Below are positions 1-64,000 of a stretch of 64,000 nucleotides of DNA, piece by piece. The translations under genes and the position numbers were made by a program. The stretch's first letter is position 1, and each line of letters starts with the position of its first letter. The stretch comes from a bacterium (GTDB lineage Bacteria > Patescibacteriota > Saccharimonadia > Saccharimonadales > AWTP1-31): contig JAUHZB010000001.1 in the NCBI GenBank assembly GCA_030426125.1, forward strand, positions 26,462-90,461, in the 5' to 3' direction. The notes beneath the pieces are model-generated. The model saw only the letters and a program-made list of their open reading frames with translations. It had not been told where the DNA came from and did not search any database.

Positions 1-367
1 AGAGCTCATAGAACTTAGTAGCTAACTCCAAGCAATCCAGCATTTTCTGTTTTTCTTTACTGCCACTGCCAGATTTTGAAGTTTTGTATTTGGATAAATC
101 TATTCCGGCCTGTCGGGCTAGTATCTCCAGAGTTGCCACAAAATCCAGCCCCTCAATTTCCATAACAAAACTAAACATGTCACCACCCTTGCCACTACTA
201 AAGTCATGCCAAATTTGTTTTTCGGGGCTGATCATTAAACTAGGCGTTTTTTCCTGACTAAATGGGCTTAGTGCTTTAAAGTTCCTTCCAGAACGTTTTA
301 GCTCTAGATATTGACTGACAACATCTTCAATACTCAGCCTAGCTTTAATATCGGCAACTGCATCCAT
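1..367 (-). CDS. dnaG: DNA primase DnaG-like, N-terminal part (gene continues beyond window start)
   Basis: Manual translation of minus strand from ATG at 365-367: MDAVADIKARLSIEDVVSQYLELKRSGRNFKALSPFSQEKTPSLMISPEKQIWHDFSSGKGGDMFSFVMEIEGLDFVATLEIL... aligns with the DnaG zinc-binding domain (NF-K/HACCPFH-x-EKTPSF ... YHCFGCG ... FVMEIE), but with the Cys/His ligands replaced. Not in ORF track because it is truncated by the window edge. Confidence 0.55.
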   Translation of the reverse strand, partial: MDAVADIKARLSIEDVVSQYLELKRSGRNFKALSPFSQEKTPSLMISPEKQIWHDFSSGKGGDMFSFVMEIEGLDFVATLEILARQAGIDLSKYKTSKSGSGSKEKQKMLDCLELATKFYEL

Positions 368-474
368 AGTATTAGTTTATATCTATAACTATAAAGTCGA
401 AAGCATAACAGATTAGCCAAGCTACAATAACTAAACTATAAATTTAGTAAGAAACCCGATTAACTGATAAAATA

Positions 475-1146
475 ATGCTTATGCAACCCAATCAAAATCC
501 GCCGTCGCCACCACCGACGCCACCCCTCCAACCAATGCCTCAGCCCTCGCCTACTCCAGAGCAGAATCCTTATGGTTTCATTATGGACGATAAGCCGACA
601 CAGAAACAAAGTCCTTTCAAGCTACCTGGTGGCGGATCCAAAGCTTCCAAGATAGCTATCTTGGTTGGTGGACTGTTTTTCCTGCTAATTATTGGCTGGA
701 TGTTGTTATCGCTTATTGGTGGCGGTTCTAAGGCTCAAACTGAAAAACTTCTAGACATAGCTCAACAACAAACCGAAATAATCCGAGTTGCTAAAATTGC
801 CGATAATTCCAAAGCCATTCGTCAAACTTCAACTAGAAACCTAGCTGTAAGTACCGCTCAGATAGTAGAGTCTGACAATAAACAAATTATTCAAGTAATG
901 GCTAACAACAAGGCTCAGCCCAAAGCTAAAGAGTTAAATGCTACTGCCGATAAAAAAACTGATGCTTTATTAGAATCAGCAACCAGCAACAACACTTTCG
1001 ATGAAAGCTTTGACCAAATATTTACTACACTACTAGTAAACTACCAAAAGACTGTAAAAGACGCCTATGACAGTAGTAGTAGCCAGAGTGAAAAACAGGC
1101 ACTGGAAGTTTCGTTTAATAACATAGCTATCTTAATAAAAGAATAG
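475..1146 (+). CDS. hypothetical membrane-anchored protein, Pro-rich N-terminus then one TM helix
   Basis: ORF track; PSPPPTPPLQPMPQPSPTP low-complexity head, hydrophobic segment IAILVGGLFFLLIIGWMLLSLIGG, soluble C-terminal domain; no recognisable family. Confidence 0.45.
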   Translation: MLMQPNQNPPSPPPTPPLQPMPQPSPTPEQNPYGFIMDDKPTQKQSPFKLPGGGSKASKIAILVGGLFFLLIIGWMLLSLIGGGSKAQTEKLLDIAQQQTEIIRVAKIADNSKAIRQTSTRNLAVSTAQIVESDNKQIIQVMANNKAQPKAKELNATADKKTDALLESATSNNTFDESFDQIFTTLLVNYQKTVKDAYDSSSSQSEKQALEVSFNNIAILIKE

Positions 1147-1223
1147 CCGTAAACAGTTTTTAGTTATATTATTACAGCATTAATTACTAAGATTCATATT
1201 AGCTTAGGCTGGAGATCATTAAT

Positions 1224-2348
1224 TTGGACAAACAACAAAACCTCAATCCAAACATAAACTTTGACAAATTAAATGAATTGGAGCGCAGACCAAACGCAAA
1301 AGTTCTAATAGCAGTTGCTCTTAGTATATTTACAATTTTTCTATTCTCCCCTATTGCAGGGGTTTCTGCTAATAGTGCAGCGATCTGGGTATCACTACAA
1401 CTACTGTCCTTGTTCAGTATATTTGCGGTTTGGCTAATTATTACCATTAATAAACGTAAATTCAATAAACAACGCTCCGTAATTTTTCAATCATTTGCTA
1501 AAGACAATAATTTTAGCTATCTAGAAACAAAAGAACTAACAAGGAGTAGTAGTGGCACCATTTTTCGTATTGGCAGCAATAAGAAAAAACAGCATATAAT
1601 TGACGGTACTTTTAGCAATCTACCATTTAGCACTTATCAGTACAGTTATGTCGTGGGTAGTGGTAAGTCAAGGCGTAAAATAGACCTTCAAGTTTTTGAG
1701 TTAACACTACCCCGCCTAATGCCACATATGGTAATAGACTCCTTGATAGAGCAAGGCAACAACAGAGGATCTACTCTACCAATTAGCTTTGACTCATCCC
1801 AAAAAATAACGCTTGAAGGAGACTTCCATAAGTATTTTGCCCTCTATGCACCAGATAAATACGCCGTTTCTGCCCTAACGATATTAGCACCTGATGCCAT
1901 GGAGGCCCTTATGCAATTTGCTACTATGTGCGATATTGAAATTATTGATAACAAAATATACTTCTATTGGCCAGAAACAGTAAACAAGCGAGATGAATAT
2001 CAAAATATGTTCAATACTGTAGGGTCAGTCATGTTAGAGATACAAAAGAAATTAACCACAGCTGATATCTTCTCCCAAAAATCACAGGTTGAACTTCATG
2101 CTACCACGGCTCAACGTGGCATAAGATTAAAGCAAAATAAATGGGGATCAATAATTTTAATAGGAATTATACTTACTATCTTCGTCACTAACTTCACTAG
2201 CAGTTATACCGACAATACAGCGTTTGACGTAATCTACCTATTTGGATTTGCAGGAATATTTATTTTTTTGGTAATCAAACACTCTTTCAGCCAACGACGA
2301 AAAAGTCGCCTAAAACGTGAACTTAGTAGGCGCAGTTTCGGAGGCTAA
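1224..2348 (+). CDS. hypothetical membrane protein (2 N-terminal and 2 C-terminal TM segments)
   Basis: ORF track; hydrophobic stretches near N- and C-termini, basic C-terminal tail; no confident family assignment. Confidence 0.45.
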   Translation: MDKQQNLNPNINFDKLNELERRPNAKVLIAVALSIFTIFLFSPIAGVSANSAAIWVSLQLLSLFSIFAVWLIITINKRKFNKQRSVIFQSFAKDNNFSYLETKELTRSSSGTIFRIGSNKKKQHIIDGTFSNLPFSTYQYSYVVGSGKSRRKIDLQVFELTLPRLMPHMVIDSLIEQGNNRGSTLPISFDSSQKITLEGDFHKYFALYAPDKYAVSALTILAPDAMEALMQFATMCDIEIIDNKIYFYWPETVNKRDEYQNMFNTVGSVMLEIQKKLTTADIFSQKSQVELHATTAQRGIRLKQNKWGSIILIGIILTIFVTNFTSSYTDNTAFDVIYLFGFAGIFIFLVIKHSFSQRRKSRLKRELSRRSFGG

Positions 2349-2383
2349 TAATAGCCGTATTTAGAATTTACATATTATATAGA

Positions 2384-4240
2384 TTAACTTTCAGAAGCCC
2401 TGCTTTTAACAATGGCCAAGCCGCCTGCCAATACACACACTGCTAGTAGTAGCAGTTGAAGCAAGCGAATTTCCGAACCAGTATCCGCTAACCTGCTACT
2501 AGATTGTAGTAGTTGCGTATCAGATTCTGTTGAGCTATCCGAATCACCGAGCACAGCAGTAGTAAATTGCCAAGTATTAGGTGAACTTATGCCAGCAAAA
2601 TATATACCATTATTGGCTCGAATAGCACTTGAGTCTATAAGGACATAATAAGTAGTGCCAGCCTGTAGACTAACATTCCTGCCTATTGTTAGAGTTGTGG
2701 TGCCGTTGCCGAGAATCGAGCCACCGGCTACGTCTATGGCCTCAACCAACTGGTTGTCACTGGCTCTATAAATATTAATATAGCCGCTTGAAGCACCAGA
2801 GGGAGTGTTAAAATTCATAACAAGATCATCATCTACAGCAATATTGCTGGCATTACTGCTAGGTGAAATACTCAAGATAAGTGGGGTTAATTTTTGTGAT
2901 GTTAGGAACGGATAGCCATCATTGGTAACACCGTCAATCTTCCAATCGTCATCATTTGCTGCGTCATCATTCGGCGTCCCTTCGAAGTCCCAAGCGCTAG
3001 AAAGACCAGTAGTTGCGGTGTTGGTAAAAGTTGCCAAACTTTTCATTTCAGCAGTCGTTTTACCGGTTGCAACAATTAAGTCCGAGCCAGCTAAAGACTG
3101 ACTACTGGTCTGGGTATCATAGAAGTTATTCAAACAACTAGTGCAAGCATCAGCGTCATAAATAAAGCCTCCGTTTGTTTGACCATCTACTGAACCTGTC
3201 GAATATGAATTTGTAACTGTACCCTGTTCCATAGAATTCATAAATGAACCACCAAACCCGGCTACACTAGGAGTAACATCACCTCTTGAATAGCTATCCC
3301 TAATAGTAAAACTACATGTTGGGCCGCGACCAACAAAACCACCTAAAGTTGTGTGGCCACTAACATCGCCAGTAGCAAAAGAGTTTTCTATTACGCCGTT
3401 GCAAAGTTGACCAGCAAATCCACCGGCAATATACTCTGTTCCACTATCGTCTTTGTCTCCAACAACATTGCCTGTTGCCGAAACATTAGTAAAAGTACCG
3501 TAGTTAATTTGTCCTACAAAACCACCTACAGCAGTGGTGCCAGTTACCAAACCACTACTAGATGAATCAGTTACTGTCACGGTATTATCAGCAAATTGTA
3601 AATAACCAAACGCTCCCCCCGTATTGCTGCCATCACCCTCTACTACCACATCGGCATGCACATCAGCGATGTCCTCGCTGTTGTTTAGTGATCCGCCAAT
3701 ACCCCCGCAATCACCGTTGGTACAGGTAACTGTTCCAGATACATCAATATTACTCAGAGCAATAGTACTACTACTATACCCAATAACACTACCAGTAAAT
3801 ACAGCGCCAGAAATGGAAACATCAATCATACTAAAATTACTAAGTTCAATGTTCTGGTAACCATAGCCTATTATACCGTTATAATTCTCGGCTGGCCTGT
3901 TAATAGTAAAGTCTGATATAACATATCCATTTCCTTCTAATGTACCGGAAAACCGGTTGCTGGAATCATAGCCAATAGGGTCAAAACCAGCACCACTATT
4001 CCAGCTAGATGAAACACTACAATCAATATCTGACACTAATTCATACGAGGCCGTTAAGTCCAATTCCATGTCTTGTAAATCAGCGCAGCTACTTATTTCG
4101 TAAGGATCTCCTGGCGACCCATCGCCACCATCAAAAGCTACAGCCGATCTGGTGTCAACTAGCAGCAAAACGGACAGCATCAATACTACACCAACTACTA
4201 ACGTAATCAGCCCGTTAAAAAGTTTTTCTGTTTCCTGCAA
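2384..4240 (-). CDS. large secreted surface protein with repeated GGF(V/A)G (GLUG-like) motifs and C-terminal LADTG (LAxTG) cell-wall sorting signal
   Basis: N-terminal signal/TM; repeated GGFVGQ / GGFAGQ / GGFVGRG motifs; C-terminus ...RLADTGSEIRLLQLLLLAVCVLAGGLAIVKSRASES = sorting motif + hydrophobic helix + basic tail. Confidence 0.6.
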   Translation of the reverse strand: MQETEKLFNGLITLVVGVVLMLSVLLLVDTRSAVAFDGGDGSPGDPYEISSCADLQDMELDLTASYELVSDIDCSVSSSWNSGAGFDPIGYDSSNRFSGTLEGNGYVISDFTINRPAENYNGIIGYGYQNIELSNFSMIDVSISGAVFTGSVIGYSSSTIALSNIDVSGTVTCTNGDCGGIGGSLNNSEDIADVHADVVVEGDGSNTGGAFGYLQFADNTVTVTDSSSSGLVTGTTAVGGFVGQINYGTFTNVSATGNVVGDKDDSGTEYIAGGFAGQLCNGVIENSFATGDVSGHTTLGGFVGRGPTCSFTIRDSYSRGDVTPSVAGFGGSFMNSMEQGTVTNSYSTGSVDGQTNGGFIYDADACTSCLNNFYDTQTSSQSLAGSDLIVATGKTTAEMKSLATFTNTATTGLSSAWDFEGTPNDDAANDDDWKIDGVTNDGYPFLTSQKLTPLILSISPSSNASNIAVDDDLVMNFNTPSGASSGYINIYRASDNQLVEAIDVAGGSILGNGTTTLTIGRNVSLQAGTTYYVLIDSSAIRANNGIYFAGISSPNTWQFTTAVLGDSDSSTESDTQLLQSSSRLADTGSEIRLLQLLLLAVCVLAGGLAIVKSRASES

Positions 4241-4304
4241 AGCTACCTCGCATTAAAATACTTTAACTAAAGTATAATGCTTTAGTTAATAATTACAAAA
4301 TATG

Positions 4305-4646
4305 CTATTGCTTACTGGTCTTGGTAACTAAATCATAAGATAATCTAATAAAGCCCTGAATCTCTTCCCACTCTATTTCCCCGCTGAGTACTATAGTGTT
4401 CCAGTGTTTCTTATTCAGGTGGTATCCGGGCATCACTGATACATACTTTTCTCGCAGTACCTCAGCTAGCTGGGGGTCACACTTTAGACTAATCCTAACT
4501 GGATCTGAGCCTTCAGCGATTATTGCAAACATTTTTTCATCACTACCAACTTTAACTTTGTAGACTGCCGCTTCAGGACCAAAAGGATAATCTAATCTAG
4601 TATCTCCTAGGCTTAATAAATATTTCTCTACTTCCTTATGTTTCAT
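4305..4646 (-). CDS. MmcQ/YjbR-family predicted DNA-binding protein
   Basis: 113 aa; overall resemblance to YjbR/MmcQ family (KYLLSLGDTRLDYPFG...KMFAII...HWNTIVL); family recall only. Confidence 0.5.
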   Translation of the reverse strand: MKHKEVEKYLLSLGDTRLDYPFGPEAAVYKVKVGSDEKMFAIIAEGSDPVRISLKCDPQLAEVLREKYVSVMPGYHLNKKHWNTIVLSGEIEWEEIQGFIRLSYDLVTKTSKQ

Positions 4647-4687
4647 AATCTATTTACGTTTTTTGTTATTTATCTAATTAATTACTA

Positions 4688-5239
4688 CTATTTATTCTTC
4701 AATGAACCCAAGTAATACTTAAGTTCATCAATAGAAGCTAGAATATCTTCCATTGCCCGGTGATTATCCTGCTTAACAAACTCTTCGTTGTATTTAGCCT
4801 GCATGAGTATTTTAAAGCTACTAACATCCAGCATTCGGTAATGAAGTAATTCATCTACTTCTGGCCACCACTGCTTAATAAACAAGCGATCATTATATAT
4901 TGAGTTTCCAGCTAAAATAGCCATCTCACCACTAATATTTTTGTTTATTAACTCAACAACATCTTCAATAACTTGTTTTTCTGTTTTATCGCTACTACGA
5001 ATCTTGGCAGTCAAACCACTGGCAGAGTGCTGTGAAGCTGCCCAAGGATTCATAGACTTTATTACTTCTTCAGATTGACTTATAACTGCCTCATATTTGT
5101 CTAATACTTTAAAGTCAAAGTCGGTCACAATAATTGCAACCTCTACAATACGATCTGTTTTTGCTTCTAGACCAGTCATTTCTAGATCCACCCAGAGTAG
5201 CCTAGTAGGCTTAATGTTCTTATCTAATTGTTTTGTCAT
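4688..5239 (-). CDS. orn: oligoribonuclease (3'-5' exoribonuclease, DEDDh)
   Basis: 183 aa; N-terminal LLWVDLEMTGLEAKTDRIVEVAII matches Orn exo motif I; size typical of Orn. Confidence 0.8.
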   Translation of the reverse strand: MTKQLDKNIKPTRLLWVDLEMTGLEAKTDRIVEVAIIVTDFDFKVLDKYEAVISQSEEVIKSMNPWAASQHSASGLTAKIRSSDKTEKQVIEDVVELINKNISGEMAILAGNSIYNDRLFIKQWWPEVDELLHYRMLDVSSFKILMQAKYNEEFVKQDNHRAMEDILASIDELKYYLGSLKNK

Positions 5240-5276
5240 GATTTAATTGTACAGGAACGTCTCAGCACAGAAAGTC

Positions 5277-6740
5277 TTATAGCTTCCCTTCTAGGGATTG
5301 TCTGGCTTGTTCAGTCAATACTTCAACCCGACTAGTGATTATAAAACTATCGCCTGGGTCTAGAGCACTAAGCTTTTCAACGCTCATATTATTATCTTCA
5401 GCAATAGCTTCAACTATCTTTAGTACTTCTGCATTTACCTCTTGACTGGCGTCAGCCCGTGCTCCGTGCTCGCCAACCAAACGATCTTGAATATCGTTCC
5501 ACGGACGATAACCTACTCCAACTTCGACCTTCTCAAATGTTGCAGCCTGTTCGCTAACCTGAGGCTCAATGTTTACTATTGCTTCTTGGTCATATATAGC
5601 CGGAGCTTGCTGACTTTCATCTACCCGCTCTTGTTCGGTTGTAGTCGTAGACTCAACAGCCACTTCGTCTTGATCCAAAAACTGATAAACCGTTGTTGGA
5701 GTATTATCTGAATTGTAGCTTGAGCTAGGCGAATCAAGCTCATAACTATTTGCGTCTGGTGTAGTGTCTACTGAACTAGAATCTTCATTACTAGCTCCCA
5801 ATAAGCCGAAACCAAGGGCAACAACACTAATTCCAGCCACCGCAACCGCCCCAACTTTGGCAAATCTTGATCTTAACCAACTACGACTTTTCTTTTCTAG
5901 CCGAGCGTTCGGGCTATGGTTCATAAATGCATCAACCTGCCTATCAAGCTCTGGGTCTTCTGTGGTAAGCGAAGCTGCGTCAGCTTCACTAATCGTCTTG
6001 GAGGCACTGGCCATCTGACCAATGCTAGTGTCAGCCGGTTGCTCATCAGCTAATTGTTGGTCTGCTAATTGGCTGTCGCGACGATCAACTATTTCGGTTA
6101 CCCTATCCCAATAATCTCCATTTTTTACAGCCAGTCTGGTTCGCTCAGTCATAACCCCACTCAGCAATATTTGGTTTGGCACAGAGAATAATCCAGCCTG
6201 TTTCCTGACACTATTAAATACATTAACTGGCTGTCCACCTTCGAAGCCCTCGCCGCGTAAACCCTGGTCAATGGCTAGAACTGTCCTTAGTTGGCCTCCC
6301 TCACCTTCATTTTGAACTTCAGCAAGCTTAACAGCATAATAGATACAATCTTCCTTATATGCAGCTTCTTGCCTTCTATCTAAGTCGCTCATGTCAGCTT
6401 TATCAGTACCGTAACTTCCAATAAGATTGTTTATAGAGCGATTTAGTTTATCGAATATTAAAGATTCGCTACCATTAATCGTTTCAGCTGTTTGCCTAAC
6501 CTGATAGGCATTATCTACTGATTGCTGTTCGCTAGTTGGATCGTTGGAGCCAATACTGGCCGGTTCGAGACTAAAAGGCCCTTGCCCGACACCGAAATGC
6601 TGATAGTCATATACTGGATTGTGCGGAGCACCTCCAAACACCTTAGACGCCGCCCTACCAATAAATTGTTTTACTCTTTCAAATCTTCCAAGCTCTGGAG
6701 AGCTGACTGGTAACTGTTCTGGTGTATTTCTCTGGGTCAT
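5277..6740 (-). CDS. hypothetical bitopic membrane protein (central TM, cytoplasmic N-domain, exported C-domain)
   Basis: 487 aa; single hydrophobic helix AVAVAGISVVALGFGLLGA near residue 300; no recognised domain. Confidence 0.4.
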   Translation of the reverse strand: MTQRNTPEQLPVSSPELGRFERVKQFIGRAASKVFGGAPHNPVYDYQHFGVGQGPFSLEPASIGSNDPTSEQQSVDNAYQVRQTAETINGSESLIFDKLNRSINNLIGSYGTDKADMSDLDRRQEAAYKEDCIYYAVKLAEVQNEGEGGQLRTVLAIDQGLRGEGFEGGQPVNVFNSVRKQAGLFSVPNQILLSGVMTERTRLAVKNGDYWDRVTEIVDRRDSQLADQQLADEQPADTSIGQMASASKTISEADAASLTTEDPELDRQVDAFMNHSPNARLEKKSRSWLRSRFAKVGAVAVAGISVVALGFGLLGASNEDSSSVDTTPDANSYELDSPSSSYNSDNTPTTVYQFLDQDEVAVESTTTTEQERVDESQQAPAIYDQEAIVNIEPQVSEQAATFEKVEVGVGYRPWNDIQDRLVGEHGARADASQEVNAEVLKIVEAIAEDNNMSVEKLSALDPGDSFIITSRVEVLTEQARQSLEGKL

Positions 6741-6820
6741 AACTTCCTCTATAAATATAGCTATACCATACTATATAAGTGTATATTTAACAATAAGATG
6801 GCCAGAGATAAAGTTATTAG

Positions 6821-8236
6821 CTAAAACTGTTGTTTGGTATTATTCGCCTTACGGCGCAATACAGCAATAATCGTTAGGCTAGTTATTAGCACCCAGAAGA
6901 ATAAATATTGCTCATTAGAACCGGTATCTGCCAACTCGGCCGATGCTCCTTGCGCCAAATTCACATTAACCGTACCACTAGAACAAAGCTGACTGCTACT
7001 CAATGAACAAACTTGGTAGTTAAAGCTATCTTGATTATTATCGGCATGTACCACCGGGAAAAAGACACGCGATAATCTACTAAGCAAACTTACACTCGAT
7101 TCACTACTCTGCTGATAACTAACTATACCGTTGTCATCCACAGAAACTGTTCCCTGACTTGGATTGGTTGTCACCGATACTGAACTACTATCAACCCCAT
7201 CATAGGAATCTGTATACAGGGCTGGAATATCTATGCTAGCCGAACCATCACTATTTACCGAGATCTCTGGATTGGGTTGAGTGGAGGTTGGCGCAATAGT
7301 TAAAGGCCGGTACACTCCCCAATAATCAACGGTATTTTCGTCCTCAATCAGTAAACTCGGGCTACTGCCATCAATATCCATTATGTAAATATCAAAGTCA
7401 CCGCCGATATTCGACGAATAAATTATCTTTTGTCCATCCGGGGTAACGCTGGGCATTATAAAAGTATTTCCAGAATCACTAGTCAGACTAGTTTCATTGT
7501 CTCCATTTGCATCAATAACGTATATTGCATGATTACTACCAGTTCGTTTGGTATAAACTATCCTCTCTCCGTCTGGAGTCCATGACGGATGATAATCATG
7601 CGAACTATCATCTGTTAGTTTAGTGGGATTTTGACCATCAATATCCATGACATAGATTTCATTGTCTCCATCGGAGTCATTACGATATACAATTTTGGTA
7701 CCATCTGGAGAAATACGAGGAGCGGTATCATTATCTTCGCTGTCAGTTAAGTTTGTAGTAATCCCTTCACTAATATTGTGAATATAGATATCCCAATCCC
7801 CATCTGCTACCGACTGATAAACCAGACTATTACCGTCTGGAGTCCAATCCGGAAATTCATCGTCATCACCATTGTCTTGATCGATGGCTATCTGGTTACT
7901 GCCATCGGCATCCATATACCATATATCCTGCGCTCCTCCACCAGTCTCGGTTCTTTCAAAAGCAATTTTTCTACCATCTGCAGACCATGATGCATTAGTG
8001 TCCGATTGACTTCCATCAGTTATAGGTACAGCTGGATTTGAACCTAATTTGCTATAAATTGTGTAGTTAGCTATATCCCCACCTTGCTTTGAGTACAGTA
8101 AATTACCATTTACACCGGGATAAGTACTGGCCTTCACCGGACTATTAACCCTCAGTACTAATAACGATAAAACTACTCCAAGCATCAACGCTATAGTTAA
8201 AGTTAATGCTGAAATGTTCTTACATCTATAAACCAT
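6821..8236 (-). CDS. TolB-like beta-propeller (PD40 repeat) surface protein with C-terminal LADTG (LAxTG) sorting signal
   Basis: Repeats of the form DIWYMDADGSN..., PDWTPDGNSLVY, IYVMDIDGQNPTKLT, HPSWTPDGERIVY (TolB/PD40-type); C-terminus ...ELADTGSNEQYLFFWVLITSLTIIAVLRRKANNTKQQF = sorting motif + TM + basic tail; N-terminal signal peptide. Confidence 0.65.
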   Translation of the reverse strand: MVYRCKNISALTLTIALMLGVVLSLLVLRVNSPVKASTYPGVNGNLLYSKQGGDIANYTIYSKLGSNPAVPITDGSQSDTNASWSADGRKIAFERTETGGGAQDIWYMDADGSNQIAIDQDNGDDDEFPDWTPDGNSLVYQSVADGDWDIYIHNISEGITTNLTDSEDNDTAPRISPDGTKIVYRNDSDGDNEIYVMDIDGQNPTKLTDDSSHDYHPSWTPDGERIVYTKRTGSNHAIYVIDANGDNETSLTSDSGNTFIMPSVTPDGQKIIYSSNIGGDFDIYIMDIDGSSPSLLIEDENTVDYWGVYRPLTIAPTSTQPNPEISVNSDGSASIDIPALYTDSYDGVDSSSVSVTTNPSQGTVSVDDNGIVSYQQSSESSVSLLSRLSRVFFPVVHADNNQDSFNYQVCSLSSSQLCSSGTVNVNLAQGASAELADTGSNEQYLFFWVLITSLTIIAVLRRKANNTKQQF

Positions 8237-8299
8237 AATTACCCAAAGCTATTCTTACTAGATAGTATAGATGCATAAGCTTTATCAGTAAACAGTAGA

Positions 8300-8890
8300 T
8301 TATTGCCTAGCGTTACATAGAGCCCTGGAATACCAAACTAGCTCTTCAACTCTAGGAACAATCGCTTTATGAGGCCCTTTTTCTTGGCTAGTTATCCTAT
8401 CAGCAAGATTACCCTGTTCATCAATATCTTCGGCCACCCGACCGGTGTAAGTCAGTGGGTCTGGTAGACTAACAGCTTTAAGACCACCAATAACACTTCT
8501 TAGCACCACTACAGCTTGGGTCCCACCAGTACTTCCGTGTGACGCTAATAATACTGGCTTTCGCCTCATCTGGTAATCTACCAAATCCAGTGCGTTCTTT
8601 AATACCCCAGGTATAGAGCGGTTATATTCTGGGCTAACCACCACAAAGCCATCAGCTCGCCCTAAGTCTTCCAACCAGCGTTTAGTGTTTTCACCCAACT
8701 GTCTTTCTGGGTTAGCTTGTGGTGGTAACTCTTCATCGAATAGTGGTAAGTTATACTCCGCTAAATCAATAATTTCGGCCTTAACATCTGTGATTTCTTC
8801 TATTTGTTTAGCAATCCATTTAGCTAGGCGCGGTGTTACCCTGGTTTTTCGGTTACTTCCAATAATGACCGCTATATTAATTGTGTTCAT
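8300..8890 (-). CDS. NADPH-dependent FMN reductase family (flavodoxin-like) oxidoreductase
   Basis: N-terminal INIAVIIGSNRKTRVT... and GFVVVSPEYNRSIPGVLKNALD motifs typical of PF03358-type FMN reductases. Confidence 0.7.
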   Translation of the reverse strand: MNTINIAVIIGSNRKTRVTPRLAKWIAKQIEEITDVKAEIIDLAEYNLPLFDEELPPQANPERQLGENTKRWLEDLGRADGFVVVSPEYNRSIPGVLKNALDLVDYQMRRKPVLLASHGSTGGTQAVVVLRSVIGGLKAVSLPDPLTYTGRVAEDIDEQGNLADRITSQEKGPHKAIVPRVEELVWYSRALCNARQ

Positions 8891-8894
8891 TTAT

Positions 8895-9326
8895 TTACTT
8901 TCCTCCCTTTCCTGGTTGTTGTTGAGTAGGTTTAAAGTCCAAACTAACAGAATTAATGCAATAATGCTTACCGGTAGGTGAATCATCGGCATCGAATACG
9001 TGACCTAAATGACCTCCACAATTCGAACAAACAACTTCAGTTCGCTTCATCATTAATTTATTATCTTCGACAAACTTAACAGCTCCGTCTTTGGCAACTT
9101 CACCGAAACTTGGCCAACCAATAAGGCCTGGTGTTTTAGAATCATACTTACTATCGCTACTAAACAGTTCAGCACCACAGGCTCCACAGACATACATACC
9201 CTTATCGTTAGTGTCTAGGTATTTACCTGAAAAGGGAGCCTCGGTTCCCTTCTCAACCAGTACCTTATACTGTTCCTCGCTTAGTTTGTTTTTGTAGTCT
9301 TTATTTATCATGGGCGCATTAGTCAA
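8895..9326 (-). CDS. msrB: peptide-methionine (R)-S-oxide reductase MsrB
   Basis: YVCGACGAELF ... CSNCGGHLGHVF two CxxC zinc motifs and catalytic region typical of MsrB (SelR). Confidence 0.85.
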   Translation of the reverse strand: MTNAPMINKDYKNKLSEEQYKVLVEKGTEAPFSGKYLDTNDKGMYVCGACGAELFSSDSKYDSKTPGLIGWPSFGEVAKDGAVKFVEDNKLMMKRTEVVCSNCGGHLGHVFDADDSPTGKHYCINSVSLDFKPTQQQPGKGGK

Positions 9327-9327
9327 T

Positions 9328-9654
9328 TTACTTCTTTTCTTTGGTGTCTATCTTGAGTAGCTTAACTGCATAAAATACGACGGCAGCTACACCCAGTAAA
9401 GTTATAAGTGCTGAAAATATTAAGCCCCAACCAATCACTAGTTGTCTATCGGCAAGATCGATCACTGTCCAACTAGCCGACTCTAGCCCACTAGTATCAC
9501 CAACAATAAAAGCAACGATCGGATTAATTAAACCCTCAACTATAGCTGACACAGTATTTCCAACTTGAACACCAATCGCTAGTCCAACCGCCAAGCCAAT
9601 AACGCCTTTGTCTTTAATAAACTGCAGAAAATCTTTGAGTTGTTTATTCACCAT
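9328..9654 (-). CDS. mscL: large-conductance mechanosensitive channel MscL
   Basis: 108 aa; FLQFIKDKGVIGLAVGLAIGVQVGNTVSAIVEGLINPIV matches MscL TM1 region; second TM helix and charged C-terminus. Confidence 0.75.
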   Translation of the reverse strand: MVNKQLKDFLQFIKDKGVIGLAVGLAIGVQVGNTVSAIVEGLINPIVAFIVGDTSGLESASWTVIDLADRQLVIGWGLIFSALITLLGVAAVVFYAVKLLKIDTKEKK

Positions 9655-9683
9655 TACTCCTTATTAGTTAGCTAATATCTTGA

Positions 9684-10088
9684 TTAAAAAAACTTTGTAT
9701 ATGTTAGGTAGGTTAACCCAGCAACTGCAGCACTAAGGACTGTACCCCAAACTAAATCAATAGCCACGATCTTCAGTGGGAAGTGTTTTAGGGTTGCATA
9801 ATTGGTTAAATCGTAGGTGGCGTAGGTCACTAATCCAAACAAAGCACCAGCTAATAGTAAATTATTCATGGCTCCAGATTTAAGTGTTGGCGCAATTACA
9901 AAGTAAATTAACCCACCAACAAAAATAAGATAAAAGATCACCGCAGCCAACCATTTTACCTCGTTTGTCATAACGCTTTTTAATTCACTAGCATATAGAT
10001 TTTTGGCAATAACTCCTAGCCAAAGTGCGTCAAATAATATAAACCAACCAAACGTTATACCGTATAGTGCTAAGTAATTAAGCTCCAT
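9684..10088 (-). CDS. small integral membrane protein (about 4 TM helices), uncharacterised family
   Basis: 134 aa, four hydrophobic helices; no catalytic motifs. Confidence 0.45.
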   Translation of the reverse strand: MELNYLALYGITFGWFILFDALWLGVIAKNLYASELKSVMTNEVKWLAAVIFYLIFVGGLIYFVIAPTLKSGAMNNLLLAGALFGLVTYATYDLTNYATLKHFPLKIVAIDLVWGTVLSAAVAGLTYLTYTKFF

Positions 10089-10157
10089 GTCCGCCCCCTT
10101 TACACTTTAATTTACCTGTCTCCCCTATTTTACCATCTTACCTAGTATTATTTGGTT

Positions 10158-10880
10158 CTACTTCTTCTTTAGATAGTACTGTCTTTGCTGAGCATCTAAT
10201 TTTTCTAGTGAGTAACGAAGCATTATCCTGGGCATTTTCGAGGCATACTTATCTAGAAAATCTATTAAGGTCTGTCTATCTTTCTTGCCAACCTCTCGAA
10301 GCATCCAACCCGTTACTTTCTGAATATAATGATGGTCATCTTCTAGGTATTGTTCGGCTAACCTTAGAGTCCAACTAAAATCGTTCTGTTTAATGAAAGT
10401 GTAGGTAGCCATCATAGCAATTCTACGATCCCATAGGTAATCTGAATTACTTAATCTCTCTAGTACCTTTTTATCTGGGTCATTAGATCGCTGAGGATCA
10501 AGTAGCCAATCGCCTACAATCTTATGGGCACTGCTATCGACTAAATCCCAGTTATTGATAAATTTAGTATTCTTTAGGTACAGCTCATAGATATACTTCT
10601 TAGTATCATCATCCCCTTTTTGATACTGTTTAACCCAAATCAGTACTGCTGTCAGGCGGACCTCGTGAACCTTGGATTTAAGTAACTCCAAGACTTGATC
10701 GGGAGTAATATCCTTATAGTATTTTCCAACAACGGCTCTTTGTTTTGGCACCGTAACCCCAAAGAATTGATCCACTGGTTGGCCCGGCTCAGTAGTAAAA
10801 AACCTTGGAAAAAAATCTGCCTTAACTGGATCAGCTTGCTGTTGAAGTTCGTCAATTATTTGATCTACAACGTCACTCAT
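10158..10880 (-). CDS. DNA alkylation repair enzyme (AlkC/AlkD-like HEAT-repeat glycosylase family)
   Basis: 240 aa; KADFFPRFF...GVTVP...R and helical-repeat character typical of DNA_alkylation family proteins. Confidence 0.6.
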   Translation of the reverse strand: MSDVVDQIIDELQQQADPVKADFFPRFFTTEPGQPVDQFFGVTVPKQRAVVGKYYKDITPDQVLELLKSKVHEVRLTAVLIWVKQYQKGDDDTKKYIYELYLKNTKFINNWDLVDSSAHKIVGDWLLDPQRSNDPDKKVLERLSNSDYLWDRRIAMMATYTFIKQNDFSWTLRLAEQYLEDDHHYIQKVTGWMLREVGKKDRQTLIDFLDKYASKMPRIMLRYSLEKLDAQQRQYYLKKK

Positions 10881-10882
10881 AG

Positions 10883-12571
10883 CTACATCTTTTCAGGAGC
10901 CTCAATACCAAGCAGTCCCAGACCGTCTTTAAGGATATCTGCATATTTTCTAATTAGGCTCAGTCTAAATTCTTCCTTTTTACTGCCAAGAACCGGAGTA
11001 TTCTCATAGAAACGGTTAAACTCTTGGGCTAGTTCATAGATATACAAAGTAATTAAATGGGGAGCCAATTCTCTGGTAGCGGTTTCAAGTACTTCCCTGT
11101 ATTCACTCATCTTAACCACTAAATCACGTTCACCACTATCAAGATCAACTGCTGGTAATTCCGCATTAGATTGTTGGTGATTATCACTATGCTTACTTAA
11201 GATTGAAGTAGCCCGAGCATGAGCATACTGAATATATGGTCCACTATTTCCTTCCAGTGCAATAGATTTTTCTGGATCATAAATAACGTCGCCTCCCATT
11301 TTGTACTTTGCAAAAGCATACTTTATGGCCGCCAACACGCTACTGGACTGCACTTCATTTGCCTGCTTAGAAGCAGCTAACTGAGCCGAAGCAATAATGT
11401 CGTTAGCAGATACTATACTACCCTTCCTAGAACTCATCTTTACACCACCGGTCAACTTCACAAAACCATGAGTTAAGTGAGTTGTACGCTTAACAATTTC
11501 TGGCTGAAACTTAGCTAGACTAGCTAGTACCACCTGCATATATTGGCTCTGTTCATTGGCTGTGATAATGATTGACCTATCGAATTGGTAATCTTGCCAC
11601 TTCAACAGCATCAGGCCTATTTCTTTTGCTTCATAAGTCGGTAGTCCAGCTGAGTTAATAAACACCCTAGTATGCAGATCCTGGTCTTCGCCCTTAAAGA
11701 CAACCGCCCCGTCGGATTTCTGGTAAACCCCATTTTGGAGTTGAGTCTCTACTTCCTTCAGGCCACTACTAAATACTTCACTTTCTGGAATAAAGCGATC
11801 AAACTCTTCAACCTTAAGTTCTGAGTATAGTTGTTTTAGGTAGTCATAACTCCAAGAGCGACATTCCCAGTAAATCTTGGCGAATTCAGACTGTTTGTCC
11901 TGATCTTCATGAACCTGATAAATTTTCTTATTAACTTCAACTATTTCCTGATGCGCAGATTGATCATCCTCATAAGCAGTGCTGCCTTCTACATAACGCT
12001 CACCCAGCCATTCAGCTCGCTGATCTGGGCTAACTTCAGCCAACTTACTGCTATCCTCCGCTCCCAGATAGTTAATTATTGACCACATCGCTTTTGCGGC
12101 ATGTAGTCCTACATCGCCACCATAATTAAGCCTGATTACTTCTGCTCCAGACCTCTCTATTAGTCGGGCAACAACGTCGCCAACTACTGTAGAGTAAAGA
12201 TGCCCAGCATGCAGTGGCTTAAAGGGATTAGGATCCGAGTACTCCACTAAAATTTTCTTACCAGAGTTGGTCTGATCCAACTTACTATTATTAATTTCTT
12301 CAATTAAAACTTTGTCGGTCAGAAAAATATTTATAAAGCCGGGGCCGGCTACTTCGATCTTACTAACTAAATCATTCTTATTATTAGACAAAAGTTCAGC
12401 TATCGACTTAGCAATTTCTCTAGGCGGTTTGGCTGTTTGTTTAGAAATCTGCAGAGCTATGTTGCTGGAGAAATCACCAAACTGTTTATCTGGGCGAGAT
12501 AAATCGACTTCTACCTGAAGGTCGTATATATCTTTTACGGCACCACTAATTAACTGTTTTAATTTGTTCAT
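10883..12571 (-). CDS. argS: arginine--tRNA ligase
   Basis: 562 aa class I aaRS; PNPFKPLHAGHL (HIGH-type motif), anticodon-binding DALR-type C-terminus ending ...EKM as in ArgRS. Confidence 0.9.
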   Translation of the reverse strand: MNKLKQLISGAVKDIYDLQVEVDLSRPDKQFGDFSSNIALQISKQTAKPPREIAKSIAELLSNNKNDLVSKIEVAGPGFINIFLTDKVLIEEINNSKLDQTNSGKKILVEYSDPNPFKPLHAGHLYSTVVGDVVARLIERSGAEVIRLNYGGDVGLHAAKAMWSIINYLGAEDSSKLAEVSPDQRAEWLGERYVEGSTAYEDDQSAHQEIVEVNKKIYQVHEDQDKQSEFAKIYWECRSWSYDYLKQLYSELKVEEFDRFIPESEVFSSGLKEVETQLQNGVYQKSDGAVVFKGEDQDLHTRVFINSAGLPTYEAKEIGLMLLKWQDYQFDRSIIITANEQSQYMQVVLASLAKFQPEIVKRTTHLTHGFVKLTGGVKMSSRKGSIVSANDIIASAQLAASKQANEVQSSSVLAAIKYAFAKYKMGGDVIYDPEKSIALEGNSGPYIQYAHARATSILSKHSDNHQQSNAELPAVDLDSGERDLVVKMSEYREVLETATRELAPHLITLYIYELAQEFNRFYENTPVLGSKKEEFRLSLIRKYADILKDGLGLLGIEAPEKM

Positions 12572-12609
12572 TACCCATATTTTAACCTGTCTAGCTGAGT
12601 AGAGCCAGC

Positions 12610-13323
12610 TTAAGCTTTTTTAGACTTAGTAGTCTTTGCTTGGAGCTTTTTATTATTCGCTGGTTGTTGCTTAAGTCCACTGTAAATTTGCCAAGCAACA
12701 TAGTAAAAACTAGCTATTACTACAAAAAACAAAATTGTAGTGGTGTAAGTTTGCTGGTAACTATTAGGATTAATAATCCGATCCGAGACATCAAACAATA
12801 GTCCAGCTGGATTTAATAAAATGTCCCAAGTGTTCCAGCGTAAGTATCGGCCTAAGTAAATTGCAAAGCTACAAAGCAACAAAACCCCAGCTATTAAGCC
12901 ACTGGAATAACTAGCTTTAATTCGCTTGTTCAGCTGATCGTGAATAGCTATTACACTCAGGTATCCAATTAGAAAACCGTTTAGCGTATAACTAAGAATT
13001 AAGGCTACGTCATATAACAGAGTTAAGGTACTAGCATTTTGCAGGTGAATGAAATCGGTAGCTAGATAAAAGCTATTAGGCAAAAAAACTAGCCATAGAA
13101 AGGTTAATAGCAAACATTGCCAAGATAACCACAGATGCCTCTCTAAACTAGATACTAGCGTCACTGCAAAGAACAGTGGAATCCAGGCTAAAAATAGATT
13201 CCAAGCTAAAAACCAATAATCCAAGTCCTGATACCTAAAAATACGAACCAACAATAACCCTAGACTGACTAGGCTAGAAAAAATAAGTGCTTTATAGATA
13301 CGCTTCATCAACATTACCACCAT
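12610..13323 (-). CDS. polytopic membrane protein, uncharacterised
   Basis: 237 aa with about 6 hydrophobic helices, Lys-rich C-terminal tail. Confidence 0.45.
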   Translation of the reverse strand: MVVMLMKRIYKALIFSSLVSLGLLLVRIFRYQDLDYWFLAWNLFLAWIPLFFAVTLVSSLERHLWLSWQCLLLTFLWLVFLPNSFYLATDFIHLQNASTLTLLYDVALILSYTLNGFLIGYLSVIAIHDQLNKRIKASYSSGLIAGVLLLCSFAIYLGRYLRWNTWDILLNPAGLLFDVSDRIINPNSYQQTYTTTILFFVVIASFYYVAWQIYSGLKQQPANNKKLQAKTTKSKKA

Positions 13324-13407
13324 TATACTACCTTTCGCCTGCTGGGTAATTTAACTTAAATATCCCCAAACAAACAATATTAAAGCGATTCAGGGTATAA
13401 TACGTTT

Positions 13408-14037
13408 ATGAAATTTATTAGCGAAGTAATTAGTGTAATTCGTGACATTGTTCGCAACATCATCTTCCAGCTAGCCAAACGACTAAACAAACTAACTTCT
13501 GGCAACATAACTCCCAATTCAGTAACCTACACCAGTCTCCTAGCCCATATACCAATTGCTGTACTTATAGCTCTAGATTACCTGGTGCTAGCTGGTGTTT
13601 TATTAATAGTATTCGGCCTTTTTGACTCTTTGGATGGTGCCTTGGCTAGAATCCAGAAAAAAGCCAGCGACAAGGGGATGCTGCTTGATGCTTCTACTGA
13701 TCGAATGAAAGAAATTCTGTTGTACTGCGGTAGTGCCTACTACCTAGTTAATAACCAGGAAGCAAACTACGCTGTTTGGGCAGTCGCTGCCTGTGGAGCG
13801 TCTATTCTAGTGAGCTACATTAAAGCCAAGGGCGAAACTGCCATAGCTGGCAAAAAACTGAGCGCCAATGAAGTCAACCGAGCCTTTGCTGATGGCATTA
13901 TGCGCTTTGAAGTCCGAATGGCCGTATTAATAATTGCTCTGTTTAGCGGACAATTAAAATACGCCGTGGTATTTATCGCCATCACTTCGACGTTCACAGC
14001 CTTCGGAAGATTAATCTCTATCTCCAACAAACTATGA
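13408..14037 (+). CDS. CDP-alcohol phosphatidyltransferase family protein
   Basis: Signature D-G-x2-A-R-x8-G-x3-D-x3-D present as DSLDGALARIQKKASDKGMLLDASTDRMKE; multiple TM helices. Confidence 0.75.
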   Translation: MKFISEVISVIRDIVRNIIFQLAKRLNKLTSGNITPNSVTYTSLLAHIPIAVLIALDYLVLAGVLLIVFGLFDSLDGALARIQKKASDKGMLLDASTDRMKEILLYCGSAYYLVNNQEANYAVWAVAACGASILVSYIKAKGETAIAGKKLSANEVNRAFADGIMRFEVRMAVLIIALFSGQLKYAVVFIAITSTFTAFGRLISISNKL

Positions 14038-14687
14038 TAAAACTAGACCTCCATAGTCACTCGGTACTATCGGCTGATGGTAGCTTAAAAGAGTCAGATT
14101 ACCGCCGTCTGTTAGAGGAAAATATCTTAGACGCTATCGCCATAACCGATCATGATCAGATCGAATACGCCTTAGCAATGCATAAAATATTCAAGGACAA
14201 AATAATTATTGGCCAGGAAATATCCACTAAGCAGGGCGAGATAATTGGCCTTTTCTTGGACCAATTAGTAAAGCCAGATCAAGATATCAAGAAGACTATA
14301 GCTGACATCAAAAAACAAAAGGGTCTAGTATACATCCCCCACCCTTTTGAAACAGTCCGTAGTGGCATAACCCAGCAAACTATAGAAACCATTAAAAACG
14401 AGGTCGATATTGTTGAAGTCAACAATGGTCGAGCTTTTTTCCAGAACAAAGGACCTCAAGCAACAACTTGGGCTCGACTAAACAACAAAGTGGTGGCCTC
14501 CAGTAGTGACGCTCATGGACCAACTGGCATTGGTAGTTGCTACACCTTAATAAAGCGTCCCCCAACCAAAGAAAATCTAGTAGACCAACTTAAAATGGGA
14601 CGTCTTTGTGTCGATAAACCACCACTACTCAGTCTGCTCTACCCTAAGTACAACCGCATCCGTGCTAAACTAAAAATATCTAAATAA
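14034..14687 (+). CDS. PHP-domain (polymerase/histidinol phosphatase-like) metal-dependent phosphoesterase
   Basis: N-terminal LDLHSHSVLSADG and ITDHD motifs typical of PHP domain; 4-nt overlap with upstream gene (operon). Confidence 0.7.
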   Translation: MIKLDLHSHSVLSADGSLKESDYRRLLEENILDAIAITDHDQIEYALAMHKIFKDKIIIGQEISTKQGEIIGLFLDQLVKPDQDIKKTIADIKKQKGLVYIPHPFETVRSGITQQTIETIKNEVDIVEVNNGRAFFQNKGPQATTWARLNNKVVASSSDAHGPTGIGSCYTLIKRPPTKENLVDQLKMGRLCVDKPPLLSLLYPKYNRIRAKLKISK

Positions 14688-14689
14688 CT

Positions 14690-15214
14690 ATGAATCATTT
14701 TTTTCTTGTATTAATTTTCTTCCTTCCAGCCGGGTTAGCCAATTTAGCACCGGTAATCGCTAACAAGATTCCAATTCTTAATCAGTGGAAGACTCCTATA
14801 GATTTTGGGATAATGCTAAACGGCAAAAGACTACTTGGGGATAATAAAACTTGGCGAGGGCTGGTATTTGGTATCCTGGTTGGCGCCGTAACCGGATGGC
14901 TAACTTACCAATACATTAGTGATGTTGCCGTCCAGCAATTGTCTCATTTCTGGATTGGCGGACTACTCGGTGGCGGTGCTCTGTTTGGGGATAGCTTAGA
15001 AAGTTTTTTTAAACGACAGCTAAATATTCCATCTGGTAGTAGTTGGTTTCCATACGATCAGATAGATTATGTGCTGGGAGCTATACTATTTAGTCTACCG
15101 ATCGTAAGATTTTCGGTACTCGACTACTTCTCAGTAATTGGATTCTATTTTCTAGCACACCTGCTAACTAGCTTTATTGGCTTCAAACTGAAGCTCAAAG
15201 ATAAACCTATTTAA
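14690..15214 (+). CDS. CarS/CdsA-like CTP:lipid cytidylyltransferase-family membrane protein (CDP-alcohol synthase-like, DUF46-type)
   Basis: 174 aa polytopic; KTWRG motif and degenerate CdsA signature S-x-FKR-x...D-x-ID (SLESFFKRQLNI...DQIDYVLG). Confidence 0.5.
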   Translation: MNHFFLVLIFFLPAGLANLAPVIANKIPILNQWKTPIDFGIMLNGKRLLGDNKTWRGLVFGILVGAVTGWLTYQYISDVAVQQLSHFWIGGLLGGGALFGDSLESFFKRQLNIPSGSSWFPYDQIDYVLGAILFSLPIVRFSVLDYFSVIGFYFLAHLLTSFIGFKLKLKDKPI

Positions 15215-15217
15215 GAC

Positions 15218-16255
15218 TTAAGCCAGCTCTTTCTTCATCTTCTCAACCAGATCAACTGGGGTTGGGTTCACTCCATTTAACAGTGCCATGTAAATAGAAA
15301 CAAAATCGCCATAAAGTACAGTGCCCAGCAACTGATCGAGCTCTGTCTTGCCAGCAACTTTTATGGTGTGGGGGTGAGGTCTGTTGCCAGAAAGAAGTTT
15401 AGCGCTAATTTTTATGCGTTTATTTATTTGTGGGTGATCGAAATCGGAAATTAAATCAATAATACTATAAGGCTTTGTGATAGGATGACTACTCCAACCA
15501 ATGAATTCATTGTGACTAAACTCTGGATATATTCCCTGCCAAGCAACGTTTTTGGCATTTTCATTAAAACTAATCTTCCATTTATAGCCGGCTGGACTTA
15601 GTTTTGGCCCGGAGTAAATTACTGGCGTAGTGCCAATAAGCTCCAGAGATAATTTTTTGGCTGAATTCTTTTTAACTGCTACTGTTGGTAGCCAATCAGT
15701 TTGTAGTTGTTCTAGGAATTTTGCGGTGGCCTTTAGGTCTTGGTCTATACTCTTTGCCTTAGCTAGCCCCAGACTTTGGATAACCCGCACTACAGCTAAA
15801 AAGTTAGAAAAGGTTGCATAGCGAGGCTGACTAATTTTTGGAAGACGTAGCAAACAGAGCTTTTTTTCCTTAGCAATATCCACTAACTTACCGCCTCCAG
15901 CTATTATCACTAGCTGGCATTTCTTAGCCAGTGCCTGCTTAAGACCGCTAAGAGCTTCTTCGGTATTCCCTGAATAACTAGAACAAATTACAAGTGTCTT
16001 CGATCCAACGTAGGCAGGAATGTCATAACCCCTGCAAATGTCCAATGGTTTGATGTAACCCGGCCACGAAGTACTCAAACTAGCACCTAGTGCAGAACCA
16101 CCCATACCAACAAAAACAATATTATCTATATCTCCTTTTATTGTCTTCAGTCCAGATAAATCAAAATCTATTAACAGCTGTTCCCACTGTTTAGAAGCGA
16201 CTCCTAGAGCATCATCAGAGTCTTTGGAGTGAATATACTTTAGATCATCTAGCAC
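15218..16255 (-). CDS. bifunctional phosphoglucose/phosphomannose isomerase (SIS-domain)
   Basis: 345 aa; IVFVGMGGSALGASL SIS nucleotide/sugar-phosphate binding motif; length and architecture typical of archaeal/CPR-type PGI/PMI. Confidence 0.65.
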   Translation of the reverse strand: MLDDLKYIHSKDSDDALGVASKQWEQLLIDFDLSGLKTIKGDIDNIVFVGMGGSALGASLSTSWPGYIKPLDICRGYDIPAYVGSKTLVICSSYSGNTEEALSGLKQALAKKCQLVIIAGGGKLVDIAKEKKLCLLRLPKISQPRYATFSNFLAVVRVIQSLGLAKAKSIDQDLKATAKFLEQLQTDWLPTVAVKKNSAKKLSLELIGTTPVIYSGPKLSPAGYKWKISFNENAKNVAWQGIYPEFSHNEFIGWSSHPITKPYSIIDLISDFDHPQINKRIKISAKLLSGNRPHPHTIKVAGKTELDQLLGTVLYGDFVSIYMALLNGVNPTPVDLVEKMKKELA

Positions 16256-16436
16256 AATAACTACCTTTCCTTGCTTATGCTAATAGTATAGCAATACTAA
16301 AGTCATTAAATAGCTTGAAGTTATTGTTTTAATGCTTATTGTGGTTTAAACTACTAGGGTAATATCTTAATAATTAATCTCTTAGCGTTAGGTCAATAAA
16401 GACTAACCAAGAGACCATAGATCTAAGGGGTGGGAA

Positions 16437-17141
16437 ATGTTCGACAATAATGACCAACAAAATCAACAAGCAGCAAGTCCAGCAGGACAACCTACAGGTA
16501 TTCAAAACACAACAACACCTGACATTGCTGACCCAAATCTGACAAGCACTAATCCCTCAACTGATACAACCGCCAGTGCACCATCTGCGCCAATGCCTCA
16601 GGAGCCTAGCGCTACAACAATTCCAGGAGCCGCATCTACAACTGATCCAGTCTCAACTACCGACCAAGCTAGTAGTAGCCCAATGTCTACCCCGACACCC
16701 GAACCTACATTAAACACAAATACCCCAGCGGATACAGCTAATCCTGACCCTGCCAGTTTAACCAGCGAGGATAAGGCCAGCAGCAATACTGCTCCAGGTG
16801 CAGACCTTCCAGACTTGTCAGCTCCTTCGGCCACTTCAACAGACACATCTACTTCTAGCCCAGCTACTGGTAGCGATGATCTTCTAAGTATTAAAAAGGG
16901 TGCTCTAGAGAATCTAACCCCCTTACTAGATCACTTAGACCAATCTCCTGAAGAAAAATTCAGAACTACTATGATGCTTATCCAAGCTAGCGACGATCAA
17001 AGCCTAGTTCAGTCTGCCTACAAAGCTGCTCAACAAATAACTGATGAAAAAGAAAAAGCTCAGGCCCTACTAGACATTGTTAATGAAATTAACTATTTCA
17101 CTCACAACGACAAGAAAGACCAAGAGCCAAAGATTAGCTAA
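16437..17141 (+). CDS. hypothetical P/T/S-rich low-complexity protein with conserved C-terminal helical domain
   Basis: ORF track; first about 150 aa are Pro/Thr/Ser/Ala-rich repeats; no TM. Confidence 0.4.
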   Translation: MFDNNDQQNQQAASPAGQPTGIQNTTTPDIADPNLTSTNPSTDTTASAPSAPMPQEPSATTIPGAASTTDPVSTTDQASSSPMSTPTPEPTLNTNTPADTANPDPASLTSEDKASSNTAPGADLPDLSAPSATSTDTSTSSPATGSDDLLSIKKGALENLTPLLDHLDQSPEEKFRTTMMLIQASDDQSLVQSAYKAAQQITDEKEKAQALLDIVNEINYFTHNDKKDQEPKIS

Positions 17142-17169
17142 TTTAGCTAAATTGCCAACTATAGATTCA

Positions 17170-17652
17170 CTATAAATCTAATTCAGGACCAGTTCGAGGT
17201 AATGCCTCGGATTGTTCAGCGTCTGCTGGACCAGTTCGCGGAGTGGTTGTTGGAGCATTAGAGCTACCGCTTCCACTCTCATCTTCATCAGCTGAACTAT
17301 TGTTTGAGCTATCGATATTATCATCAGACTGACTAGAATCATCATTGGCACCAGAATTAGCCTGATCCTCATTTTGGTTAGCAGAACTATCATCCTCGGC
17401 AGACTGCTCGGTAGTCTGACTAGTAGGAGTATCAGAATCGTCAGAATCAGTAAGACTGTTGAATAACCACCGTCCACTAAAGAATAAAGCTAGCAGAATA
17501 AGTACAATTACGATCAAAGAAACAATACCAACTACCCAGGCTAACCCGGTACGTTCTCGCTGTTCAGCTTGCGTGAAACTACGAACCTCTGGCGGAAGCT
17601 GACTATCTATATGGTCATTTGATTTGGATTTACGAAAATTAAATAGCTTCAT
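17170..17652 (-). CDS. hypothetical N-terminally anchored protein with acidic Ser/Asp-rich tail
   Basis: One TM helix (LAWVVGIVSLIVIVLILLALFF) then D/S/E-rich low complexity. Confidence 0.4.
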   Translation of the reverse strand: MKLFNFRKSKSNDHIDSQLPPEVRSFTQAEQRERTGLAWVVGIVSLIVIVLILLALFFSGRWLFNSLTDSDDSDTPTSQTTEQSAEDDSSANQNEDQANSGANDDSSQSDDNIDSSNNSSADEDESGSGSSNAPTTTPRTGPADAEQSEALPRTGPELDL

Positions 17653-17770
17653 TGCACTAAACTCCTCAACAATATTAGTTAATAGATATAATAGTACAAT
17701 TTGGCTTATTGTGCAATATACTTACTTAGCATTAGCTAGATAGTTTTTTAATCGCTGTATTGGTAGCGAA

Positions 17771-19429
17771 CTACATACCCATCATGCCGCCACCCATACC
17801 GCCCATTCCACCGGCGCCGGGAGCAGATGCTGATTCTGCTTCAGGGATGTCAGTAACTAGTGCACCCATAGTCATGCTGGTTCCAGCAATTGATACCGCA
17901 TTCTGAATTGCTTCTTTAGTTACTCGAGCTGGGTCAACTACACCACTAGCTTTTAGATCAACTATTTTAGTAGGATTGTTTACATCAACACCACTACCCG
18001 CTTTGGCTTTCTTTACAAGTGGTAGCCATTCGTCAGAATTTACGCCAGCGTTTTCTAGCAATATTCTAAAAGGTTGCTCTAGAGCATTCTGGAGCAGTGA
18101 GGCACCAGCCGATTTAGCGTCATGACCTGTAGTCTTAATTGTGCCTGCTAAGTTAACCAACGTTACGCCACCACCAGGCACAATACCCTCATCAAGAGCC
18201 GCTTTGGTAGCAGCTACGGCATCATCTACCCGGAACTTCTTTTCTTCAATTTCTGTTTCAGTAGCACCACCAACCTTAATTACGGCTACTTTTCCTTCCA
18301 GGCTAGCGCGTCGTTTCTGTCGATCTTCACGATCAAATTCGCTAGTTGATTCTTTTATTTGAGTATTAATCTGGGCAATTCTAGCTTTTACCTCACTAGC
18401 CTTACCGCCACCTTCTATAATGGTTGACTCATCTTTGCCGACAATTACTTTTCTAGCTGATCCGAGAGCGTCTAGTTCGACTTCTTCGAAGCTAACACCA
18501 AGAGCATCACTGACTACCTGACCGCCGGTTAGAACGGCAATATCTTCTAATCTATCGGTTTGTTTGTCGCCATAGCTAGGCGCCTTGATAGCTACCGTAT
18601 TGAATACCCCTTTTAGCTTGTTAAGGATCAAGGTACCAAGAGCTTCACCTTCTACATCTTCAGCAATAATTAGCAGATCTTTTTTACCAGCGTTAGAGAG
18701 TTTTTCTAGTAGTGGTACAAATTCCTGAACTGAACTAATCTTTTTATCGGTAATTAAAATTGCTGGCTTATTAAGTACCGCCTCCATTCGAGCAGCATCG
18801 GAAACCATGTAAGGGCTAACAAAGCCACGATCCATAGTAAAACCCTCTACAACTTCACTTTTTAGTTGCAGACCTTGACCCTCTTCAACAGTTACGACAC
18901 CGTCTTTGCCAACCTTCTCAATAATATCTGAAATTAATTTACCGATCTCAGCATCGCCGGCACTAATAGTAGCTACTTCAGCTACGCGGGATTTCTTATC
19001 TTTAATATCTTCAGCCATTTTATCTAGCGACTTAATCACATCACCAGCTGCAGCTTCCAAGCCTTTTCTTAGTTGCATAGGATTGTGCCCAGCAGTAATT
19101 AATTTATTGGCCTCATTTAAGATATGGTAGGTAAGGACCGTGACAGTGGTTGTACCATCACCCGCTACGTCATTCATCTTAGTAGCAGCCTGTTTTATTA
19201 GTTCAGCGCCAACTTTATAGCCCAATGTTTCATCATCAACATCAGCGATTTCAACCCCTTTGGCAACAGTCACACCGTCATGAGTAACAGTTGGACCACC
19301 GTAACTCTTTCCGATCACCACGTTTCTTCCACGCGGACCCATAGTGGTCTTTACCGCATCGTAAAGAATCTGGGCTCCACCTAATACTCTTCTTCGTGCA
19401 TCATCGTTATAAAATACTTTGTTTGCCAT
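17771..19429 (-). CDS. groL: chaperonin GroEL (Cpn60)
   Basis: 552 aa; canonical GroEL sequence incl. AAVEEGIVPGGG-like core and C-terminal GGM repeat tail (MGGMGGGMMGM). Confidence 0.95.
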   Translation of the reverse strand: MANKVFYNDDARRRVLGGAQILYDAVKTTMGPRGRNVVIGKSYGGPTVTHDGVTVAKGVEIADVDDETLGYKVGAELIKQAATKMNDVAGDGTTTVTVLTYHILNEANKLITAGHNPMQLRKGLEAAAGDVIKSLDKMAEDIKDKKSRVAEVATISAGDAEIGKLISDIIEKVGKDGVVTVEEGQGLQLKSEVVEGFTMDRGFVSPYMVSDAARMEAVLNKPAILITDKKISSVQEFVPLLEKLSNAGKKDLLIIAEDVEGEALGTLILNKLKGVFNTVAIKAPSYGDKQTDRLEDIAVLTGGQVVSDALGVSFEEVELDALGSARKVIVGKDESTIIEGGGKASEVKARIAQINTQIKESTSEFDREDRQKRRASLEGKVAVIKVGGATETEIEEKKFRVDDAVAATKAALDEGIVPGGGVTLVNLAGTIKTTGHDAKSAGASLLQNALEQPFRILLENAGVNSDEWLPLVKKAKAGSGVDVNNPTKIVDLKASGVVDPARVTKEAIQNAVSIAGTSMTMGALVTDIPEAESASAPGAGGMGGMGGGMMGM

Positions 19430-19440
19430 CTAGCTACCTC

Positions 19441-19704
19441 CTATTTAACAGTCGCGATTAAATTTTTTGCTGAAACAATAATATATTCTTGTTTACCAGA
19501 TTTTACTTTAGTAGTTTCATACTCGTTCTTATAAAGCACCTTCTCACCAACTTTAACTTCAGTTACTGCACTACCAACCGCTACAACCTTAGCTGTTTTT
19601 TGCTGGTCTTTAGCATTTTCTGGTAGGTACAACCCACTAGCTGTTTTAGTCTTAGCTTCTTCAGGTTGAACAACAATGTAACCAGGCATTGGTTGTATAT
19701 TCAT
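19441..19704 (-). CDS. groS: co-chaperonin GroES (Cpn10)
   Basis: 87 aa; NIQPMPGYIVV...GLYLPE...GKVVAVG typical GroES; immediately upstream of groEL. Confidence 0.9.
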   Translation of the reverse strand: MNIQPMPGYIVVQPEEAKTKTASGLYLPENAKDQQKTAKVVAVGSAVTEVKVGEKVLYKNEYETTKVKSGKQEYIIVSAKNLIATVK

Positions 19705-19734
19705 AAATTACTCCTCACTTAAAGTTTGTATCCG

Positions 19735-19791
19735 TTAGCACTTAATATGTTTGAGTGCCAACTTTCAGCACTCATAATATCTGAGTGCCAA
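19735..19791. promoter_or_regulatory. two tandem CIRCE (HrcA operator) inverted repeats upstream of groES
   Basis: TTAGCACTT-N9-GAGTGCCAA (19735-19761) and AGCACTC-N9-GAGTGCCAA (19767-19791); consensus CIRCE is TTAGCACTC-N9-GAGTGCTAA. Confidence 0.7.
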
Positions 19792-19819
19792 CTATTGGTC
19801 AAGATTAAGCCGTTATTAT

Positions 19820-20797
19820 CTAGAATTCAGCTGTGACAAAAGCCACGTATAGCGCTTTCATGACATCTTCATGAGGCGCAAATAGATACTCACGGCCATC
19901 CTTTTTTATATATTGCCGTAACCCTTCACGCGTGAGTGTAAACTCAAATTCAGTATCAGTATGTGACACAAATTCATCTGATCCAAGCATCCTAGTGCTC
20001 ATTGAAATCGGACCAGATAATGGCAAAAGGGTTACCTCGAATTCTCTATTAAAATCTTCTACGTCTAGAATATCGCCAATTGAATCAGCGGCATCAACCT
20101 CTTCAGCTAGTACTCTATATAAGCCAGTCCGTCGTTTACCGCCCATAAACCCCTCTGCAGATATTATGGGTTCTGGAACGCAGTCTTCTTGACTAACTAT
20201 TTCATCAAATCGACTACAGAGGTAGGTATAAAGTCGCCCACTTGGTATACGCAGTAAATCTGCGTTTTGCTGAATTTCATAGAATTGATGCAGTGTTCTT
20301 GGTGTATCTAGTTCTGGCAACTCAGGTTCAATAATTGGTGGCTGAACTCGTGAATCATACTCAGAATGAGGATACGGTTTGGTTTGAGGCATATCCAACA
20401 TATGCGCTAACTGTTCAGCGTCACCTGCCAACCACTTGCCATTTCGGGGGTTCTTTAAAAACGGCTGAAAATTACTAGAAATCTGAAACAGTAATTCACA
20501 TTCCTCGATTATTTCTTCGCCCCAACTAATCATAGGTGGATTTTCAACATTTCTGATCTGTACTGTAGCACCCAAAAAGTCTACAGGATCGAATGGTAAT
20601 TCGGTAATTACAATCCTATTACCAGTTCTTTGATCAACAAAAACCGAGCAGTCATCTTGAATACGATCTTCAAATAATGCCCACTCAAGCTGTCGGTCAG
20701 CTATTTCGCGAACAGCCTGAAAATTATATAGAGTATCTTCTAGATACTGCTCTGGGCTAGTTGGACTATATGGTCCGCTAGGTCTATCATTTGACAT
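19820..20797 (-). CDS. hypothetical acidic cytoplasmic protein
   Basis: 325 aa, no TM, no recognised motif; sits upstream of the CIRCE-groESL unit. Confidence 0.4.
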   Translation of the reverse strand: MSNDRPSGPYSPTSPEQYLEDTLYNFQAVREIADRQLEWALFEDRIQDDCSVFVDQRTGNRIVITELPFDPVDFLGATVQIRNVENPPMISWGEEIIEECELLFQISSNFQPFLKNPRNGKWLAGDAEQLAHMLDMPQTKPYPHSEYDSRVQPPIIEPELPELDTPRTLHQFYEIQQNADLLRIPSGRLYTYLCSRFDEIVSQEDCVPEPIISAEGFMGGKRRTGLYRVLAEEVDAADSIGDILDVEDFNREFEVTLLPLSGPISMSTRMLGSDEFVSHTDTEFEFTLTREGLRQYIKKDGREYLFAPHEDVMKALYVAFVTAEF

Positions 20798-20870
20798 AAG
20801 TCATAATTATAACATAATATCTGTACTTTTTCTAAGCTTAATATTTTCTCCTTTGATATACTAATGCTTA

Positions 20871-21668
20871 ATGACAAAAACCATTCTAATGTGCTCACCT
20901 ACCTACTTCGCTGTGGAGTATGAAATTAATCCCTGGATGCATACAGATAATCCAGTTCAGCTGGATATGGCTAAGCAACAATGGCAAAAACTACATGACA
21001 TTTACACCGAGAAGTTAAACTGGGAAGTTAAGTTGGTTGAACCAGTTGAACACCTTCCAGACATGGTCTTTACGGCTAACGGCGCCTTGCTATATCAGGG
21101 CAAAGTAGCTCTACCAAACTTTAGACAGCCCGATCGTCAGCCGGAAACCGCTAAGTTTGAAGCTTGGTTCAAGCAACAAGGTTATGACCAACAATTCTTA
21201 CCAAAATATAACTTTGAGGGTGAAGGAGACGCCCTAATTTGGAATGACCTACTATTCGCAGGTTATCCTTGGCGTACAGATAAACCAGCTCACCGTGAAG
21301 TAGCGGATTTCCTACAAATAAAAACAGTTAGCCTGCAACTAGCTGATGCTCGGTTCTATCACCTAGATACTGCTCTGACAATAGTAGATAAGACAACTGT
21401 GGCAATATATCCTAAAGCCTTCACTAAAGAATCCCAGCAACTAATTCACCAAATAGTGCCTCACGTAATTGAGGCTAGTGATCAAGACGCCGTAGCTTAT
21501 GGTCTGAATGCTATGAGCGATGGGAAAAACATTGTTATCCCAGAGGGAGCTAATAATCTAATTGCTAAGTACCGTGAACATGGCTACAGTGTGCACCCTA
21601 CACCAATATCTGAATTCCAAAAATCTGGTGGTGGCGTTAAATGCTTAACTTTAGAAATCAGAGTCTGA
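20871..21668 (+). CDS. amidinotransferase-superfamily hydrolase, DDAH/arginine-deiminase-like (dimethylarginine dimethylaminohydrolase / citrulline-utilisation type)
   Basis: 265 aa; C-terminal SEFQKSGGGVKCLTLEI parallels DDAH active-site end (..IDGGVSCMSL..); length typical of DDAH-like enzymes. Confidence 0.6.
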   Translation: MTKTILMCSPTYFAVEYEINPWMHTDNPVQLDMAKQQWQKLHDIYTEKLNWEVKLVEPVEHLPDMVFTANGALLYQGKVALPNFRQPDRQPETAKFEAWFKQQGYDQQFLPKYNFEGEGDALIWNDLLFAGYPWRTDKPAHREVADFLQIKTVSLQLADARFYHLDTALTIVDKTTVAIYPKAFTKESQQLIHQIVPHVIEASDQDAVAYGLNAMSDGKNIVIPEGANNLIAKYREHGYSVHPTPISEFQKSGGGVKCLTLEIRV

Positions 21669-22058
21669 TGGACCGTGGTACCATAAGCTATCTGCTAAAT
21701 CTTGTCGAATTACTCTGTTAGTAAATTTTTCATCCAGCACCTGAGTAGTTAATACACTATCATTCAACACATACGGTTCTCTATCCATTAAATCAACGCC
21801 TGGGAAATGTTCCAATACCCTCATTACAGCCTCATCCGTATCCAAAGCTTCATCTATTCCTTCATTCAGGAAATGCGCTTTAGTAGTAACTAATAACGAA
21901 AAGCGTCCTATTGGAGGCACTGCTAGCATCATTTCAGCTCCAACCCAATTTGCGTTGCTATCTAATTCTTTGCCATATACATCAAAAGACTGAATCGTAT
22001 GACCAATCGGATTGTGGTTTTCGGCTCCACCGTCTTTTTCAGCTCCAAGTTCATTCAT
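21651..22058 (-). CDS. hypothetical protein
   Basis: 135 aa ORF, last gene of the murE-containing minus-strand operon; no motif recognised. Confidence 0.35.
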   Translation of the reverse strand: MNELGAEKDGGAENHNPIGHTIQSFDVYGKELDSNANWVGAEMMLAVPPIGRFSLLVTTKAHFLNEGIDEALDTDEAVMRVLEHFPGVDLMDREPYVLNDSVLTTQVLDEKFTNRVIRQDLADSLWYHGPSDSDF

Positions 22059-22089
22059 TAAGTCTTATTATACAACATTGGTGATATAA

Positions 22090-22818
22090 TTACAACTGTT
22101 TTTTAAACAATCTTCGGTACAGATTTTCTTCGGATTTTGGGTTATCTGCGCTATCACCTATGCGGGCAATAATACTATCACTACCATCTTCAAGTTCTAC
22201 CCCCATCCAATAACCACGAATCTTACTTCTGCCGAGTTTAGTATAATTTACGCCCTTTACAGATGTTACAGTATTTTTTGGGTGTCCATGCTCTGCAAAA
22301 AACACTAAATCTTTTAAAAATGCTCTGTCTAACTTACCAACCTGATTATCTTCTGGGCCACCTTTTCGAATTTGACTAGACATAAAGGGACGTAAATCAC
22401 AGTACTGGACTGCAACACCCGAATCACTGACGAGCCTATGAACATCTAAAGACATCTGATCACTTTGTCTGTCTAAGCCAAAAATTCTACCTCTAAATTG
22501 GTCTGTTCTAATACGAGCCCCATTTTGGATTACTACTTCCGATTCAAATCCAGTGGGTGGCGTTACTTCAACCGGTGGAAAAATATCTTCAATCGCAAGA
22601 AGCCTGTATCCTCCTTGGCGAGCTAGTTCATTGGCAGCGTCTAAACCCTCATTAAACTCATGAGAACGCGGATCGAACATACTTAAATCCTCCCATAACT
22701 CCAATGGTAGCTGAGGGAGTTCCGAGGATAGTGTTTTTGAATCTGCCATAGATAATTTTTTATGTTTAATGTTTTTATAACTAACATTAAATGTATCATT
22801 AATTGTTGCTTTTGTCAA
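22090..22818 (-). CDS. hypothetical protein (3-nt gap downstream of murE)
   Basis: 242 aa; tightly coupled to murE; FFAEHGHP motif of unknown significance. Confidence 0.4.
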   Translation of the reverse strand: MTKATINDTFNVSYKNIKHKKLSMADSKTLSSELPQLPLELWEDLSMFDPRSHEFNEGLDAANELARQGGYRLLAIEDIFPPVEVTPPTGFESEVVIQNGARIRTDQFRGRIFGLDRQSDQMSLDVHRLVSDSGVAVQYCDLRPFMSSQIRKGGPEDNQVGKLDRAFLKDLVFFAEHGHPKNTVTSVKGVNYTKLGRSKIRGYWMGVELEDGSDSIIARIGDSADNPKSEENLYRRLFKKQL

Positions 22819-22820
22819 TA

Positions 22821-24227
22821 TTATGTACGCTTAAGTGCTGATCTGGCAACCCGTACTTCATCGTAGTCACGTTTGACTACCCTTTTTGGATCATTATCAT
22901 TCTGAAGTTCATGGCGGTGTTTGGCCGCTTCTGGCCCATTAGTTAGAATAGATTTTTCGTGACCCTTACCGAGTAGTAAAATGACATCGTCTTTCTTAGC
23001 TATCTCGACTGCCTTAGCTACTGCTTCTTCACGTTTATGGATTTTAAATAGATCTTTTCCATCTGTCTTTCCTGACTCGCTAGCTCCACCAGCGATCTGA
23101 TCCAGTATCTCTAGACCGTCAACGTCACGATCATCTTCTTCGGTTACTATTACGATGTCACAGTATTTACCAGCTATTCTTCCCTGCTCTGCTCGCTTAG
23201 CTTCATCACGTCGTCCAGCACTACCAAAAAGAGATATCAGGCGTCCCTTGGTGACTGGTTTAATTTCTTTGAATACTTTCTCAAAACTTTCTGGAGTATG
23301 GGCATAATCTACAATAACTTCAAAGTCTTGTCCTTCATCAACTCTGGTCATCCGACCTTCAACCGTCTTTAGACTAGCAATCCCCTGCTCTACCTGCTCG
23401 GTAGTCAAGCCGATGGCTCTACCGACAGCCACGCAAGCTAGCGAATTATATACATTGAAACTACCTGGCAAATGACACTGTATTGCATAACTATCTTCCT
23501 CAATCTTGGCGGTGTACTTGCTACCAGCCGGCGTGGTTTGAATATCTACAGCCCTAAGTTGCCCGTTTTCTACTCCATAACTAATTGGGTTGGCAACTTC
23601 TTTAGCAAATAGCTCTCCGCTTGGGTCATCAGCATTTGCCACCCCAACCCTTAAACCTGCCTTGTTCTGATTTACCTGCTTAAACAGTAGTTTCTTAGCA
23701 TCTCTATAACGTTCAAAAGTACCGTGGTAGTCCAAATGTTCATGACCAATATTAGTCATCACCCCAATAGATATGGGCACCCCCCAGACTCGGTGCTGGG
23801 CCAAAGCATGGGAGGTAATCTCCATTATTAGCCAATCCACTTCATTGGCTTTTATTGTCTTTACAATGGTCATCAACTCACCGGCACCCATAGTGGTCAT
23901 CCGGGTGGAGTTTGGTTGTTCCCCTTTGCCGTCACCATAGTCAACACTTATGGTAGTAATTACTGCCACCTTAAGTCCGGCGTTTCGAAGCATTTGGGCA
24001 ATAAGTGTGGAAGTGGTGGTCTTCCCATCAGTGCCAGTAACTCCAATAATATTCATGCCTTTAGCTGGAAAGCCGTGCTGATACTGGGCAATTACTGCCT
24101 CTGCTAAGTGGCCAGTCGGTTCTATTCTCTTAAAAATAGCGCTTGGTATTACTTTCTTTACTGTATCTCGCAAATTCATAGCTACATTATTCCACGACCA
24201 AAGCACATTAGCCATTGAATTATGCAA
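22821..24227 (-). CDS. murE: Mur ligase family, probable UDP-N-acetylmuramoyl-L-alanyl-D-glutamate--L-lysine/2,6-diaminopimelate ligase MurE
   Basis: IGVTGTDGKTTTSTLIAQML P-loop, DYAHTPES motif, about 470 aa three-domain Mur ligase layout. Confidence 0.65.
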   Translation of the reverse strand: MHNSMANVLWSWNNVAMNLRDTVKKVIPSAIFKRIEPTGHLAEAVIAQYQHGFPAKGMNIIGVTGTDGKTTTSTLIAQMLRNAGLKVAVITTISVDYGDGKGEQPNSTRMTTMGAGELMTIVKTIKANEVDWLIMEITSHALAQHRVWGVPISIGVMTNIGHEHLDYHGTFERYRDAKKLLFKQVNQNKAGLRVGVANADDPSGELFAKEVANPISYGVENGQLRAVDIQTTPAGSKYTAKIEEDSYAIQCHLPGSFNVYNSLACVAVGRAIGLTTEQVEQGIASLKTVEGRMTRVDEGQDFEVIVDYAHTPESFEKVFKEIKPVTKGRLISLFGSAGRRDEAKRAEQGRIAGKYCDIVIVTEEDDRDVDGLEILDQIAGGASESGKTDGKDLFKIHKREEAVAKAVEIAKKDDVILLLGKGHEKSILTNGPEAAKHRHELQNDNDPKRVVKRDYDEVRVARSALKRT

Positions 24228-24279
24228 TTTAGTCCTTTCTTGGTTATTAGTTCCCTTTTTAAGCTATAATGCAACAGAT

Positions 24280-25446
24280 ATGAGAGTTCTTGGAATTGAA
24301 ACTAGCTGTGATGAAACCAGTGCTTCTGTAGTTGAAGATGGCAATAAATTGTTGTCTCTAGTTACCTCCACTTCACTGGATCTACACGCCCAATATGGCG
24401 GAGTAGTGCCCGAGATTGCTGCTAGAAGCCACATTGAAGCCATTATGCCAGTTATTGAACAAACATTAAGCGAAGCTGGTAATAATGAACCTAAACTCAC
24501 TGAAAACGGCCTAAATATCTGGGATAGCATTGATGCTATTGCCGTTACCTACGGAGCTGGTTTAGGTGGTTGCCTGCTAGTCGGAGTAATGACTGCTCGA
24601 ACTCTTGCCATTACCAAAAACAAGCCCCTATATGCCATTAACCACGTCGAAGCACATGTATATGCCAACTTTCTAACCGAGCTAGCGCCCGGACTAGCTG
24701 ATGCCTACAAACTGCCAAGTAGTCAGCCCGACTTCCCTTGCCTGGCTCTTATTGTCAGTGGTGGTCACAGTCAACTTGTCTATTTTAAAGATCACTTTGA
24801 CTATATCTTACTAGGCCAAACCGTTGATGATGCCATCGGTGAAGCCTTCGATAAAGTAGCTAAAATCTTAGGTCTTCCCTACCCTGGCGGACCAAGTATT
24901 GCCCAGCAAGCAGTCTCTGGTAACCCCAAGGCTTTTGATTTCCCTAAAGCCAAACTTCATACCGAAAATACTGATCTAGAAAAATTCCGAAAAGAAATGG
25001 ACACTAATCCCAGCAATAATAAAACTAACTATGATTATTCTTTTTCTGGCCCCAAAACTGCCGTTTTAAGGACTATTCAAAAGCTTTGCGGGAAAAACCA
25101 CGACTTCCCTTCTTTTAAGCTAGCAGAGCTGCTCAGTGAGTCTCAGAAAGCAGACATAGCAGCCAGCTTCCAACGCGTTGCTGTTGAAACGGTCGTAGAC
25201 AAAACAGTCCAAGCCTATAATGAATTCCAGCCGAAATCGGTGGTGATTGGTGGCGGTGTAGCTGCCAGCCCAGAGCTAAGAAGACAACTGGCTGAAAAAT
25301 TACCTATTAGCATCCAGTACACCGATCCGAAGCTATGCACCGATAACGGTGCCATGGTCGCTACTCTAGGCTGTTTTAAGAGAGAACACCAACAACCAAC
25401 GGCCGATCCTTACAGTTTAGATATCCAGCCGAACTTATCGATGTAG
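24280..25446 (+). CDS. tsaD: tRNA N6-adenosine threonylcarbamoyltransferase TsaD (Kae1/Gcp family)
   Basis: MRVLGIETSCDETSASVV N-terminus and HxEAH metal-binding motif (HVEAHVYAN); contains an internal insertion relative to typical 340-aa TsaD. Confidence 0.85.
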   Translation: MRVLGIETSCDETSASVVEDGNKLLSLVTSTSLDLHAQYGGVVPEIAARSHIEAIMPVIEQTLSEAGNNEPKLTENGLNIWDSIDAIAVTYGAGLGGCLLVGVMTARTLAITKNKPLYAINHVEAHVYANFLTELAPGLADAYKLPSSQPDFPCLALIVSGGHSQLVYFKDHFDYILLGQTVDDAIGEAFDKVAKILGLPYPGGPSIAQQAVSGNPKAFDFPKAKLHTENTDLEKFRKEMDTNPSNNKTNYDYSFSGPKTAVLRTIQKLCGKNHDFPSFKLAELLSESQKADIAASFQRVAVETVVDKTVQAYNEFQPKSVVIGGGVAASPELRRQLAEKLPISIQYTDPKLCTDNGAMVATLGCFKREHQQPTADPYSLDIQPNLSM

Positions 25447-25798
25447 GCCTCTGTTGTAGATATACTTACAACATATATGGTTATGCTTGTCAATGTTGAC
25501 GCTTATGTTTTATAGCGTTACTCTATTATCGAAAACAAACATTTTGTGTAGCTCTAAAAAAACCTTGGAGCTACACACAATTCAGAAAAAATTAGTTAAA
25601 TCGGTCGTGTGGGCGACGTTAAAGAGGACTTCTGCGACAATAAGTCTTGTTTTTGGTTGCCTATTTTTCACGTGAAACGGCTAATGTTTCAACTATTGCA
25701 GTTTCTAACAGAGGTGCTATGATGTAAGCAACATAACTAATGTGTTGATGTGTAAATATTAATCCCCTTGGAGAACAGTTGTACCGACTTATCGAATT

Positions 25799-28348
25799 AT
25801 GAAGTTACCAAAAACCTACGATCCTCAAAAAAGCGAAGCTAATATCTATAAGCTTTGGGAAGAAAATGGAGCTTTTAAGCCAAAAAACAGAGGTTCCAAG
25901 GCTAGCTTTAGCATGGTTGTGCCACCACCAAACGCCAACGGCGATCTACATATGGGCCATGGCCTAACCCTTGGGATTGAAGACATCGCCGTACGCTACC
26001 ACCGGATGAAAGGTGAAGCTTCCCTGCTCTTGCCTGGCGCCGATCACGCCGGCTTTGAAACTTGGGTAGTTTACGAAAAACAACTAGTCAAAGAAGGCAA
26101 AAGTCGTTTCGATTTCTCTCGTGAGGAACTCTACCGTCAGATTTGGGATTTTGTAGCCCTAAATAAAGACAATTACCAAACACAATTCCGCCAACTAGGT
26201 GCCAGTGTCGATTGGTCTAGGTTTGTCTATACCCTAGATGACAAAATTATTAAGCAAGCCTACAAATCTTTCAAGAAGATGTGGGATGATGGATTAATCT
26301 ATCGGGCCAACAAACTGGTGAATTTCTGTACTTACCACGGTACCGGTTTTGCAGATATAGAAGTAGCTCATAAAGACAGTAAAGGACACCTTTGGTACAT
26401 TGAATACCCGCTAACCGATGGTAGTGGAGTTATTGAAGTAGCAACTACCCGTCCAGAAACAATGCTCGGTGACACCGCTGTAGCCGTTAATCCTGAAGAT
26501 GAACGCTACCAGAAGTTTATCGGTAAAACCATAAAATTACCGCTGACCAACAGGGAAATCCCAATCATTGCCGATGACTACGTCGACTCTGATTACGGAA
26601 CCGGCGCCGTCAAGATAACTCCGGCACACGACCCCAACGATTTCGATATGTCTGAACGCCATGATTTAGCCAAAATAACAGTTATTGGTCATGATGGGCT
26701 AATTACTCACCAAGCTCCTGAAGAGTTTGTTGGACTAGACGTGGACCAGGCCAGGGAAGCAGTAATCAAAGCTCTGACTGATCAGAAATTACTAAAGAAA
26801 AGGGAAGAGATCGAACATAGCGTAGCCCATTGCTACAAATGTGACACTGTTATTCAACCCCTACTACGTGAACAGTGGTTTATTGACACTAAACCTCTAG
26901 CGAGTGAGGCTATCAAGGCCTTAAAAGATAAGAAAATTAAATTCTATCCAGACAATAAACGAGTTCAACTTATTAACTACCTAGAAGGTCTTCGGGATTG
27001 GAACATTAGTCGCCAGATTGCTTGGGGAATACCGATTCCAGCCTTCCGCAGTGCTAGCGACCCAGATAAATGGATATTCAACGAACAAGTTGATCAGGAA
27101 ACCATCACTGTTGATGGCCAGCAATACTATCGTGATCCAGACGTATTTGATACTTGGTTTAGTAGCTCCAGCTGGCCCTACGCCACTCTAGATTTTCCGG
27201 GTGGGGAAGACTTCGATAAATTCTATCCATTAAGTACCATGGAGACCGGCGCCGACATTCTCTACCCCTGGGTCAGTCGCATGATAATGTTCGGCCTCTA
27301 TAACACCGGTAAAATTCCTTTCGAAAACGTCTACCTACACGGGCTAATCCAAGACGAAAATGGTCAAAAGATGAGTAAAAGTAAGGGTAATGTTATTAAC
27401 CCAATAATTAAAGTTAAAGAATTCGGCTCTGATGCATTTCGTATGGGCATCATTTCTGGTGAATCAGCTGGCAATAACAGACCCTACGACGAATCTAAAA
27501 TTATTGGAGCTCGAAACTTCTGCAATAAGCTATGGAACATCGCCCGTTTTATTCAGGAAAAAACAACTGATACAAAAACCGACCAAGAACCGCAAGCTGT
27601 CACTATAGCTGATCATTGGATGTTGTCTAAGCTACAACAAGTAACAGAGAAGGTTAGCAAGAATTTAGATGACTACCGCTTCAGTGAGGCCTACGATAGT
27701 ATTTACCACTTCGTGTGGGATGACTTCGCAAGCTGGTACATAGAAGCTTCCAAGACGAAGCCAAATCTAGGGCTTCTAAAGTTTGGGCTACAGTCAATTC
27801 TAAAACTTACCCACCCATTTGCTCCATTTGTAACCGAAACCATCTGGCAAGAGCTAGATTGGAGCGATGAACTACTAATTACCTCCGCCTGGCCAGTAGT
27901 TGATAGCGCCGATAAATCTGCTGCTAAACAATTCGAAGATTTGAAGAATATAGTTACCGAAATTCGGCAACTCAAGAAAGCTATTGGTTTCAAGCAAAGC
28001 AAGCTACTGCACTCCAGTAAACTAATTAGCGAACAATCTGAACTACTAGGCCAACTAGCAAAGATTGACCAGCTCCAGAAAACAGACGAGGGAAGGGGAT
28101 ATCGCTTAAAATCTACCTCGCAACAAGCCTGGCTAGACATCGATGAACAGACTCTAAAGTCCTACCATAAACAACTACGCGAAAAACTAGGTAACACCAA
28201 CCAGCAAATAGATAACCTAGTTGGTCGCTTAGCTAATAAAAGCTACTTAGAAAACGCTCCCGCTAAGTTGGTTGAAGACACTAAACAACAACTGGAAGAA
28301 GCGCGCACTAAAGCTGATCTACTCAAAAAAGAAATCGGGCAACTGTAA
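25799..28348 (+). CDS. valS: valine--tRNA ligase
   Basis: 849 aa; PPPNANGDLHMGHGL (HIGH region as in ValRS PPPNVTGSLHMGH), KMSKSKGNVI, C-terminal coiled coil typical of ValRS. Confidence 0.9.
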   Translation: MKLPKTYDPQKSEANIYKLWEENGAFKPKNRGSKASFSMVVPPPNANGDLHMGHGLTLGIEDIAVRYHRMKGEASLLLPGADHAGFETWVVYEKQLVKEGKSRFDFSREELYRQIWDFVALNKDNYQTQFRQLGASVDWSRFVYTLDDKIIKQAYKSFKKMWDDGLIYRANKLVNFCTYHGTGFADIEVAHKDSKGHLWYIEYPLTDGSGVIEVATTRPETMLGDTAVAVNPEDERYQKFIGKTIKLPLTNREIPIIADDYVDSDYGTGAVKITPAHDPNDFDMSERHDLAKITVIGHDGLITHQAPEEFVGLDVDQAREAVIKALTDQKLLKKREEIEHSVAHCYKCDTVIQPLLREQWFIDTKPLASEAIKALKDKKIKFYPDNKRVQLINYLEGLRDWNISRQIAWGIPIPAFRSASDPDKWIFNEQVDQETITVDGQQYYRDPDVFDTWFSSSSWPYATLDFPGGEDFDKFYPLSTMETGADILYPWVSRMIMFGLYNTGKIPFENVYLHGLIQDENGQKMSKSKGNVINPIIKVKEFGSDAFRMGIISGESAGNNRPYDESKIIGARNFCNKLWNIARFIQEKTTDTKTDQEPQAVTIADHWMLSKLQQVTEKVSKNLDDYRFSEAYDSIYHFVWDDFASWYIEASKTKPNLGLLKFGLQSILKLTHPFAPFVTETIWQELDWSDELLITSAWPVVDSADKSAAKQFEDLKNIVTEIRQLKKAIGFKQSKLLHSSKLISEQSELLGQLAKIDQLQKTDEGRGYRLKSTSQQAWLDIDEQTLKSYHKQLREKLGNTNQQIDNLVGRLANKSYLENAPAKLVEDTKQQLEEARTKADLLKKEIGQL

Positions 28349-28350
28349 CC

Positions 28351-29208
28351 CTAACCTTTGGCCGGCTCTAAAGCGATTCTAGCCCTTTTAGCTGATTCAG
28401 CGCTGTCATAGTCGTTAAACCACATTACATGCCAGCCAGCCTTCTGTGCGGGCATCAGGTTAGCCCTAGTATCGTCAATTAGTAGTATCTCTTCAGCCGC
28501 TACTCCAGCCTTGGCTTCGGCCACCTGGTAAACCTTTGGGTTGGGTTTAATCTCGCCGACTTCGGAAGAGTCGACAATAGCGTCATATTTTACCTCAGGT
28601 AGTAGTCCGGCATTCATCATCTGTTTAATGAAGCCTTGGCCAATATTGCTCATTAGCCCCACTAAGTAATGTTCTGAGGCCCAACGCACTAGATCGTGCA
28701 TTTCTTGAATCGGCTCAACTGCTTTTATGTAGTAGTCTTCCCAATCTATACGCTCAATACCAAGGTCTTTAGCAAACTGTTTGTTGAACTGGCTTATAGT
28801 CATCTCGCCGGTACAAACGTCATCGTTATATTTCCAGAAGGTAGATTCAATTATGTCGGGAGTTAATTGGTAATCCTCAGCTATCGCCGTGAAAGCTCTA
28901 TGGAAGAAGCGCACTAAACAGCCATTAATGTCGAAGTAAATAAAACGGACACCGCTTTTGGTGACTTGCTTTTCACTATTATTGCTTACGGCCTTAAAAC
29001 CGACTAGATCATCTAGCGACACTCCTAAGACTTCGGCAATAGAACGAATGGTAAAGATAGAAGGGGATTTAATAGCCCCTCTCTCTATCTTTGCTAAGGT
29101 AGAGTAGCTAAGATTGGCCTTCTGACACATCGCCTGTTGAGTCAGGCCGGCATTTTGCCGGGCCGACTGCAATCTCTGACCAAGACTCTTTTCGTCCACC
29201 ACACTCAT
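28351..29208 (-). CDS. XRE-family HTH domain fused to HAD-superfamily hydrolase domain
   Basis: N-term LGQRLQSARQNAGLTQQAMCQKANLSYSTLAKIERG (XRE HTH); C-term FDINGCLV (HAD motif I DxDx[TV]), LMSNIG (motif II), K...LLIDDTRANL (motifs III/IV). Confidence 0.65.
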   Translation of the reverse strand: MSVVDEKSLGQRLQSARQNAGLTQQAMCQKANLSYSTLAKIERGAIKSPSIFTIRSIAEVLGVSLDDLVGFKAVSNNSEKQVTKSGVRFIYFDINGCLVRFFHRAFTAIAEDYQLTPDIIESTFWKYNDDVCTGEMTISQFNKQFAKDLGIERIDWEDYYIKAVEPIQEMHDLVRWASEHYLVGLMSNIGQGFIKQMMNAGLLPEVKYDAIVDSSEVGEIKPNPKVYQVAEAKAGVAAEEILLIDDTRANLMPAQKAGWHVMWFNDYDSAESAKRARIALEPAKG

Positions 29209-29295
29209 TAGCCATATAATACCAATTCGTGACCAAAAAACCTAGTGTTTTATGTACTATGTGGCTATCTGAATTAAAGCCTAGATCAAGGTCGT

Positions 29296-29481
29296 TTAGC
29301 TCTCGATTAGGTTTGTTATGAAAATCAATATGCTATAGAAGAGAATAAAGGCCATAACGCCAACAACGCCAGCACCAATTAGTGAGCGCTGGGTTATGCC
29401 ACCACTGCGACGCTGGAATTTACTATAGACCCAAACAGATACGCTAATCGAGAAAATAAAAGAGGTTAAAAAGTTGCCCAT
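29296..29481 (-). CDS. small two-TM membrane protein (hypothetical)
   Basis: 61 aa, two hydrophobic helices; upstream of HIT gene on same strand. Confidence 0.3.
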   Translation of the reverse strand: MGNFLTSFIFSISVSVWVYSKFQRRSGGITQRSLIGAGVVGVMAFILFYSILIFITNLIES

Positions 29482-29486
29482 GTTAC

Positions 29487-29891
29487 TTAAATTATAGCAC
29501 TTTCGGTAATTTTTTTAGCAACTTCTTCTAGAGCTGACAAGTCTGGCTGATTTTCCGGATCGGGAACAAACAGGTATTCCTCTAAGGTGTCGAATGGCAA
29601 CACATGAACGTGAGCATGTGGCACTTCAATTCCAACAACTTGAATACCGATTCTTTTTCGCTTAAAGACTTCTTTTAGTTTTTTAGAGACCTTGTGTACC
29701 GTACTCCAAACCGCTTGATAGTCTTCAGGTTCTAGATCATCAATATGGTCAATCTGTTTTTTGGGAATTACTAGGGTGTGTCCCGGTTGTGAAGGGTTAA
29801 TAGTTAAAATGGCGATTGTTTTATCGTCTTCATAGAGTTTAAAACTCGGTAACTCATCTTTAATAATCTTGGTAAATACTGAATCAGTCAT
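29487..29891 (-). CDS. HIT (histidine triad) family nucleotide hydrolase
   Basis: 134 aa; histidine triad VPHAHVHVLPF. Confidence 0.8.
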   Translation of the reverse strand: MTDSVFTKIIKDELPSFKLYEDDKTIAILTINPSQPGHTLVIPKKQIDHIDDLEPEDYQAVWSTVHKVSKKLKEVFKRKRIGIQVVGIEVPHAHVHVLPFDTLEEYLFVPDPENQPDLSALEEVAKKITESAII

Positions 29892-30013
29892 AATATAATT
29901 ATCCTTAATTTACTGCTAACTACTGCTATTATATCGCAGCCTAAAGACTAGAGTTATACAAATACAATAGTTACGCTTATGTATATAGCCTGAAATTTAG
30001 ATATACTTCTACA

Positions 30014-31597
30014 GTGAATAGTCTCAAACAACCAGAGTGTCTGAACGAATTAATACCTGAAATACCCGCACCAAACGAAGATCACAGTCGACTAGAAACA
30101 ACAACTAGACTACTAAAGACAATTGGCCGCGGCACAGTAGCCCTATTTATTGGCATTGCTGGAGCTAGCTTGGTTGGTGATACAACCGTTGAAACTGAGC
30201 ACCTAGAAGCACAAATTAGTACTGAAGTTACTAGCAATTTCTCTGGAGATTCTAGCATTAACACTCCTGGATTTAATGTAGATTATCCAACTCATAGTGG
30301 ACCTCTAGGTTTAGAGCTCACAGTCGAAGACTTATACATGGATAAGGTAATCTCAACTCTAGCTGACGGGGCAGACGACAACCCAGAAAAGACAGCCAGC
30401 CCATCAAGCGCTATTGAAGAGGAGGGCCAACAAATAAAGCAGGCTGCATCTGAGCATAGCATTAAGTACTTGTCACTTCTAGGAGTGTTTACAGCCGCTG
30501 GCTACATTGCTACTTCCAAGCGTGGTCGACTAATGTCAAAAGATAAAATATTGCAAGGCGTATTGGCAGGTGGTCTAGCAGTAAGCATTCCACTTGGCAT
30601 CGGTTTTACTACTTGGGATTCAGACGCCTTTGACAAACCAACTTACTCTGGCAATCTAGCCACCGCATTTAAAAATGCCGACATTATTAACGAACTCGAT
30701 GAACATGATGAGAGAATATCTGAACAAGCCCAGTATTTAATCAAACTAGTTGAGACCATCGAACAACAGAACTCTAATCCCAGCGAAGACATTGCGGTTA
30801 GGGGTTTAGTGGTTAGTGATATTCACCAACGCAATCCCTATCCAATCGTTAAACAAATAATAGACAACTACGACGCCTCATTTGTGATCGACAGTGGCGA
30901 TATTGTTGATTGGGGTAGCCCATTTGAAAACGGTTTTTTCTTAGGAACACCGACCTCCATATTAAGAGAGAACAAAGTCGGAATACCAGATTTAGGAGTG
31001 CCATACTATTTCGCTGCCGGAAACCACGATAGCCCCCAAAGAACAGTCTTACCCCTTAGTCGACTAGCTAATGTTCGAATTCTTGAGCTTGGGGATTCCT
31101 TCCAACAAAACGGCTTAGTAATAACTGGTGCTAAAGATCCAGTATTTACACCCTCCTCAAGTCTGAGTAAAGATGAGCGTAGACAAGCCCAGATTGAAAC
31201 TGGAACCGCCCTCCAACAACAGCTAAAGGAAAATCCAGCAGATATCGCGGTAGTCCATAATCCAACCGCTGGGGAACAAATCACGGAAGGCACACAACTA
31301 AGAATTAGTGGCGATACTCATGAATTTAAGTACTTAGACCCCTTACCGATAAACCATCCTGCTTATCTAAACACTGCCTCTAGCGGTGGCGTTGGTTTAC
31401 GTAATTTTAATAACCCGCTTGGTGAGGAGACACCACAGACTTTTACACTAATTAACTTTGGGTCTAACTGCAGGTTAGTCTCAATAGATAAAATAACCAT
31501 AACTTCGCTAGAAGATGATCCTGAATTCAACGTCCGCCACATCCCAGTAAACGGAAGTGTTGACCCCGGGCTTTACGAAGGTCGTAGTTGCCAATAA
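30014..31597 (+). CDS. membrane-anchored calcineurin-like metallophosphoesterase
   Basis: VVSDIHQ, DSGDIVDWG, AAGNHD metallophosphoesterase motifs; N-terminal TM helix. Confidence 0.6.
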   Translation: MNSLKQPECLNELIPEIPAPNEDHSRLETTTRLLKTIGRGTVALFIGIAGASLVGDTTVETEHLEAQISTEVTSNFSGDSSINTPGFNVDYPTHSGPLGLELTVEDLYMDKVISTLADGADDNPEKTASPSSAIEEEGQQIKQAASEHSIKYLSLLGVFTAAGYIATSKRGRLMSKDKILQGVLAGGLAVSIPLGIGFTTWDSDAFDKPTYSGNLATAFKNADIINELDEHDERISEQAQYLIKLVETIEQQNSNPSEDIAVRGLVVSDIHQRNPYPIVKQIIDNYDASFVIDSGDIVDWGSPFENGFFLGTPTSILRENKVGIPDLGVPYYFAAGNHDSPQRTVLPLSRLANVRILELGDSFQQNGLVITGAKDPVFTPSSSLSKDERRQAQIETGTALQQQLKENPADIAVVHNPTAGEQITEGTQLRISGDTHEFKYLDPLPINHPAYLNTASSGGVGLRNFNNPLGEETPQTFTLINFGSNCRLVSIDKITITSLEDDPEFNVRHIPVNGSVDPGLYEGRSCQ

Positions 31598-31684
31598 CTG
31601 TGACTGCACCTAGTAATATCTCCACTTTTTGAATTATTAGCTTAACTGGATTAGTATAGAAGCAGTAATAAACTGAAGTAAAAA

Positions 31685-33154
31685 ATGGCAAAAACTAAAT
31701 CCAAAATAGAATCCGACGATCAACAGCCAGTCGGAGAGGGAACAACCAAACAGAGTATAATTCGTAGGCTCGTCGGACACCACAACGCCCACTGGTGGCT
31801 ACTTACCATAACTAGCCTTATCCTATTTCTACTACTAACCACTTGGTTGGTTGGCTCTCTAAACTACAAACAAACAGTTGTCGGAAATAGCCGTTTAGCC
31901 CATGGGCAACTAGATTCTCAACTTCAAACTACACTTAGCGGTGAAATAGAGGAATACAGATTACAAATAGCGTCCTTGAAAGAAGAGGAAGAAATAAAAT
32001 CCTACAAGTTATCCGAACTAGGGATTGAAATTGATGAATCCGCCACCGTTAACAGCACCAAAAACAATTCTAATTATTGGCGTAATAGATTGCTTTGGTG
32101 GAAGCCACTAAAGGCCGACATTTCACTAAAGATAGATAAAAACAAACTAATTAACTTTGTTAACGATAATACTAGATCAATATCTAAACCCGTAAAAAAT
32201 GCTAGTCTGAGCGTCGGACCAGAAGGAGAAATTGTAGTAACAGCCGAATCTACGGGTGCTGAAAAATCACTTGGCAATGGTCAGCTAGTCATAACCCAGG
32301 CTGTAAAAAGCTTGGATAGTAGCGTACTCGAACCTAGCGAAAGGGAGGTTAAACCAACAATTACCACAGAGTCTATTAGCGATAGTCGGCAACAGCTAGA
32401 AAAACTGCTAGCAAAACCAGTAATATTTAAGGTAGCTGAAAATACTATAAAACCAAGCGCTCACGACATTGCTTCTTGGCTGAATATAACTCCTGATGAA
32501 GACACAAAGTCATATAAAATATCAGTTGAAAAAACTAAACTGTCTGACTATATAAATGGTCAAGTAGCTAGATTTATCACTAGACCGGTTAATCAAGTAG
32601 AAGTAGTACTGCCTAGTGGCCAAAAGAGTATTTTAGTAACTGGGAAAAACGGCAGTGATGTAACCAATATCGATGAGGTGATCGCTTCAGTTCAAGAACG
32701 ACTCATGAAAGATAAATCTCTGTCATTAGAACTAACTGTCGCCTACACACCCTTCAAAACTATTAGTGCACCGGCTGGTAATAAGCTAATTGAAGTAGAT
32801 ACCACCAATAAAGTAATGTACGCCTATGAGAATAAAGTATTACTCAGAACAATGTATATATCAGCTGGAGCAGCAGCTACCCCAACAGTAACTGGAACAT
32901 TTTCAATTTATTCCAAACTACCATCACAAAATATGTCGGGCTTTAACGCCGATGGCTCTACCTATTACCAACCAAATGTACCTTATGTTAATTACTTCTA
33001 CCGTGACTACGCCATCCATGGTAACTACTGGAGACCAACTAGCTATTTTGGTAGCGTTAATAGTTCACACGGCTGCGTTGGTATCCTAGATGCTGATGCA
33101 AAATGGATATACGACTGGGCACCTATTGGGACTCCGGTGGTAGTCCATAATTAG
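31685..33154 (+). CDS. L,D-transpeptidase (YkuD-domain) protein with N-terminal TM anchor and large extracytoplasmic region
   Basis: C-terminal catalytic domain with ...HGNYW... and SHGCVG (catalytic Cys) motifs. Confidence 0.7.
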   Translation: MAKTKSKIESDDQQPVGEGTTKQSIIRRLVGHHNAHWWLLTITSLILFLLLTTWLVGSLNYKQTVVGNSRLAHGQLDSQLQTTLSGEIEEYRLQIASLKEEEEIKSYKLSELGIEIDESATVNSTKNNSNYWRNRLLWWKPLKADISLKIDKNKLINFVNDNTRSISKPVKNASLSVGPEGEIVVTAESTGAEKSLGNGQLVITQAVKSLDSSVLEPSEREVKPTITTESISDSRQQLEKLLAKPVIFKVAENTIKPSAHDIASWLNITPDEDTKSYKISVEKTKLSDYINGQVARFITRPVNQVEVVLPSGQKSILVTGKNGSDVTNIDEVIASVQERLMKDKSLSLELTVAYTPFKTISAPAGNKLIEVDTTNKVMYAYENKVLLRTMYISAGAAATPTVTGTFSIYSKLPSQNMSGFNADGSTYYQPNVPYVNYFYRDYAIHGNYWRPTSYFGSVNSSHGCVGILDADAKWIYDWAPIGTPVVVHN

Positions 33155-34574
33155 AATCTAAAGGGTGAACAGCTTTAAGCTCATCACCAACCCTAACTGA
33201 ATTCCAGTCAATAAAATACCCTTCAGCTTTGCCTAAAATACTATCTCCTCTAACTTTCGCTCTCGTATCTTGCGGCGGTGTTACTATACGGTGATTTTTA
33301 TCAGTATCACTGTTTGGCATAGTGAACCCATCCCAACCGACATTCTTCACATTACGAAGTGTCTCAGCAACCCCACCTTGAAGCATATCCCAGTAGTAGT
33401 CGTACCGGCATATTTTTTCAGAATCTATGCCGTAGCCACTAGCCTCCATCTTTCGCTCAAGTGCCATTTTTCGAGCTATTGATTCCACTTGAGTTGCCAC
33501 CGACGTCTCGTCTCTAACCATTCTATCGATTACATCAATTATTTCAGGTATAACCTGCTTCTCTTCGTCATCAAGAAAATCGTACAAACTATCCGACTCA
33601 AGAATATCGTAACAAATCGCCGATAACTGTTCCGCAGGTGTTAAGGCTAAATTTTCGTTATCTCTATTATAAGCATCTAATAATGTGTTATTCCCATGTC
33701 GTCCAACCAACTGTGCTTGCATCTCAGGAGTATGCAAAACCGGAAAATTGTAATCACCATCCCGCTCTAAAAGTCCAATAAATGCATTGGTTAGAACCAT
33801 ACTTGCTCGCATCGGCCAGGCAAAATTTAGTGCATCTGCAGTTATTGTCTCAACTCTGGTATACTGGCCATCATCTTTCCCAATATCTCTAACTAAAGCT
33901 TTTTTTGCATGTCCATCTGAATTCAACATAGATGAAACAGATAAGCGCGGAGAGTGATGGTATTCGGTCTCACCTTCCGAATTTATTAACAAACCCCCTG
34001 AGCCGAATATAGCTCCTTTTGCAACATTCAGAGTCGCGAGAAGTAGCGTGGTTTCAACTAACCTCCCATCATAGACTATACTTTTATCCGCATTGTTATT
34101 TAAATGAATACCTCTCGTTTGTCGATTATGATCAACGATTCTTCTATTGACTTGGTAACCCCTGATAACTTCTGAGCGTCTTAAACCCTCCAGAAGGCTT
34201 AACATAATAGTATCCCCGTCAAAACACCTCAAGACCGCTTCTTCGGCTGTCCTGGTCTCGGGAGTACAGTACTCTAAGCCACTTTCGTCTGTATATAGCC
34301 TTCCTCCATTGGATAATAAACTGTACCTATCACTACGCACGAGACCAATTCGCGCGAGTTCATTGTTTATCTCTTGGTTAGTCAGGCTACCACTACCGCT
34401 AAAATTAGCTGTACTTCGTAGTGAATCACCAGCAAATCCATCAACTGAATGGCACTCACCCACCAACTCGTAATATTCATCCTGACTTGGGTCTGAAGTG
34501 ATAGGAAAACCGATTAGACAATTATACTCTGTCTCTATCCCATAGACGTTGGGGGATCTATAAATTTCATGCAT
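33123..34574 (-). CDS. Pup-ligase family protein (PafA/Dop homolog, carboxylate-amine ligase fold)
   Basis: N-terminal NVYGIETEYN (cf. PafA IMGIETEFG), SNGGRLYTDESGLEYCTPE (cf. [20 protein letters not shown]), C-terminal TPPQDTRAKVRGDSI (cf. PPQTTRARLRGEFI); 483 aa. Confidence 0.7.
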   Translation of the reverse strand: MHEIYRSPNVYGIETEYNCLIGFPITSDPSQDEYYELVGECHSVDGFAGDSLRSTANFSGSGSLTNQEINNELARIGLVRSDRYSLLSNGGRLYTDESGLEYCTPETRTAEEAVLRCFDGDTIMLSLLEGLRRSEVIRGYQVNRRIVDHNRQTRGIHLNNNADKSIVYDGRLVETTLLLATLNVAKGAIFGSGGLLINSEGETEYHHSPRLSVSSMLNSDGHAKKALVRDIGKDDGQYTRVETITADALNFAWPMRASMVLTNAFIGLLERDGDYNFPVLHTPEMQAQLVGRHGNNTLLDAYNRDNENLALTPAEQLSAICYDILESDSLYDFLDDEEKQVIPEIIDVIDRMVRDETSVATQVESIARKMALERKMEASGYGIDSEKICRYDYYWDMLQGGVAETLRNVKNVGWDGFTMPNSDTDKNHRIVTPPQDTRAKVRGDSILGKAEGYFIDWNSVRVGDELKAVHPLDSNYGLPPESQ

Positions 34575-34622
34575 AGCTATAATAGTGCTTCAAACAGGGG
34601 TAACATGCAAGCATGAGCAAGA

Positions 34623-34712
34623 TTGGCGGAGAGGAAGGGATTCGAACCCTCGATACTGTTGCCAGCATACTGCTTTTCGAGAGCAGCTCCTTCAACCACT
34701 CGGACACCTCTC
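34623..34712 (-). tRNA. tRNA-Ser (anticodon CGA), 90 nt with long variable arm, CCA encoded
   Basis: Reverse complement GGAGAGGTGTCCGAGTGGTTGAAGGAGCTGCTCTCGAAAAGCAGT...GGTTCGAATCCCTTCCTCTCCGCCA; anticodon loop CUCGAAA. Confidence 0.85.
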
Positions 34713-34740
34713 CATATTTACTGTAACAGATGCCTGGGTG

Positions 34741-35217
34741 TTATTTCTTGCGTTTATATATCGTAAATCTATAGTTTATAGAATTGTCGGTTTTAGTTTC
34801 CGTTTGGCTAGCTAGTTCAAAATCTTCGCTATAATCCGGGAAAAACTTAGTGCAATTAAAATCACCCTCGATTTTAGTAATATACAGCTCATCAGCATTG
34901 TCTAGCAGTGAGTCGAACAAACCGGCTCCACCAATTACCCAAATATCTTTAGTCTGATCAAATTCGTCCAAGAACTTAGCTGGGTGAGTTACCGCCGTAA
35001 AACCTTCCTTAAGTAGCTTATCTGTTCTAGTGGCCACATAGTTTGCTTTATCGTTCATTGGCGAATCATGCTCAATGTAGGTGTTGTAACCCATTAATAT
35101 TGGGGCTGTTTTTATCTTTTCCCGGTAATACCTTTTGTCTTCCGGTAAATTCCAGGGGATGCCTTTATCATCTGCCAGGCCACGTTTACTATCAATAGCT
35201 ACTATAAATCTAATCAT
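34741..35217 (-). CDS. folA: dihydrofolate reductase (DHFR-like)
   Basis: 158 aa; IVAIDSKRGLADDKGIPWNLPEDKRYYREKI...ILMGYNTY resembles DHFR N-terminal substrate/NADPH region. Confidence 0.65.
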   Translation of the reverse strand: MIRFIVAIDSKRGLADDKGIPWNLPEDKRYYREKIKTAPILMGYNTYIEHDSPMNDKANYVATRTDKLLKEGFTAVTHPAKFLDEFDQTKDIWVIGGAGLFDSLLDNADELYITKIEGDFNCTKFFPDYSEDFELASQTETKTDNSINYRFTIYKRKK

Positions 35218-35285
35218 GAATATATTTTAACAGTTTAAACAAAGAGAACAGACAACGCTTTAAATAAATCCTGTATAGTAAGCTC

Positions 35286-35936
35286 ATGTTATCCATTGCT
35301 AAGCCACAAATTCCTAATGACCTAAATACCGTTACCAAGCCTGAAAACGAATTAAAGACTGAAGTAAGTATAGTAGAAGCAACCTTAGAAAACACCGACG
35401 CTTCCAATAAGATCATTACTAACCTGGGTGTTAAAGAATCACGCCTTATTAAAATTAACTTCGCTAACTCTAAGCTGCATAAACTAGACTTTTTAGACAT
35501 TGAGCTCAGCAACAGTCAATTTACCGCTAGTAATTGTAGCGAAGCCTCCTGGCAACGAGTTAAACTTAGCAATATCCAAGGTAGTGGTTTATTACTACAT
35601 GAAAGTACCTTAAAAGATATCGTATTTGAAAACTGTAAATTAGACTTCGCTAACTTTAGATACGCTAAGCTAAAAAACGTTAAGTTCATAGACTGCAACC
35701 TCATTGAAGCAGACTTCTATATGGCCCAATTAAACAATGTGTCTTTTTCAAATTGCGAAATTGAAAAGGTTGAATTCTCCGGAGTTAAAGCCAGTAAAAT
35801 AGATTTACGAACTTCAACCCTAAGTCAGCTAAAAGGTATTGATGGACTTCATGGAGCAAAAATTGATTCCATACAACTTGTCTCCCTAGCCCCTCAGCTA
35901 GCCCATAATGTTGGCCTAATTATAGAAGACTCTTAG
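35286..35936 (+). CDS. pentapeptide-repeat protein (Qnr/McbG-sized, 216 aa)
   Basis: Tandem A(D/N)LxX-type pentapeptides e.g. ANFRYAKLKNVKFIDCNLIEADFYMAQLNNVSFSNCEIEKVEFSG. Confidence 0.7.
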   Translation: MLSIAKPQIPNDLNTVTKPENELKTEVSIVEATLENTDASNKIITNLGVKESRLIKINFANSKLHKLDFLDIELSNSQFTASNCSEASWQRVKLSNIQGSGLLLHESTLKDIVFENCKLDFANFRYAKLKNVKFIDCNLIEADFYMAQLNNVSFSNCEIEKVEFSGVKASKIDLRTSTLSQLKGIDGLHGAKIDSIQLVSLAPQLAHNVGLIIEDS

Positions 35937-36138
35937 ATTTATAAAGAAAGACCCTAACATATTATTCAGGGAATTATTCACAGGTTTGCTATTATATAAG
36001 CAGGCTATCAAACTACGGTCCCTGTGCGCCTACAATCATATACAAGTTACTTCCTGTAACGGCTAACTGGCGAACGGCCAGAGCACCTAACAGGCAGTAA
36101 AAACCATAAAATCCGTTCGACTGTTATTAACCTTTTGT

Positions 36139-36441
36139 ATGCTATGGAGCTTGTATATGGATCCAACCATTGTCTTGAATGAAGCCGTCGATGTTATTGC
36201 CCTCTACAAAAAAGAGGCTAGTTTAGAGACTCTAGCTTTTCCCTGCAAAATGAAATACCAGGGCAGGGAGATCACTTTTACCAAGCTTGGCATGCGACAC
36301 CCTACCGCTCAGGGCAAGCGGATGATTCACGTTTTTGACGTAACTGATGGTAGTAATGACTATCGTCTAGAATTTAATGCTGAAACTCTGCGCTGGACTT
36401 TAGTAGCCATAATACCAGGAGGCGCGTCACGTGAGCTATAA
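36139..36441 (+). CDS. hypothetical small protein overlapping (11 nt) the start of the Y-family polymerase gene; possible accessory subunit
   Basis: 100 aa ORF translationally coupled to dinB-like gene; no motif recognised. Confidence 0.4.
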   Translation: MLWSLYMDPTIVLNEAVDVIALYKKEASLETLAFPCKMKYQGREITFTKLGMRHPTAQGKRMIHVFDVTDGSNDYRLEFNAETLRWTLVAIIPGGASREL

Positions 36442-37687
36442 CCTAAACAAAGCCAAACCAGAAATAATGTGGATTGATCTAAACAGCGCTTTTGCTACTG
36501 CCGAACAACAAGCTCATCACTCACTACGCGGAAAACCGATGGGAGTGACTAATAGACTATCTAAAGAATGCTGCGTTATTGCTGCCTCCTACGAAGCTAA
36601 AGCTCTAGGTATTAAAGTTGGCTGTCGCCGAACTGAAGCCCTGGCCCTTTGCCCAGATTTTATACTGCTAGAAAGCGATCCACCTAAGTACCATACTGTT
36701 TACCAGAAGTTACTTAGCATCATGAAAGACTACTCTCCTAACGTAAAAATGAAGAGCATTGATGAGGGAATTATAGATTTTCAAAACAGCAGGTCACTTA
36801 CAAAAGGTAGGTCCTTAAGCGACATTGGAAGGGAAATCAAACAAAGGGTAAGAACCGAAATAGGTGACTACACTAAAATAAATATCGGTATTGCTCCTAA
36901 CCGTTTTCTAGCCAAAACTGCTGCCGGACTTAATAAGCCCGATGGACTAGATGTCATAGATCACCATAGTCTAATTGATGTTTATGGTTCACTAGAACTA
37001 GAAGACCTCAACGGTATAGCTGAGGGTTACGGCAGTAGACTAAGAGCCCATAATATATCTACGCCGATAGAATTCTTGGGAGCTTCCGAACAACTACTAA
37101 CCAAAAGGGTGTTTAAAAGTATTAACGGGCGACATTGGTATAACCGACTCAGAGGCTTTGAAGTAGATGACTACCAAACTAATCTAGGAATGGTTGGTAG
37201 GCAATGGGTAGTCAAAAAGCCAACTAGTGACGAAGATTACCTAAGATCTTGTCTACACTTTCTAAGCGAGACAACAGCCATGAAACTGCGCTACCGTAAC
37301 GTTGAAGCCAGAGGTGTTTGCGTTTGGTTGGCTTTTAATAACGGTGAATTTTTTACAGATAAGAAAATGTATAAAACAAATTGCTACACCAACCAAGACA
37401 TCTGGCTACGAGTATCTAGACTATTCAATAATCGCCCTAAGCATCTAATAGTTAGAACTATGGGGCTATACTTGTATAAACTAACGCCTTCCAGTCGCAA
37501 CCAACAAAGCCTGTTTAGCGAAGTACAGAAGGCCGACTTTTTAACTAAAGCGATGGATGAAATAAACGACTACTACGGTACTTTCACTGTATATTCAGCT
37601 GACACACTGGAAGGAACTAAAAACGTAAAACAAAAAATACCTTTCGGTGGCACTGAATACTTCAACTTACTATTAAAACGAGCCTAG
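36431..37687 (+). CDS. dinB: Y-family DNA polymerase (Pol IV / DinB-UmuC type)
   Basis: MWIDLNSAFATAEQQAHHSLRGKPMGV matches the Y-family N-terminal catalytic motif (DxDxFFAxVE...RGKPxxV); 418 aa. Confidence 0.8.
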   Translation: MSYNLNKAKPEIMWIDLNSAFATAEQQAHHSLRGKPMGVTNRLSKECCVIAASYEAKALGIKVGCRRTEALALCPDFILLESDPPKYHTVYQKLLSIMKDYSPNVKMKSIDEGIIDFQNSRSLTKGRSLSDIGREIKQRVRTEIGDYTKINIGIAPNRFLAKTAAGLNKPDGLDVIDHHSLIDVYGSLELEDLNGIAEGYGSRLRAHNISTPIEFLGASEQLLTKRVFKSINGRHWYNRLRGFEVDDYQTNLGMVGRQWVVKKPTSDEDYLRSCLHFLSETTAMKLRYRNVEARGVCVWLAFNNGEFFTDKKMYKTNCYTNQDIWLRVSRLFNNRPKHLIVRTMGLYLYKLTPSSRNQQSLFSEVQKADFLTKAMDEINDYYGTFTVYSADTLEGTKNVKQKIPFGGTEYFNLLLKRA

Positions 37688-37704
37688 GTGTTATAGTAAA
37701 CAAT

Positions 37705-38271
37705 GTGAAAAGTCTAATATTCTGTACCGGAAATAATATGAAGTTTAATACTGCAAAGGATGTTTGCAGTAAAAGGAATATTGAACTAGTCCAAAAAAAC
37801 ATAGATATTACTGAGATACAAGAAGAAGATGCCAAGAAAGTAGCAATAGATAAAGCCAATAAAGCCTACGATATCATACAAAAACCAGTAGTAATAACCG
37901 ATGATTCATGGGGATTCACGGGCTTAAATGGCTTCCCCGGCGTCTATATGCACTCCGTTAATGAATGGTTTAGTGCTGAAGATTTTCTAAGACTAACCTT
38001 GCCTCTAAAAAACAGGGAGGTAATATTTACCCAACACCTGATATACAGCGACGGCCAACAACAAAAAGTCTTCAAACGAACGAGCAAGGGAACTCTTTTA
38101 AAAGAAATTCGAGGTGAATCTTCACACCCCTGCTTGACTATAATTTCCCTAGATAGGGAAAGCGGCAAAAGTATAGCTGAAAGTTATGATCCTAAAAAGG
38201 ATAAGTCTGGTCGGATAGCAGCTAATATCTGGAGGGAATTTCTGGATTGGTATCAAGACGTTGCAACATAA
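37705..38271 (+). CDS. Ham1/RdgB-like non-canonical purine NTP pyrophosphatase, divergent paralog
   Basis: IFCTGNNMKFNTAK...KPVVITDDSWGFTGLNGFPGVYMHS parallels RdgB (ATGNxGK...DDSGLxVDALNGAPGVYSAR) but lacks clear SHR motif. Confidence 0.55.
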   Translation: MKSLIFCTGNNMKFNTAKDVCSKRNIELVQKNIDITEIQEEDAKKVAIDKANKAYDIIQKPVVITDDSWGFTGLNGFPGVYMHSVNEWFSAEDFLRLTLPLKNREVIFTQHLIYSDGQQQKVFKRTSKGTLLKEIRGESSHPCLTIISLDRESGKSIAESYDPKKDKSGRIAANIWREFLDWYQDVAT

Positions 38272-38275
38272 GATG

Positions 38276-38476
38276 CTAGTTTTCGCCGAGGATAATCTTA
38301 TCTGAAATATCTAAGGTATTATCATCTTCTAAGGCAGCAGATTGGTCTGCTCCTTCAGGTGAAGCAGGTTCACCATGTTCAGTACCACTAACCGGTCCAT
38401 CATCTAACGGAGCTGGAAGATCATATTCTAATCCTGATTCCGGATGATCTGCTGTATTCATGGCTCCATTAAACAC
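38276..38476 (-). CDS. small acidic intrinsically-disordered-type protein (61-66 aa), hypothetical
   Basis: ORF track (GTG start; first ATG at codon 6); D/E-rich, ends ...LEDDNTLDISDKIILGEN. Confidence 0.25.
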   Translation of the reverse strand: MFNGAMNTADHPESGLEYDLPAPLDDGPVSGTEHGEPASPEGADQSAALEDDNTLDISDKIILGEN

Positions 38477-38542
38477 CTTTGATAATGATATTGCAAGGTA
38501 CGCAAGTATTTCATTGACGATTTTAAATTTTTATACTATAAT

Positions 38543-39382
38543 TTGCACATTATGTCAGAGGTTTCAGTCGGAGCTTGGAACGCTCAAAATTCATTTGGTG
38601 ATCAACGCGTTAGTGATGCTCTTGAAGTTGTCAAAGAAATGGATAGCGACGTCCTCTATCTTAGTGAAACGACTACAACTACTGGAGCTAATACAGAGTA
38701 TTTCGCTGAAGCAAGCTGTGAACTAGAAAGTTTAGGCTACAGACACCAGCTAATAACAAATTATGGGGCTAGGCCGGAAACTAGAGATGAACACACAATG
38801 TCGCTTTGGAGTAGAGTTGGTGGTGATGACTCTATATCCCGCCAAACCCTCGGATCAAGATATGGCACTAAACTTTCCCTAGACAGCTTAGGAGTGGACA
38901 TTTACGGTGTTCATTTCGATGATGCTAGTACAGCTAGTCGTCTAGAATCAGCTGACATCTTACTAGGTAACGTTTCTTCAAGTCAGCATGAAGCAGTAGT
39001 TATGGGGGATCTTAACTCCATGAATCGAGCAGACCCTAAGTCATTTCTACCCAGAGCACTCGGCTTAGCTGTGGCCAGATTCGAGCCCAAAGACTTCTAC
39101 AATGACGAAAATAAAGTTCAGCGATTTGTCGGAAAAGTAGTCAGAGTCTGTCGTATGGCTGGCGGGCAAACCGTTCAACGTTTATTAGATGCTGGCTTTA
39201 TGGAAGCTGATGACTCTTTTCAGGACACTATCTCTGTGGGTCGAATAGCTTTCCAGATTGATCACATCCTAACCACTGCAAGGTTAGAGGTTAGTGATTT
39301 TGCTAGACACGATCAAACAAGACTAGGACGTCGAACTGCCGTTTCTGATCATCACCCAATATCCGCAACTGTACGCAGATAG
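38543..39382 (+). CDS. endonuclease/exonuclease/phosphatase (EEP) family protein
   Basis: LYLSETT, GDLNSM, C-terminal SDHHPISATV motifs typical of EEP (DNase I-like) fold. Confidence 0.7.
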   Translation: MHIMSEVSVGAWNAQNSFGDQRVSDALEVVKEMDSDVLYLSETTTTTGANTEYFAEASCELESLGYRHQLITNYGARPETRDEHTMSLWSRVGGDDSISRQTLGSRYGTKLSLDSLGVDIYGVHFDDASTASRLESADILLGNVSSSQHEAVVMGDLNSMNRADPKSFLPRALGLAVARFEPKDFYNDENKVQRFVGKVVRVCRMAGGQTVQRLLDAGFMEADDSFQDTISVGRIAFQIDHILTTARLEVSDFARHDQTRLGRRTAVSDHHPISATVRR

Positions 39383-39389
39383 CATTCTC

Positions 39390-39418
39390 TTGCATACATT
39401 AGCTTTTTATACTATTAT
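39390..39418 (+). promoter_or_regulatory. sigma70-like promoter TTGCAT-N17-TATTAT
   Basis: TTGCAT at 39390-39395, 17-nt spacer, TATTAT at 39413-39418. Confidence 0.45.
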
Positions 39419-39532
39419 ATAGCAATGCTAATTCAGTTTATTGCAATTAACCAGACCAATACTGTTCGCCGAAGCCACCGTATTCACGGGGGTTGTTCTT
39501 GAATTTGTAAATAAATATTAGTAAGCCTTAAC

Positions 39533-39560
39533 AGCCCCTGACAACCCAGGGGCTTTTTAT
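39533..39560 (+). terminator. intrinsic terminator-like hairpin 16 nt upstream of racemase start codon
   Basis: AGCCCCTG-acaaccc-CAGGGGCT followed by TTTTT. Confidence 0.6.
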
Positions 39561-39575
39561 ATTTAAGGAATACTC

Positions 39576-40295
39576 ATGTTAAACCAACCACCAAAAATAG
39601 GAATAGTATCTGGCATCGGACCCTTAGCTGGGGCTGATGTACTTACAAAAGTAATTAAAAATGCTGCTAAGTATTTTAACGCAGTCGAAGACTACGAATA
39701 CCCCGATGTAGTGTTGATCAATCATGGAATAAAAGGAGTCGATAGCAGCGCTAAGCTAAGCGATGTTTTTGAAGAAGAATTAATAACCATGGTTAGTCAG
39801 TTAGAATCTCAGGGAGCCAATATTATTGGCATTGCCTGCAACACCGCTCATCTATACCTGGATAAGATCCCGATTAAACCAAACACAAAATTACTAAACC
39901 TAATAGATCTAGTAGCAAAATGCGCAAGCGGAACAAACAACAACCTGCTACTAACCTCAAGAACCACTAAAGAAAAAGGGTTATATAGCAAATACCTAAG
40001 TAAGTATGGTTGTTCATACTCAGGGACTAACTTCACCCAACAACAGTTAGTTGATCAGGCAATAGCTGCAATTATGGCTCATGATTTAGAGAAGGCAGGG
40101 AAGCTCGTAGCAAATATATTTGATTCTGTTAAACCTTCAGAAGTATCTACAATAATCGCCGGATGTACCGAGTTACCAATCGCAATTGACAATTGTTTGA
40201 GCAAAAAAAGATTTAAAGTAATTGATTCTAATGATGTTCTAGCCAGAAATTTAGTTGAAGAATATTACAGGTCTAAGCTCCAGGCTGACTACTAA
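39576..40295 (+). CDS. Asp/Glu racemase family (aspartate racemase-like)
   Basis: IGIVSGIGPLAGADV, GIACNTAHLYLD, IAGCTELPIA motifs with the two catalytic Cys positions. Confidence 0.75.
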   Translation: MLNQPPKIGIVSGIGPLAGADVLTKVIKNAAKYFNAVEDYEYPDVVLINHGIKGVDSSAKLSDVFEEELITMVSQLESQGANIIGIACNTAHLYLDKIPIKPNTKLLNLIDLVAKCASGTNNNLLLTSRTTKEKGLYSKYLSKYGCSYSGTNFTQQQLVDQAIAAIMAHDLEKAGKLVANIFDSVKPSEVSTIIAGCTELPIAIDNCLSKKRFKVIDSNDVLARNLVEEYYRSKLQADY

Positions 40296-40866
40296 CTTTA
40301 ACTACGTGTGCTTCCCGCCATGAATCAAAAACCCCGGGCCTTCCTACCACCTTCTTTGACTCAAAAACAAAACCATTCTGGCGTTTAGATCTGTAAAAAT
40401 CCAAGAAACATATACTGTCTTCAAGCAGATAAGGGAAATCTGGAGATTCTTTTAGATCATCAGGCATGCCTAGTAGCCAGTCTATCTTGGCTTCCAATAA
40501 TTCAATATTGGCCTCTAGCAACCAACTCATAGTCTGATGGTCGTCTTCGAACTCCGGAGCTTTTTTCCATCTATCTATTGGCCACCAAGTAGGAAACAGG
40601 TTGCCCTTGTCAGTGTAATATTCTGTGAAAAGACGATCTTCGCCATTAGCTTCACCGTTTCCCTCAAAACGAACCGTACCGTCACTAGCCAACCCTCGGC
40701 AAATCGCAACCTCTCCAATACTACTGCTGTGTCCATAGTAGAGGTAACCTTCCTCGCAATCTTCCATAGCTACGTTAACCGTGTCGGTCTGCCAGAACTC
40801 ACGAAAATAGTCTGTAGCTAAATCTTTATTCACTTCTGGTGAAAGTGATGAATCTAACTGTTTCAT
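40273..40866 (-). CDS. hypothetical protein
   Basis: 197 aa, no motif recognised; 23-nt overlap with convergent racemase gene. Confidence 0.4.
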   Translation of the reverse strand: MKQLDSSLSPEVNKDLATDYFREFWQTDTVNVAMEDCEEGYLYYGHSSSIGEVAICRGLASDGTVRFEGNGEANGEDRLFTEYYTDKGNLFPTWWPIDRWKKAPEFEDDHQTMSWLLEANIELLEAKIDWLLGMPDDLKESPDFPYLLEDSICFLDFYRSKRQNGFVFESKKVVGRPGVFDSWREAHVVKVSSQPGA

Positions 40867-40907
40867 AAAGTATATTATGAATTAAAAGTAATTGTTTAGC
40901 AAATTCT

Positions 40908-41915
40908 CTACTTCTTCCAAACCCTAACATAATCTATCTTAACGTCTGATGCTGGACCAGCTTTAGGTGTCTTACCGCTTTTATATCCAACATTAAATAT
41001 TAGATATTCTTCAGCTCCACCATCATAAGTTGGGTATCTTGTAACCTCCTGGCCGTCGACATAAATAACATTCAGTCCTTGACGACGATCAACACCATAA
41101 ATATGGTAGGTATCACACCAATCACTGCCAGGACCTATAGTAAACTGAGTAATTTCACGGCCATTCCCACGATCAAAATGATAGTTACTAGTCATCCGTC
41201 CAGTTCCACCAATTTCAGCTACATCTATCTCGCCATCGCCAAAACCGCTCTGATTACCATTAATCCACCAGGCTGGCCAGTTATAGCAATTAGTTCCATT
41301 GCCAGGGAAGTGAACCCTCGCTTCTGCAAAATGACCATCAGTCATGACGAATCCTTGACCCTCAACTTCAGAAGGTAGGGACATGATTAATGCACCTTTA
41401 TCGGTGGAGTCATTCTCCGCAACCGTCGATTGCCTCAACACTGCATTGCCCGACTCAACTCGTACATTAGACTTCAAAGTCTGTGAATCATTCATCTTTC
41501 CACAAACATCTGAGCCGGGAAACGCTCGAGGAAAAAAGCAGGGCGCCCATTTATTGGTATTTAAGGTTGTTCCATTAAATTCATCACTAAAAACCATGTT
41601 CGTCCAACTTGTCCCCGTGCCATTGTCCACGCAGGGAACAAAAGAATCTCCACTTTTACAGCCCTGATCAGAAGAAACGCTCTCTTGTTTAAACTCCACA
41701 GCTTCGCCACTAGATGCACTTGCATCAATAAATTGCATTGCCGGTAATCGAACATCACCTGTCTCGGCCTCAGTAGCAATAAAGTTACCACTAGCACCTG
41801 AGATACCGAGTATTATTATTCCAACAAGCGCAACTATTACTGAAGAAATTAGAATAATTGTTTTTCTTGAATAATATTTTCTTTTTATAGCGAGAAGTTT
41901 ATTAAACATAACCAA
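40908..41915 (-). CDS. glycoside hydrolase family 16 (beta-glucanase/laminarinase-like) with N-terminal membrane anchor
   Basis: FSDEFNG, WPAWW and catalytic E-x-D-x-x-E as GEIDVAEIGG. Confidence 0.65.
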   Translation of the reverse strand: MVMFNKLLAIKRKYYSRKTIILISSVIVALVGIIILGISGASGNFIATEAETGDVRLPAMQFIDASASSGEAVEFKQESVSSDQGCKSGDSFVPCVDNGTGTSWTNMVFSDEFNGTTLNTNKWAPCFFPRAFPGSDVCGKMNDSQTLKSNVRVESGNAVLRQSTVAENDSTDKGALIMSLPSEVEGQGFVMTDGHFAEARVHFPGNGTNCYNWPAWWINGNQSGFGDGEIDVAEIGGTGRMTSNYHFDRGNGREITQFTIGPGSDWCDTYHIYGVDRRQGLNVIYVDGQEVTRYPTYDGGAEEYLIFNVGYKSGKTPKAGPASDVKIDYVRVWKK

Positions 41916-41937
41916 AGTATAGCAAAATATCTAAATG

Positions 41938-42498
41938 TTAAGTCAGCTCTGAATACTTTTTAGCAAACAATTTAATAGCCTTGGATCTATGACTAACTGC
42001 GTCCTTTTCGGCGGTATTCATTTCTCCGTAAGTCTTACTGCTGCCTTCAGGAATAAAAACCTTGTCAAAACCAAAGCCATTATCTCCACGCGGCGCCACA
42101 ACAACTCCTTTATTTTTGCCAACTACTGAGAAAGACCGTTGGCCATCGTAGTAAGCTATAGCGCAAGCAACTCTAGCGGGTTCGTTTTCTCTTCCAGCCA
42201 GTAGATGTAGTGCGTTTTCACCGATTGTTTTTAAAAAGAACTTAATAAAAGGACCAGGGAGCCAACCTAACTTCTCAATTCCAGCGCTAACGTCTTCTAC
42301 GATTACTGGTGTTTTTAGGATATTGTAAGCACGTTTTGCTTTATCTAAAACAATTTCTTCAGGATCAAGGGACTGTATTTCAGGGATATCTAAATCATGG
42401 ATATCAATGTCCAATCCTAATTCCGAGTCCAGTATTCTGCGCCATTCCGCTAGCTTACCTGTATTACCGGATACTAAAGTTAGCTTCATTGGGCACAT
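41938..42498 (-). CDS. rdgB: non-canonical purine NTP pyrophosphatase RdgB/Ham1 (dITP/XTP pyrophosphatase)
   Basis: LVSGNTGKLAEW, TPVIVEDVSAGIEKLGWLPGPF, FGFDKVFIP, SHRSKA motifs. Confidence 0.8.
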   Translation of the reverse strand: MCPMKLTLVSGNTGKLAEWRRILDSELGLDIDIHDLDIPEIQSLDPEEIVLDKAKRAYNILKTPVIVEDVSAGIEKLGWLPGPFIKFFLKTIGENALHLLAGRENEPARVACAIAYYDGQRSFSVVGKNKGVVVAPRGDNGFGFDKVFIPEGSSKTYGEMNTAEKDAVSHRSKAIKLFAKKYSELT

Positions 42499-42545
42499 TT
42501 TATCATAAGCATAAGCGGTACAACATTATTGCATAGATTAGAACC

Positions 42546-42929
42546 TTAATCTTTGTCAGTTTCTACACACACATTCCTCAGGGCGGGTGATCCAATTAAG
42601 TTTGGACATTCTTCACATCTACGAAATCGAGGACAGTTAATTCTAGTATAATCAAAAGATATGTCGCTGATAGCCATACCATGCTCAGCTATTGGCTGAA
42701 CAACTTCACTGTAGGCGTGGTACTCTCCATCTCTGTCTGGTATACATCGCTTGGTCTTAAATATACCTGAAGCTAAAACATCATCGGCAACCTCTAAAGG
42801 CTCTTTTAACCAAACAACCCTATCATCGCCTATGACGTGCTGAGATCTGTCAGCTGATCTTTGCTCATCGATTCTTCTTAGCTCTTGAATCCATTGTTTT
42901 TCGCGTTCATTTAGCCACTCTACCGACAT
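42546..42929 (-). CDS. hypothetical Cys-containing protein (CPRFRRCEECPN)
   Basis: 127 aa; no family recognised. Confidence 0.4.
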   Translation of the reverse strand: MSVEWLNEREKQWIQELRRIDEQRSADRSQHVIGDDRVVWLKEPLEVADDVLASGIFKTKRCIPDRDGEYHAYSEVVQPIAEHGMAISDISFDYTRINCPRFRRCEECPNLIGSPALRNVCVETDKD

Positions 42930-43121
42930 ATACAGCCGCCATCACTATCACTCTTCTGTTCGAAATTTACCATAGATAAATTATCTCAGACTTTGAAGTA
43001 ATTAAAAGCAGAAACGAAATAGTACAGCATCTTGATCGATACTAGAACGTTATTGGTGTAACTATTTACTAGACAATTATTATAATTTTGTTATAATACA
43101 ACTGAGAAAGGTTGTTAAATT

Positions 43122-43334
43122 ATGGCACAAAAAGTTATAAAAATCGGAAGTTCTTTAGGCGTTACTATTCCAAAAAAAGAACTTAGCGAACTCAACATCA
43201 TAGCTGGAGATGAAGTTGAAGTAGCAATAAAGAAAAAGTCTAGTAAAGCTATTAAGCACGAACAGTTACTAAAAAATCTCGAGGGTTTTATGGATACATA
43301 TGACCAAGATCTCAAGAATTTAGCAAAAAGGTAA
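43122..43334 (+). CDS. AbrB/MazE (SpoVT-AbrB) type antitoxin
   Basis: 70 aa; MAQKVIKIGSSLGVTIPKKELSELNIIAGDEVEV swapped-hairpin motif; 1-nt overlap (TAATG) with doc. Confidence 0.7.
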   Translation: MAQKVIKIGSSLGVTIPKKELSELNIIAGDEVEVAIKKKSSKAIKHEQLLKNLEGFMDTYDQDLKNLAKR

Positions 43335-43720
43335 TGAAATATTTGACGGCCGAGGAAATCTTGTTGATTCACCACCAACTCATCGAGCGATATGGTGGAT
43401 CGCACGGTACTCGTGATTTATCCAGAATTAAATCCGTGGCTATCGCGCCGTCTCAATTTGTTTTTGGTGAAGAGCAATACAAAACAATTTTTAAAAAAGC
43501 AGCCGTTTACGCACGCAATATAATTACTGATCACCCGTTTCATGATGGAAATAAGCGAACAGGAATTACAACTGCTGCAATGTTCTTAGCTAAAAATGGA
43601 TATAATCTAAAAACAGGTGTAGGTGAAATAGAAAACTTCGCCGTAAAAATTGCGACTAAAAAGCTGAGTGTTGACGATATTGCCAACTGGCTTAAGCAAC
43701 ACACAAGCACAATCAATTAG
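43334..43720 (+). CDS. doc: Doc (death-on-curing) Fic-family toxin
   Basis: HPFHDGNKRTG = Doc/Fic core motif HxFx(D/N)GNKR. Confidence 0.8.
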   Translation: MKYLTAEEILLIHHQLIERYGGSHGTRDLSRIKSVAIAPSQFVFGEEQYKTIFKKAAVYARNIITDHPFHDGNKRTGITTAAMFLAKNGYNLKTGVGEIENFAVKIATKKLSVDDIANWLKQHTSTIN

Positions 43721-43760
43721 CTATAAGTGGTATGGTGCAGCATTGTTGCTGAGGTTAGAA

Positions 43761-44162
43761 CTAATCTTCAACATAATAGCTATATATATCCACAGCAGCC
43801 AATGAGCCAGCAAACCTAACAATAATACCGTCTTCGGGTAGAAGTGATTTAAAGTGTTCTAAGTGATCTTCTCCAGCCCTGCCAATTATTGCGTCTTTAG
43901 GAAAATGCAAACCAACTATACGTACATCTTTTAGCCTTGTTTCATCTACAAAGATATTAATATCATTATCACCGTCAACTTCCAGTGTATGCTCATCTCT
44001 AATACCCGCATTAAATTGATCACTAACTGGGTGTATATTAATCTTGCCAGAAATCCCAAAGGGGTTTTTTCTATCACCGCCTAGATGACCGTCAATAAGA
44101 CTGAATACTTCAGGCTCTGAAAGGTCCAGGAATAAAGCTTTTTCGCCAACAGTTACATCCAT
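43761..44162 (-). CDS. hypothetical protein
   Basis: 133 aa; no motif recognised. Confidence 0.35.
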   Translation of the reverse strand: MDVTVGEKALFLDLSEPEVFSLIDGHLGGDRKNPFGISGKINIHPVSDQFNAGIRDEHTLEVDGDNDINIFVDETRLKDVRIVGLHFPKDAIIGRAGEDHLEHFKSLLPEDGIIVRFAGSLAAVDIYSYYVED

Positions 44163-44209
44163 TCCTAAAATCTAATATCTGTTAACTATTAATGCAAGCA
44201 TAAGCGATA

Positions 44210-44286
44210 TGGTACACCCGACAGGATTCGAACCTACGACCTTTGGCTCCGCAAGCCAACGCTCTATCCAGCTGAGCTACGGGTGC
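44210..44286 (-). tRNA. tRNA-Arg (anticodon read as GCG), 77 nt, CCA encoded
   Basis: Reverse complement GCACCCGTAGCTCAGCTGGATAGAGCGTTGGCTTGCGGAGCCAAAGGTCGTAGGTTCGAATCCTGTCGGGTGTACCA; closely resembles bacterial tRNA-Arg; anticodon loop UUGCGGA. Confidence 0.75.
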
Positions 44287-44348
44287 ATACTGTGTTGTGC
44301 TCTAATTATTAGAACAGGGGTTATCTTAACATATTTAATCTGTTAGCG

Positions 44349-44972
44349 CTAGAATCTAATCTTGTGCATTAGGGTGTCAACAAAATCAGGTTTTCGTTCT
44401 TCTATCGGTAAATAGCCACTTAATATGTCCACTATTTTATCTCTGTCATTAGGGTCAAAGTAAATACTAAGTCCAGGAGCAAAGCGCTGCAGGGGAAGTA
44501 ACCAGATAGCCTCCACACCTCCTTCATTTACGACTGAAAAAGACTTGAAAGAAGCAAATGGGTATAGCTTCTTATCTACGGTTAGACCATTATTATCTAT
44601 TAAATAGGGAAGTTCTCTAGGCTTCCGAGCCGCTGTATAACCAAAGATTACAGATATTATTACTATTACCCCAACAATAAATAAGTCTCCACTTAAGAAA
44701 AAGGCGCCAACAGCAGTAATGGCCGTTATTACCATTAGGCCTAGATACCATAGGAATGTTTTTGAGTGAGCAATAAACTCTGAGGCCGTCCAACCAATAG
44801 ACTCAGAAGGCTGGGGGTTACCATCAACAACAGCCGGCTGATCGGTTGAATCATCTCCGCCATTATAGGTCCAGCCCGCTTGTTGATCAGTAGCTTGACT
44901 CTGGTCATTACTCTGGTCATTATTGGATGGTTGCATAAGCATATTGTAACCTAATAACTTAATCCTATACAA
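44349..44972 (-). CDS. hypothetical membrane protein (2 TM helices)
   Basis: 207 aa; N-terminal Q/D/N-rich region, two hydrophobic helices. Confidence 0.4.
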   Translation of the reverse strand: MYRIKLLGYNMLMQPSNNDQSNDQSQATDQQAGWTYNGGDDSTDQPAVVDGNPQPSESIGWTASEFIAHSKTFLWYLGLMVITAITAVGAFFLSGDLFIVGVIVIISVIFGYTAARKPRELPYLIDNNGLTVDKKLYPFASFKSFSVVNEGGVEAIWLLPLQRFAPGLSIYFDPNDRDKIVDILSGYLPIEERKPDFVDTLMHKIRF

Positions 44973-45089
44973 CGAATATTAAGCACCTTTGTAGCAAACA
45001 ACAAACAACACTACACTTCTTAAAGAAATGTGCTATAATTTACCTCTGTTAATATATCAATTAACATTGCTGCTACAACAAATGTGCCT

Positions 45090-45182
45090 GGAGGGGTACC
45101 CAAGTGGCTTAAGGGGACGGTTTGCTAAATCGTTAGTGGGGCGCAAGCTCCAGCGAGGGTTCGAATCCCTCCTCCTCCGCCA
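45090..45182 (+). tRNA. tRNA-Ser (anticodon GCT), 93 nt, CCA encoded
   Basis: GGAGGGGTACCCAAGTGGCTTAAGGGGACGGTTTGCTAAATCGTT...GGTTCGAATCCCTCCTCCTCCGCCA; long variable arm. Confidence 0.85.
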
Positions 45183-45207
45183 GATTCAATCAAATTTCAC
45201 CTTATAC

Positions 45208-45297
<90 letters not shown>

Positions 45298-45347
45298 TTT
45301 ATTATTACGTTTCTTTTTATCCCTAATCTTATAGTTACATTTATCAG

Positions 45348-46076
45348 CTAAGCCCTAGCAAAAACCAGAGCGTCTACTCTTCTAGCTCCTGAATTCAATA
45401 GACAACTGGCAGCAGCTTCTAGCGAAGCGCCGGTGGTTAGCACATCATCCACTAGCAACACATCTTTATCTTTAACCTGAGCACCAAACTTTATCCGAAA
45501 AGCACCCTCCATTTGACTAAGTCGGTCAATCTTTTTAGAACCAACCTGCCTGGCTTGCCCTAGTCTGGTCAGAGCAGGGCGATAAGGAACACCCAAAGAA
45601 CTAGCTAATCTTCTTGCTATTAGTTGTGAGTGATCATAGCCTCGCTGACGCCTACGACTACTGGCCGTTGGCAAGGGTACTAATATTTGCTCTTGGTTAA
45701 CCGACTTTTGGTCGATAACCAACTCCAGCATACTATCAGCAATTATACTCGATGCAGCTTTGGCTCTTTCAAACTTCAATCTACGTACTAGTTCTTTAGC
45801 TATGCCTTGGTATTTAGTTCTAAGCCTTACAGAATTAAGTGAACTAATCGACTTGCAACTACTACAGGTAGTAAAATCGTCGGTCGTTCGAGCGCACAGA
45901 TAACAACAACTCGCTAGAGGGCTACCAAGTTTGGGCCAGCAACTGCGACATAGCAACTGACCCTCGTCACCACAGCTCAAACAACTATGGGGAGCAAATA
46001 AAGCTATAACAGATTCAATCATATTCATGTTGTACATATAGTGTTGTAAATAGTCCTTATGGGGTTGAAGCCTCAA
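45348..46076 (-). CDS. comF: ComF-family protein (Zn-ribbon plus phosphoribosyltransferase domain)
   Basis: N-terminal CLSCG...CRSCW, C-terminal PRTase motif VLLVDDVLTTGASL. Confidence 0.75.
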   Translation of the reverse strand: MRLQPHKDYLQHYMYNMNMIESVIALFAPHSCLSCGDEGQLLCRSCWPKLGSPLASCCYLCARTTDDFTTCSSCKSISSLNSVRLRTKYQGIAKELVRRLKFERAKAASSIIADSMLELVIDQKSVNQEQILVPLPTASSRRRQRGYDHSQLIARRLASSLGVPYRPALTRLGQARQVGSKKIDRLSQMEGAFRIKFGAQVKDKDVLLVDDVLTTGASLEAAASCLLNSGARRVDALVFARA

Positions 46077-46151
46077 TTTAGCTAAGTTATACTACTTTTA
46101 AGATAAAAATGCTATTATAAAAATACAATTAGTACCTGGAGGGTAACAACT

Positions 46152-46631
46152 ATGGCGCGACGTGACCGCGATGAAGATTTATTGATGGAAGATGAGCTAA
46201 CCGCAGCTTTTCTGGGTGATGATGAACCAACTACTAAGGCTCCACCTGCCAAACAACCAGAAGTAGAAGAGCAAATCGAAGAAGAGTGGGATGAAGAAGA
46301 AACAGTACCAGGACAACTGGCTGTAGATGTTTATGAGACAAAAGAGAAGCTAGTTGTAAAAGCTCGAACTGCTGGAGTGAATAAAAGTGAACTAGACGTA
46401 AGTATCGCAGATAATACTCTTAGTATCCGGGGCACCCTATCTGCCGGTAACGAAGATGACGTTGAAAACTACTTTGTTCAAGAATGTTACTGGGGTGAAT
46501 TCTCTAGAAGCATTACTCTACCAGTACCAGTAAAGGAAGAAGAGATTGAAGCTGTTCTAAAAGACGGCGTTCTAACTATTAGCTTCACTAAGCTAAAACA
46601 AGACACCGTTAAGAAGATCCAAGTCCTATAA
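46152..46631 (+). CDS. Hsp20/alpha-crystallin family small heat-shock protein
   Basis: 159 aa; alpha-crystallin domain, C-terminal GVLTI motif. Confidence 0.85.
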   Translation: MARRDRDEDLLMEDELTAAFLGDDEPTTKAPPAKQPEVEEQIEEEWDEEETVPGQLAVDVYETKEKLVVKARTAGVNKSELDVSIADNTLSIRGTLSAGNEDDVENYFVQECYWGEFSRSITLPVPVKEEEIEAVLKDGVLTISFTKLKQDTVKKIQVL

Positions 46632-46697
46632 TTTCCTATATAGGTACTGGCTAGATTTACTAACTGTATAGTTACAGTGTAGCGCTAACAAAAAAAA

Positions 46698-46722
46698 CAC
46701 CCTTCCGAAGAGGGGTGTTTTT
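46698..46722. terminator. bidirectional intrinsic terminator between convergent hsp20 and pilin-array genes
   Basis: A-run, CACCCTTC-cgaa-GAGGGGTG stem-loop, TTTTT. Confidence 0.7.
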
Positions 46723-46761
46723 AATTACCTAAGCTAATCGCTAGTTAGCGTACTGGACTGT

Positions 46762-47181
46762 TTATCCGCTTTGGCCAACAAATCGTTCTAGTACGAAACG
46801 TACAATGATCTGGGCAAGTGCTACTACTACAAGGCCAATTACAGCGTATAGAATAGTATTCTTGGCGGCTGTAATGTTAGAACTTTCACCTTGAGAGGTA
46901 ATGTATTTAACACCACCGACAATGATCATTACTACAGCGATGATACCAACTACTGCACTAAATAGGTTAAGGCCTAGGGTTACAGTTTCGTTTACTTGGG
47001 TTCCAGCTGATTCGTCAGTTACACAAGTTCCATCAGCGCCAAGTAATTCACCGTCTGTTCCAGAACAAACACTGTCTTGAAGCTCAAAAGCGGCATTTGC
47101 CACTGGAGCCATTGCAAATGGAGTAACTAGCGCTGCTGAAGCTAGAACTGTTATTAACATTTGTTTAATTGTTTTTATCAT
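46762..47181 (-). CDS. VirB2/TrbC-like T4SS pilin-family protein, paralog 1 (last in array)
   Basis: Signal peptide ...PVANA, Cys pair (CSGTDGELLGADGTC), two C-terminal hydrophobic helices with GGVKYITSQGES...AKNTILYAVIGLVVV motif. Confidence 0.55.
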   Translation of the reverse strand: MIKTIKQMLITVLASAALVTPFAMAPVANAAFELQDSVCSGTDGELLGADGTCVTDESAGTQVNETVTLGLNLFSAVVGIIAVVMIIVGGVKYITSQGESSNITAAKNTILYAVIGLVVVALAQIIVRFVLERFVGQSG

Positions 47182-47254
47182 TTTAAATTTTAACCTTTCT
47201 TTATTCTCTATTGTTTATACCATAACTTGCTTGGGCTTATCAAGTTGTTTGTCC

Positions 47255-47659
47255 TTATGTAAACTGCGTCAATACAAACCTAACAATAATCTGAGCTAGA
47301 GCAACTATTACAAGACCTATAAGGGCATACATCACACTATTTTTTGCTTCGTTTATTTTACCGCTCTCACCCTGTGATGTCATGTACTTTACCCCACCGA
47401 TCATAACCATAACTATGGCTATTATTCCAATAATAGCACTAAATAGATTTAGGCCAGTCTGGATAATACCGTCCACAGAAGTTGAGTCTGGATTTTCGCA
47501 ACCGTCTCCACTAGCCGAACTCACCCCAGCTCCTGCACAAACCGCTTTCTTGGCTGTTTCATCTGCAGCTGAGGCCATTGACGGAAAAAGAGATATTGCA
47601 AACATGCTACCGAAAAACATAATTAAGGCTATAGTGGTTAATTGAATTTTTCTTATCAT
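47255..47659 (-). CDS. VirB2/TrbC-like pilin-family protein, paralog 2
   Basis: Signal ...MASA, Cys pair, GGVKYMTSQGESGKINEAKNSVMYALIGLVIVALAQ motif. Confidence 0.55.
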   Translation of the reverse strand: MIRKIQLTTIALIMFFGSMFAISLFPSMASAADETAKKAVCAGAGVSSASGDGCENPDSTSVDGIIQTGLNLFSAIIGIIAIVMVMIGGVKYMTSQGESGKINEAKNSVMYALIGLVIVALAQIIVRFVLTQFT

Positions 47660-48066
47660 AATCTACTCTGTATAAAATACACTATTGTGCGAGCTAAAAC
47701 CAGTACCACAATACCTACTGCAGTATAAATCAAACCAGTCCTTGCTTTAGTAACTTTTGCGCTATCTCCTGACGACATAATTAGTTGTAGTCCATTGTAC
47801 ATAACCATGACAACAGCGATAATTCCACCGACTGCAGCAACTAGATTAGCGATAGTAGATATCAAATTATCTTCACCAGCTAATAGATCAGTGTCTGTTG
47901 GAGTCTGACATACGGCAGAATCGCTTGCAGATCCAGCAGAACCGTCACGACAACCAGGGAATGGATCAACAGCACTAACAGTATCCATATTCACCAATGA
48001 AAAAGTTAAGAATAAGAAACTTATTAGTGTGAATAGCTGTAGGAACAAAGGAATTTTTTTAATCAT
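47656..48066 (-). CDS. VirB2/TrbC-like pilin-family protein, paralog 3
   Basis: Signal ...VSA, Cys pair, NGLQLIMSSGDSAKVTKARTGLIYTAVGIVVL motif; 4-nt overlap with paralog 2. Confidence 0.5.
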   Translation of the reverse strand: MIKKIPLFLQLFTLISFLFLTFSLVNMDTVSAVDPFPGCRDGSAGSASDSAVCQTPTDTDLLAGEDNLISTIANLVAAVGGIIAVVMVMYNGLQLIMSSGDSAKVTKARTGLIYTAVGIVVLVLARTIVYFIQSRL

Positions 48067-48347
48067 ACACGATTCACCACAAAGTTAAGGATAGTAGAAG
48101 CCGATACTGCCACAGCTAAACCTAGAGCGGCATAAATTATAGACTTTCGTGCCTTGGATAAAGCTTGTGGGTCATCTTGGGCTAACATAAACTTAATGCC
48201 TGATATCATAATAACTATCAGGGAAACTCCACCTATAATTACAAATACTATGTACAAAATTGTCTGAAATGGATCACGTGTTGTTGTATCTATATTTGGC
48301 AGTGGGCTTGTATCCACAGCAAGCAGCCTGGCTAAACTACTAAACAT
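48063..48347 (-). CDS. VirB2/TrbC-like pilin-family protein, paralog 4 (short, 94 aa, no clear signal peptide)
   Basis: ISGIKFMLAQDDPQALSKARKSIIYAALGLAVAV motif; 4-nt overlap with paralog 3. Confidence 0.45.
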   Translation of the reverse strand: MFSSLARLLAVDTSPLPNIDTTTRDPFQTILYIVFVIIGGVSLIVIMISGIKFMLAQDDPQALSKARKSIIYAALGLAVAVSASTILNFVVNRV

Positions 48348-48349
48348 AA

Positions 48350-48739
48350 CTAAAACCTCCCTGCAACATAAACCACAATACCTGATGCCAGAGTCACAAT
48401 AACCACTCCAATTAGAGCATTCATTATAGTAGTCTTAGCATCTTTCACACCCTCAGGTTCACCCTGGCTGGTAATAAATTTAAAACCGCCATAAATGATA
48501 AAGCCAAAGGCCACTAGTCCACCGAATCGAAGCAATATATCGATAATTGCTAAGCCAATTTTTAACAGATCGGCTGGGTTTGAAGCAAAATCTATATCTA
48601 CCTTACAGCTTTCGGTGAAATCCAAATACTTATACCAAGTAGGGAAAATACCAAGGAATAATGAATTCTTGCCACATTCGGGACCTGCTGCGAAAAGAAC
48701 AGGAAGATAACTGTTTAAGCTTGCTATGGTAAGCCACAT
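48350..48739 (-). CDS. VirB2/TrbC-like pilin-family protein, paralog 5
   Basis: Cys pair (CGK...C), GGFKFITSQGEPEGVKDAKTTIMNALIGVVIVTLA motif. Confidence 0.5.
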   Translation of the reverse strand: MWLTIASLNSYLPVLFAAGPECGKNSLFLGIFPTWYKYLDFTESCKVDIDFASNPADLLKIGLAIIDILLRFGGLVAFGFIIYGGFKFITSQGEPEGVKDAKTTIMNALIGVVIVTLASGIVVYVAGRF

Positions 48740-48740
48740 T

Positions 48741-49139
48741 TTATATTACCCCTCCTGGCCACAACCATTGTAGTAACCCTAAGAAAAATATATAAGTAAC
48801 AAGCGCCAATATAGCATTATTTATTTTGCTTTTGGCAGCCGAGACTTTCTGAGGGTCACTACCAGCAGAAGTATACTGAATTCCAGCAATAATTATCATA
48901 GCGGTTACTACTATACCAATGGTGTAGGTCAAGAGCTTTATAGCCGGATCTATTAGTTTCTCGGTAATATCACAGTCTTCAGTGCTATCACACCGACTAA
49001 AGCTTGGTTCTTCGTCAGCAGCTAATACTGTCTGTGAAGGAACAACCGCAACACTTAGCAGAAAGCTTGAAAAAATAGCTAAAAATATTAGTTTTATGTT
49101 TATTAGATTAAATGTTGGTTTTTTGAGTATTGTAAACAT
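48741..49139 (-). CDS. VirB2/TrbC-like pilin-family protein, paralog 6 (first in array)
   Basis: Signal ...VLAA, Cys pair (CDSTEDC), AGIQYTSAGSDPQKVSAAKSKINNAILALV motif. Confidence 0.5.
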   Translation of the reverse strand: MFTILKKPTFNLINIKLIFLAIFSSFLLSVAVVPSQTVLAADEEPSFSRCDSTEDCDITEKLIDPAIKLLTYTIGIVVTAMIIIAGIQYTSAGSDPQKVSAAKSKINNAILALVTYIFFLGLLQWLWPGGVI

Positions 49140-49400
49140 TATGTTTTGGTTTCCTGAACTTAGCAGGTGATAGTAATTACAGGCAGTAATTATACTACTA
49201 ATTCAAATTATACATCAATAAACAATAATTACAGCCAGCAACCCTATATTGGACTTATTGTTTTTCATGGTTTTAGATATGAATCTAGATTTGCGATATT
49301 ACCCTATCAAGACTATAGTAAATGTAAGTCATGTTAAGACAAATTTTATACAGATATTTAAGTATTGAATCAAAACTTAGGTTACGGTGAAAACATTTAA

Positions 49401-52400
49401 ATGAAAAAAATCAATCTAAAATTAATCAACTGGGCATTACTTTTTGTGTTTGCAATACAAATAACACTGCCTGTTATTTTACCCCCAACCAAGGTTAGCG
49501 CAGCAGAAAGTGTCGAAAGCTTAAAATCTAAAGTTAAACACATACAGAAACTCCGAGGACTTCGAAAGTGCATTGACGATAAACTAGCCACTGGAGGTAT
49601 CGGATTAGAAAGTGGTCCATTTACCCTAAAATTTATTGCTGGTAGAGCAGTGAATGCGTACGATACCCCCGTTGGCCATGGTGTTGATACTGGTGATGGT
49701 AAGTGGGACTGCGCTAGCGCGAGTGGCGACAGGGAGAACACTTGGTTCAAATTAATCCTAAAAAATGGTAGCGATAGTGAATACTACTCAGGTTGGAGTA
49801 GTGGCGGCGATAATTCCTATAAATCCGTTGCAAGCAAGAACCTAGCCGAAGAAGGGGGATATCTATACTTTATTAATCGGGATAATTTAGCTTCCCACTC
49901 TGGAGGTGGAAAGCTAACCGAAGGCCCTGCTAAAGGGAAAGTCAAAGATCAGCTAGGTAGAACAATAGCCGTGCTAGAAAGAGACTTAACTCAAGATGAA
50001 AAAGATGCCATGGCTTACCTTAACCTTTCATGGACTTTTGCTGATTCAAATGCCTGCAAAGCTCAGGAAGTTGACGCCAATAGCGGTGGAAAGAAAGTTA
50101 AAATTGGCAACAAATTATTCAGAGTAGGAAATCCTGGTGGTAAAAATTCAGTTGGTTTTGGCTTTTATGGTGATAACGGTCAAGGTATTGGAGATGGTAA
50201 TTTAACCTGTGAGCAAATAGCAGACAGGATGGCTTCCTTGGCTTCATCATATGAAAAAGCCACCGGTGACACATCCACAATACCCGAAGGATCAAACCGC
50301 GCCGTAGAAGCAGATGGCGACACCGAAGGAGACATAGAAGCACAATGCGATATCACCCCGAATCCGATCACTTGGATAATGTGTGCCTTAATTACTGGTT
50401 TTATAGAGGCCATTAACGCTCTTGATGAAGGAGTTACAAACCTACTAAACATTCGCGCCGCTGAATTCTTCGGCGAAGGCCAAGTAGGCGACAGCTTCAA
50501 TAGCGTTTGGGTAAGTGTTCGGACCATAGCTCTAGGTTTCCTGATAATTGTCGCTCTAGTTATGATAATCAGTACAGCTATAGGTGTTGGCCCCTTTGAT
50601 GCCTATACCGTTAAAAAGGTGATGCCTAGATTAGTAGCAGTTATTATATTAATACCGCTATCTTGGTCTATTGTTTATTTCATGATTGACATGACTAGTG
50701 TTATTGGATTTGGTGTGAGAAATCTAATTCAGGCACCTTTCGCTGCAAATATTGAAGGTATTGGCTTCGGTAGTACTGTATCTACAACTGCTGCAACAGG
50801 ACTACTTGTTGGAGGTTTATTCCTTGGATTACCTGGCCTTCTAAGCTTCTTGGTAGGTGGTTTTTTAGCAGTGCTAATTGCATATGTAGTACTTGTTCTT
50901 CGGCAAATATTCATAATACTTCTTGCTGTATTAGCACCCGTCGCACTGGTTGCAGCCATTCTGCCAAATACACAAAAAGCTTGGAAATTTTGGTGGGAAT
51001 CTTTTTGGAAGGCGCTCATAGTATTCCCAATTATTGCGGCATTTATTGCTGCAGGCCGAATATTTGCCCAAGTCGCCGAAACAACACAAGGTGGAGGTGT
51101 AGGTGACCTTATCGCGTTCGTGGCCTACTTTGCTCCGTATTTCCTAATACCTCAGGCCTTCAAAATGGCAGGAGGTCTACTAGGCAACCTAACTGGTGCT
51201 GTTAATGATCGAGGTCGTGGAGCCTTCGATAGACTTCGGAAGTTCCGCCAAGGGCAAATGCAACAGAATATGCAAAAAATTGATGAGGGGTCGAGATTTA
51301 GCGACAGAACTAAACTTGGCAGTAAGGTTAACTCGGGACTCCGCAAAACCAGTAAATTAAATGAGGCTGGTTTTCGACCAAGTAAAATGCGATCAAACAT
51401 CAATTCTGCAATATCGGCACAAGACCTAAGATTAGCCGATGAAAAAGGCGAAAAAGACGATGCAGTCCGTGCAATAATTAATGATGATGATATGCTAGAT
51501 TCATTTAAATTTGATGATACAGATGATCAAATTCGACAAAGACTACTTGATAGTGGAAGATTCGGCGAGGCCGGATCTAAAGAACTCAATGCCGCAGTTG
51601 CAACAGTGCGACGAGCAAAACGTACGGCTAATAGTAGCGTAAGAAGTCAAATTGCTGCCGTTGGTTCAACCGCAACAGGTACGGGAATAAAAACACATGC
51701 TGATATGTATCAAGCTGCCATTGATGCCTCAGATGGTAATCCATCAACCAGGAACGCTGTATTTGCCAAAATGCGTGCTGCGGCTGAACGCGCCGGTAAC
51801 TACTCATTGTCTGGCCCAGGCCATGCAGAATCAGTAGATGCAATGGAAAGCATGGCGAGAGGAGAGTCGGCATCGAGTATTAATGCCCGAATGCTTGCAA
51901 GATCCATGGAGGTACAAGGGGCGGGTAAAATCCTACAAGGAAAACCTACGGATGTTGAAAACTTAACCGCACAACTAGCAACAGACTATCAGTCCGCTAT
52001 GGCTGATGGAGATCTCGATAAAGCAACCTCACTTGCCGCACAAATGAAATCATTGCGAGATGCAGATAACGGAGCATCGCCTGAAAATACTAAACATGTT
52101 AATGCTATGCTTGCAGCTTCAGAGATAGATGAGGGTATGGTCAACCCCGAAACAGGTGCACCTTTGTCGATCGACGAACAATTCGCAAGGAAAATATCCG
52201 GGCGAATGGGCTCTTCGCTAACAACCGAAGTGAAGGACAAGTATGCCACCGAGCTAGCTGCGGAACATCAACGTCGTGTTAATTCTGAAAACATAGTTCG
52301 AGCTAGAAGCGGACAACCACAACTCACTGGAGCTGAGAGTTTAGCAAAATTTGACAAACTCGTAGATGAGACAGCTCTAAACGTCATTAATCAAAGGATT

Positions 52401-52496
52401 CGTACTCGTGCTGGATCGTACGACGTTGGAGGTGGTAATAGGAACGTTCCAGAAGAACTCAGGAGACAACAAGCCTTAAGTCAAGACGATAATTAA
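49401..52496 (+). CDS. VirB6/TrbL-like polytopic T4SS membrane protein with large N-terminal exported and C-terminal soluble domains
   Basis: 1031 aa; signal peptide, then at least 6 consecutive TM helices (residues about 375-610), divergently transcribed from pilin array. Confidence 0.55.
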   Translation: MKKINLKLINWALLFVFAIQITLPVILPPTKVSAAESVESLKSKVKHIQKLRGLRKCIDDKLATGGIGLESGPFTLKFIAGRAVNAYDTPVGHGVDTGDGKWDCASASGDRENTWFKLILKNGSDSEYYSGWSSGGDNSYKSVASKNLAEEGGYLYFINRDNLASHSGGGKLTEGPAKGKVKDQLGRTIAVLERDLTQDEKDAMAYLNLSWTFADSNACKAQEVDANSGGKKVKIGNKLFRVGNPGGKNSVGFGFYGDNGQGIGDGNLTCEQIADRMASLASSYEKATGDTSTIPEGSNRAVEADGDTEGDIEAQCDITPNPITWIMCALITGFIEAINALDEGVTNLLNIRAAEFFGEGQVGDSFNSVWVSVRTIALGFLIIVALVMIISTAIGVGPFDAYTVKKVMPRLVAVIILIPLSWSIVYFMIDMTSVIGFGVRNLIQAPFAANIEGIGFGSTVSTTAATGLLVGGLFLGLPGLLSFLVGGFLAVLIAYVVLVLRQIFIILLAVLAPVALVAAILPNTQKAWKFWWESFWKALIVFPIIAAFIAAGRIFAQVAETTQGGGVGDLIAFVAYFAPYFLIPQAFKMAGGLLGNLTGAVNDRGRGAFDRLRKFRQGQMQQNMQKIDEGSRFSDRTKLGSKVNSGLRKTSKLNEAGFRPSKMRSNINSAISAQDLRLADEKGEKDDAVRAIINDDDMLDSFKFDDTDDQIRQRLLDSGRFGEAGSKELNAAVATVRRAKRTANSSVRSQIAAVGSTATGTGIKTHADMYQAAIDASDGNPSTRNAVFAKMRAAAERAGNYSLSGPGHAESVDAMESMARGESASSINARMLARSMEVQGAGKILQGKPTDVENLTAQLATDYQSAMADGDLDKATSLAAQMKSLRDADNGASPENTKHVNAMLAASEIDEGMVNPETGAPLSIDEQFARKISGRMGSSLTTEVKDKYATELAAEHQRRVNSENIVRARSGQPQLTGAESLAKFDKLVDETALNVINQRIRTRAGSYDVGGGNRNVPEELRRQQALSQDDN

Positions 52497-52521
52497 TGCG
52501 CATTGACATAGTGATATATAT

Positions 52522-53670
52522 GTGATAATATATAAAATAGACATGAAAACAAAAAACCACCCTCCTACAAACACAATCAACTCTAGCCCTGAAACACAAC
52601 CGCAACCTATAGAGATCCAAGAAGAAGAAGTTGCCTATAGTGGCTTGCGTCGTGAACTTTTTCAACGTGTCTCGGATGCAGCCTCAAACAGCATAGAAAA
52701 AACCTCGCAAACAGACCATGTAATCAGGACTGCTCCAAGTGGTGCAGAAAGAACCAGAGGCTTCTATAGCGCTCCTGAGCCTAACGACGTTAAGCCGGTC
52801 GGAATTTTCGAAAAAGCAGCAAGCCATATCAGACAAAGACAAGCTGCAAAAAAGCGTCGCCTAGAGTATGAACGTCGGCGGCTGCACAGTAGTCACGGAG
52901 GAGTCCCAGAGGACACAATAGACTACTCTAATCCAGAAAAACCCAAAAACCCAGTTTTTACGCTGGAAAGAGAATTCTCTCCAACAGCCCCAAGCGTCAA
53001 AAAAAGTGTTGAAAAATTAGAAAAAAACAGAGAAGATCAAGGGGTACCTAAAGCCAGCAAACTAGGTGTAAAGCCGATGAATGACTATGGTGAAGTCTAC
53101 AAAAAAAGAAGATCTTGGAGAGAGCGTAGAATAGAAAAAACCCAAACCAGAAAAGATCGGCGATTAAAAAAAGCTATTGATAGGCTAGACAGAAAACTCG
53201 AACGGGGCGAAGACGGTAAGACCTTGCATGGTAAATATCGAGATAAAAAAATTCATTTACTTGAATCTCTTAAACAATATTCCGATAAAAGAGTCGCTCA
53301 TGAAGACAGTAAACTTGTTAAAGTTGCACGGCAGAAAAACAAGCAAGAGTTAGCTAAATTTCTTGCAACGCACCCACCACTAGCTATGATGAGTCGAGCT
53401 GAAGCACAACAGCTGTCCGATTTACAGCGAGCAGGCGAAGCTCGTGTACTAGAAGCTGAAATGGAACTATGGATGAGGAGGTCGGGCGCAATTTCTGAAA
53501 ATGAGCGTAGGAAGTTAATTAGACAGCGTCGAGAAGCATCCTTTAGGGGAGATCAGCATAATCGACGATTGATGAAAACCGCAGCAGGCAGGCAACAACT
53601 AAAGCGACAATTCAATATAGACAATGGTGTATACGGAAGATTGCCCGAAGAAGACCAAAGTAGGAAATAA
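52522..53670 (+). CDS. hypothetical highly basic K/R/E-rich coiled-coil protein within T4SS locus
   Basis: 382 aa, runs of KKRR / RRRL, no TM; possibly nucleic-acid binding (inference only). Confidence 0.4.
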   Translation: MIIYKIDMKTKNHPPTNTINSSPETQPQPIEIQEEEVAYSGLRRELFQRVSDAASNSIEKTSQTDHVIRTAPSGAERTRGFYSAPEPNDVKPVGIFEKAASHIRQRQAAKKRRLEYERRRLHSSHGGVPEDTIDYSNPEKPKNPVFTLEREFSPTAPSVKKSVEKLEKNREDQGVPKASKLGVKPMNDYGEVYKKRRSWRERRIEKTQTRKDRRLKKAIDRLDRKLERGEDGKTLHGKYRDKKIHLLESLKQYSDKRVAHEDSKLVKVARQKNKQELAKFLATHPPLAMMSRAEAQQLSDLQRAGEARVLEAEMELWMRRSGAISENERRKLIRQRREASFRGDQHNRRLMKTAAGRQQLKRQFNIDNGVYGRLPEEDQSRK

Positions 53671-53717
53671 TTTAACAATACTGTACACAGCGACAATTAC
53701 TTTGTACCATATAGGTT

Positions 53718-54782
53718 ATGGCAACCTACAAAGTACTCCAGGATATAGAAGCTGAAGACACCTTTCTAGGTCCTCTCACTCTAAAACAGTTCATCTTCGG
53801 GGCTGTGGCTATTGTTAGCTCATATGTTGCATTTTTGTTAATGACCAAAGGTCTATGGGTGTTAGCTATCCCACTACTGCCGGTAATCTTTGTGCTTGGC
53901 TTTCTAGCTTTCCCGTGGGGAAGAGATCAACCAACCGAAACATGGTTGCTAGCAAAAATTCGCTTTATGTTTAAACCCAGAATTCGTATCTGGAATCAGA
54001 CTGGTATTCAAGAACTAGTAAAGATTACGGCGCCACCACCAAAACTAGAATATACCGGAGATAACCTATCACAAACTGAGGTAAAAAGTCGCCTTAAAGC
54101 CTTGGCAGAAACCATCGACAGTCGTGGCTGGGTGGTTAAAAACGTCTCCGCTCAACAATACGCCAGCCCTAGCTACGGTCTGCTCTCTAAAAAGAATCAA
54201 TCTGATAGATTGGTTGAAGTATCTACTTTACCAAAAACCGAATCTCCAATAAATGACAATGGTATCGAAGACATGTTTGATAGCAGTAGGGCCGATCAAC
54301 TAACTAGTCAAATAGATCAAAGAAATCAAGATCACCGCAAGGAAACTGTCAGTCAGCTAAAAAGTGCCGCCAAAAAAGACAGCCAACCAGCCCCAGATCT
54401 ATGGTTCATGAATGAAGGTCCAGCCCCCAGCAAACCCGGCATGGCTAGCTTTGGAACCTCTACTGTCGCTCCTGGACAAAGTAGCTCTTCACTACCTAAT
54501 AGTTTTAGGTCAAAAAAACAGACTAAAGATCCAGACGAAAAAGCCATCTCTGAAAAACTAAAAGCTAAAAAAGATAAACCCGGGCAAGCATTCAGGAATC
54601 ACAAAACCATAGTTCCAGCCGACCAACAAAAACCATTAACACAACCGATGACAAGCGTGCCTGACCCTGTTACAATTGAACTAGCCAGAAACAACGATCG
54701 CAACATCGACAGTTTAGCTAGGGAGAGTACTAGAGCCCATAAACCACCTGAAGATGATGAAGTAGTTGTATCTCTGCATTAG
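53718..54782 (+). CDS. PrgI/VirB3-like two-TM T4SS protein with long S/P/K-rich C-terminal extension
   Basis: N-terminus DTFLGPLTLKQFIFGAVAIVSSYVAF (cf. PrgI-family F-GLT-RQ motif) followed by second TM; located immediately upstream of VirB4. Confidence 0.5.
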   Translation: MATYKVLQDIEAEDTFLGPLTLKQFIFGAVAIVSSYVAFLLMTKGLWVLAIPLLPVIFVLGFLAFPWGRDQPTETWLLAKIRFMFKPRIRIWNQTGIQELVKITAPPPKLEYTGDNLSQTEVKSRLKALAETIDSRGWVVKNVSAQQYASPSYGLLSKKNQSDRLVEVSTLPKTESPINDNGIEDMFDSSRADQLTSQIDQRNQDHRKETVSQLKSAAKKDSQPAPDLWFMNEGPAPSKPGMASFGTSTVAPGQSSSSLPNSFRSKKQTKDPDEKAISEKLKAKKDKPGQAFRNHKTIVPADQQKPLTQPMTSVPDPVTIELARNNDRNIDSLARESTRAHKPPEDDEVVVSLH

Positions 54783-54805
54783 AATAAAGTGGGTAAAACA
54801 GATAT

Positions 54806-55822
54806 ATGAATCCAACGCAGAACCAACCAGCTTCGGCTATGCCGCCTCAAGGACCTGGCGCTAACCCCTACGCAAATAATGCTCTACCAAACACCGCACC
54901 TCCAGCCGGAGGTATCCCAAACAACCAAGGTGTATCTTCTCAGGCTAATCCAATGCCTGGATCAGTTCCTTATACTGCCGCCTCCTTGCCGGGCAATAGT
55001 TTTAACCCACAATACAATCAGGCTCAACAACAGAACCAACAACCAAGTCAGCAACCTGGCGTTTCCCAGCCAAAAACAGTAGCTCCAAAATCTAACCCCA
55101 ACAGTACTCAAAACACTTTAAACATTGCCGAAATACGCGATGGTATCGTAATAATGAACGATGGTAGTTTTCGTTCTGTAGTGATGGTTAAGTCGGTAAA
55201 CTTCGATCTAATGAGCCCTCAGGAGCAGGAAGCTGTAGAGTATAGCTACCAAGGTTTTCTAAACTCGCTATATTTTCCAATTCAAATAAATATGCGTTCT
55301 CAAAAAGTTGATCTATCTCCGTATATCGAAAAATTAGACAAGATCAGAACCGAGCACGACAATATGCTTTTAGCTCTGCTAATGGAAGATTACATTAACT
55401 TCATGGGAGACCTCAGTCAGCAAACCAACATTATGGATAAAAAGTTCTACGTTGTTATACCCTACTTCCCAACCGTGGACATCCAAAATGCTCTTAGTAA
55501 CAGCAAGGGTCTAGTTAAGGGTCTCGGGGCACTATTTAGCAAAAGTCCTCAAACCCAAGTTACTATCAACGAAGTTGATCTAAACAAAGCTAAGGACGAA
55601 CTCAGAAACCGCGTACAAGCAGTCCTAGGTGGACTAATGCAATGTGGGGTACAAGGCTTACCGCTAGACACTCAAGAACTTATTGAGCTCTACTATGACA
55701 GCTACAACCCTGACACCGCCACCCGCCAGCAGCTAAAGAACTTCGACAACCTCACTGCACCTGTAATAACCAAGGGTCAAGGTCAAGCCCATAATCCAAA
55801 CCTAGACAGGGAGATGAACTAA
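54806..55822 (+). CDS. VirB4-like ATPase, N-terminal segment (Q/N/P-rich extension plus VirB4 N-domain), separate ORF
   Basis: Residues about 110-338: LNIAEIRDGIVIMNDGSFRSVVMVKSVNFDLMSPQEQEAV resembles the N-terminus of Gram-positive VirB4/TraE proteins; stops in TAATG overlapping next ORF. Confidence 0.5.
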   Translation: MNPTQNQPASAMPPQGPGANPYANNALPNTAPPAGGIPNNQGVSSQANPMPGSVPYTAASLPGNSFNPQYNQAQQQNQQPSQQPGVSQPKTVAPKSNPNSTQNTLNIAEIRDGIVIMNDGSFRSVVMVKSVNFDLMSPQEQEAVEYSYQGFLNSLYFPIQINMRSQKVDLSPYIEKLDKIRTEHDNMLLALLMEDYINFMGDLSQQTNIMDKKFYVVIPYFPTVDIQNALSNSKGLVKGLGALFSKSPQTQVTINEVDLNKAKDELRNRVQAVLGGLMQCGVQGLPLDTQELIELYYDSYNPDTATRQQLKNFDNLTAPVITKGQGQAHNPNLDREMN

Positions 55823-57738
55823 TGCTCGGTAAAAAGAAAAAAGTAGAGAATGATCCAGTAGCTCTTGCCCAACAACAAAGAGCCCGCGAGGAACAAGAAG
55901 TAAACGCTGCCTTTAATAAAGGTGTCACTGCTCTTCGTGACTTTATTGCTCCAAGCTCCATCGAATACCAAAACAACTTCTTCCACCTAGGAACTAGGAT
56001 TGCCAGAACCTTCTATGTTTTTGGTTATCCTCGGCAAATCTTCACCGGCTGGCTTAGTAGTATGATTAACCTCGATGAAGTCCTGGATCTATCTATCTAC
56101 ATCTACCCTGTAGAGAGTCAGGTGGTGCTAGAAAATCTTCGGAAGAAGGTAACCCAACTTGAAGCTGGACTTCAGATTGATGCTGAAAAGGGAAGAACCA
56201 GAGATCCAGGTAAGCAAGCAGCAATTCAAGATGCCGAAGAAATGCGCGACAAACTACAAGTGGGTGAAGAGAGATTCTTTAGATTTGGCCTATACTTTAC
56301 AATTTATGCTTCCAGTATGGATGAAATGGAGTTCGTAACCCATAAGATTGAATCAATACTCGGTCAGCAGCTAGTCTACTCCAAGGTAGCCACCTCTCAG
56401 CAAGAACAAGGTTTTAACAGCACCGTCCCCCAATTCACCGACCAGCTTCAAATCAGGCGCAACATGAACACCGGTGCTATTAGTACTAGCTTCCCATTTA
56501 CCAGCGCTGATCTTAGTCAAGACAACGGTATTTTATACGGCATCAACATGCACAACTCTGGTCTGGTAATATTCGATCGGTTTACCCTAGAAAACAGCAA
56601 CTCAGTGGTCTTCGCTAAGTCTGGTGCTGGTAAGTCATTTGCTGTAAAACTAGAAGCTCTTCGAAGCCTAATGTTTGGCACCGAGATTTTCATAATTGAC
56701 CCCGAAAACGAATACCAGAGAATGGCTGAAGCGGTTGGGGGAGCCTACGTTAGACTTAGTCTTAGTTCGGCCACTCGAATTAATCCATTTGACCTGCCAA
56801 AAGTAGTAGACACCGAAGAAGCTGACAATGCTCTCAGAAGCAACATAATTACCCTTCACGGTCTCTTGCGACTGATGATGGGTGGTGCCCAGGCTCAGAT
56901 GGCTGGCAGTGGAACAGCTGCCATGCCAGCCCTAAATCCAGTAGAAGAATCCGATCTTGATGCAGCCTTAATTGAAACTTACGCTAAAGCTGGAATCACC
57001 AACGATCCACTAACCCATAACTCCCAACCACCGACCATAATGGACCTATACGACACCTTACTTCATATGGGTGGTACCGGACCACAATTGGCTCAACGAA
57101 TCAGAAAATATACCACCGGTACCTTTGCTGGGATTTTCAGCCAACAATCCAATACAAACATAAACAACCCGCTAGTGGTCTTTAATATTCGTGACCTAGA
57201 AGATGAGCTCCGACCAGTAGCTATGTATATAGTCCTAAACTACATCTGGAACAAAACTAAAAGTGACCAGAAAAGACGCATGCTTGTCATTGACGAGGCC
57301 TGGCAGTTAATGAAATACGAAGATTCAGCCAACTTTATGTTTAGCCTTGCTAAACGAGCTAGGAAATATAACCTAGGCATCACCACCATCAGCCAAGACG
57401 TTGAAGACTTCATGGGTAGCCGAATGGGAAGGGCGATTGTAGCTAACGCTAGTATGCAACTACTACTAAAACAATCTTCTTCAGCTGTCGACGTATTAGC
57501 CGATGTCTTCAAGCTTACTAGTGAAGAAAAGAAAAGACTTAGCCAATTCCCAGTCGGTCAAGGTTTGTTCTTCGCTGGCCAAAGCCACGTGCATGTTCAA
57601 ATCCAAGCTAGCCCTACTGAGATGAATCTAATAACCACTAATCCTGACCAGATGCAAGAAATTAGTCAAAGTGGAGACCTAGACAAACCACAAGGCACTA
57701 TTGATTTACAAAACCGCTTAACACCAGGATCAGGATAA
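55822..57738 (+). CDS. virB4: VirB4/TraE/CagE-family T4SS ATPase, C-terminal segment
   Basis: Walker A AKSGAGKS, Walker B/DEAW (RMLVIDEAWQLM), upstream ...IEYQNNFFHLGTRIARTFYVFGYP conserved VirB4 region. Confidence 0.8.
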   Translation: MLGKKKKVENDPVALAQQQRAREEQEVNAAFNKGVTALRDFIAPSSIEYQNNFFHLGTRIARTFYVFGYPRQIFTGWLSSMINLDEVLDLSIYIYPVESQVVLENLRKKVTQLEAGLQIDAEKGRTRDPGKQAAIQDAEEMRDKLQVGEERFFRFGLYFTIYASSMDEMEFVTHKIESILGQQLVYSKVATSQQEQGFNSTVPQFTDQLQIRRNMNTGAISTSFPFTSADLSQDNGILYGINMHNSGLVIFDRFTLENSNSVVFAKSGAGKSFAVKLEALRSLMFGTEIFIIDPENEYQRMAEAVGGAYVRLSLSSATRINPFDLPKVVDTEEADNALRSNIITLHGLLRLMMGGAQAQMAGSGTAAMPALNPVEESDLDAALIETYAKAGITNDPLTHNSQPPTIMDLYDTLLHMGGTGPQLAQRIRKYTTGTFAGIFSQQSNTNINNPLVVFNIRDLEDELRPVAMYIVLNYIWNKTKSDQKRRMLVIDEAWQLMKYEDSANFMFSLAKRARKYNLGITTISQDVEDFMGSRMGRAIVANASMQLLLKQSSSAVDVLADVFKLTSEEKKRLSQFPVGQGLFFAGQSHVHVQIQASPTEMNLITTNPDQMQEISQSGDLDKPQGTIDLQNRLTPGSG

Positions 57739-57754
57739 GGTTGAGGTATAGCTT

Positions 57755-60736
57755 GTGAGTACAGACCTAAAAGACAAGCCTTCCGGCATATACGATGACG
57801 AACAAAATAGCCACATAGATCGCATCCGTGATCTAGAAGCTCAAGAGGCAGCTGAAGCTCAAGAAGGCACCCATCAAACCAACGAAGATGGAAGCCCGCT
57901 AAGCGGATCCGCGATTAAAGCTAGTGAGTCAAAAAAACCAGCTTCCGGCAAAGATACTACAGATAAATCCTCAACTCCAAAATCCGGGGGATTATACAAC
58001 CCGGATGGAGACAAAAGCACTTCTAGATTCGGAAAACTAAAGTCCAAGTTGGGCAATATTGAAAACAAACGAAGAAAACTACTAGTTGTTGGTGGTAGTA
58101 TTGGTGGAGTCACCGCATTTATGCTAATACTGATATTACTAGCATCATTGAAGCTACCTCACTTCGGCCAAGTTTTAACAGCCACTGGCTACGCCAGATT
58201 AAATGGAATCATGCGTGAGCGAATGGCCCAAAACCTATTCGATAACGCTGCCACTACCGGTGATGGCCAGATATCTCTGCGTGCTAGAACGATGCGCGAA
58301 AGAATAACCGGCCAAAATTTAAACAAACAGATAACTAAACTAGGTCAGGAAAATAGGCTTATATTTGAATTGGACGGAGAAAATGTAACCGGCATCAAGC
58401 TTCCACAAGAAGGTAAAACCATATCTCTTGATACAGTTTCACAGGAACTATTCGATAAAGATTATTCGGAGATAAAAAGAATCCGAGGAGTTAGAGAGCG
58501 TATGACAGTTCGAGCAGAATACGTTAAGCAAGTAAAAGCTGGTGTGAGCGAAGGACTAGCGACTGAAACCCGGGCAGTGAGAGGAAGAGCTACCGCAACT
58601 GCTCTAAAAAACAGCGGATTTAAATATAATCGCTGGGCCAACAAAGCAAGGGAGTATTTAGGTAAAACACCGAAAGAAGCAGCTATAAAAAATACCGTTG
58701 AGACCATTGAACAGGTTGGAGGTGATAAGTTTGTTGAAACGGGAATAAAACAATATGACGATTTATCCGAAGAGCTCAAAAAAAATGGCAGTCGAATCGA
58801 GAAGTTTATGGAAAAAAACGGTGGGGTATTCGATAAAGAAGCCTATGTAAAGCAAGTGAGCACTGACTTCACCACTGGTCAAAAAATTACGGAAGCAGCC
58901 AATAAAGTGGGTGTTGGCCTGATGATAGGAACACTAGCTTGTATGGCTAACCAAGCATTTTCTAATGTAGATGAAATAGCCGAAAATAACGAACTGGCGG
59001 CCTCAAGAGCTGCTGCCGCATTACCAGCGGCTCAAGATCAGCAAATACGCGGTGAGGCTAACGATGAGGCGATTGGCGCAGAAGCAAACACCCTAACAGG
59101 TGCTGAAAATTCACAGTACTACCAATACGCAACCGGGCAAGAAATTACCGCAGAAGAGGTTGAGGTACCCAATACTAAACCAAAATACGGTAATATGGCA
59201 GATATTATCTCTCTTGCTACCAGTCCAACAACTTTTATACCTGGAGGCTTTGCCATACCAGAGCCAGCTAAAGACGCCATTAACAATGGTTTTTGTTCTG
59301 CCCTACTAGACCCCAAGGGTGCTGTCGTTGCTGCAGCTGCCGAAATAGTAGTAACTGCAGCTGCCTCGGTATTTACCGGAGGTGGTGCAGCTGTTGCCAG
59401 GGAAACCGGTGGTAGAGGCGCACTACTAGTAATATCTAGAGAGTTAGCTAGCGCAACACTAGCGACCGGAAGAGGTGTTGTTAGTAAGAAAAGCGCCGCA
59501 ACACTCCTAGGCTTTGCCGCCTTCCAGCAGGGACTAGAAATGGTCACCAGGCAGTTAGCTGGAGTTGAATTCATGGGGGGTGAAACCGGTCCACAAAAAT
59601 TCGAGATAGCAGCAGTTGGTAATAATGTACTACAATCAAAGAGAATGCGTGGGATAGGTGGTGCTCCACTAACCAATGAAGAGGCTAAGCAAGTAGACCA
59701 ACCACTCATAAAACAAAAAACTGCTGAATACCAAAACCAGAATGTTTTTGCTAGATATCTATCAATTGAAAATCCATATTCATTAATTGGAAAACTAAGC
59801 GCTATTGTACCTGGGGATATTGTTAGCCTAAAACAATCTAGCTTAACTATGGTTAATAGCTTCGCTTCAGTATTTAATATAAAAAATATACTTAATCCTG
59901 TAATGTCAATTGCGGGCCTAAACACCAAAGCTCAGGCAGTGGATAACTACAACCCGTATTATGACGTCACTCAATGGGGCTTCTCGCCATCCGAACTAAA
60001 GAAAATGCGCGAAGACCCCACCTACAACTACTACACCAATCTTGATTACATTAGCGAAGAAACTATAGCCGAATACGACGAAAAATATGGTGATTGCTTT
60101 GACACATCTAAGACCAATTATGAAGTCGAGAAAATGTCAAAATGCAGCAAAGATGAGCTAAGGGGAAACGATCAAATCTTCCGCTATAGGTTAACTTTAT
60201 TAGATGAAGAAACCGTATCGATGCTAGAACAAAAACCAGAAGATATAGGAAAAGACCCTGTAGATGATGGTGGTCAAAACATTAACTCAACTGGAAAAAT
60301 TGCGCCAAGTGGTGGAAGTGGATCTGTAGGTATTGAACAAACCTCACCAATCCCCGGAACCAACAAACGCATCCACACAGACGTTCTTCCTCAATTCCTA
60401 GACATGATTGATGCTGCCCGAGCAGATGGCATAGACCTAATGCCTATTAGTTCAGCTTGGAGAGATCCACAGAAACAAATAGAACTAAGGAAGAGTAACT
60501 GCCCAGATTGGCGTAATTCACCATCCGGGGATTGCAATCCACCAACAGCCAGACCCGGAACCTCAAAACATGAAAGTGGTAGGGCGGTAGATTTTAGCAA
60601 TATGTGCTTCTCTAGAAACGGATCAAGCTCATGTAAGGGAAATCCTAGGTGGGAATGGCTCAAAGCAAACGCCGCAACCTACGGATTCTACCCGTTAAAA
60701 AGTGAGGCCTGGCACTGGTCAACCACAGGTACCTAA
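57755..60736 (+). CDS. large N-terminally anchored protein with C-terminal M15 (LAS/VanY-like) zinc D-Ala-D-Ala carboxypeptidase domain
   Basis: Single TM near residue 120; C-terminal SKHESGRAVDF (H-x6-D zinc site) and EAWHWS motifs typical of peptidase M15/VanY. Confidence 0.6.
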   Translation: MSTDLKDKPSGIYDDEQNSHIDRIRDLEAQEAAEAQEGTHQTNEDGSPLSGSAIKASESKKPASGKDTTDKSSTPKSGGLYNPDGDKSTSRFGKLKSKLGNIENKRRKLLVVGGSIGGVTAFMLILILLASLKLPHFGQVLTATGYARLNGIMRERMAQNLFDNAATTGDGQISLRARTMRERITGQNLNKQITKLGQENRLIFELDGENVTGIKLPQEGKTISLDTVSQELFDKDYSEIKRIRGVRERMTVRAEYVKQVKAGVSEGLATETRAVRGRATATALKNSGFKYNRWANKAREYLGKTPKEAAIKNTVETIEQVGGDKFVETGIKQYDDLSEELKKNGSRIEKFMEKNGGVFDKEAYVKQVSTDFTTGQKITEAANKVGVGLMIGTLACMANQAFSNVDEIAENNELAASRAAAALPAAQDQQIRGEANDEAIGAEANTLTGAENSQYYQYATGQEITAEEVEVPNTKPKYGNMADIISLATSPTTFIPGGFAIPEPAKDAINNGFCSALLDPKGAVVAAAAEIVVTAAASVFTGGGAAVARETGGRGALLVISRELASATLATGRGVVSKKSAATLLGFAAFQQGLEMVTRQLAGVEFMGGETGPQKFEIAAVGNNVLQSKRMRGIGGAPLTNEEAKQVDQPLIKQKTAEYQNQNVFARYLSIENPYSLIGKLSAIVPGDIVSLKQSSLTMVNSFASVFNIKNILNPVMSIAGLNTKAQAVDNYNPYYDVTQWGFSPSELKKMREDPTYNYYTNLDYISEETIAEYDEKYGDCFDTSKTNYEVEKMSKCSKDELRGNDQIFRYRLTLLDEETVSMLEQKPEDIGKDPVDDGGQNINSTGKIAPSGGSGSVGIEQTSPIPGTNKRIHTDVLPQFLDMIDAARADGIDLMPISSAWRDPQKQIELRKSNCPDWRNSPSGDCNPPTARPGTSKHESGRAVDFSNMCFSRNGSSSCKGNPRWEWLKANAATYGFYPLKSEAWHWSTTGT

Positions 60737-60739
60737 ACT

Positions 60740-62566
60740 ATGAAAAATATTCCGCTACTTAAACCATTATTAAACTACACACTAGGATTTCTAATAATTC
60801 TAATTCTAGTATTTATTAATGTAGCTAACGCCTACGCAGTAAGCGTGGAAGAAATATTTACGCCATATTATAATCCAAACTTAAATAACTGCCAGCCCAC
60901 TAGTACTGGATTCACTAAAGTGCCTGACGGTGGAAAACTTTACGTGCTAGGTGATTCAATCACGGTTGGAATCGAAGACACCCTCAGGAATAAACTGCAA
61001 GAAAAAGACATAACCCCCTACATAAATGCATCTGTATCTAGGTCATGGAACGGAGCTGGAAATAGCGTTGTATCAACTCAAGGAACACCACTTCCCGGCA
61101 AAGACGCCATTAAAGAAGATGAAGCAAAGCAGGCTGGAGTTGTGTCGGGGGCTAGCGGTATAGTTATCGCCCTTGGCACTAACGGTGGCGCCTCCAGCAA
61201 CCCAATAGAAAGCGCTATTGATGAAATTAGAAGAATAAACTCCAGCGCTCCTATATGGTGGGTAAATACCGTTGGATCTTCAGCTTGGCCAAACAATATC
61301 AGTAACCTCGGATCATTCAATGAACAGCTAGTCGATCTATCCGCTACAAAAAACTTTCAAATTATTAATTGGTTTTCCGCGGTCAATCCAACCGGAGACC
61401 CCACAACAACCCCCACCAACGACCCAACACGCCTGCTAAGTGACGGCATCCATCCTAACGCTGCTGGTATTCAGAAGCTATCTACTAAAATTGTTACAGA
61501 TATTAGTGGTGGCGACTCCAGTGGCTCAACCACCGCTAGTGAAACCGGGGTTGCATGTTGCTCTGGGGCAGGAACTACAGTAGCCGGGAACAACAACGAA
61601 GAAAAAGTATGGAATTATCTTGTTGGTAACCTACAGCTTAGCGCTATTCAAGCTGCTGGAATTATGGGTAATATTCAACAGGAATCGGGATTCAGCACCA
61701 CAATAGTTAACAAAAGCAGTGGTGCTTATGGACTAATTCAGTGGCTTGGCGGTAGAAAAACCGCCCTGCAAAATTTTGCCAGGGGGCAGGGAAAGGATAT
61801 GGGTGACATATCGGTACAATTAGAATTCATGAAACAAGAGCTGGAATCTGACTACTATAGACGTCGAGTATTCGACCCAATAAAAGCCTCGCAGTCCCTA
61901 GAGGAAAGCACTAGAATATGGCTGGAAAAATTCGAAATTCCTTGTACACCAGGGTCGGCTGCTTGCGCGGAGGAAATGAATGTACGTTTACCGTTCGCTC
62001 AAAACTGGCTAACTAGGTTTGGTTCAAACACTGCCACCGCAGTAGGCAACTCACCCTCATCAACTTGCGCATCGCAAGAAGGTGGCACAGGGGTTAGCGC
62101 CGATGGTTTCGTCTTCCCGCTCAGGACTAATCAGCAAACTATTAAATCTAAGGGTTGGTGCTTCGAAAGTCAATCTAACTGCCACCATGACTACAACGCA
62201 GCAGATATTTTTGCCCCAACCGGAACCGAGGTTATTGCAGCTAGAGGTGGGCAAGTTATCCTTGTTAAATCAGGCCCAACTCGAATAGCTATCAAGGCGG
62301 ATGATGGCAATATATACTACTACACACATATGGGCGCTGGTACCGCAGTCGTCAGTAAAGGACAAACCGTTGCAGCGGGTGCTACCCTCGGTAGGGTAGG
62401 CACAAAAGCCGATGCCGCCGGAACACCCGAACACCTACATATTGATATATTGCCAGGTGATAGATATGACAATAGGCCAGGATGTGCTGGATCAGCTTGC
62501 AGTAGTTTACCCTTCATTAATATCCAACCACCACTCACCGAAGCATTTAAGAATCTACCGGAGTAA
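60740..62566 (+). CDS. tri-domain cell-wall hydrolase: SGNH/GDSL esterase, lysozyme-like (phage-tail-lysozyme/SLT-type) and M23 (LytM) peptidase
   Basis: LYVLGDSITVG (GDS block I) and ALGTNG; AIQAAGIMGNIQQESGF...GAYGLIQW (catalytic Glu region of CwlT/phage tail lysozyme-type muramidases); C-terminal HMGAG...TPEHLHIDI (M23 HxxxD ... HxH). Confidence 0.65.
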   Translation: MKNIPLLKPLLNYTLGFLIILILVFINVANAYAVSVEEIFTPYYNPNLNNCQPTSTGFTKVPDGGKLYVLGDSITVGIEDTLRNKLQEKDITPYINASVSRSWNGAGNSVVSTQGTPLPGKDAIKEDEAKQAGVVSGASGIVIALGTNGGASSNPIESAIDEIRRINSSAPIWWVNTVGSSAWPNNISNLGSFNEQLVDLSATKNFQIINWFSAVNPTGDPTTTPTNDPTRLLSDGIHPNAAGIQKLSTKIVTDISGGDSSGSTTASETGVACCSGAGTTVAGNNNEEKVWNYLVGNLQLSAIQAAGIMGNIQQESGFSTTIVNKSSGAYGLIQWLGGRKTALQNFARGQGKDMGDISVQLEFMKQELESDYYRRRVFDPIKASQSLEESTRIWLEKFEIPCTPGSAACAEEMNVRLPFAQNWLTRFGSNTATAVGNSPSSTCASQEGGTGVSADGFVFPLRTNQQTIKSKGWCFESQSNCHHDYNAADIFAPTGTEVIAARGGQVILVKSGPTRIAIKADDGNIYYYTHMGAGTAVVSKGQTVAAGATLGRVGTKADAAGTPEHLHIDILPGDRYDNRPGCAGSACSSLPFINIQPPLTEAFKNLPE

Positions 62567-62577
62567 AGGAGGAGTTT

Positions 62578-64000
62578 ATGCAGCCACAGCAACCACAATA
62601 CAGAGTCACCAGGAAACAGGTAATCTTCGGTGCGCTACTACTAATTGTGACACTTATTGCCTGGATGATATCTAGATATTCTTACATTGAAGTTAAAGTC
62701 CCAAGTGACAATAAATCATCAGAAATAACCTATCGAATATCGAAAAACGGGGAGATAGTCGACACTACATCCAATACAAGCAACTCCTACAAAAAACTAG
62801 TTACAAAAGGTGATTATGAGGTTGTTGTTGAGTCAAATAATCAGACTAGTATCAACTTAGCAACTACGACCGGCTTCTTGCAGACTACTGAGGTTACAGC
62901 CAATTTACAACCCAAAAAACGCATTGAATTTGTAGGCGACGAGCCAAGACCCTGCATGTATCTTACTAAGGTTGGGTTATTGTCTTATGGTTGTGGAGAT
63001 CAAGTTGTTGACGCCTATTACCACACTCCAGCCACAACAAATCTTCCTACCTATACCAGGCAACTGGAAAGCATCTATGACGGAAGGATTGAAGGCTCAT
63101 TTGGGCTAGAAGGTAAAGACTACATTGCGATTCAAGGTCCTTCATTAGCAGACGGAAACGAACAACCACCACAAGCTGCCTATCAACTATCTGGGTCGCT
63201 TGAGACCGGGAAAGCGCTTCCCTTAAAAGGATTGAAAGAAGACACGTCATATAACATCACTAACTACAAGACAGGTCTTTTGGCTGTGAGCGACAACGTA
63301 AGTGAGGCGCTGTATCTACCAAACCTTGAAGCTACAGCTGAACCCATAGATATAAGCGACCCCAACACCACAAGAGATAGCTTCCCTTACGACATAGCTG
63401 TTAATGACAATACAATAATAGTCGGTTTTGTCCATGATGATAGTCGTAATATTACCTACGAAGACTCAGAAGAAACCCCAAAACTAGATAGCAGCATCGT
63501 AGTAATATCCAATGACCAGAAACGAACCTTCAATTTCGACAAATTGTATGACGAAATAAAGATATGTGGACCAAATACTATCTGCTTACTAGCAGATCAA
63601 AGAATCCACATTTACGATATCTCAGAAGAAAAACCCAAACTAAAAGGGGTTATTGGCCAGGTGGATGAATTCGATACCCATAATTCAACTATTACAGCCA
63701 ATCGTGTAAGTGATGTTATTAGCTTCAATACTGAAACTATGAGCGGCCACCAAGACTACTCTTATGGTGCGCTTCAGCCCTGTGGCCTAGGTGGTATAAA
63801 CGACGATGGTAATTATTACTTACTATGCGTGACCAACCGTCGAGGTGAACAGTCAGCCATAAAGGTAACCAGCGGAATAATAAACCCGATAGATGGCTAT
63901 GTAGACAAAATTCTAGAAATCCCCGAAGTGGAAAAAGTTTCCGCATTCGGTAATATAATCTATATATCGCCAAATCTTGGAGAATATAAATACAACCCTA
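62578..64000 (+). CDS. large N-terminally anchored exported protein, partial (runs off window end)
   Basis: Manual translation from ATG 62578 (MQPQQPQYRVTRKQVIFGALLLIVTLIAWMI...) stays open in frame to position 64000; not in ORF track because no stop inside window. Confidence 0.5.
   Translation, partial: MQPQQPQYRVTRKQVIFGALLLIVTLIAWMISRYSYIEVKVPSDNKSSEITYRISKNGEIVDTTSNTSNSYKKLVTKGDYEVVVESNNQTSINLATTTGFLQTTEVTANLQPKKRIEFVGDEPRPCMYLTKVGLLSYGCGDQVVDAYYHTPATTNLPTYTRQLESIYDGRIEGSFGLEGKDYIAIQGPSLADGNEQPPQAAYQLSGSLETGKALPLKGLKEDTSYNITNYKTGLLAVSDNVSEALYLPNLEATAEPIDISDPNTTRDSFPYDIAVNDNTIIVGFVHDDSRNITYEDSEETPKLDSSIVVISNDQKRTFNFDKLYDEIKICGPNTICLLADQRIHIYDISEEKPKLKGVIGQVDEFDTHNSTITANRVSDVISFNTETMSGHQDYSYGALQPCGLGGINDDGNYYLLCVTNRRGEQSAIKVTSGIINPIDGYVDKILEIPEVEKVSAFGNIIYISPNLGEYKYNP

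Follow-up and report, generated by a model that had tools for sequence, protein, structure and literature searches.

A divergent Pup-ligase/deamidase-family gene without linked proteasome or Pup genes in Saccharibacteria

Pupylation is treated as an essentially actinobacterial trait, found in addition in Nitrospirae, that is tied to the proteasome. Lehmann et al. are said to have described in 2017 Pup-like tagging genes outside Actinobacteria, called UBact and reportedly present in some CPR lineages, at loci that reportedly cluster with homologs of Mpa, Dop/PafA and the proteasome, and with a tag that ends in Gln or Glu. Dop has been reported to carry a conserved Dop-loop, which contains W47, F49 and an acidic 3-10 helix, and to hold the catalytic phosphate by R227 and H241 (PMC8599861), and the characteristics specific to PafA have been reported to be an extra residue after the catalytic Asp (D-V-G-S-H-P-E-Y), a short, loop-free N-terminus and a helical alpha-loop (PMC7947786). 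In the latter study (Hecht et al, 2020), single-copy PafA/Dop homologs of Planctomycetes were used as the outgroup. It has also been reported that pupylation in Corynebacterium glutamicum, which operates without the 20S core, is regulatory and non-degradative (PMC12288473).

In the present study, we analyzed a divergent gene of the Pup-ligase/deamidase family (PF03136), designated the SACCH type, which is located at 33123..34574 on the reverse strand, starts with ATG and encodes 483 amino acids, within a 64-kb stretch of DNA (the window) of a 289,771-bp contig. A Pfam search of the protein gave a match to PF03136 (Pup_ligase) with 94.7 bits (E 8.1e-27, cutoff 25), which covers residues 10–460 and profile positions 2–440 of 441, and this significant, full-length match indicates that the PafA/Dop family membership proposed in the initial annotation is genuine. 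The hallmark motifs quoted there were also located, with GIETE(Y) at residues 12–17, NGGRLYTDESGLEYCTPE at residues 89–106 and TRAKVRG at residues 437–443. The AF2 model (pLDDT 86.8, pTM 0.90) exhibited a glutamine-synthetase-like beta-sheet cradle and a small C-terminal domain, as in the crystal structures of Dop and PafA, and it was matched by Foldseek to Dop 4b0r with a TM of 0.73 (E 7e-21) and to PafA 4bjr with a TM of 0.70, both with a probability of 1.00. The alternative assignment to the GCS2 family was ruled out, as PF03136 was the sole Pfam match and the fold match to YbdK 1r8g was far weaker (TM 0.42, E 1.7e-6), both YbdK and glutamine synthetase being matched at a TM of 0.42 or lower. 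A profile of the clade to which the protein belongs also matched Dop 4b0r (E 3e-20, 75 bits) and PafA 4b0t (E 3e-13, 52 bits) in the PDB. The scores on the equivalog profiles were 35.3 bits for PafA (TIGR03686, cutoff 551.3) and 47.1 bits for Dop (TIGR03688, cutoff 492.3), which are about a tenth of the cutoffs, so that the protein is, as judged by its sequence, neither PafA nor Dop. No defence-system family of PADLOC-DB 2.0 was matched at E up to 1.

The clade is Saccharibacteria-wide and comprises more than 100 sequence clusters with identities of 36–56%. All of the 100 matches were assigned to PF03136, all taxon-specific source names among them were Saccharibacteria, and 12 of the 15 GTDB species genomes with a clade gene were titled Saccharibacteria, Saccharimonadales or Saccharimonas, the other three being titled bacterium. 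Alignment of 24 clade members indicated 48 invariant columns, which include N89, G90, R92, Y94, D96, E101, E106, H157, N159, R210, R229, R240, D247, T437, R438, A439 and R442, and these residues align to the catalytic and nucleotide residues of Dop and PafA. The family signature was thus found to be complete, with GhExE, the catalytic Asp on the NGxRxYxD strand, HxN, three phosphate-binding Arg and TRAxxRG. With respect to individual sites, all of which are encoded on the reverse strand, the GhExE nucleotide/Mg-binding motif (role from PMC7947786) is GIETE at residues 12–16 (34527..34541), where E14 and E16 align to E8 and E10 of Dop from Acidothermus cellulolyticus (Acel Dop). The catalytic strand NGGRLYTDESGLEYCTPE (34257..34310) places D96 at the catalytic D94 of Dop (D64 of PafA), together with R92, Y94 and E101 at Dop R90, Y92 and E99, and its sequence D-E-S-G-L-E-Y has the Dop-like spacing from Asp to PEY without the Val insertion of PafA, whereas the His conserved in both enzymes (H97/H68) is deleted. 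H157 and N159 of RGIHLN (residues 154–159, 34098..34115) align to Dop H155 and N157, with L158 in place of the Glu common to Dop and PafA (E156), and the invariant R210 of PRL (residues 209–211, 33942..33950) aligns to Dop R205 and PafA R185. At a single-codon site (33900..33902), the basic residue that binds the terminal residue of Pup (PMC8599861) is retained as R or K by residue alignment. In residues 229–249 (33828..33890), R229 aligns to the phosphate-holding R227 of Dop in the HMM alignment but is gapped by MAFFT, R240 and D247 correspond to the conserved R239 and D246, the phosphate-contacting H241 is exchanged for Glu (the clade-invariant E242), and N248 for Leu (L249). TRAKVRG (33246..33266) represents the family-wide T-R-A-x-x-R-G (Dop T432, R433, A434, R437 and G438), and in D456-W457 (33204..33209), W457 aligns to the C-terminal domain Trp of Dop (W453) and D456 is the PafA-type residue (PafA D439; Dop S452). 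Thus, the positions diagnostic of ligase or deamidase form a mosaic in the alignment with Dop and PafA, and changes were found at positions invariant in the Dop and PafA samples used, namely H241 to Glu, N248 to Leu, E156 to Leu, loss of H97 and reduction of RDE to R. Because several family-invariant residues are changed, it may be possible that the chemistry or the substrate has moved away from Pup-type reactions.

The clade is further characterized by an N-terminal insertion (residues 24–88, 34311..34505, reverse strand), as delineated by alignment and the AF2 model, and the spacing from GxExE to NGxR is 77, compared with 35–55 in PafA-like proteins. The insertion shares its topological site with the Dop-loop but is not homologous to it, having no W47, F49 or DFEEE and giving no alignment. 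It carries a near-invariant VGxCHS, with the Cys-His motif GECHS here at residues 39–43 (34446..34460, reverse strand), and a helix, ALxxxG(I/V), that is common only to the clade and to intermediates of the CPR2 type; residues 42–55 are predicted to be disordered. The alpha-loop region (residues 213–225) is non-helical in the AF2 model. The insertion with its Cys-His motif, together with the clade-specific changes adjacent to the gamma-phosphate site (E242, L249, L158 and the loss of the His of HPEY), suggests that phosphate or metal handling and gating may be altered relative to PafA and Dop.

The gene was described in the initial annotation as a stand-alone copy flanked by genes for an L,D-transpeptidase and tRNA-Ser, and both neighbors were located: a YkuD L,D-transpeptidase gene (31685..33154, forward strand; ORF and Pfam scan), the 3' end of which converges on the gene with a 32-bp overlap, and tRNA-Ser(CGA) (34624..34713, reverse strand), 49 bp upstream of the start codon on the same strand. 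Same-strand tRNA genes flank the homologs in 7 of 26 loci, and a promoter and terminator scan around the gene gave results no better than for shuffled sequence. The absence of nearby partners also held, as no proteasome, AAA+ Mpa/ARC or Pup family was matched by Pfam in essentially all non-nested ORFs of at least 110 aa in the 64-kb window, and no small ORF ending in GG[QE] there was plausible as Pup. Furthermore, within about 10 kb on either side of the homologs, the range in which relatives were inspected, no proteasome gene, Mpa/ARC-type AAA+ unfoldase or Pup was found at 29 loci of the clade and at 6 of related groups, and no ORF ending in G[QE] in 527 kb of loci resembled Pup or UBact. 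The only matches to such a terminus in the window and these loci, a hydrophobic ORF that lies inside a longer gene and a Cys-rich ORF of 41 aa, were rejected. ORF clustering of 16 and then 36 loci indicated no conserved neighbor in the 29 clade loci. Response regulators, which recur in 8 loci, are not consistently adjacent and were judged to be a common paralog family, an ORF of 135 aa downstream of the PafA-like gene of locus L025 (ending in LLAPE) has no homolog in the other loci, and a coiled-coil ORF of 83 aa upstream of the gene of locus L035 ends in QQQ but its counterpart in L032 ends in QWG, so that a Gln/Glu terminus is not shared; both of these ORFs were dropped. No homolog was matched in the plasmid collection, and the single match in the phage collection, an UNVERIFIED contig of 74% GC with a canonical locus for an Mpa-like ATPase, Dop and PafA, was rejected as most likely actinobacterial DNA, its Dop scoring 665 bits on the Dop profile. 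Literature searches gave nothing relevant on PafA, pupylation or the proteasome in Saccharibacteria, CPR or Patescibacteria.

Within the window, an ORF for an acidic, disordered protein of 61 aa at 38276..38461 is a speculative candidate for a local modifier. It has one homolog among 5.8 billion sequences, with 17 invariant C-terminal residues, and because the C-terminus is also identical in DNA, selection on the protein is unproven; the ORF was set aside as a tag for these reasons.

From the chemistry of the family, we infer that the protein is most likely an active, proteasome-independent and ATP-dependent gamma-glutamyl ligase or amidase that acts on a substrate ending in Glu or Gln. It would be a cytoplasmic enzyme of the PafA/Dop branch of glutamine-synthetase-fold carboxylate-amine ligases, with ATP and Mg held in the beta-sheet cradle by E14/E16, E101, H157/N159, R210, R229, R240 and T437-R438-A439/R442, K225 holding the terminal residue of the substrate and D96 serving as the base in catalysis. 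A C-terminal Glu would be activated at its gamma-carboxylate via gamma-glutamyl-phosphate, or activation would take place at the amide of a C-terminal Gln or at an isopeptide. Attack on the intermediate by an amine would result in ligation, and attack by water in deamidation or de-conjugation. As neither this locus nor 34 related loci have a linked gene for Pup, Mpa/ARC or the 20S core, the enzyme is probably proteasome-independent, and such a role is plausible.

With regard to origin, the initial annotation suggested that the gene may have been acquired horizontally, possibly from an actinobacterial host. Pupylation is best known from Actinobacteria, on which Saccharibacteria live, and a fairly recent transfer of a PafA or Dop gene from the host would agree with the position of the gene beside a tRNA gene, a common type of integration site, and with a genomic context that differs among lineages. 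The BLAST scores of the protein, however, were as low as 43.5 bits against Acel Dop and 28.5 bits against PafA of C. glutamicum (Cglu PafA), compared with 100–190 bits to the same two proteins for a PafA-like group of CPR bacteria, which includes other Saccharimonadales and CPR genomes and of which only a few members carry taxonomic names. The hhalign scores against the clade, which are no phylogeny, were 608 for CPR2-type proteins, 419 for the PafA-like group, 309 for Dop and 256 for PafA, and a neighbor-joining tree, built on saturated distances and with a bootstrap of 34/50 for clade monophyly, agreed with this order in that the clade grouped with the CPR2-type proteins. The PafA-like group is thereby the nearest after the CPR2-type proteins, and actinobacterial Dop and PafA are, by these sequence comparisons, the most distant relatives in the family; the bit scores are also separated by a gap, with 530–658 for the clade, 160–306 for the intermediates and 90–140 for the PafA-like group. 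Furthermore, the GC (0.419) and GC3 (0.347) of the gene match the window means (0.417 and 0.352), L002, although the closest relative, lacks the YkuD neighbor, and the clade is widespread in environmental Saccharibacteria, where its spread at 36–56% identity implies long residence. Thus, with native composition and distant actinobacterial counterparts, host-derived transfer is not supported, and we regard a recent one as very unlikely. Nor is the gene a sporadic, one-off copy, since CPR-type genomes commonly contain a single-copy orphan homolog, and it is one of a large, unstudied set of orphan homologs in the ultra-small CPR bacteria. Stand-alone PafA-like genes in single copy form a wider radiation, at least some of them in CPR genomes, from which the clade would descend or to which it would be sister, and the gene would be maintained under purifying selection. 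Taken together, we consider it rather probable that these proteins represent a Saccharibacteria-specific lineage of catalytically competent enzymes of the PafA/Dop branch and not a recent actinobacterial transfer.

As for activity, the loss of several family-invariant residues and the decay in one relative, L025/L026, might point to an inactive pseudoenzyme that serves only a structural or regulatory purpose. L025/L026 is the sole case in which both paralog types were seen together, and its copy of the Saccharibacteria type is cut short and carries Glu in place of the catalytic Asp, which also leaves a working pair of PafA and a Dop-like enzyme unsupported. The core catalytic and nucleotide residues are, however, invariant in more than 20 divergent clade members and full-length ORFs are kept in 29 clade loci, which makes inactivity exceedingly improbable. 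If active, the enzyme could be a Dop-like amidase for the removal of tags attached through a gamma-glutamyl link or for the deamidation of C-terminal Gln, perhaps on Pup or pupylated proteins taken up from an actinobacterial host, because it is closer to Dop than to PafA throughout (TIGR 47 versus 35 bits, PDB 75 versus 52 bits, hhalign 309 versus 256) and has the Dop-like spacing from Asp to PEY, mostly TPE in the clade alignment, a long insertion at the Dop-loop site and a non-helical prediction for residues 213–225, as in Dop (PMC8599861). Against this, the insertion shares none of the hallmarks of the Dop-loop (PMC8599861), the Pi-holding H241 is Glu, T217 is unconserved and Asp precedes the C-terminal Trp as in PafA. 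A lone hydrolase also requires a source of substrate, there is no signal peptide, as the N-terminus leads straight into strand beta-1, and relatives occur in CPR lineages without a known actinobacterial host. We therefore consider the amidase reading unlikely, although deserving of some weight. A switch of the lineage from protein tagging to a non-protein gamma-glutamyl compound, either a small molecule or one related to the cell wall, would account for the replaced positions and for the lack of a tag gene in the window or in the 527 kb of loci, and it would fit the small-molecule ligases of the superfamily (GS, GCS and YbdK; PMC7947786) and the overlap with the L,D-transpeptidase gene. Nevertheless, the full PafA/Dop architecture is retained, including the C-terminal domain Trp, as is the R/K for the terminal residue of Pup, the YbdK and GS folds are far more distant, and the YkuD neighbor is not kept in the closest relative, so that this switch appears quite doubtful. 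A more speculative proposal, which we hold only tentatively and as improbable, is a minimal, proteasome-independent tagging system in Saccharibacteria and CPR, in which one PafA/Dop-type enzyme may both write and erase a modifier that is unlike Pup or UBact and is encoded elsewhere, the clade version being re-engineered to use Glu instead of His as a phosphate ligand and an insertion with Cys and His for gating, and the recurrent placement of these genes in tRNA arrays tying their expression to tRNA transcription.

The present analysis places a PafA/Dop-type enzyme with an apparently intact catalytic core among the smallest bacterial genomes, with no tag, unfoldase or protease detectable nearby, in a distinct form that is changed at positions invariant in both known enzymes. 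That genomes as reduced as these keep the gene implies that its function is important, and the identity of its substrate would uncover either a novel pathway of protein tagging in bacteria or a novel chemistry of the fold. The single-copy forms also bear on the role of the ancestral PafA/Dop enzyme before duplication, a question raised previously (PMC7947786). The present name in databases, "proteasome accessory factor PafA2 family protein", misleads at these loci, because no proteasome gene is linked there.

In comparison with known systems, the protein resembles Dop (A. cellulolyticus 4B0R/7OXY, TIGR03688) in the fold, GhExE, NGxRxYxD, HxN, TRAxxRG and the C-terminal Trp, in the counterparts of R205, R239 and, in the HMM alignment, R227, in the spacing from the catalytic Asp to PEY and in a long insertion at the Dop-loop site, whereas it differs in an identity of only about 18%, a non-homologous insertion with its own VGxCHS, Glu for H241, Leu for N248 and for E156, Phe or Lys for H231, the absence of H95/H97, an unconserved T217 and the lack of linked pup, mpa and prcBA. 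It shares with PafA (C. glutamicum 4B0T/4BJR, TIGR03686) the fold (TM 0.70), the core catalytic residues and the Asp ahead of the C-terminal domain Trp (PafA D439), but it has no extra residue after the catalytic Asp (DVGSHPEY of PafA), an N-terminal segment about 30 residues longer, an alpha-loop predicted to be non-helical and no Pup gene found. The C. glutamicum system provides a precedent for a Pup-family enzyme working without the 20S core (PMC12288473), although that organism has Pup, PafA, Dop and ARC, and here no Pup, ARC or second paralog was found. Unlike UBact systems, the loci examined here have no such cluster or tag. The PafA-like third group and the single-copy homologs from phyla other than Actinobacteria and Nitrospirae are similar to the clade in having one member per locus and no adjacent proteasome genes, and they are roughly equidistant from Dop and PafA. 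The third group, which scores more than 400 bits to real PafA, retains H97, H241, N248, the RDE motif and the short N-terminus, all of which have been lost in the Saccharibacteria clade, where the insertion was gained.

The gene for the 483-aa protein, a homolog of the Pup-ligase (PafA/Dop) family, was confirmed as an ORF with an ATG start at window 33123..34574 on the minus strand, exactly where the initial annotation had placed it, and the three hallmark motifs described there were all found, with GIETEY at residues 12-17, NGGRLYTDESGLEYCTPE at residues 89-106, and TRAKVRG at residues 437-443. Both expected flanks were also present: a YkuD/PG_binding_4 L,D-transpeptidase gene (31685..33154, plus strand) is convergent with the gene and overlaps its 3' end by 32 bp, and tRNA-Ser(CGA) (34624..34713, minus strand) lies 49 bp upstream, after a DHFR gene that is also on the minus strand. 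The sole Pfam match was PF03136 (Pup_ligase), the profile proposed for checking the assignment, which scored a significant 94.7 bits (E 8.1e-27, cutoff 25) over residues 10-460 and profile positions 2-440 of 441. The scores for the NCBIfam equivalogs of Dop (TIGR03688, 47.1 against a cutoff of 492.3) and PafA (TIGR03686, 35.3 against 551.3) were far under the cutoffs. A profile from an alignment of 24 members of the Saccharibacteria clade, which comprises this protein and its full-length Saccharibacteria relatives, was searched against solved structures and matched those of Dop with 75 bits (E 3e-20; residues 9-451 aligned to 3-456) and those of PafA with 52 bits (E 3e-13). The AlphaFold2 model, for which the same alignment was the input, was confident (pLDDT 86.8, pTM 0.90) and superposed on Dop 4b0r with a TM of 0.73 and on PafA 4bjr with a TM of 0.70, whereas YbdK/GCS2 reached 0.42 and glutamine synthetases were likewise far behind. 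Because PF03136 was matched and the fold is not that of GCS2, the alternative family raised in the initial annotation, the 483-aa protein is a genuine member of the PafA/Dop family.

The gene had been described as a stand-alone copy, and this holds across the 64-kb window: Pfam scans and precomputed annotations, covering nearly all non-nested ORFs of at least 110 aa, revealed no proteasome, AAA+ unfoldase, or Pup domains. No neighbor family was conserved across 29 clade-gene loci (flanks of up to 10 kb), where synteny was seen only in the closest relative, which does not carry the YkuD gene, and no pupylation or proteasome genes were found in the precomputed Pfam neighborhoods of four further clade members and five related proteins. 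No plausible tag-like ORF with a G[QE] terminus was detected in 527 kb of locus context. An acidic, probably disordered 61-aa protein, P0339 (38276-38461, minus strand), is encoded 3.7 kb from the enzyme gene and has only one homolog, which lies in a close relative with shared synteny (L037 234-416) and is 82% identical; their final 17 residues, EDDNTLDISDKIILGEN, are identical, as is the DNA of that stretch, with the N-terminal part variable. Its C-terminal residue is Asn, neither Gln nor Glu, and P0339 is only a weak Pup-like candidate. Both paralog types were adjacent in one organism only, sampled twice (L025 and L026, arranged alike): an intact PafA-like gene of the third group (L025 2769-4130, minus strand) is divergently oriented to a truncated 233-aa Saccharibacteria-type copy (L025 4272-4973, plus strand), which reads NGGRLYLEPSG, with Glu in place of the catalytic Asp, and no longer has the CHS motif. 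Since this copy is decaying, we rejected the pair as a working ligase and hydrolase.

Family genes, whether from the Saccharibacteria clade or the PafA-like group, repeatedly had same-strand tRNA genes within 250 bp; this was so at 7 of 26 loci, where the density of tRNA genes nearby would predict ~4% (binomial P ~7e-5, the loci being not fully independent). The tRNAs vary in identity (Ser, Pro, Glu, Phe/Gly, and Thr), and their genes lie at window 34624-34713, L013 9845-9921 and 11458-11534, L015 9827-9901, L007 5116-5190, L032 9864-9939 and 11468-11544, L035 9879-9954 and 11503-11578, and L036 11452-11528. This flanking could reflect co-transcription with tRNAs or insertion hot-spots. Defense or mobile genes adjoin several homolog loci (L028 11517-21398, L030 13251-20375, L033 15282-17180, L032 11533-13029, and L025 880-2156), including type IIG restriction-modification with AAA_15/23 and PLD-SNF2, a SMODS cyclase with an S24 peptidase, GmrSD, a serine recombinase, and an AbiE-like toxin-antitoxin pair; PADLOC models did not match the 483-aa enzyme itself.

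Elsewhere in the window, a type IV secretion-like cluster (46762-62566) contains five tandem T4SS_pilin genes (46762-49139) and genes for a 1031-aa protein with no Pfam match (49401-52496), a PrgI-family protein (53718-54782), a VirB4/TraG-like P-loop ATPase (55822-57738), a 993-aa VanY-domain protein (57755-60736), and a fusion of GDSL-lipase, phage-tail-lysozyme, and M23 peptidase (60740-62566). At 43122-43720, a gene for a 70-aa MazE-type antitoxin is directly followed by a Fic/Doc-family toxin gene. Genes for a CDP-alcohol phosphatidyltransferase, a PHP-domain protein, and a CarS-like protein adjoin at 13408-15214, the last representing an archaeal-type lipid-synthesis family (CDP-archaeol synthase, PF01864) in a bacterial genome. 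At 36139-37687, a Y-family DNA polymerase gene (IMS/IMS_C) overlaps the 100-aa ORF before it, for which Pfam gave no match; a small ORF pair resembling this one occurs at L015 13450-14005. Two Ham1/ITPase paralogs are present (37705-38271 and 41938-42498).

With regard to origin, a search of 5.8 billion proteins gave at least 100 PF03136 matches; among the matches listed, identity was 36-56%, the taxon-specific source names were all Candidatus Saccharibacteria or Saccharimonadales, and the database label was 'proteasome accessory factor PafA2 family protein'. The gene was present in 15 GTDB species-representative genomes, 12 titled Saccharibacteria, Saccharimonadales, or Saccharimonas and 3 just 'bacterium'. 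When 1.84 billion representatives were searched exhaustively with HMMER, 1738 family members (E <=1e-3) were recovered in tiers, with the Saccharibacteria clade at the top (~15 full-length representatives, 530-658 bits), a few intermediates, which are CPR2-type proteins, in the middle (160-306 bits), and a continuum at 90-140 bits formed by a PafA-like third group. The third group is ~445-475 aa long with a short N-terminus and the motif NGxRxYxDxGxHxEYATPE; its named members include Candidatus Saccharimonadales MAGs, most related proteins carry no taxon label, and its profile scored ~400-425 bits against true actinobacterial PafA. Profile-profile comparison by hhalign gave scores for the clade of 608 with the intermediates, 419 with the third group, 309 with Dop, and 256 with PafA, those for the third group being 708 with Dop and 723 with PafA, and that between Dop and PafA 833. 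In a simple neighbor-joining (NJ) tree of 151 sequences, which is supporting evidence only because its distances are saturated, the clade was monophyletic (34/50 bootstraps) and nested with the intermediates, beside the third group and away from actinobacterial Dop and PafA; nesting within Actinobacteria was the check proposed in the initial annotation. The GC content (0.419) and GC3 (0.347) of the gene equal the window means (0.417 ± 0.026 and 0.352 ± 0.039). Taken together, the spread within Saccharibacteria, the hhalign order with Dop and PafA least similar, the NJ placement, and the native composition argue against the suggested acquisition from an actinobacterial host, which we regard as very improbable; the favored interpretation is that the gene has long resided in the CPR lineage and has diverged strongly within Saccharibacteria. 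An apparent phage locus (L038, MT835496.1 38213-47355, 'phages' collection, 'UNVERIFIED: Bacteriophage sp.', human faeces, 74% GC), with the canonical order Mpa-like ATPase/Dop/PafA, is probably mislabelled actinobacterial chromosomal DNA.

The 48 alignment columns invariant in the clade alignment of 24 members include, with the Acidothermus Dop equivalents in brackets, E14 and E16 (E8, E10), R92 (R90), Y94 (Y92), D96 (D94, the catalytic Asp; PafA D64), E101 (E99), H157 and N159 (H155, N157), R210 (R205), R229 (R227, by HMM alignment), R240 (R239), D247 (D246), T437, R438, A439, and R442 (T432, R433, A434, R437), and W457 (W453). K225, which is R or K throughout the clade, is aligned to PafA R201 and Dop R221, which contact the terminal residue of Pup (PMC8599861). 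Because the equivalents of catalytic and nucleotide residues and K225 are kept, the enzyme looks catalytically competent. Other features, invariant across the sampled Dop and PafA sequences, are changed in the clade: Dop H241, which forms a hydrogen bond to the catalytic phosphate (PMC8599861), is E242, N248 is L249, E156 is L158, Phe or Lys stands at H231, only the R of the R-D-E triplet remains, and the His of 'HPEY' is deleted. The spacing from GxExE to NGxR is 77 residues, compared with ~80 in Acidothermus Dop and 35-55 in PafA-like proteins, and the extra N-terminal segment of the clade includes VGxCHS, a motif nearly invariant there, and a helix with the pattern 'ALxxxG(I/V)' that is otherwise seen only in a few intermediates, among them a protein encoded by a 'Saccharibacteria bacterium CPR2' genome. 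E242, L249, and L158 near the phosphate site, together with this Cys-His insertion, would imply phosphate/metal handling and gating unlike those of both characterized enzymes.

We consider it fairly probable that the protein is active independently of a proteasome, as a gamma-glutamyl ligase or amidase on a substrate that would end in Glu or Gln, and there is precedent for a proteasome-independent role in C. glutamicum (PMC12288473). Following the family chemistry (PMC7947786; PMC8599861), gamma-glutamyl-phosphate would most probably be formed on a C-terminal Glu in an ATP-dependent step or, alternatively, a C-terminal Gln or isopeptide would undergo Dop-style attack; D96 would be the base, and the intermediate would be resolved by an amine or water. 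The narrower reading of a Dop-like amidase seems unlikely, and a switch to a non-protein substrate more so; a pseudoenzyme is the least credible possibility, at or slightly below host transfer.

The literature searched makes no mention of pupylation, PafA, or Dop for either Saccharibacteria or CPR bacteria. UBact systems reportedly occur in some CPR phyla. Hecht et al. name several phyla with scattered homologs, as well as Planctomycetes proteins that occur in single copy, and CPR is not on their list (PMC7947786). The family itself is already known, and the gene is auto-annotated in databases; the unstudied variant is the Saccharibacteria clade, in which invariant residues are altered, an insertion unlike that of Dop is present, and the gene stands as an orphan. 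The extra N-terminal segment of the clade is not alignable to the Dop-loop and does not carry the hallmark W47, F49, and DFEEE of that loop (PMC8599861). At the positions discriminating hydrolase from ligase (Hecht et al., PMC7947786), the 483-aa protein reads as a mosaic: the Asp-to-PEY spacing and the 'TPE' motif are Dop-like, the Asp preceding the C-terminal Trp is PafA-like, and the alpha-loop is unlike those of both Dop and PafA.

Follow-up and report, generated by a model that had tools for sequence, protein, structure and literature searches.

The genes between positions 46762 and 62566 of the window (the whole stretch of 64,000 nucleotides analyzed here) raise the question of whether they form the T4SS of a conjugative element or a machine belonging to the bacterium itself, and whether such a machine is of a new kind. 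A preliminary description of this DNA had called the block a Gram-positive-type, T4SS-like locus lacking a coupling protein and a relaxase. All the components that it had listed were recovered where it had placed them by Pfam and NCBIfam profile searches and a transmembrane scan. On the minus strand, six genes for VirB2-like pilins diverge from a plus-strand machinery operon, the products of which are a VirB6-like protein, a basic soluble protein, a PrgI/VirB3 protein, a TrsD-like protein, VirB4, two membrane-anchored peptidoglycan hydrolases, and, as the eighth, a predicted propeller protein (Table 1). Our analysis makes it very probable that the block is a chromosomal, vertically inherited, origin-proximal Saccharibacteria T4SS that is gene-for-gene orthologous to SEML1_0006-0019 of Southlakia epibionticum ML1, a comparison made by annotation, size, and domain and not by sequence-to-sequence alignment. 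The encoded machine is a monoderm (MPF-FATA-related) cytoplasmic-membrane translocon. The locus adds one more example to a published system (PMC10633639, PMC12857230, and PMC12102498) and does not represent a new kind of system; therefore, the novelty implied when the block was presented as undescribed is not supported.

Table 1. Features of the T4SS locus (positions are those of the window)
Feature	Positions	Strand	Properties
Pilin 1	46762..47181	-	139 aa; VirB2-like; signal peptide and two-helix hairpin; PF18895 E 5e-14
Pilin 2	47255..47659	-	134 aa; PF18895 E 2.5e-15; NF045849 40.2 bits (cut-off 40)
Pilin 3	47656..48066	-	136 aa; PF18895 E 1.4e-12
Pilin 4	48063..48347	-	94 aa; short, without N-terminal hydrophobic leader; PF18895 E 1.2e-12
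Pilin 5	48350..48739	-	129 aa; PF18895 E 6.7e-9
Pilin 6	48741..49139	-	132 aa; PF18895 E 3.3e-8; opens the pilin operon
Divergent intergenic region	49140..49400	.	261 nt, AT-rich, between pilin operon and machinery operon
VirB6-like polytopic protein	49401..52496	+	1031 aa; transmembrane scan, fold ranking
Basic soluble protein	52522..53670	+	382 aa from first start codon; 375 aa as annotated elsewhere
PrgI/VirB3-like	53718..54782	+	354 aa; PF12666 E 2.2e-11, residues 5-91
TrsD-like	54806..55822	+	338 aa; NF041427 TrsD E 1.6e-6
VirB4 ATPase	55822..57738	+	638 aa, without extreme N-terminal domain; P-loop_TraG and AAA_10 matches
Hydrolase 1	57755..60736	+	993 aa; VanY/M15 PF02557 E 6e-14, residues 871-989; counterpart of SEML1_0007
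Hydrolase 2	60740..62566	+	608 aa; PF13472, PF18013 (E 7e-34), PF01551; counterpart of SEML1_0006
Eighth operon gene	62578..64000	+	runs past the window end; 514 aa whole in identical contig L001

The six minus-strand pilin ORFs (46762-49139) all exceed the cut-off of the Pfam T4SS_pilin family PF18895 (33.9 to 56.7 bits versus 26.6), which bears out the array of six proposed earlier. Their best NCBIfam match is in every case a Mycoplasma ICE pilin-like protein, and their matches to the TrbC/VirB2 Pfam families are below threshold. Within the array, identity to pilin 1, the member most distant from the divergent promoter region, ranges from 23 to 49%; pilins 1 and 2 are close paralogues (49% identity, alignment A3), and the genes of pilins 3 and 4 share 4 nt, at the start of the former and the end of the latter. 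Both promoters presumably lie in the divergent intergenic region, where promoter-like hexamers are found in either orientation (minus strand, 49218-49189; plus strand, 49291-49319). Because the region-wide hexamer count equals chance (35 versus 34.5), we can only infer promoter function. Counts in a terminator scan likewise equal chance.

When the pilins were compared with those of other loci, the best matches of pilin 1 kept their place in the array in 790 of the 812 comparisons, and the corresponding numbers for pilins 4, 5, and 6 were 705, 812, and 784 of 812. A short gene is found at the pilin 4 position in relatives as well (median, 99 aa). The six pilins are thus mostly positional orthologues across species, which points to fixed, distinct roles; we found no mention of this positional orthology in the publications that we consulted. 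All six pilins of ML1 are essential by Tn-seq (PMC10633639), and this, together with the positional orthology, argues that the pilins are nonredundant. In the text that we consulted, a phylum-wide survey reads pilin arrays as a sign of possible versatility towards different hosts (PMC12102498). No pilus made from these pilins has been demonstrated in Saccharibacteria, and for another cultivated parasite (strain OT8) a 2026 preprint goes no further than tubular structures that "may be" T4SS pili.

In the first product of the machinery operon, a signal/anchor segment and about 290 aa of extracytoplasmic domain precede a membrane core (about residues 320 to 620), which is followed by a C-terminal helical-repeat domain (670 to 1010); among 21 homologues, the conserved core is residues 320 to 620. 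The protein has no Pfam or NCBIfam match, and at E values up to 10 Pfam returned nothing for it and four homologues except one weak TrbL match, to a homologue (E 0.009). Homologues carry a precomputed PF19590 match. Since the sequence itself gave little evidence for VirB6, we relied on fold ranking. With an AF2 model (pLDDT 72.9) as query, the top five of 350,542 PDB chains were all TrwI/VirB6 of R388, with probabilities of 0.77 to 0.99 but E values of 0.1 to 0.35 and TM scores of 0.30 to 0.42, so that the VirB6 label is a tentative one. The profile assignments anticipated in the preliminary description hold for the PrgI and VirB4 families; the VirB6-like protein is placed tentatively, by fold ranking and not by a family match.

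The next gene encodes the K/R-rich protein noted before; with 85 K/R versus 56 D/E residues (net charge, +29) and no transmembrane segment, it is indeed basic, and it appears soluble. A word-indexed search returned one homologue and an exhaustive HMMER scan of 1.84 billion representatives returned 20. A family HMM built for this protein picked up relatives at 3 of the 81 loci, in all three cases immediately before prgI, and the 427-aa ORF that fills the equivalent slot in the closest relative shows no similarity to it. By these searches, the basic protein belongs to a sparse family confined to the slot that precedes prgI, one that we did not find described in the publications consulted.

The PrgI-like protein (PF12666, 44.5 bits versus a cut-off of 27) has two transmembrane helices (residues 25 to 64) followed by a low-complexity tail of about 260 aa without a domain match. 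Downstream of it, VirB4 homology is distributed over two genes. The TrsD-like protein has a Q/P/N-rich N terminus, and the domain after it is homologous to roughly the first 100 to 170 positions of VirB4 models; it carries a precomputed PF26593 TraC-like match; against solved structures it showed no significant match. The VirB4 ATPase that follows scores above the cut-off of the NCBIfam CD1110-type equivalog NF045971 (351.7 bits versus 325, model positions 182 to 733 of 752), retains intact Walker motifs (A at residue 265 and B at residue 487), and has PDB 4ag5 as its closest solved structure (E 2e-47). The best VirB4 models and structure (CD1110, Mbov_0397, and 4ag5) are of Firmicute or Mollicute origin, in agreement with the Gram-positive type first assigned to the locus.

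The two proteins cover consecutive, nonoverlapping stretches of three VirB4 models: 2 to 103 and then 182 to 733 of CD1110, 5 to 167 and then 249 to 734 of TIGR00929, and 92 to 234 and then 292 to 893 of Mbov_0397. The stop codon of the trsD-like gene overlaps the virB4 start codon (TAATG), the two ORFs are separate in all 80 related loci, and the 1-nt overlap is identical in 46 of them. The two-gene VirB4 is thus an ancestral TrsD-VirB4 pair that is translationally coupled. The earlier reading of a split VirB4 was right about homology, but the gene is not a broken one. A frameshifted or pseudogenized VirB4 was considered and ruled out, as both ORFs are conserved and coupled in all relatives.

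Hydrolase 1 combines a transmembrane segment (residues 109 to 127), a large uncharacterized ectodomain, and a C-terminal VanY/M15 peptidoglycan peptidase; SEML1_0007, its ML1 counterpart, has a C-terminal DD-peptidase fold. Hydrolase 2 is membrane anchored and carries an SGNH esterase, a phage-tail lysozyme, and an M23 endopeptidase. Among its relatives the modules vary around a mostly retained lysozyme core, and we did not find this swapping of catalytic modules between species in the publications consulted. The block had been taken to end at 62566, but a co-oriented gene starts 12 nt further on. The complete product of this eighth gene is predicted to have an N-terminal transmembrane helix, a beta-sandwich, and a beta-propeller ectodomain (AF2 model, pLDDT 72); a fold search against the PDB returned generic beta-propellers alone and no functional lead. 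Homologues were detected by tblastn in 10 of 80 related loci, and in every mapped locus their genes come right after the one for hydrolase 2.

In ML1, the SEML1_0006-0019 cluster of this organism ("Candidatus Southlakia epibionticum") is essential by Tn-seq (Wang et al. 2023, Cell; PMC10633639) and contains neither a coupling protein nor a relaxase (PMC10633639), as is the case here. By annotation, size, and domain, the two clusters are collinear in order and orientation and are flanked by dnaA-dnaN-recF at one end and by Hsp20-ComF-tRNA-Ser at the opposite end; the ML1 series comprises a lysozyme protein, an M15 protein, VirB4, a 293-aa protein, PrgI, VirB6-like, and six pilins. Both have six pilins with a short one equally placed (94 aa here and 103 aa in ML1), PrgI, a TrsD-sized protein of about 300 aa, a VirB4 of about 610 to 640 aa, a protein of about 1,000 to 1,100 aa with a C-terminal M15/DD-peptidase domain, and a protein of about 600 to 640 aa built around a phage-tail lysozyme. 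They differ in three respects: (i) in ML1 a nonessential NTF2-like protein (0012) stands between two large VirB6-like proteins (0011 and 0013), whereas here one VirB6-like protein is accompanied by an unrelated basic soluble protein; (ii) the ML1 lysozyme protein carries glucosaminidase and cysteine-protease modules instead of SGNH and M23; and (iii) two small exported proteins (0004 and 0005) of ML1 contrast with the 514-aa anchored propeller protein here.

The saccharibacterial locus type has been reviewed (PMC12857230), and the Patescibacteria T4SS class has been surveyed phylum-wide (Quinonero-Coronel et al. 2025, Microb Genom; PMC12102498). The systems of this clade share with the present locus an MPF-FATA-related VirB4, a TrsD adjoining VirB4, a PrgI-type VirB3, a VirB6 homologue (a putative one here), noncanonical hydrolases instead of VirB1, the absence of a relaxase, and a position near dnaA/dnaN. 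Their pilin arrays have 2 to 11 genes with a within-array identity of 25% on average and 54% at most, compared with 23 to 49% to pilin 1 here, and we see no substantive difference from what the survey reports.

Among monoderm MPF-FATA systems (pGO1 TrsD/TrsE, pCF10 PrgH-PrgL, CTn2 CD1110, and Mycoplasma ICE Mbov_0395/0397), the likeness extends to a VirB4 above the CD1110 equivalog cut-off, the presence of PrgI, the division into TrsD and VirB4 as in pGO1, membrane-anchored multidomain wall hydrolases like PrgK and TraG, and the pilin-like protein of the Mycoplasma ICE that is matched by all six pilins. In contrast to these systems, the present locus lies off any mobile element, has a six-gene pilin array, and lacks a relaxase, coupling protein, oriT, and PrgB-type adhesin; no VirB8-like component, such as PrgL, was recognized at the locus. 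Moreover, the one species tested (ML1) requires the saccharibacterial system for growth. The class to which it belongs is the first T4SS reported to be essential for its own carrier bacterium, and no other monoderm-type T4SS is known to have an array of VirB2-like pilins. With diderm VirB/D4 systems (Agrobacterium tumefaciens VirB and R388 Trw), the locus shares VirB2-like pilins, VirB3, VirB4, and a VirB6-like fold (top PDB match, TrwI), but it has no outer-membrane core (VirB7/9/10), VirB5, VirB11, or VirD4, its VirB4 is split, and its VirB6-like protein is much extended (1031 aa).

If the block were a remnant or an integrated conjugative element (ICE) with its relaxase, coupling protein, and integrase outside the window, one could point to an ATPase most similar to the VirB4s of ICEs and plasmids of Firmicutes and Mollicutes, to tRNA genes 1.5 to 2.5 kb upstream, and to the few Patescibacteria genomes with relaxases recorded in the survey (PMC12102498). 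The genomic setting largely refutes this explanation, which we regard as very improbable. An identical 17-kb Logan contig extends the window by 3.3 kb and contains recF, dnaN, and dnaA immediately downstream, not the relaxase or coupling protein that the preliminary description had suggested looking for beyond 64 kb. The 309-nt dnaA-dnaN gap has three near-consensus DnaA boxes, probably holds oriC, and lies about 2.3 kb from the locus. Hsp20, ComF, and tRNA-Ser genes mark the upstream edge, and the block sits at this chromosomal site, between these genes and recF-dnaN-dnaA, in ML1 as well as in dozens of species. Nearly all of the 80 closest loci come from Saccharibacteria or Saccharimonadales metagenome-assembled genomes, as expected from the affiliation proposed at the outset; dnaN lies on the minus strand 5.7 to 9.8 kb downstream in 58 of the 59 loci with enough flank, and 44 of 48 loci have the pilins and the VirB6-like gene upstream. 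Across 80 Saccharimonadales genomes, identity is 81 to 88% for VirB4, consistent with vertical descent, and 62 to 79% for TrsD. No relaxase, coupling protein, or recombinase was found at E <= 0.001 in the 48 further window ORFs outside the block (133 to 849 aa), in keeping with the initial view, and relaxase families had no match among these ORFs and the operon genes. A search for flanking att-like direct repeats and oriT-like inverted repeats gave only short matches at chance level, and the block shows no marked GC shift. VirB4 is the sole P-loop transfer ATPase in the window plus 3.3 kb, where no VirD4/TcpA coupling ATPase was found. Because the visible sequence amounts to about 67 kb of a contig of at least 290 kb, a distal VirD4-like gene elsewhere in the genome is possible; the Patescibacteria survey records many VirD4-like genes distant from virB4 (PMC12102498).

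Two other explanations accept a resident chromosomal system but give it a different task. A ComB-like apparatus working with the adjacent comFC could take up host DNA as a nucleotide source. There is a precedent in ComB of Helicobacter pylori (cited in PMC11665869), the locus lacks a relaxase and a coupling protein, and comFC is a conserved neighbor, having been detected in 25 loci, always close to the upstream edge of the fetched flank. However, comFC is transcribed separately, with hsp20 between it and the pilins, and in ML1 comF (SEML1_0021) and comEC are dispensable whereas the T4SS genes are essential (PMC10633639, PMC12857230). As competence of ML1 moreover depends on type IV pili and ComEC (PMC12857230, PMC10633639), DNA uptake is quite an unlikely purpose. 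Alternatively, the structure might be mainly an adhesion organelle, with the pilins and the propeller protein attaching the epibiont to its host and nothing being translocated. Six surface-exposed pilins, a membrane-anchored beta-sandwich/propeller protein, and the faster evolution of surface parts (27 to 73% identity for pilins and 24 to 50% for the VirB6-like protein, versus 81 to 88% for VirB4) would suit this role; in Saccharibacteria, however, adhesion has already been attributed to type IV pili and to dedicated adhesins (PMC12857230, PMC11665869). A VirB6 channel protein and four peptidoglycan-degrading or -modifying modules would be superfluous for adhesion alone, and we consider this explanation unlikely.

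For the chromosomal T4SS that we favor, VirB4/TrsD would power assembly, and a heteromeric VirB2-type filament or a short conduit would be built through a VirB6/PrgI platform. The anchored hydrolases would open the epibiont's own wall and probably that of the host bacterium too, the latter being suggested by their modular variability alone. The assembled structure would then be a contact-dependent conduit between epibiont and host rather than a conjugation apparatus. As to the direction of transport and the cargo, effector export and import of host molecules are both possible from the sequence; we have a slight preference for a conduit by which the host is exploited, since ML1 cannot do without the T4SS but can dispense with comEC (PMC12857230) and comF. 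By extrapolation from this one cultivated relative, the locus may be essential in the source organism as well.

Environmental Saccharimonadales thus share a fixed template next to the origin, in which a VirB4 encoded by two genes is accompanied by PrgI, a VirB6-like protein, and pilins of six types in a set order, whereas the extracellular accessories (the hydrolase modules and the propeller protein) and the gene that fills the slot before prgI vary between species. This contrast marks the parts that are likely to face the host and offers comparative handles for experiments in cultivated strains. A more speculative proposal, which we hold to be possible though doubtful, is that of a feeding T4SS without a coupling protein. 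In it, six nonredundant pilins and species-reshuffled hydrolases would form a heteromeric tube that breaches host peptidoglycan and imports host macromolecules (for example, RNA, nucleotides, or lipids), and the basic protein would be a lineage-specific cytoplasmic adaptor that handles cargo or nucleic acids. Such feeding would be compatible with the essentiality of the system, with the dispensability of ComEC and ComF, and with speculations in PMC11665869 and PMC12857230.

The component inventory supports the initial reading of the block as a T4SS-like locus: a pilin array faces a machinery operon with a two-gene motor, mobility genes are absent, and the locus occupies a conserved, origin-proximal position on the chromosome. 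The operon consists of eight plus-strand genes separated by gaps of at most 48 nt. The preliminary description ended the block at 62566 and thereby overlooked the eighth ORF, which was completed from a public contig (L001) that is 100% identical to window positions 50740-64000 and continues 3.3 kb farther.

Features of the T4SS-like locus and of other genes in the window (window coordinates unless stated otherwise)
Feature	Position	Strand	Assignment or remark
Probable surface proteins in a row, 618, 487, and 471 aa	2384-8236	-	618 aa, Big_5 + GLUG; 471 aa, PD40 propeller repeats + Big_9
Three consecutive genes	13408-15214	+	CDP-alcohol phosphatidyltransferase; PHP-domain protein; CarS-like CDP-archaeol synthase family (PF01864, E 2e-28)
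483-aa protein	33123-34574	-	Pup-ligase family (PafA/Dop, PF03136), E 8e-27, full length
DinB-type polymerase	36431-37687		
Ham1 family	37705-38271	+	Non-canonical NTP pyrophosphatase
Ham1 family	41938-42498	-	Non-canonical NTP pyrophosphatase
tRNA-Arg	44210-44286		
107-aa ORF	45028-45351	+	
tRNA-Ser genes	45090-45182, 45208-45297		
Hsp20	46152-46631	+	
Six pilin ORFs, 94-139 aa, closely packed	46762-49139	-	PF18895
Intergenic region, 261 nt	Between pilin array and operon		
Polytopic protein, 1031 aa	49401-52496	+	VirB6-like
Basic protein, 382 aa	52522-53670	+	No transmembrane segment
PrgI-family protein	53718-54782	+	PrgI match, E 2e-11
TrsD-like protein, 338 aa	54806-55822	+	NCBIfam TrsD match
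VirB4, 638 aa	55822-57738	+	P-loop_TraG/AAA_10
Hydrolase 1, 993 aa	57755-60736	+	C-terminal VanY domain
Hydrolase 2, 608 aa	60740-62566	+	SGNH + phage-tail lysozyme + M23
Eighth operon gene, 514 aa in full	From 62578, past window end	+	Completed from L001
dnaA-dnaN gap, 309 nt	L001 15649-15957		

A scan of species-representative genomes recovered at least 590 loci, and our comparisons use the best 80, nearly all from Saccharibacteria or Saccharimonadales MAGs. Their conserved order is ComF(-), Hsp20(+), pilins(-), VirB6-like(+), a variable slot, PrgI, TrsD, VirB4, two large envelope proteins, a variable gene, recF(-), dnaN(-), and dnaA(-). The pilins and the VirB6-like gene lie upstream of virB4 in 44 of 48 loci, and dnaN follows virB4 by 5.7 to 9.8 kb in 58 of the 59 loci with enough flank. 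In the best 80 loci, identity to the window proteins falls in a clear gradient from the cytoplasmic core to the surface parts: VirB4, 81 to 88%; TrsD, 62 to 79%; PrgI, 31 to 56%; pilins, 27 to 73%; VirB6-like, 24 to 50%; and hydrolases, 22 to 52%.

The motor had been described as a split VirB4. Its two genes do together correspond to one VirB4; the arrangement, however, is conserved and is no pseudogene. In NCBIfam, the TrsD-like protein matches the TrsD family and also the initial part of three VirB4 models. It spans positions 2-103 of CD1110, 5-167 of TIGR00929, and 92-234 of Mbov_0397, while VirB4 spans 182-733, 249-734, and 292-893, respectively; because these stretches are complementary, the two proteins tile one canonical VirB4. 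VirB4 scores 351.7 bits against the CD1110 model (cut-off, 325), and among solved structures the one closest to it is 4ag5, a VirB4 C-terminal domain (E 2e-47). Decay into a pseudogene is ruled out, since the Walker A and Walker B motifs are intact and the two ORFs are separate in 80/80 related loci, 46 of which share the identical one-base overlap between the TrsD-like stop and the virB4 start (TAATG). The gene pair is known from pGO1 and Patescibacteria, according to a phylum survey (PMC12102498).

All six pilins exceed the Pfam gathering threshold for T4SS_pilin (PF18895) and also give TrbC/VirB2 matches below threshold. All have a two-helix hairpin at the C terminus, with the conserved loop G..K(Y/F)..SQGE(S/P)..AK; five also have a hydrophobic leader, variable in strength, at the N terminus. 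Aligned to pilin 1, the pilin farthest from the operon, the others are 23 to 49% identical. Both flanks are visible in 33 related loci, and 28 of these have a six-gene array like that of the window. The best cross-genome match lies at the same array position in 97% (pilin 1), 87% (pilin 4), 100% (pilin 5), and 97% (pilin 6) of comparisons, and pilins 2 and 3 are related to pilin 1. Array positions are largely orthologous across species. Taken with the scoring of all six pilins as essential in "Candidatus Southlakia epibionticum" ML1 (PMC10633639, supplementary tables), this suggests that each position has a fixed role of its own and that the pilins are not variants able to replace one another. 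The top NCBIfam match of all six is NF045849, a Mycoplasma ICE pilin-like protein (26 to 40 bits; cut-off, 40), which suggests that monoderm-type systems are not entirely without small VirB2-like proteins beside a VirB4. The Mycoplasma ICE VirB4 model NF045975 is likewise matched by the TrsD-like protein and by VirB4, and the two sets of matches hint that a pairing of pilins with VirB4 also occurs in Mollicute ICEs.

The 1031-aa protein drew no match from Pfam or NCBIfam. Its signal/anchor segment is followed by an ectodomain of about 290 aa and then by a conserved membrane core (about 320-620); the C-terminal domain is helical. With an AlphaFold2 model built from 21 homologues (pLDDT 72.9), the top five of 350,542 PDB chains were R388 TrwI/VirB6 (probability, 0.77 to 0.99), in matches that are weak by E value (0.1 to 0.35) and target-normalised TM score (0.30 to 0.42). 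We call the protein VirB6-like with moderate confidence. For the basic protein, a word-indexed search found one homologue, and 20 came to light when 1.84 billion representatives were scanned exhaustively. Of 81 loci, its family HMM picks out members at only 3, all directly upstream of prgI, and that slot in the closest relative holds an unrelated 427-aa ORF; the protein is thus a sporadic, locus-specific accessory. The model of the 514-aa protein (pLDDT 72) combines a beta-sandwich and a beta-propeller with a transmembrane helix and matches only generic propellers; by tblastn, 10 of the 80 related loci contain a homologue. The second hydrolase is modular. Seven of nine relatives examined keep the phage-tail lysozyme domain, one shows only M23, and one only Amidase_3; the lysozyme is partnered with C39-like, M23, CHAP, or VanY peptidases, and some proteins have an extra N-terminal domain, SGNH (as in the window) or Amidase_3.

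The absence of a relaxase and a coupling protein had been noted for the window, and neither lies immediately downstream of it. L001 shows recF, dnaN, the 309-nt gap, and dnaA on the opposite strand beyond the eighth gene. Among 48 ORFs (133 to 849 aa) outside the block, none matched recombinase, relaxase, or VirD4 families at E ≤ 0.001; the remaining window genes are housekeeping genes (ArgRS, GroEL, Mur ligase, ValRS, TsaD, DinB, DHFR, MsrB, and others). No island signature in GC content was seen across the window, and a search for flanking repeats around the block found none. The public record annotates the dnaA-dnaN gap as a gene of 102 aa. Since three of the six one-mismatch DnaA-box matches of the 16.6-kb locus fall inside the gap, it is probably oriC rather than a gene, about 2.3 kb from the operon end. 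ORFs of 95 to 110 aa occupy this gap in several relatives.

The locus is one more example of a system that is already published and under active study, and by itself opens no new question. In ML1, Tn-seq showed the "apparent T4SS (SEML1_0006-0019)", pilins included, to be essential, and neither a coupling protein nor a relaxase was recognisable in it (Wang et al. 2023, PMC10633639). The ML1 gene map (supplementary tables) is collinear with the window; in both, Hsp20, ComF, and tRNA-Ser border the locus at one end and recF-dnaN-dnaA at the other. ML1 has two VirB6-like proteins flanking a non-essential NTF2-like protein, whereas the window locus has one VirB6-like protein and, in the same region, a soluble basic protein. 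SGNH and M23 surround the lysozyme core here, in contrast to a glucosaminidase and a cysteine protease in ML1, and the propeller protein stands against two small exported proteins. These differences are variation inside accessory slots; the core is the same. The phylum survey (Quinonero-Coronel et al. 2025, PMC12102498) describes a VirB4 clade related to MPF-FATA, TrsD adjoining VirB4 in 1,664 cases, PrgI and VirB6, 441 pilin arrays of 2 to 11 genes each, rare relaxases, and loci near dnaA/dnaN. Positional pilin orthology, the modular second hydrolase, and the NF045849 match go beyond the published accounts that we found.

A 2024 perspective calls the role of the system "completely unknown" (PMC11665869); a 2025 review, which considers it the first T4SS essential for its bearer, speculates that the pilus is a conduit for signals or uptake (PMC12857230). 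We infer that VirB4/TrsD would dock to PrgI and the VirB6-like protein and power assembly of a VirB2-type multi-pilin structure, while the anchored hydrolases would open the epibiont wall and probably the host wall too. Once assembled, the apparatus may serve for exchange with the host bacterium on contact, and not for conjugation. Since both ComF and ComEC are dispensable in ML1 (PMC10633639, PMC12857230), DNA uptake through them is unlikely to be what makes the system essential.

On the pilin side of the locus, the two tRNA-Ser genes and tRNA-Arg form a small cluster beside comFC, as in ML1; the 107-aa ORF overlapping both tRNA-Ser genes is almost certainly spurious. The Hsp20 gene lies between comFC and the pilin array, again as in ML1, where it was scored essential (PMC10633639), and is found just upstream of the array in 36 related loci (70 to 95% identity). 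It could chaperone the pilins or be a mere neighbour.

Elsewhere in the window, the three proteins at 2384-8236, of which the 487-aa one has no Pfam match, are probable surface proteins and could be adhesin candidates resembling those found essential in ML1. The three consecutive genes at 13408-15214 would form a small lipid head-group module, one of whose families is archaeal-type by name. The Pup-ligase-family protein would mean that this reduced saccharibacterial genome encodes an enzyme of the pupylation type. The two Ham1-family paralogues, no more than 4 kb apart, are close to the DinB-type polymerase gene.

Follow-up and report, generated by a model that had tools for sequence, protein, structure and literature searches.

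The 64,000-nucleotide stretch of DNA analysed here (hereafter, the window) comes from a Saccharimonadales bacterium and contains six consecutive paralogous ORFs on the minus strand (49139..46762), which encode proteins of 132, 129, 94, 136, 134, and 139 aa and are named A to F. The array lies head-to-head with a divergent monoderm-type T4SS operon that encodes a VirB6-like protein, a PrgI/VirB3-like protein, VirB4, and a PrgK-like hydrolase (Table 1). The six small minus-strand ORFs proposed in the preliminary description were confirmed by both an ORF check and public gene calls. Two identical contigs (Logan ERR3420974 and SRR33155350) carry the same six genes, each with a PF18895 tag, and the sole difference is the start of gene F, placed at Met8 in the Logan calls.

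Table 1. Genes and candidate regulatory features of the pilin array and the adjacent T4SS operon (positions within the window)
Feature	Position	Strand	Description
Intrinsic terminator after F	46690..46722	-	GC-rich hairpin then U8; between convergent F and hsp20
Pilin paralog F	46762..47181	-	139 aa; PF18895 52.5 bits; leader, 2 Cys; last gene of the array
Putative internal promoter and ribosome-binding site of F	47194..47243	-	Within the 73-nt E-F spacer; phylogenetic footprint
Pilin paralog E	47255..47659	-	134 aa; PF18895 56.7 bits; leader, 2 Cys
Pilin paralog D	47656..48066	-	136 aa; PF18895 47.9 bits; leader, 2 Cys, degenerate loop motif
Pilin paralog C	48063..48347	-	94 aa; PF18895 48.2 bits; no signal peptide, no Cys
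Pilin paralog B	48350..48739	-	129 aa; PF18895 36.2 bits; atypical leader, 2 Cys, hairpin
Pilin paralog A	48741..49139	-	132 aa; PF18895 33.9 bits; leader, 2 Cys, two-helix hairpin
Divergent intergenic region	49140..49400	.	261 bp, AT-rich; between pilin gene A and VirB6-like gene
Candidate A-E promoter	49218..49189	-	TTGATG-N18-TATAAT; consensus match only, 10/12
VirB6-like polytopic membrane protein	49401..52496	+	1031 aa; presumed pilin-assembly platform; Foldseek suggestive
PrgI family (VirB3-like) membrane protein	53718..54782	+	354 aa; PF12666 E 2.2e-11, 44.5 bits vs. cut-off 27
VirB4-type T4SS ATPase	55822..57738	+	638 aa; PF19044 TraG P-loop 91.9 bits, AAA_10, DUF87
Cell-wall hydrolase (PrgK/VirB1-like)	60740..62566	+	Pfam: GDSL lipase, Phage_lysozyme2, M23 peptidase

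The array had also been described as translationally coupled throughout. This held for four of the five junctions (A-B, +1 nt; B-C, +2 nt; C-D, -4 nt; D-E, -4 nt) and failed for E-F, where a spacer of 73 nt separates the genes. B starts 1 nt past the stop of A, with a GGAGG Shine-Dalgarno sequence within the 3′ end of A, and both the C/D overlap (ATGA) and the D/E overlap are 4 nt long. Since A-E are translationally coupled, they are expected to be co-expressed. A search of the array and its surroundings for DNA repeats above 20 nt, inverted ones included, gave none, which argues against a recent duplication.

At the family level, the six proteins passed the gathering threshold of PF18895 (T4SS_pilin), with 33.9 to 56.7 bits against 26.6 (E 3e-8 to 2.5e-15). 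With TrbC/VirB2 (PF04956), all six stayed under the threshold (15.0 to 25.9 bits against 27.9; E 1.1e-5 to 0.029, over the two-helix hairpin); these scores are consistent with a distant relatedness rather than with membership in that model. Thus, the proposal that the genes encode VirB2/TrbC-like pilins was supported, by a clear match to the first family and a coherent, sub-threshold match to the second. The best NCBIfam match of every paralog was NF045849, a model for a pilin-like conjugal transfer protein (cut-off 40 bits), with 40.2 bits for E, 38.4 for C, and 26 to 32 for the others. BLASTP matched all 15 pairs of paralogs at 26-48% identity, E and F being the closest pair (48%), and the paralogy of the six genes is far beyond chance.

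The six products are small membrane proteins in which a variable, usually two-Cys N-terminal ectodomain is followed by a conserved hairpin of helix, short polar loop, and helix; in most paralogs, a predicted cleavable leader stands ahead of the ectodomain. The two C-terminal hydrophobic segments are present in all six (Kyte-Doolittle means 1.6-3.0), and the C-termini lie 5-12 residues beyond helix 2. Hydropathy displayed an N-terminal leader plus two helices for A, D, E, and F, and two helices only for B and C at the chosen threshold. A signal peptide in B is uncertain, since its leader (MWLTIASLNSYLPVLFAAG) lacks a basic n-region and stays under the hydrophobicity threshold used. All paralogs except C, which lacks Cys, carry two Cys ahead of the first helix of the hairpin. 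The preliminary description had assigned to the array a common signal peptide, missing in one paralog, a Cys pair in five of the six, two helices, and a shared loop motif. The helices, the Cys pairs, and the leaderless paralog (C) were borne out; the leader was recovered in A, D, E, and F only, and the strict motif GGxK[YF][IM]TSQGE[SP] in B, E, and F only, with degenerate forms in A, C, and D. The alignment of the six proteins retains just four invariant columns (M1, G75, G86, and A102), and the conserved loop between the helices reads K-Y-I-T-S-x-G-[DE]-x. As for individual features, A presents a group-specific C-terminal W-x-x-P-G-G signature; B, an F-P-T-W-Y-K-Y-L motif and GGFKFITSQGEP in its hairpin; C, a short N-tail ahead of the hairpin and the best TrbC score of the six (25.9 bits). 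The leader of E ends in SMASA, followed by AD, and the protein carries GGVKYMTSQGES; that of F ends in VANA, followed by AF, and the protein carries GGVKYITSQGES.

At the structural level, AlphaFold2 modelled F as a helix-loop-helix hairpin (H58-95 and H100-136, joined by a four-residue turn) with a hairpin pLDDT > 90. The best Foldseek match of this model had an E-value of 0.9 and an archaeal conjugation pilin ranked 29th; the method does not discriminate so simple a shape from other helical hairpins. With the F-family alignment as query, a profile search across the full set of PDB sequences retrieved no sequence match to solved pilins. Cytochrome bd subunit II appeared in that search at E 0.08 and was judged spurious. 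Some F homologs wrongly bear the name of cytochrome bd subunit II in the JGI annotation.

We compared the array with 36 related loci, all of which contained exactly six genes in the unchanged order A-B-C-D-E-F. For 208 of the 216 proteins, the nearest neighbour was the same-position protein of another genome, and for only two it was a paralog of the same genome; the orthology of D, E, and F was blurred when judged by per-locus best hits. Judged from these relationships, the six paralogs represent distinct, ancient orthologous groups in a fixed order. Group C presented only two hydrophobic segments and no leader in 36/36 loci, group F kept its two Cys in 35/36, and the ectodomain of group A was the most variable across relatives (129-301 aa, 2-11 Cys). 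Arrays of more than six genes were ABCDEFF (three loci) and ABCDEFFFF (one locus), where the extra copies were always F-type. F is the most conserved group of the six and has the most conserved hairpin (74-87% identity, vs. 38% in the ectodomain). It has 3167 homologs at E<=1e-5, some of them called "pilin" by NCBI; among the matches listed, 120/120 F homologs carried a precomputed PF18895 tag and some a PF04956 tag. Between species, the pilins are ~35-50% identical and VirB4 is 81-88% identical.

At the regulatory level, the E-F spacer had a median of 73 nt in the 36 related loci, compared with -4 to +5.5 nt at the other junctions. Here, it contains a -35 element TTGATA (47243-47238), an 18-nt spacer ending in TGG, a -10 element TATAAA (47219-47214), and the Shine-Dalgarno sequence AAGAAAGG at 47201-47194. 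The E-F spacers of relatives conserve TTGA-N17-TGnTATAA together with AAGAAAGG: T[GA]nTATAA was found in 32 of 36 (background 0.011 per 80 nt), TTGN-N15-18-TGnTATAA in 27, and RAAGG in 35. Because the extended -10 and the Shine-Dalgarno sequence are conserved there, F probably has its own promoter, of the extended -10 type. A generic promoter consensus scan gave 13 sites against 10.4±3.4 in shuffles, with no enrichment in the scanned region, and it did not report the F promoter since the -10 ends in A and the scan requires T at position 6. The terminator after F has a predicted RNA fold of -24.3 kcal/mol (z = -3.2), and 0/200 shuffles were equally stable. Its palindrome was also called on the plus strand. 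The divergent intergenic region contained no more promoter-like sites than its shuffles. A replication origin in this region was discarded: DnaA-box-like matches in the window were not above chance, and none lay in that region. With a conserved putative promoter of its own, a strong Shine-Dalgarno sequence, and a terminator, and as the sole member with copy-number variation, F is a candidate for the bulk (major) subunit, a split between major and minor subunits drawn entirely from the conservation of promoter-like sequence and the gene order.

Regarding the neighbouring operon, the 1031-aa protein had no Pfam match in the local library. Its AlphaFold2 model (residues 300-660) reached a pLDDT of 71.5, and seven of the top nine PDB matches in Foldseek were R388 TrwJ/VirB5-TrwI/VirB6 stalk chains, at non-significant E-values (E 0.03-0.36, prob 0.77-1.0), with TrwI/VirB6 chains ranking first; the likeness to VirB6 is suggestive. 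Homologs of this protein carry a precomputed PF19590 tag, to which we gave no weight: it was not reproduced with the local Pfam copy, and the accession was not mentioned in the literature searched. VirB4 lies 6.7 kb from the six PF18895 genes, keeps its 81-88% identity in 80 Saccharibacteria/Saccharimonadales genomes, and has 590 relatives; the synteny of the cluster is kept in at least 36 related genomes. We further compared ortholog alignments of six flanking T4SS-operon proteins with ten pCF10 Prg/Pcf proteins using hhalign. The only relation retrieved was that of the hydrolase with PrgK (probability 97.6%, E 3e-12); the VirB6-like protein gave none with PrgH, and the PrgI-like protein reached 5.8% with PrgI. 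A nearby TraF-like peptidase or cyclase, proposed earlier as a check, was not found: a Pfam scan of ~50 window ORFs displayed no TraF-like/Peptidase_S26 gene. No coupling protein (T4CP) or relaxase was detected in the window either. A tblastn search with paralog C and the 1031-aa protein against 72,556 plasmids (PLSDB) retrieved zero matches, thus the system has no close plasmid relatives in PLSDB.

Saccharibacteria (TM7) are ultrasmall bacteria that live on other bacteria. A six-pilin array beside their chromosomal T4SS is an already-described feature and no new kind of object (McLean 2018; Wang 2023; Quiñonero-Coronel 2025; a 2025 FEMS review), and the pilin interpretation is not new, matching PMC10633639, PMC12102498, and PMC12857230. 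Known counterparts are the cluster SEML1_0006-0019 of Southlakia epibionticum ML1, the "Sec-secreted array" of Nanosynbacter lyticus TM7x, and the 441 VirB2 arrays catalogued in Patescibacteria (Quiñonero-Coronel 2025; PMC12102498). That catalogue defines an array by at least two PF18895/PF04956 genes in tandem close to virB4 in a Patescibacteria genome, with low mutual identity (PMC12102498); the locus described here fits this definition with six tandem PF18895 genes, virB4 at the distance given above, low identity, and a Saccharimonadales host. When compared to the Saccharibacteria arrays (PMC10633639, PMC12102498, PMC12857230, bioRxiv 10.1101/258137), it shares the phylum, the PF18895 family, the number of six genes, the siting beside VirB4, VirB6, and PrgI genes, and the lack of a nearby T4CP/relaxase. 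The identity within the array is similarly low (26-48% here; mean 25% and maximum 54% in the literature). Nothing essential differs, and it is another species' copy, with ML1 and TM7x matched by their published descriptions. In S. epibionticum, the pilin series is essential (Wang 2023; PMC10633639) and the T4SS has no recognisable T4CP or relaxase (PMC10633639).

Similarities extend to VirB2-type systems of other bacteria. The Gram-negative VirB2/TrbC pilins (Agrobacterium VirB2, RP4 TrbC, R388 TrwL, F TraA) share the small size, the leader, the two helices, the short polar or charged loop, and the encoding with VirB4 and VirB6, but their family model PF04956 is reached only below threshold here. 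They also pair a single major pilin with a VirB5 tip protein, whereas this array has six specialised paralogs, a monoderm envelope, and a Cys-pair ectodomain. Unlike for the cyclic P-type pilins (RP4 TrbC/Ti VirB2), no TraF-like peptidase/cyclase gene was found nearby among the ORFs scanned. Enterococcus pCF10 PrgF(B2) belongs to a monoderm MPF-FATA T4SS that likewise includes PrgI, VirB4, and a PrgK-type hydrolase. PrgF forms a two-helix hairpin with a charged loop and is proposed to polymerise on a VirB6 pentamer, indicating that monoderm T4SSs can form a pilus-like conduit on VirB6 with VirB2-like proteins (bioRxiv 10.64898/2025.12.18.695078). However, PrgF is a single 75-aa protein with neither leader nor ectodomain, and pCF10, as a conjugative plasmid, encodes both a T4CP and a relaxase. 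PrgF had no PF18895 match, its best being a weak Maff2 match, and the alignment of the F-family profile with PrgF was marginal (hhalign probability 52%, E 1.5e-4, 32 columns that span helix 1 and the first part of the loop). The Mycoplasma ICE protein Mbov_0395/MMCAP2_0565 (NF045849) aligned over the whole hairpin, and its host is likewise wall-less or monoderm; E alone reached the cut-off (40.2 vs. 40), and that protein is encoded by one gene of a mobile element, compared with a chromosomal six-gene set here. Finally, Bartonella and Anaplasma also have divergent tandem virB2 genes in a host-associated bacterium, an analogy cited in PMC12102498. Their copies are thought to be interchangeable for immune evasion, whereas those described here are ancient orthologs tied to their positions, with translational coupling and qualitative differences among them.

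Altogether, the six genes very likely encode VirB2-like (T4SS_pilin) subunits of a chromosomal monoderm-type (MPF-FATA-like) T4SS in a Saccharimonadales bacterium. From VirB2 and PrgF biology, the hairpins would insert in the cytoplasmic membrane, and the VirB4 ATPase would extract them and stack them on the VirB6-like platform encoded next to the array. The product would be a pilus-like tube or a short conduit across the cell wall at the epibiont-host interface, with the loop lining the lumen and the variable Cys-loop N-termini facing outward. The gene organisation suggests that a single, tightly coupled transcript would yield A-E in fixed proportions, as specialised and non-redundant subunits that could build an initiation, tip, or adaptor complex. 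By analogy with Southlakia, conjugation is probably not the role of the T4SS, which would instead act in host interaction or transport.

It is less likely, although it deserves some weight, that the hairpins are membrane-resident T4SS components that stay in the membrane or build a very short collar on VirB6, without an extended pilus. Monoderm-type systems were long believed to be pilus-free, this T4SS has no filament attributed to it, and in the literature searched no pilus made of these proteins is reported in any Patescibacterium. The closest NCBIfam model is the Mycoplasma ICE "pilin-like" membrane protein, and a two-TM hairpin is all that is shown here. Against this, the family is related to VirB2/TrbC, and PrgF of pCF10 exits the membrane and lines the lumen according to PEG-labelling (2025 preprint). 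Besides, an exposed polymer would be the better fit for six specialised paralogs whose disulfide-loop ectodomains vary, and for a separately promoted F that looks abundant.

The preliminary description had left antigenic variation, functional variation, and a heteropolymeric pilus side by side. Positional orthologs in the same order across species favour a fixed set of specialised subunits, or a heteromer, over antigenic switching, and phase or antigenic switching was rejected given the absence of repeats or inverted repeats in and around the array. We find it improbable that the six genes are interchangeable versions of one pilin, with different subunits used per host for antigenic or host-range variation. 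This reading was raised tentatively for Patescibacteria in PMC12102498 (cf. the Bartonella and Anaplasma VirB2 paralogs), and would agree with the strong divergence of the paralogs, the much faster evolution of the exposed ectodomain than of the hairpin, the low identity of the pilins between species next to that of VirB4, and the variable copy number of F. However, each of the six positions has its own orthologous group, 36 species keep these groups in one order, and A-E are co-expressed if coupled as the junctions indicate. Invertible segments and silent cassettes are absent along with repeats. The groups also differ qualitatively, C being leaderless and A and B having their own signature motifs, and the essentiality of the pilin series in S. 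epibionticum (PMC10633639) would be unexpected if the genes were redundant.

An early reading of the TM7x [quoted passage not shown], named "six putative effector genes" in bioRxiv 10.1101/2022.03.25.485537, would make them Sec-secreted soluble T4SS effectors, in agreement with the N-terminal leaders in four or five of the six, but we rejected it as highly improbable because two strongly hydrophobic transmembrane helices close every one of the proteins, all of them match a pilin family, C is leaderless, and later papers reassigned the array to pilins (PMC10633639, PMC12102498).

Within the preferred reading of the genes as VirB2-like subunits, we tentatively suggest a heteromeric structure with the major/minor logic of type IV pili, a possibility that we regard as less likely than not. 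In such a model, A-E, each present in single copy, could make an initiation, tip, or adaptor complex and F the bulk of the tube, with the leaderless C as a possible base adaptor and A, with its variable ectodomain, as a possible host-binding tip.

The strict positional orthology, the leaderless C group, the restriction of copy-number changes to F, and the conserved promoter-like element before F are points that we did not find stated in the papers on these arrays. In the only Saccharibacterium open to genetic manipulation, epibiotic growth requires the T4SS and its pilin series (PMC10633639, PMC12857230), and the cross-species comparison sharpens the hypotheses on them: the six genes would encode a constant set of specialised subunits, not a reservoir of antigenic variants. 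F, the only amplified member, looks separately and probably more strongly expressed. If the heteromeric model is true, a T4SS pilus of six distinct VirB2 paralogs replacing VirB5 would be a previously undescribed structure.

On the minus strand of the window, six small ORFs follow one another head-to-tail, exactly where the preliminary description had placed a tandem array of VirB2/TrbC-like pilin paralogs. We letter them A to F in transcription order. The array is identical in two public assemblies, including the same six gene calls. It is very probably the VirB2-like T4SS subunit set of Saccharibacteria, with support from pilin-family membership, a two-helix hairpin architecture and linkage to a T4SS. 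Overall, the preliminary description was confirmed with three small corrections.

At the family level, BLASTP matched all 15 pairs among the six proteins (26–48% identity), with E and F as the closest pair (48%). All six exceeded the gathering score of Pfam PF18895 T4SS_pilin (33.9–56.7 bits vs 26.6), which supports their interpretation as pilins. Against PF04956 TrbC/VirB2 they all stayed sub-threshold (15–25.9 bits vs 27.9), with the same hairpin region aligned. The best NCBIfam model was NF045849, the Mycoplasma-ICE 'pilin-like conjugal transfer protein', and E alone reached its cut-off. F had 3167 homologs at E≤1e-5, some named 'pilin' by NCBI, and PF18895 was found on all 120 among the matches listed.

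The shared architecture is a C-terminal hairpin (helix, short polar loop, helix), and the ectodomain is the N-terminal segment between leader and hairpin. By hydropathy, A, D, E, and F each have an N-terminal leader as well as the two helices; C and, at the threshold used, B have the helices only. The Cys pairs claimed for five of the six were found: A, B, D, E, and F carry exactly two Cys ahead of the first hairpin helix, and C none. Of the six proteins for which the strict helix motif was first proposed, B, E, and F carry it; in A, C, and D it is degenerate, and only four columns are invariant in the alignment. In the AlphaFold2 model of F (63-sequence alignment; mean pLDDT 76), the hairpin is a confidently predicted helix-turn-helix (H58–95 and H100–136, pLDDT above 90), and confidence is low for the ectodomain. 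Since PDB fold and sequence searches could not separate this simple hairpin from unrelated ones, the predicted fold is compatible with the VirB2 class, not proven to belong to it.

Translational coupling had been proposed for the whole array, and it holds for A–E (junctions of +1, +2, −4, and −4 nt, the last two as ATGA), whereas F is set off by +73 nt. Downstream of F lies a terminator in which a run of eight U follows a GC-rich hairpin (−24.3 kcal/mol, z = −3.2; 0/200 shuffles equally stable).

Coordinates of the array, its neighbors and other features (window positions unless a locus is named)
Feature	Position	Strand	Description
Pilin gene A	49139..48741	-	ORF, 132 aa
Pilin gene B	48739..48350	-	ORF, 129 aa
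Pilin gene C	48347..48063	-	ORF, 94 aa
Pilin gene D	48066..47656	-	ORF, 136 aa
Pilin gene E	47659..47255	-	ORF, 134 aa
Pilin gene F	47181..46762	-	ORF, 139 aa
-35-like TTGATA of F	47243–47238	-	conserved spacer element
-10-like TATAAA of F, TGG just before	47219–47214	-	conserved spacer element
AAGAAAGG before F	47201–47194	-	conserved spacer element, putative Shine-Dalgarno
1031-aa polytopic protein	49401–52496	+	VirB6-like fold (suggestive)
K/R-rich 382-aa ORF	52522–53670	+	no ortholog in relatives
PrgI/VirB3-like protein	53718–54782	+	PF12666
Conserved 338-aa protein	54806–55822	+	median 73% identity to orthologs, 80/80 related loci
VirB4 ATPase	55822–57738	+	TraG P-loop, AAA_10
993-aa protein	57755–60736	+	C-terminal VanY D,D-carboxypeptidase domain
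608-aa hydrolase	60740–62566	+	GDSL esterase, phage-tail lysozyme, M23 peptidase; hhalign to pCF10 PrgK, 97.6%
Lipid-related gene trio	13408-15214	+	three adjoining genes
Pup-ligase family ORF	33123-34574	-	483 aa; PF03136, E 8e-27
Ham1/ITPase-family paralogs	37705-38271; 41938-42498	+; -	
Fic/DOC-family ORF	43334-43720	+	short
ComFC-like gene and tRNA cluster	45348-46076; 45090-45297; 44210-44286	-; +; -	
Arrays with extra F-type copies at the distal end	L044:602-4950; L009:1470-4489; L051:1369-4581; L077:430-3632		related loci

We compared the array with 80 related loci, taken from genomes with VirB4 relatives (nearly all labelled Saccharibacteria or Saccharimonadales), by calling their ORFs and running a profile built from the six window pilins against these. 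Exactly six pilin genes on one strand with the matching size pattern were found in 36 loci with enough upstream sequence, with median lengths from A to F of 190, 133, 99, 130, 134, and 141 aa. For 208 of the 216 proteins, the nearest BLAST neighbor overall came from another genome and occupied the same array position; for only two it was a same-genome paralog. Per-locus best hits gave A, B, C, and F sharp orthology, but among D, E, and F it was blurred. C lacks a leader in 36/36 loci, and F has two Cys in 35/36. Group B keeps the signature F-P-T-W-Y-K-Y-L, and group A has a C-terminal W-x-x-P-G-G and a variable ectodomain (129–301 aa, 2–11 Cys).

When the pilins of the remaining loci were sorted with group HMMs, the order was A-B-C-D-E-F in every complete array; gene strings shorter than six were mostly artefacts of locus ends or longest-ORF calling. 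Gene order is fixed and orthology is positional. Larger arrays (7–9 genes) read ABCDEFF in three loci and ABCDEFFFF in one, with A–E single-copy: copy-number change is restricted to F. Divergence is far quicker in the pilins (~35–50% identity) than in VirB4: the window VirB4 is 81–88% identical to its counterparts in the 80 genomes retrieved (590 relatives found). Within F, identity to the window protein is 74–87% in the hairpin, 45% in the leader, and 38% in the ectodomain.

Across the related loci, the median E–F junction is 73 nt long (range 36–122), compared with −4 to +5.5 nt for the medians of the other four. A by-eye alignment of the E–F spacers displayed TTGA-N~17-TGnTATAA, matching a −35 box plus extended −10 box, with AAGAAAGG ~20 nt 3' of the TATAA element and the ATG ~10 nt beyond. 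T[GA]nTATAA was present in 32/36 spacers, and its background rate in these loci is 0.011 per 80 nt. The −35 and extended −10 boxes in their strict combination occurred in 27/36 spacers and RAAGG in 35/36. Where an array has additional F copies, it is the F-type gene directly following E that bears the element. We regard it as a phylogenetic footprint that is promoter-like only; a generic promoter consensus scan missed it. Public gene calls begin F at Met8 (132 aa). We favor the 139-aa form, because orthologs conserve the N-terminal M-I-K-K-I-K and the first ATG comes 12 nt after the putative Shine-Dalgarno AAGAAAGG.

The array is transcribed divergently from a plus-strand T4SS operon. For the central helical region of its 1031-aa protein (AF2 pLDDT 71.5), seven of the nine top Foldseek PDB matches were stalk chains of R388 TrwJ/VirB5–TrwI/VirB6 (E 0.03–0.36, prob 0.77–1.0). 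These matches, which are not significant, suggest a VirB6; judged from chain length, the chains matched would be the VirB6 subunit. No T4CP/VirD4, relaxase, or S26/TraF-like peptidase turned up among the ~50 window ORFs scanned. Wang et al. reported that the T4SS of Southlakia epibionticum has no recognisable coupling protein or relaxase (PMC10633639).

Some operon members deserve their own mention. The 382-aa ORF that separates the VirB6-like gene from the PrgI-like gene is very rich in K, R, and E (K+R 22%) and has no ortholog at E<1e-10 among the 80 related loci. Its slot is empty in about half of the relatives; in the others it is occupied by unrelated ORFs (240-770 aa), which are often just as basic. 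The operon is otherwise conserved, and this slot is hypervariable. The 338-aa protein, abutting virB4 on the upstream side, has a Q/N/P-rich N-terminus, a very conserved C-terminal domain and no Pfam match; it may be the TrsD-like component named in PMC12102498. The two large wall-active proteins (993 and 608 aa) that end the operon diverge fast (~28-31% identity to relatives).

The remainder of the window is housekeeping (ValRS, ArgRS, GroEL, Mur ligase, TsaD, DHFR, tRNAs). It also holds a PafA/Dop-like Pup-ligase family ORF in a Saccharibacteria genome, and a gene trio whose products are a CDP-alcohol phosphatidyltransferase, a PHP-domain protein and a member of the CarS-like CDP-archaeol synthase family (PF01864, E 1.8e-28). 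The last is a family of lipid enzymes of archaeal type, here in the genome of a bacterium. Two Ham1/ITPase-family paralogs lie <4 kb apart, near a short Fic/DOC-family ORF. A ComFC-like protein (double zinc ribbon and phosphoribosyltransferase) adjoins a small tRNA cluster (two tRNA-Ser, one tRNA-Arg) just downstream of hsp20, which converges on pilin F.

How the six subunits might work can be sketched from VirB2 biology and work on PrgF, a T4SS protein of the Enterococcus plasmid pCF10 (bioRxiv 10.64898/2025.12.18.695078). The hairpins would sit in the membrane with the loop toward the cytoplasm; with VirB4, they would be extracted and then stacked on a pentamer of VirB6. In the resulting tube, the loop would line the lumen and the N-terminal Cys-loop ectodomain would face outside. 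Gene organisation suggests that A–E could be specialised low-copy subunits and F the bulk subunit. We propose this major/minor heteromer only tentatively, and a heteromeric VirB2 pilus of six subunits, the major one expressed separately, is less likely than not.

That the six are membrane-resident channel parts forming no filament seems unlikely. For such arrays, a role in antigenic or host-range versatility was put forward by Quiñonero-Coronel et al. (2025). However, we disfavor A–F as interchangeable variants because of their positional orthology, their coupling, the absence of switching repeats and the reported essentiality of the array. The TM7x transcriptome paper presented the array as six 'effector' genes conserved across Saccharibacteria; secreted effectors are excluded by the transmembrane hairpin.

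The window array is an instance of a known feature, since published work already describes such arrays in Saccharibacteria. McLean et al. reported 4–6 small VirB2-related signal-peptide proteins arrayed by VirB4 and VirB6 across the group (bioRxiv 10.1101/258137). Using PF18895 and PF04956, Quiñonero-Coronel et al. found 441 arrays, each with 2–11 pilin genes, across 383 assemblies, with Saccharimonadia particularly rich in them (identity mean 25%, maximum 54%; PMC12102498). Our comparison refines this picture with positional orthology, a C group that has no leader, amplification of F alone and the promoter footprint of F, none of which we found stated in those papers. The window does not open anew the question of what role the essential T4SS and its six pilins play, and that question is an important biological one.
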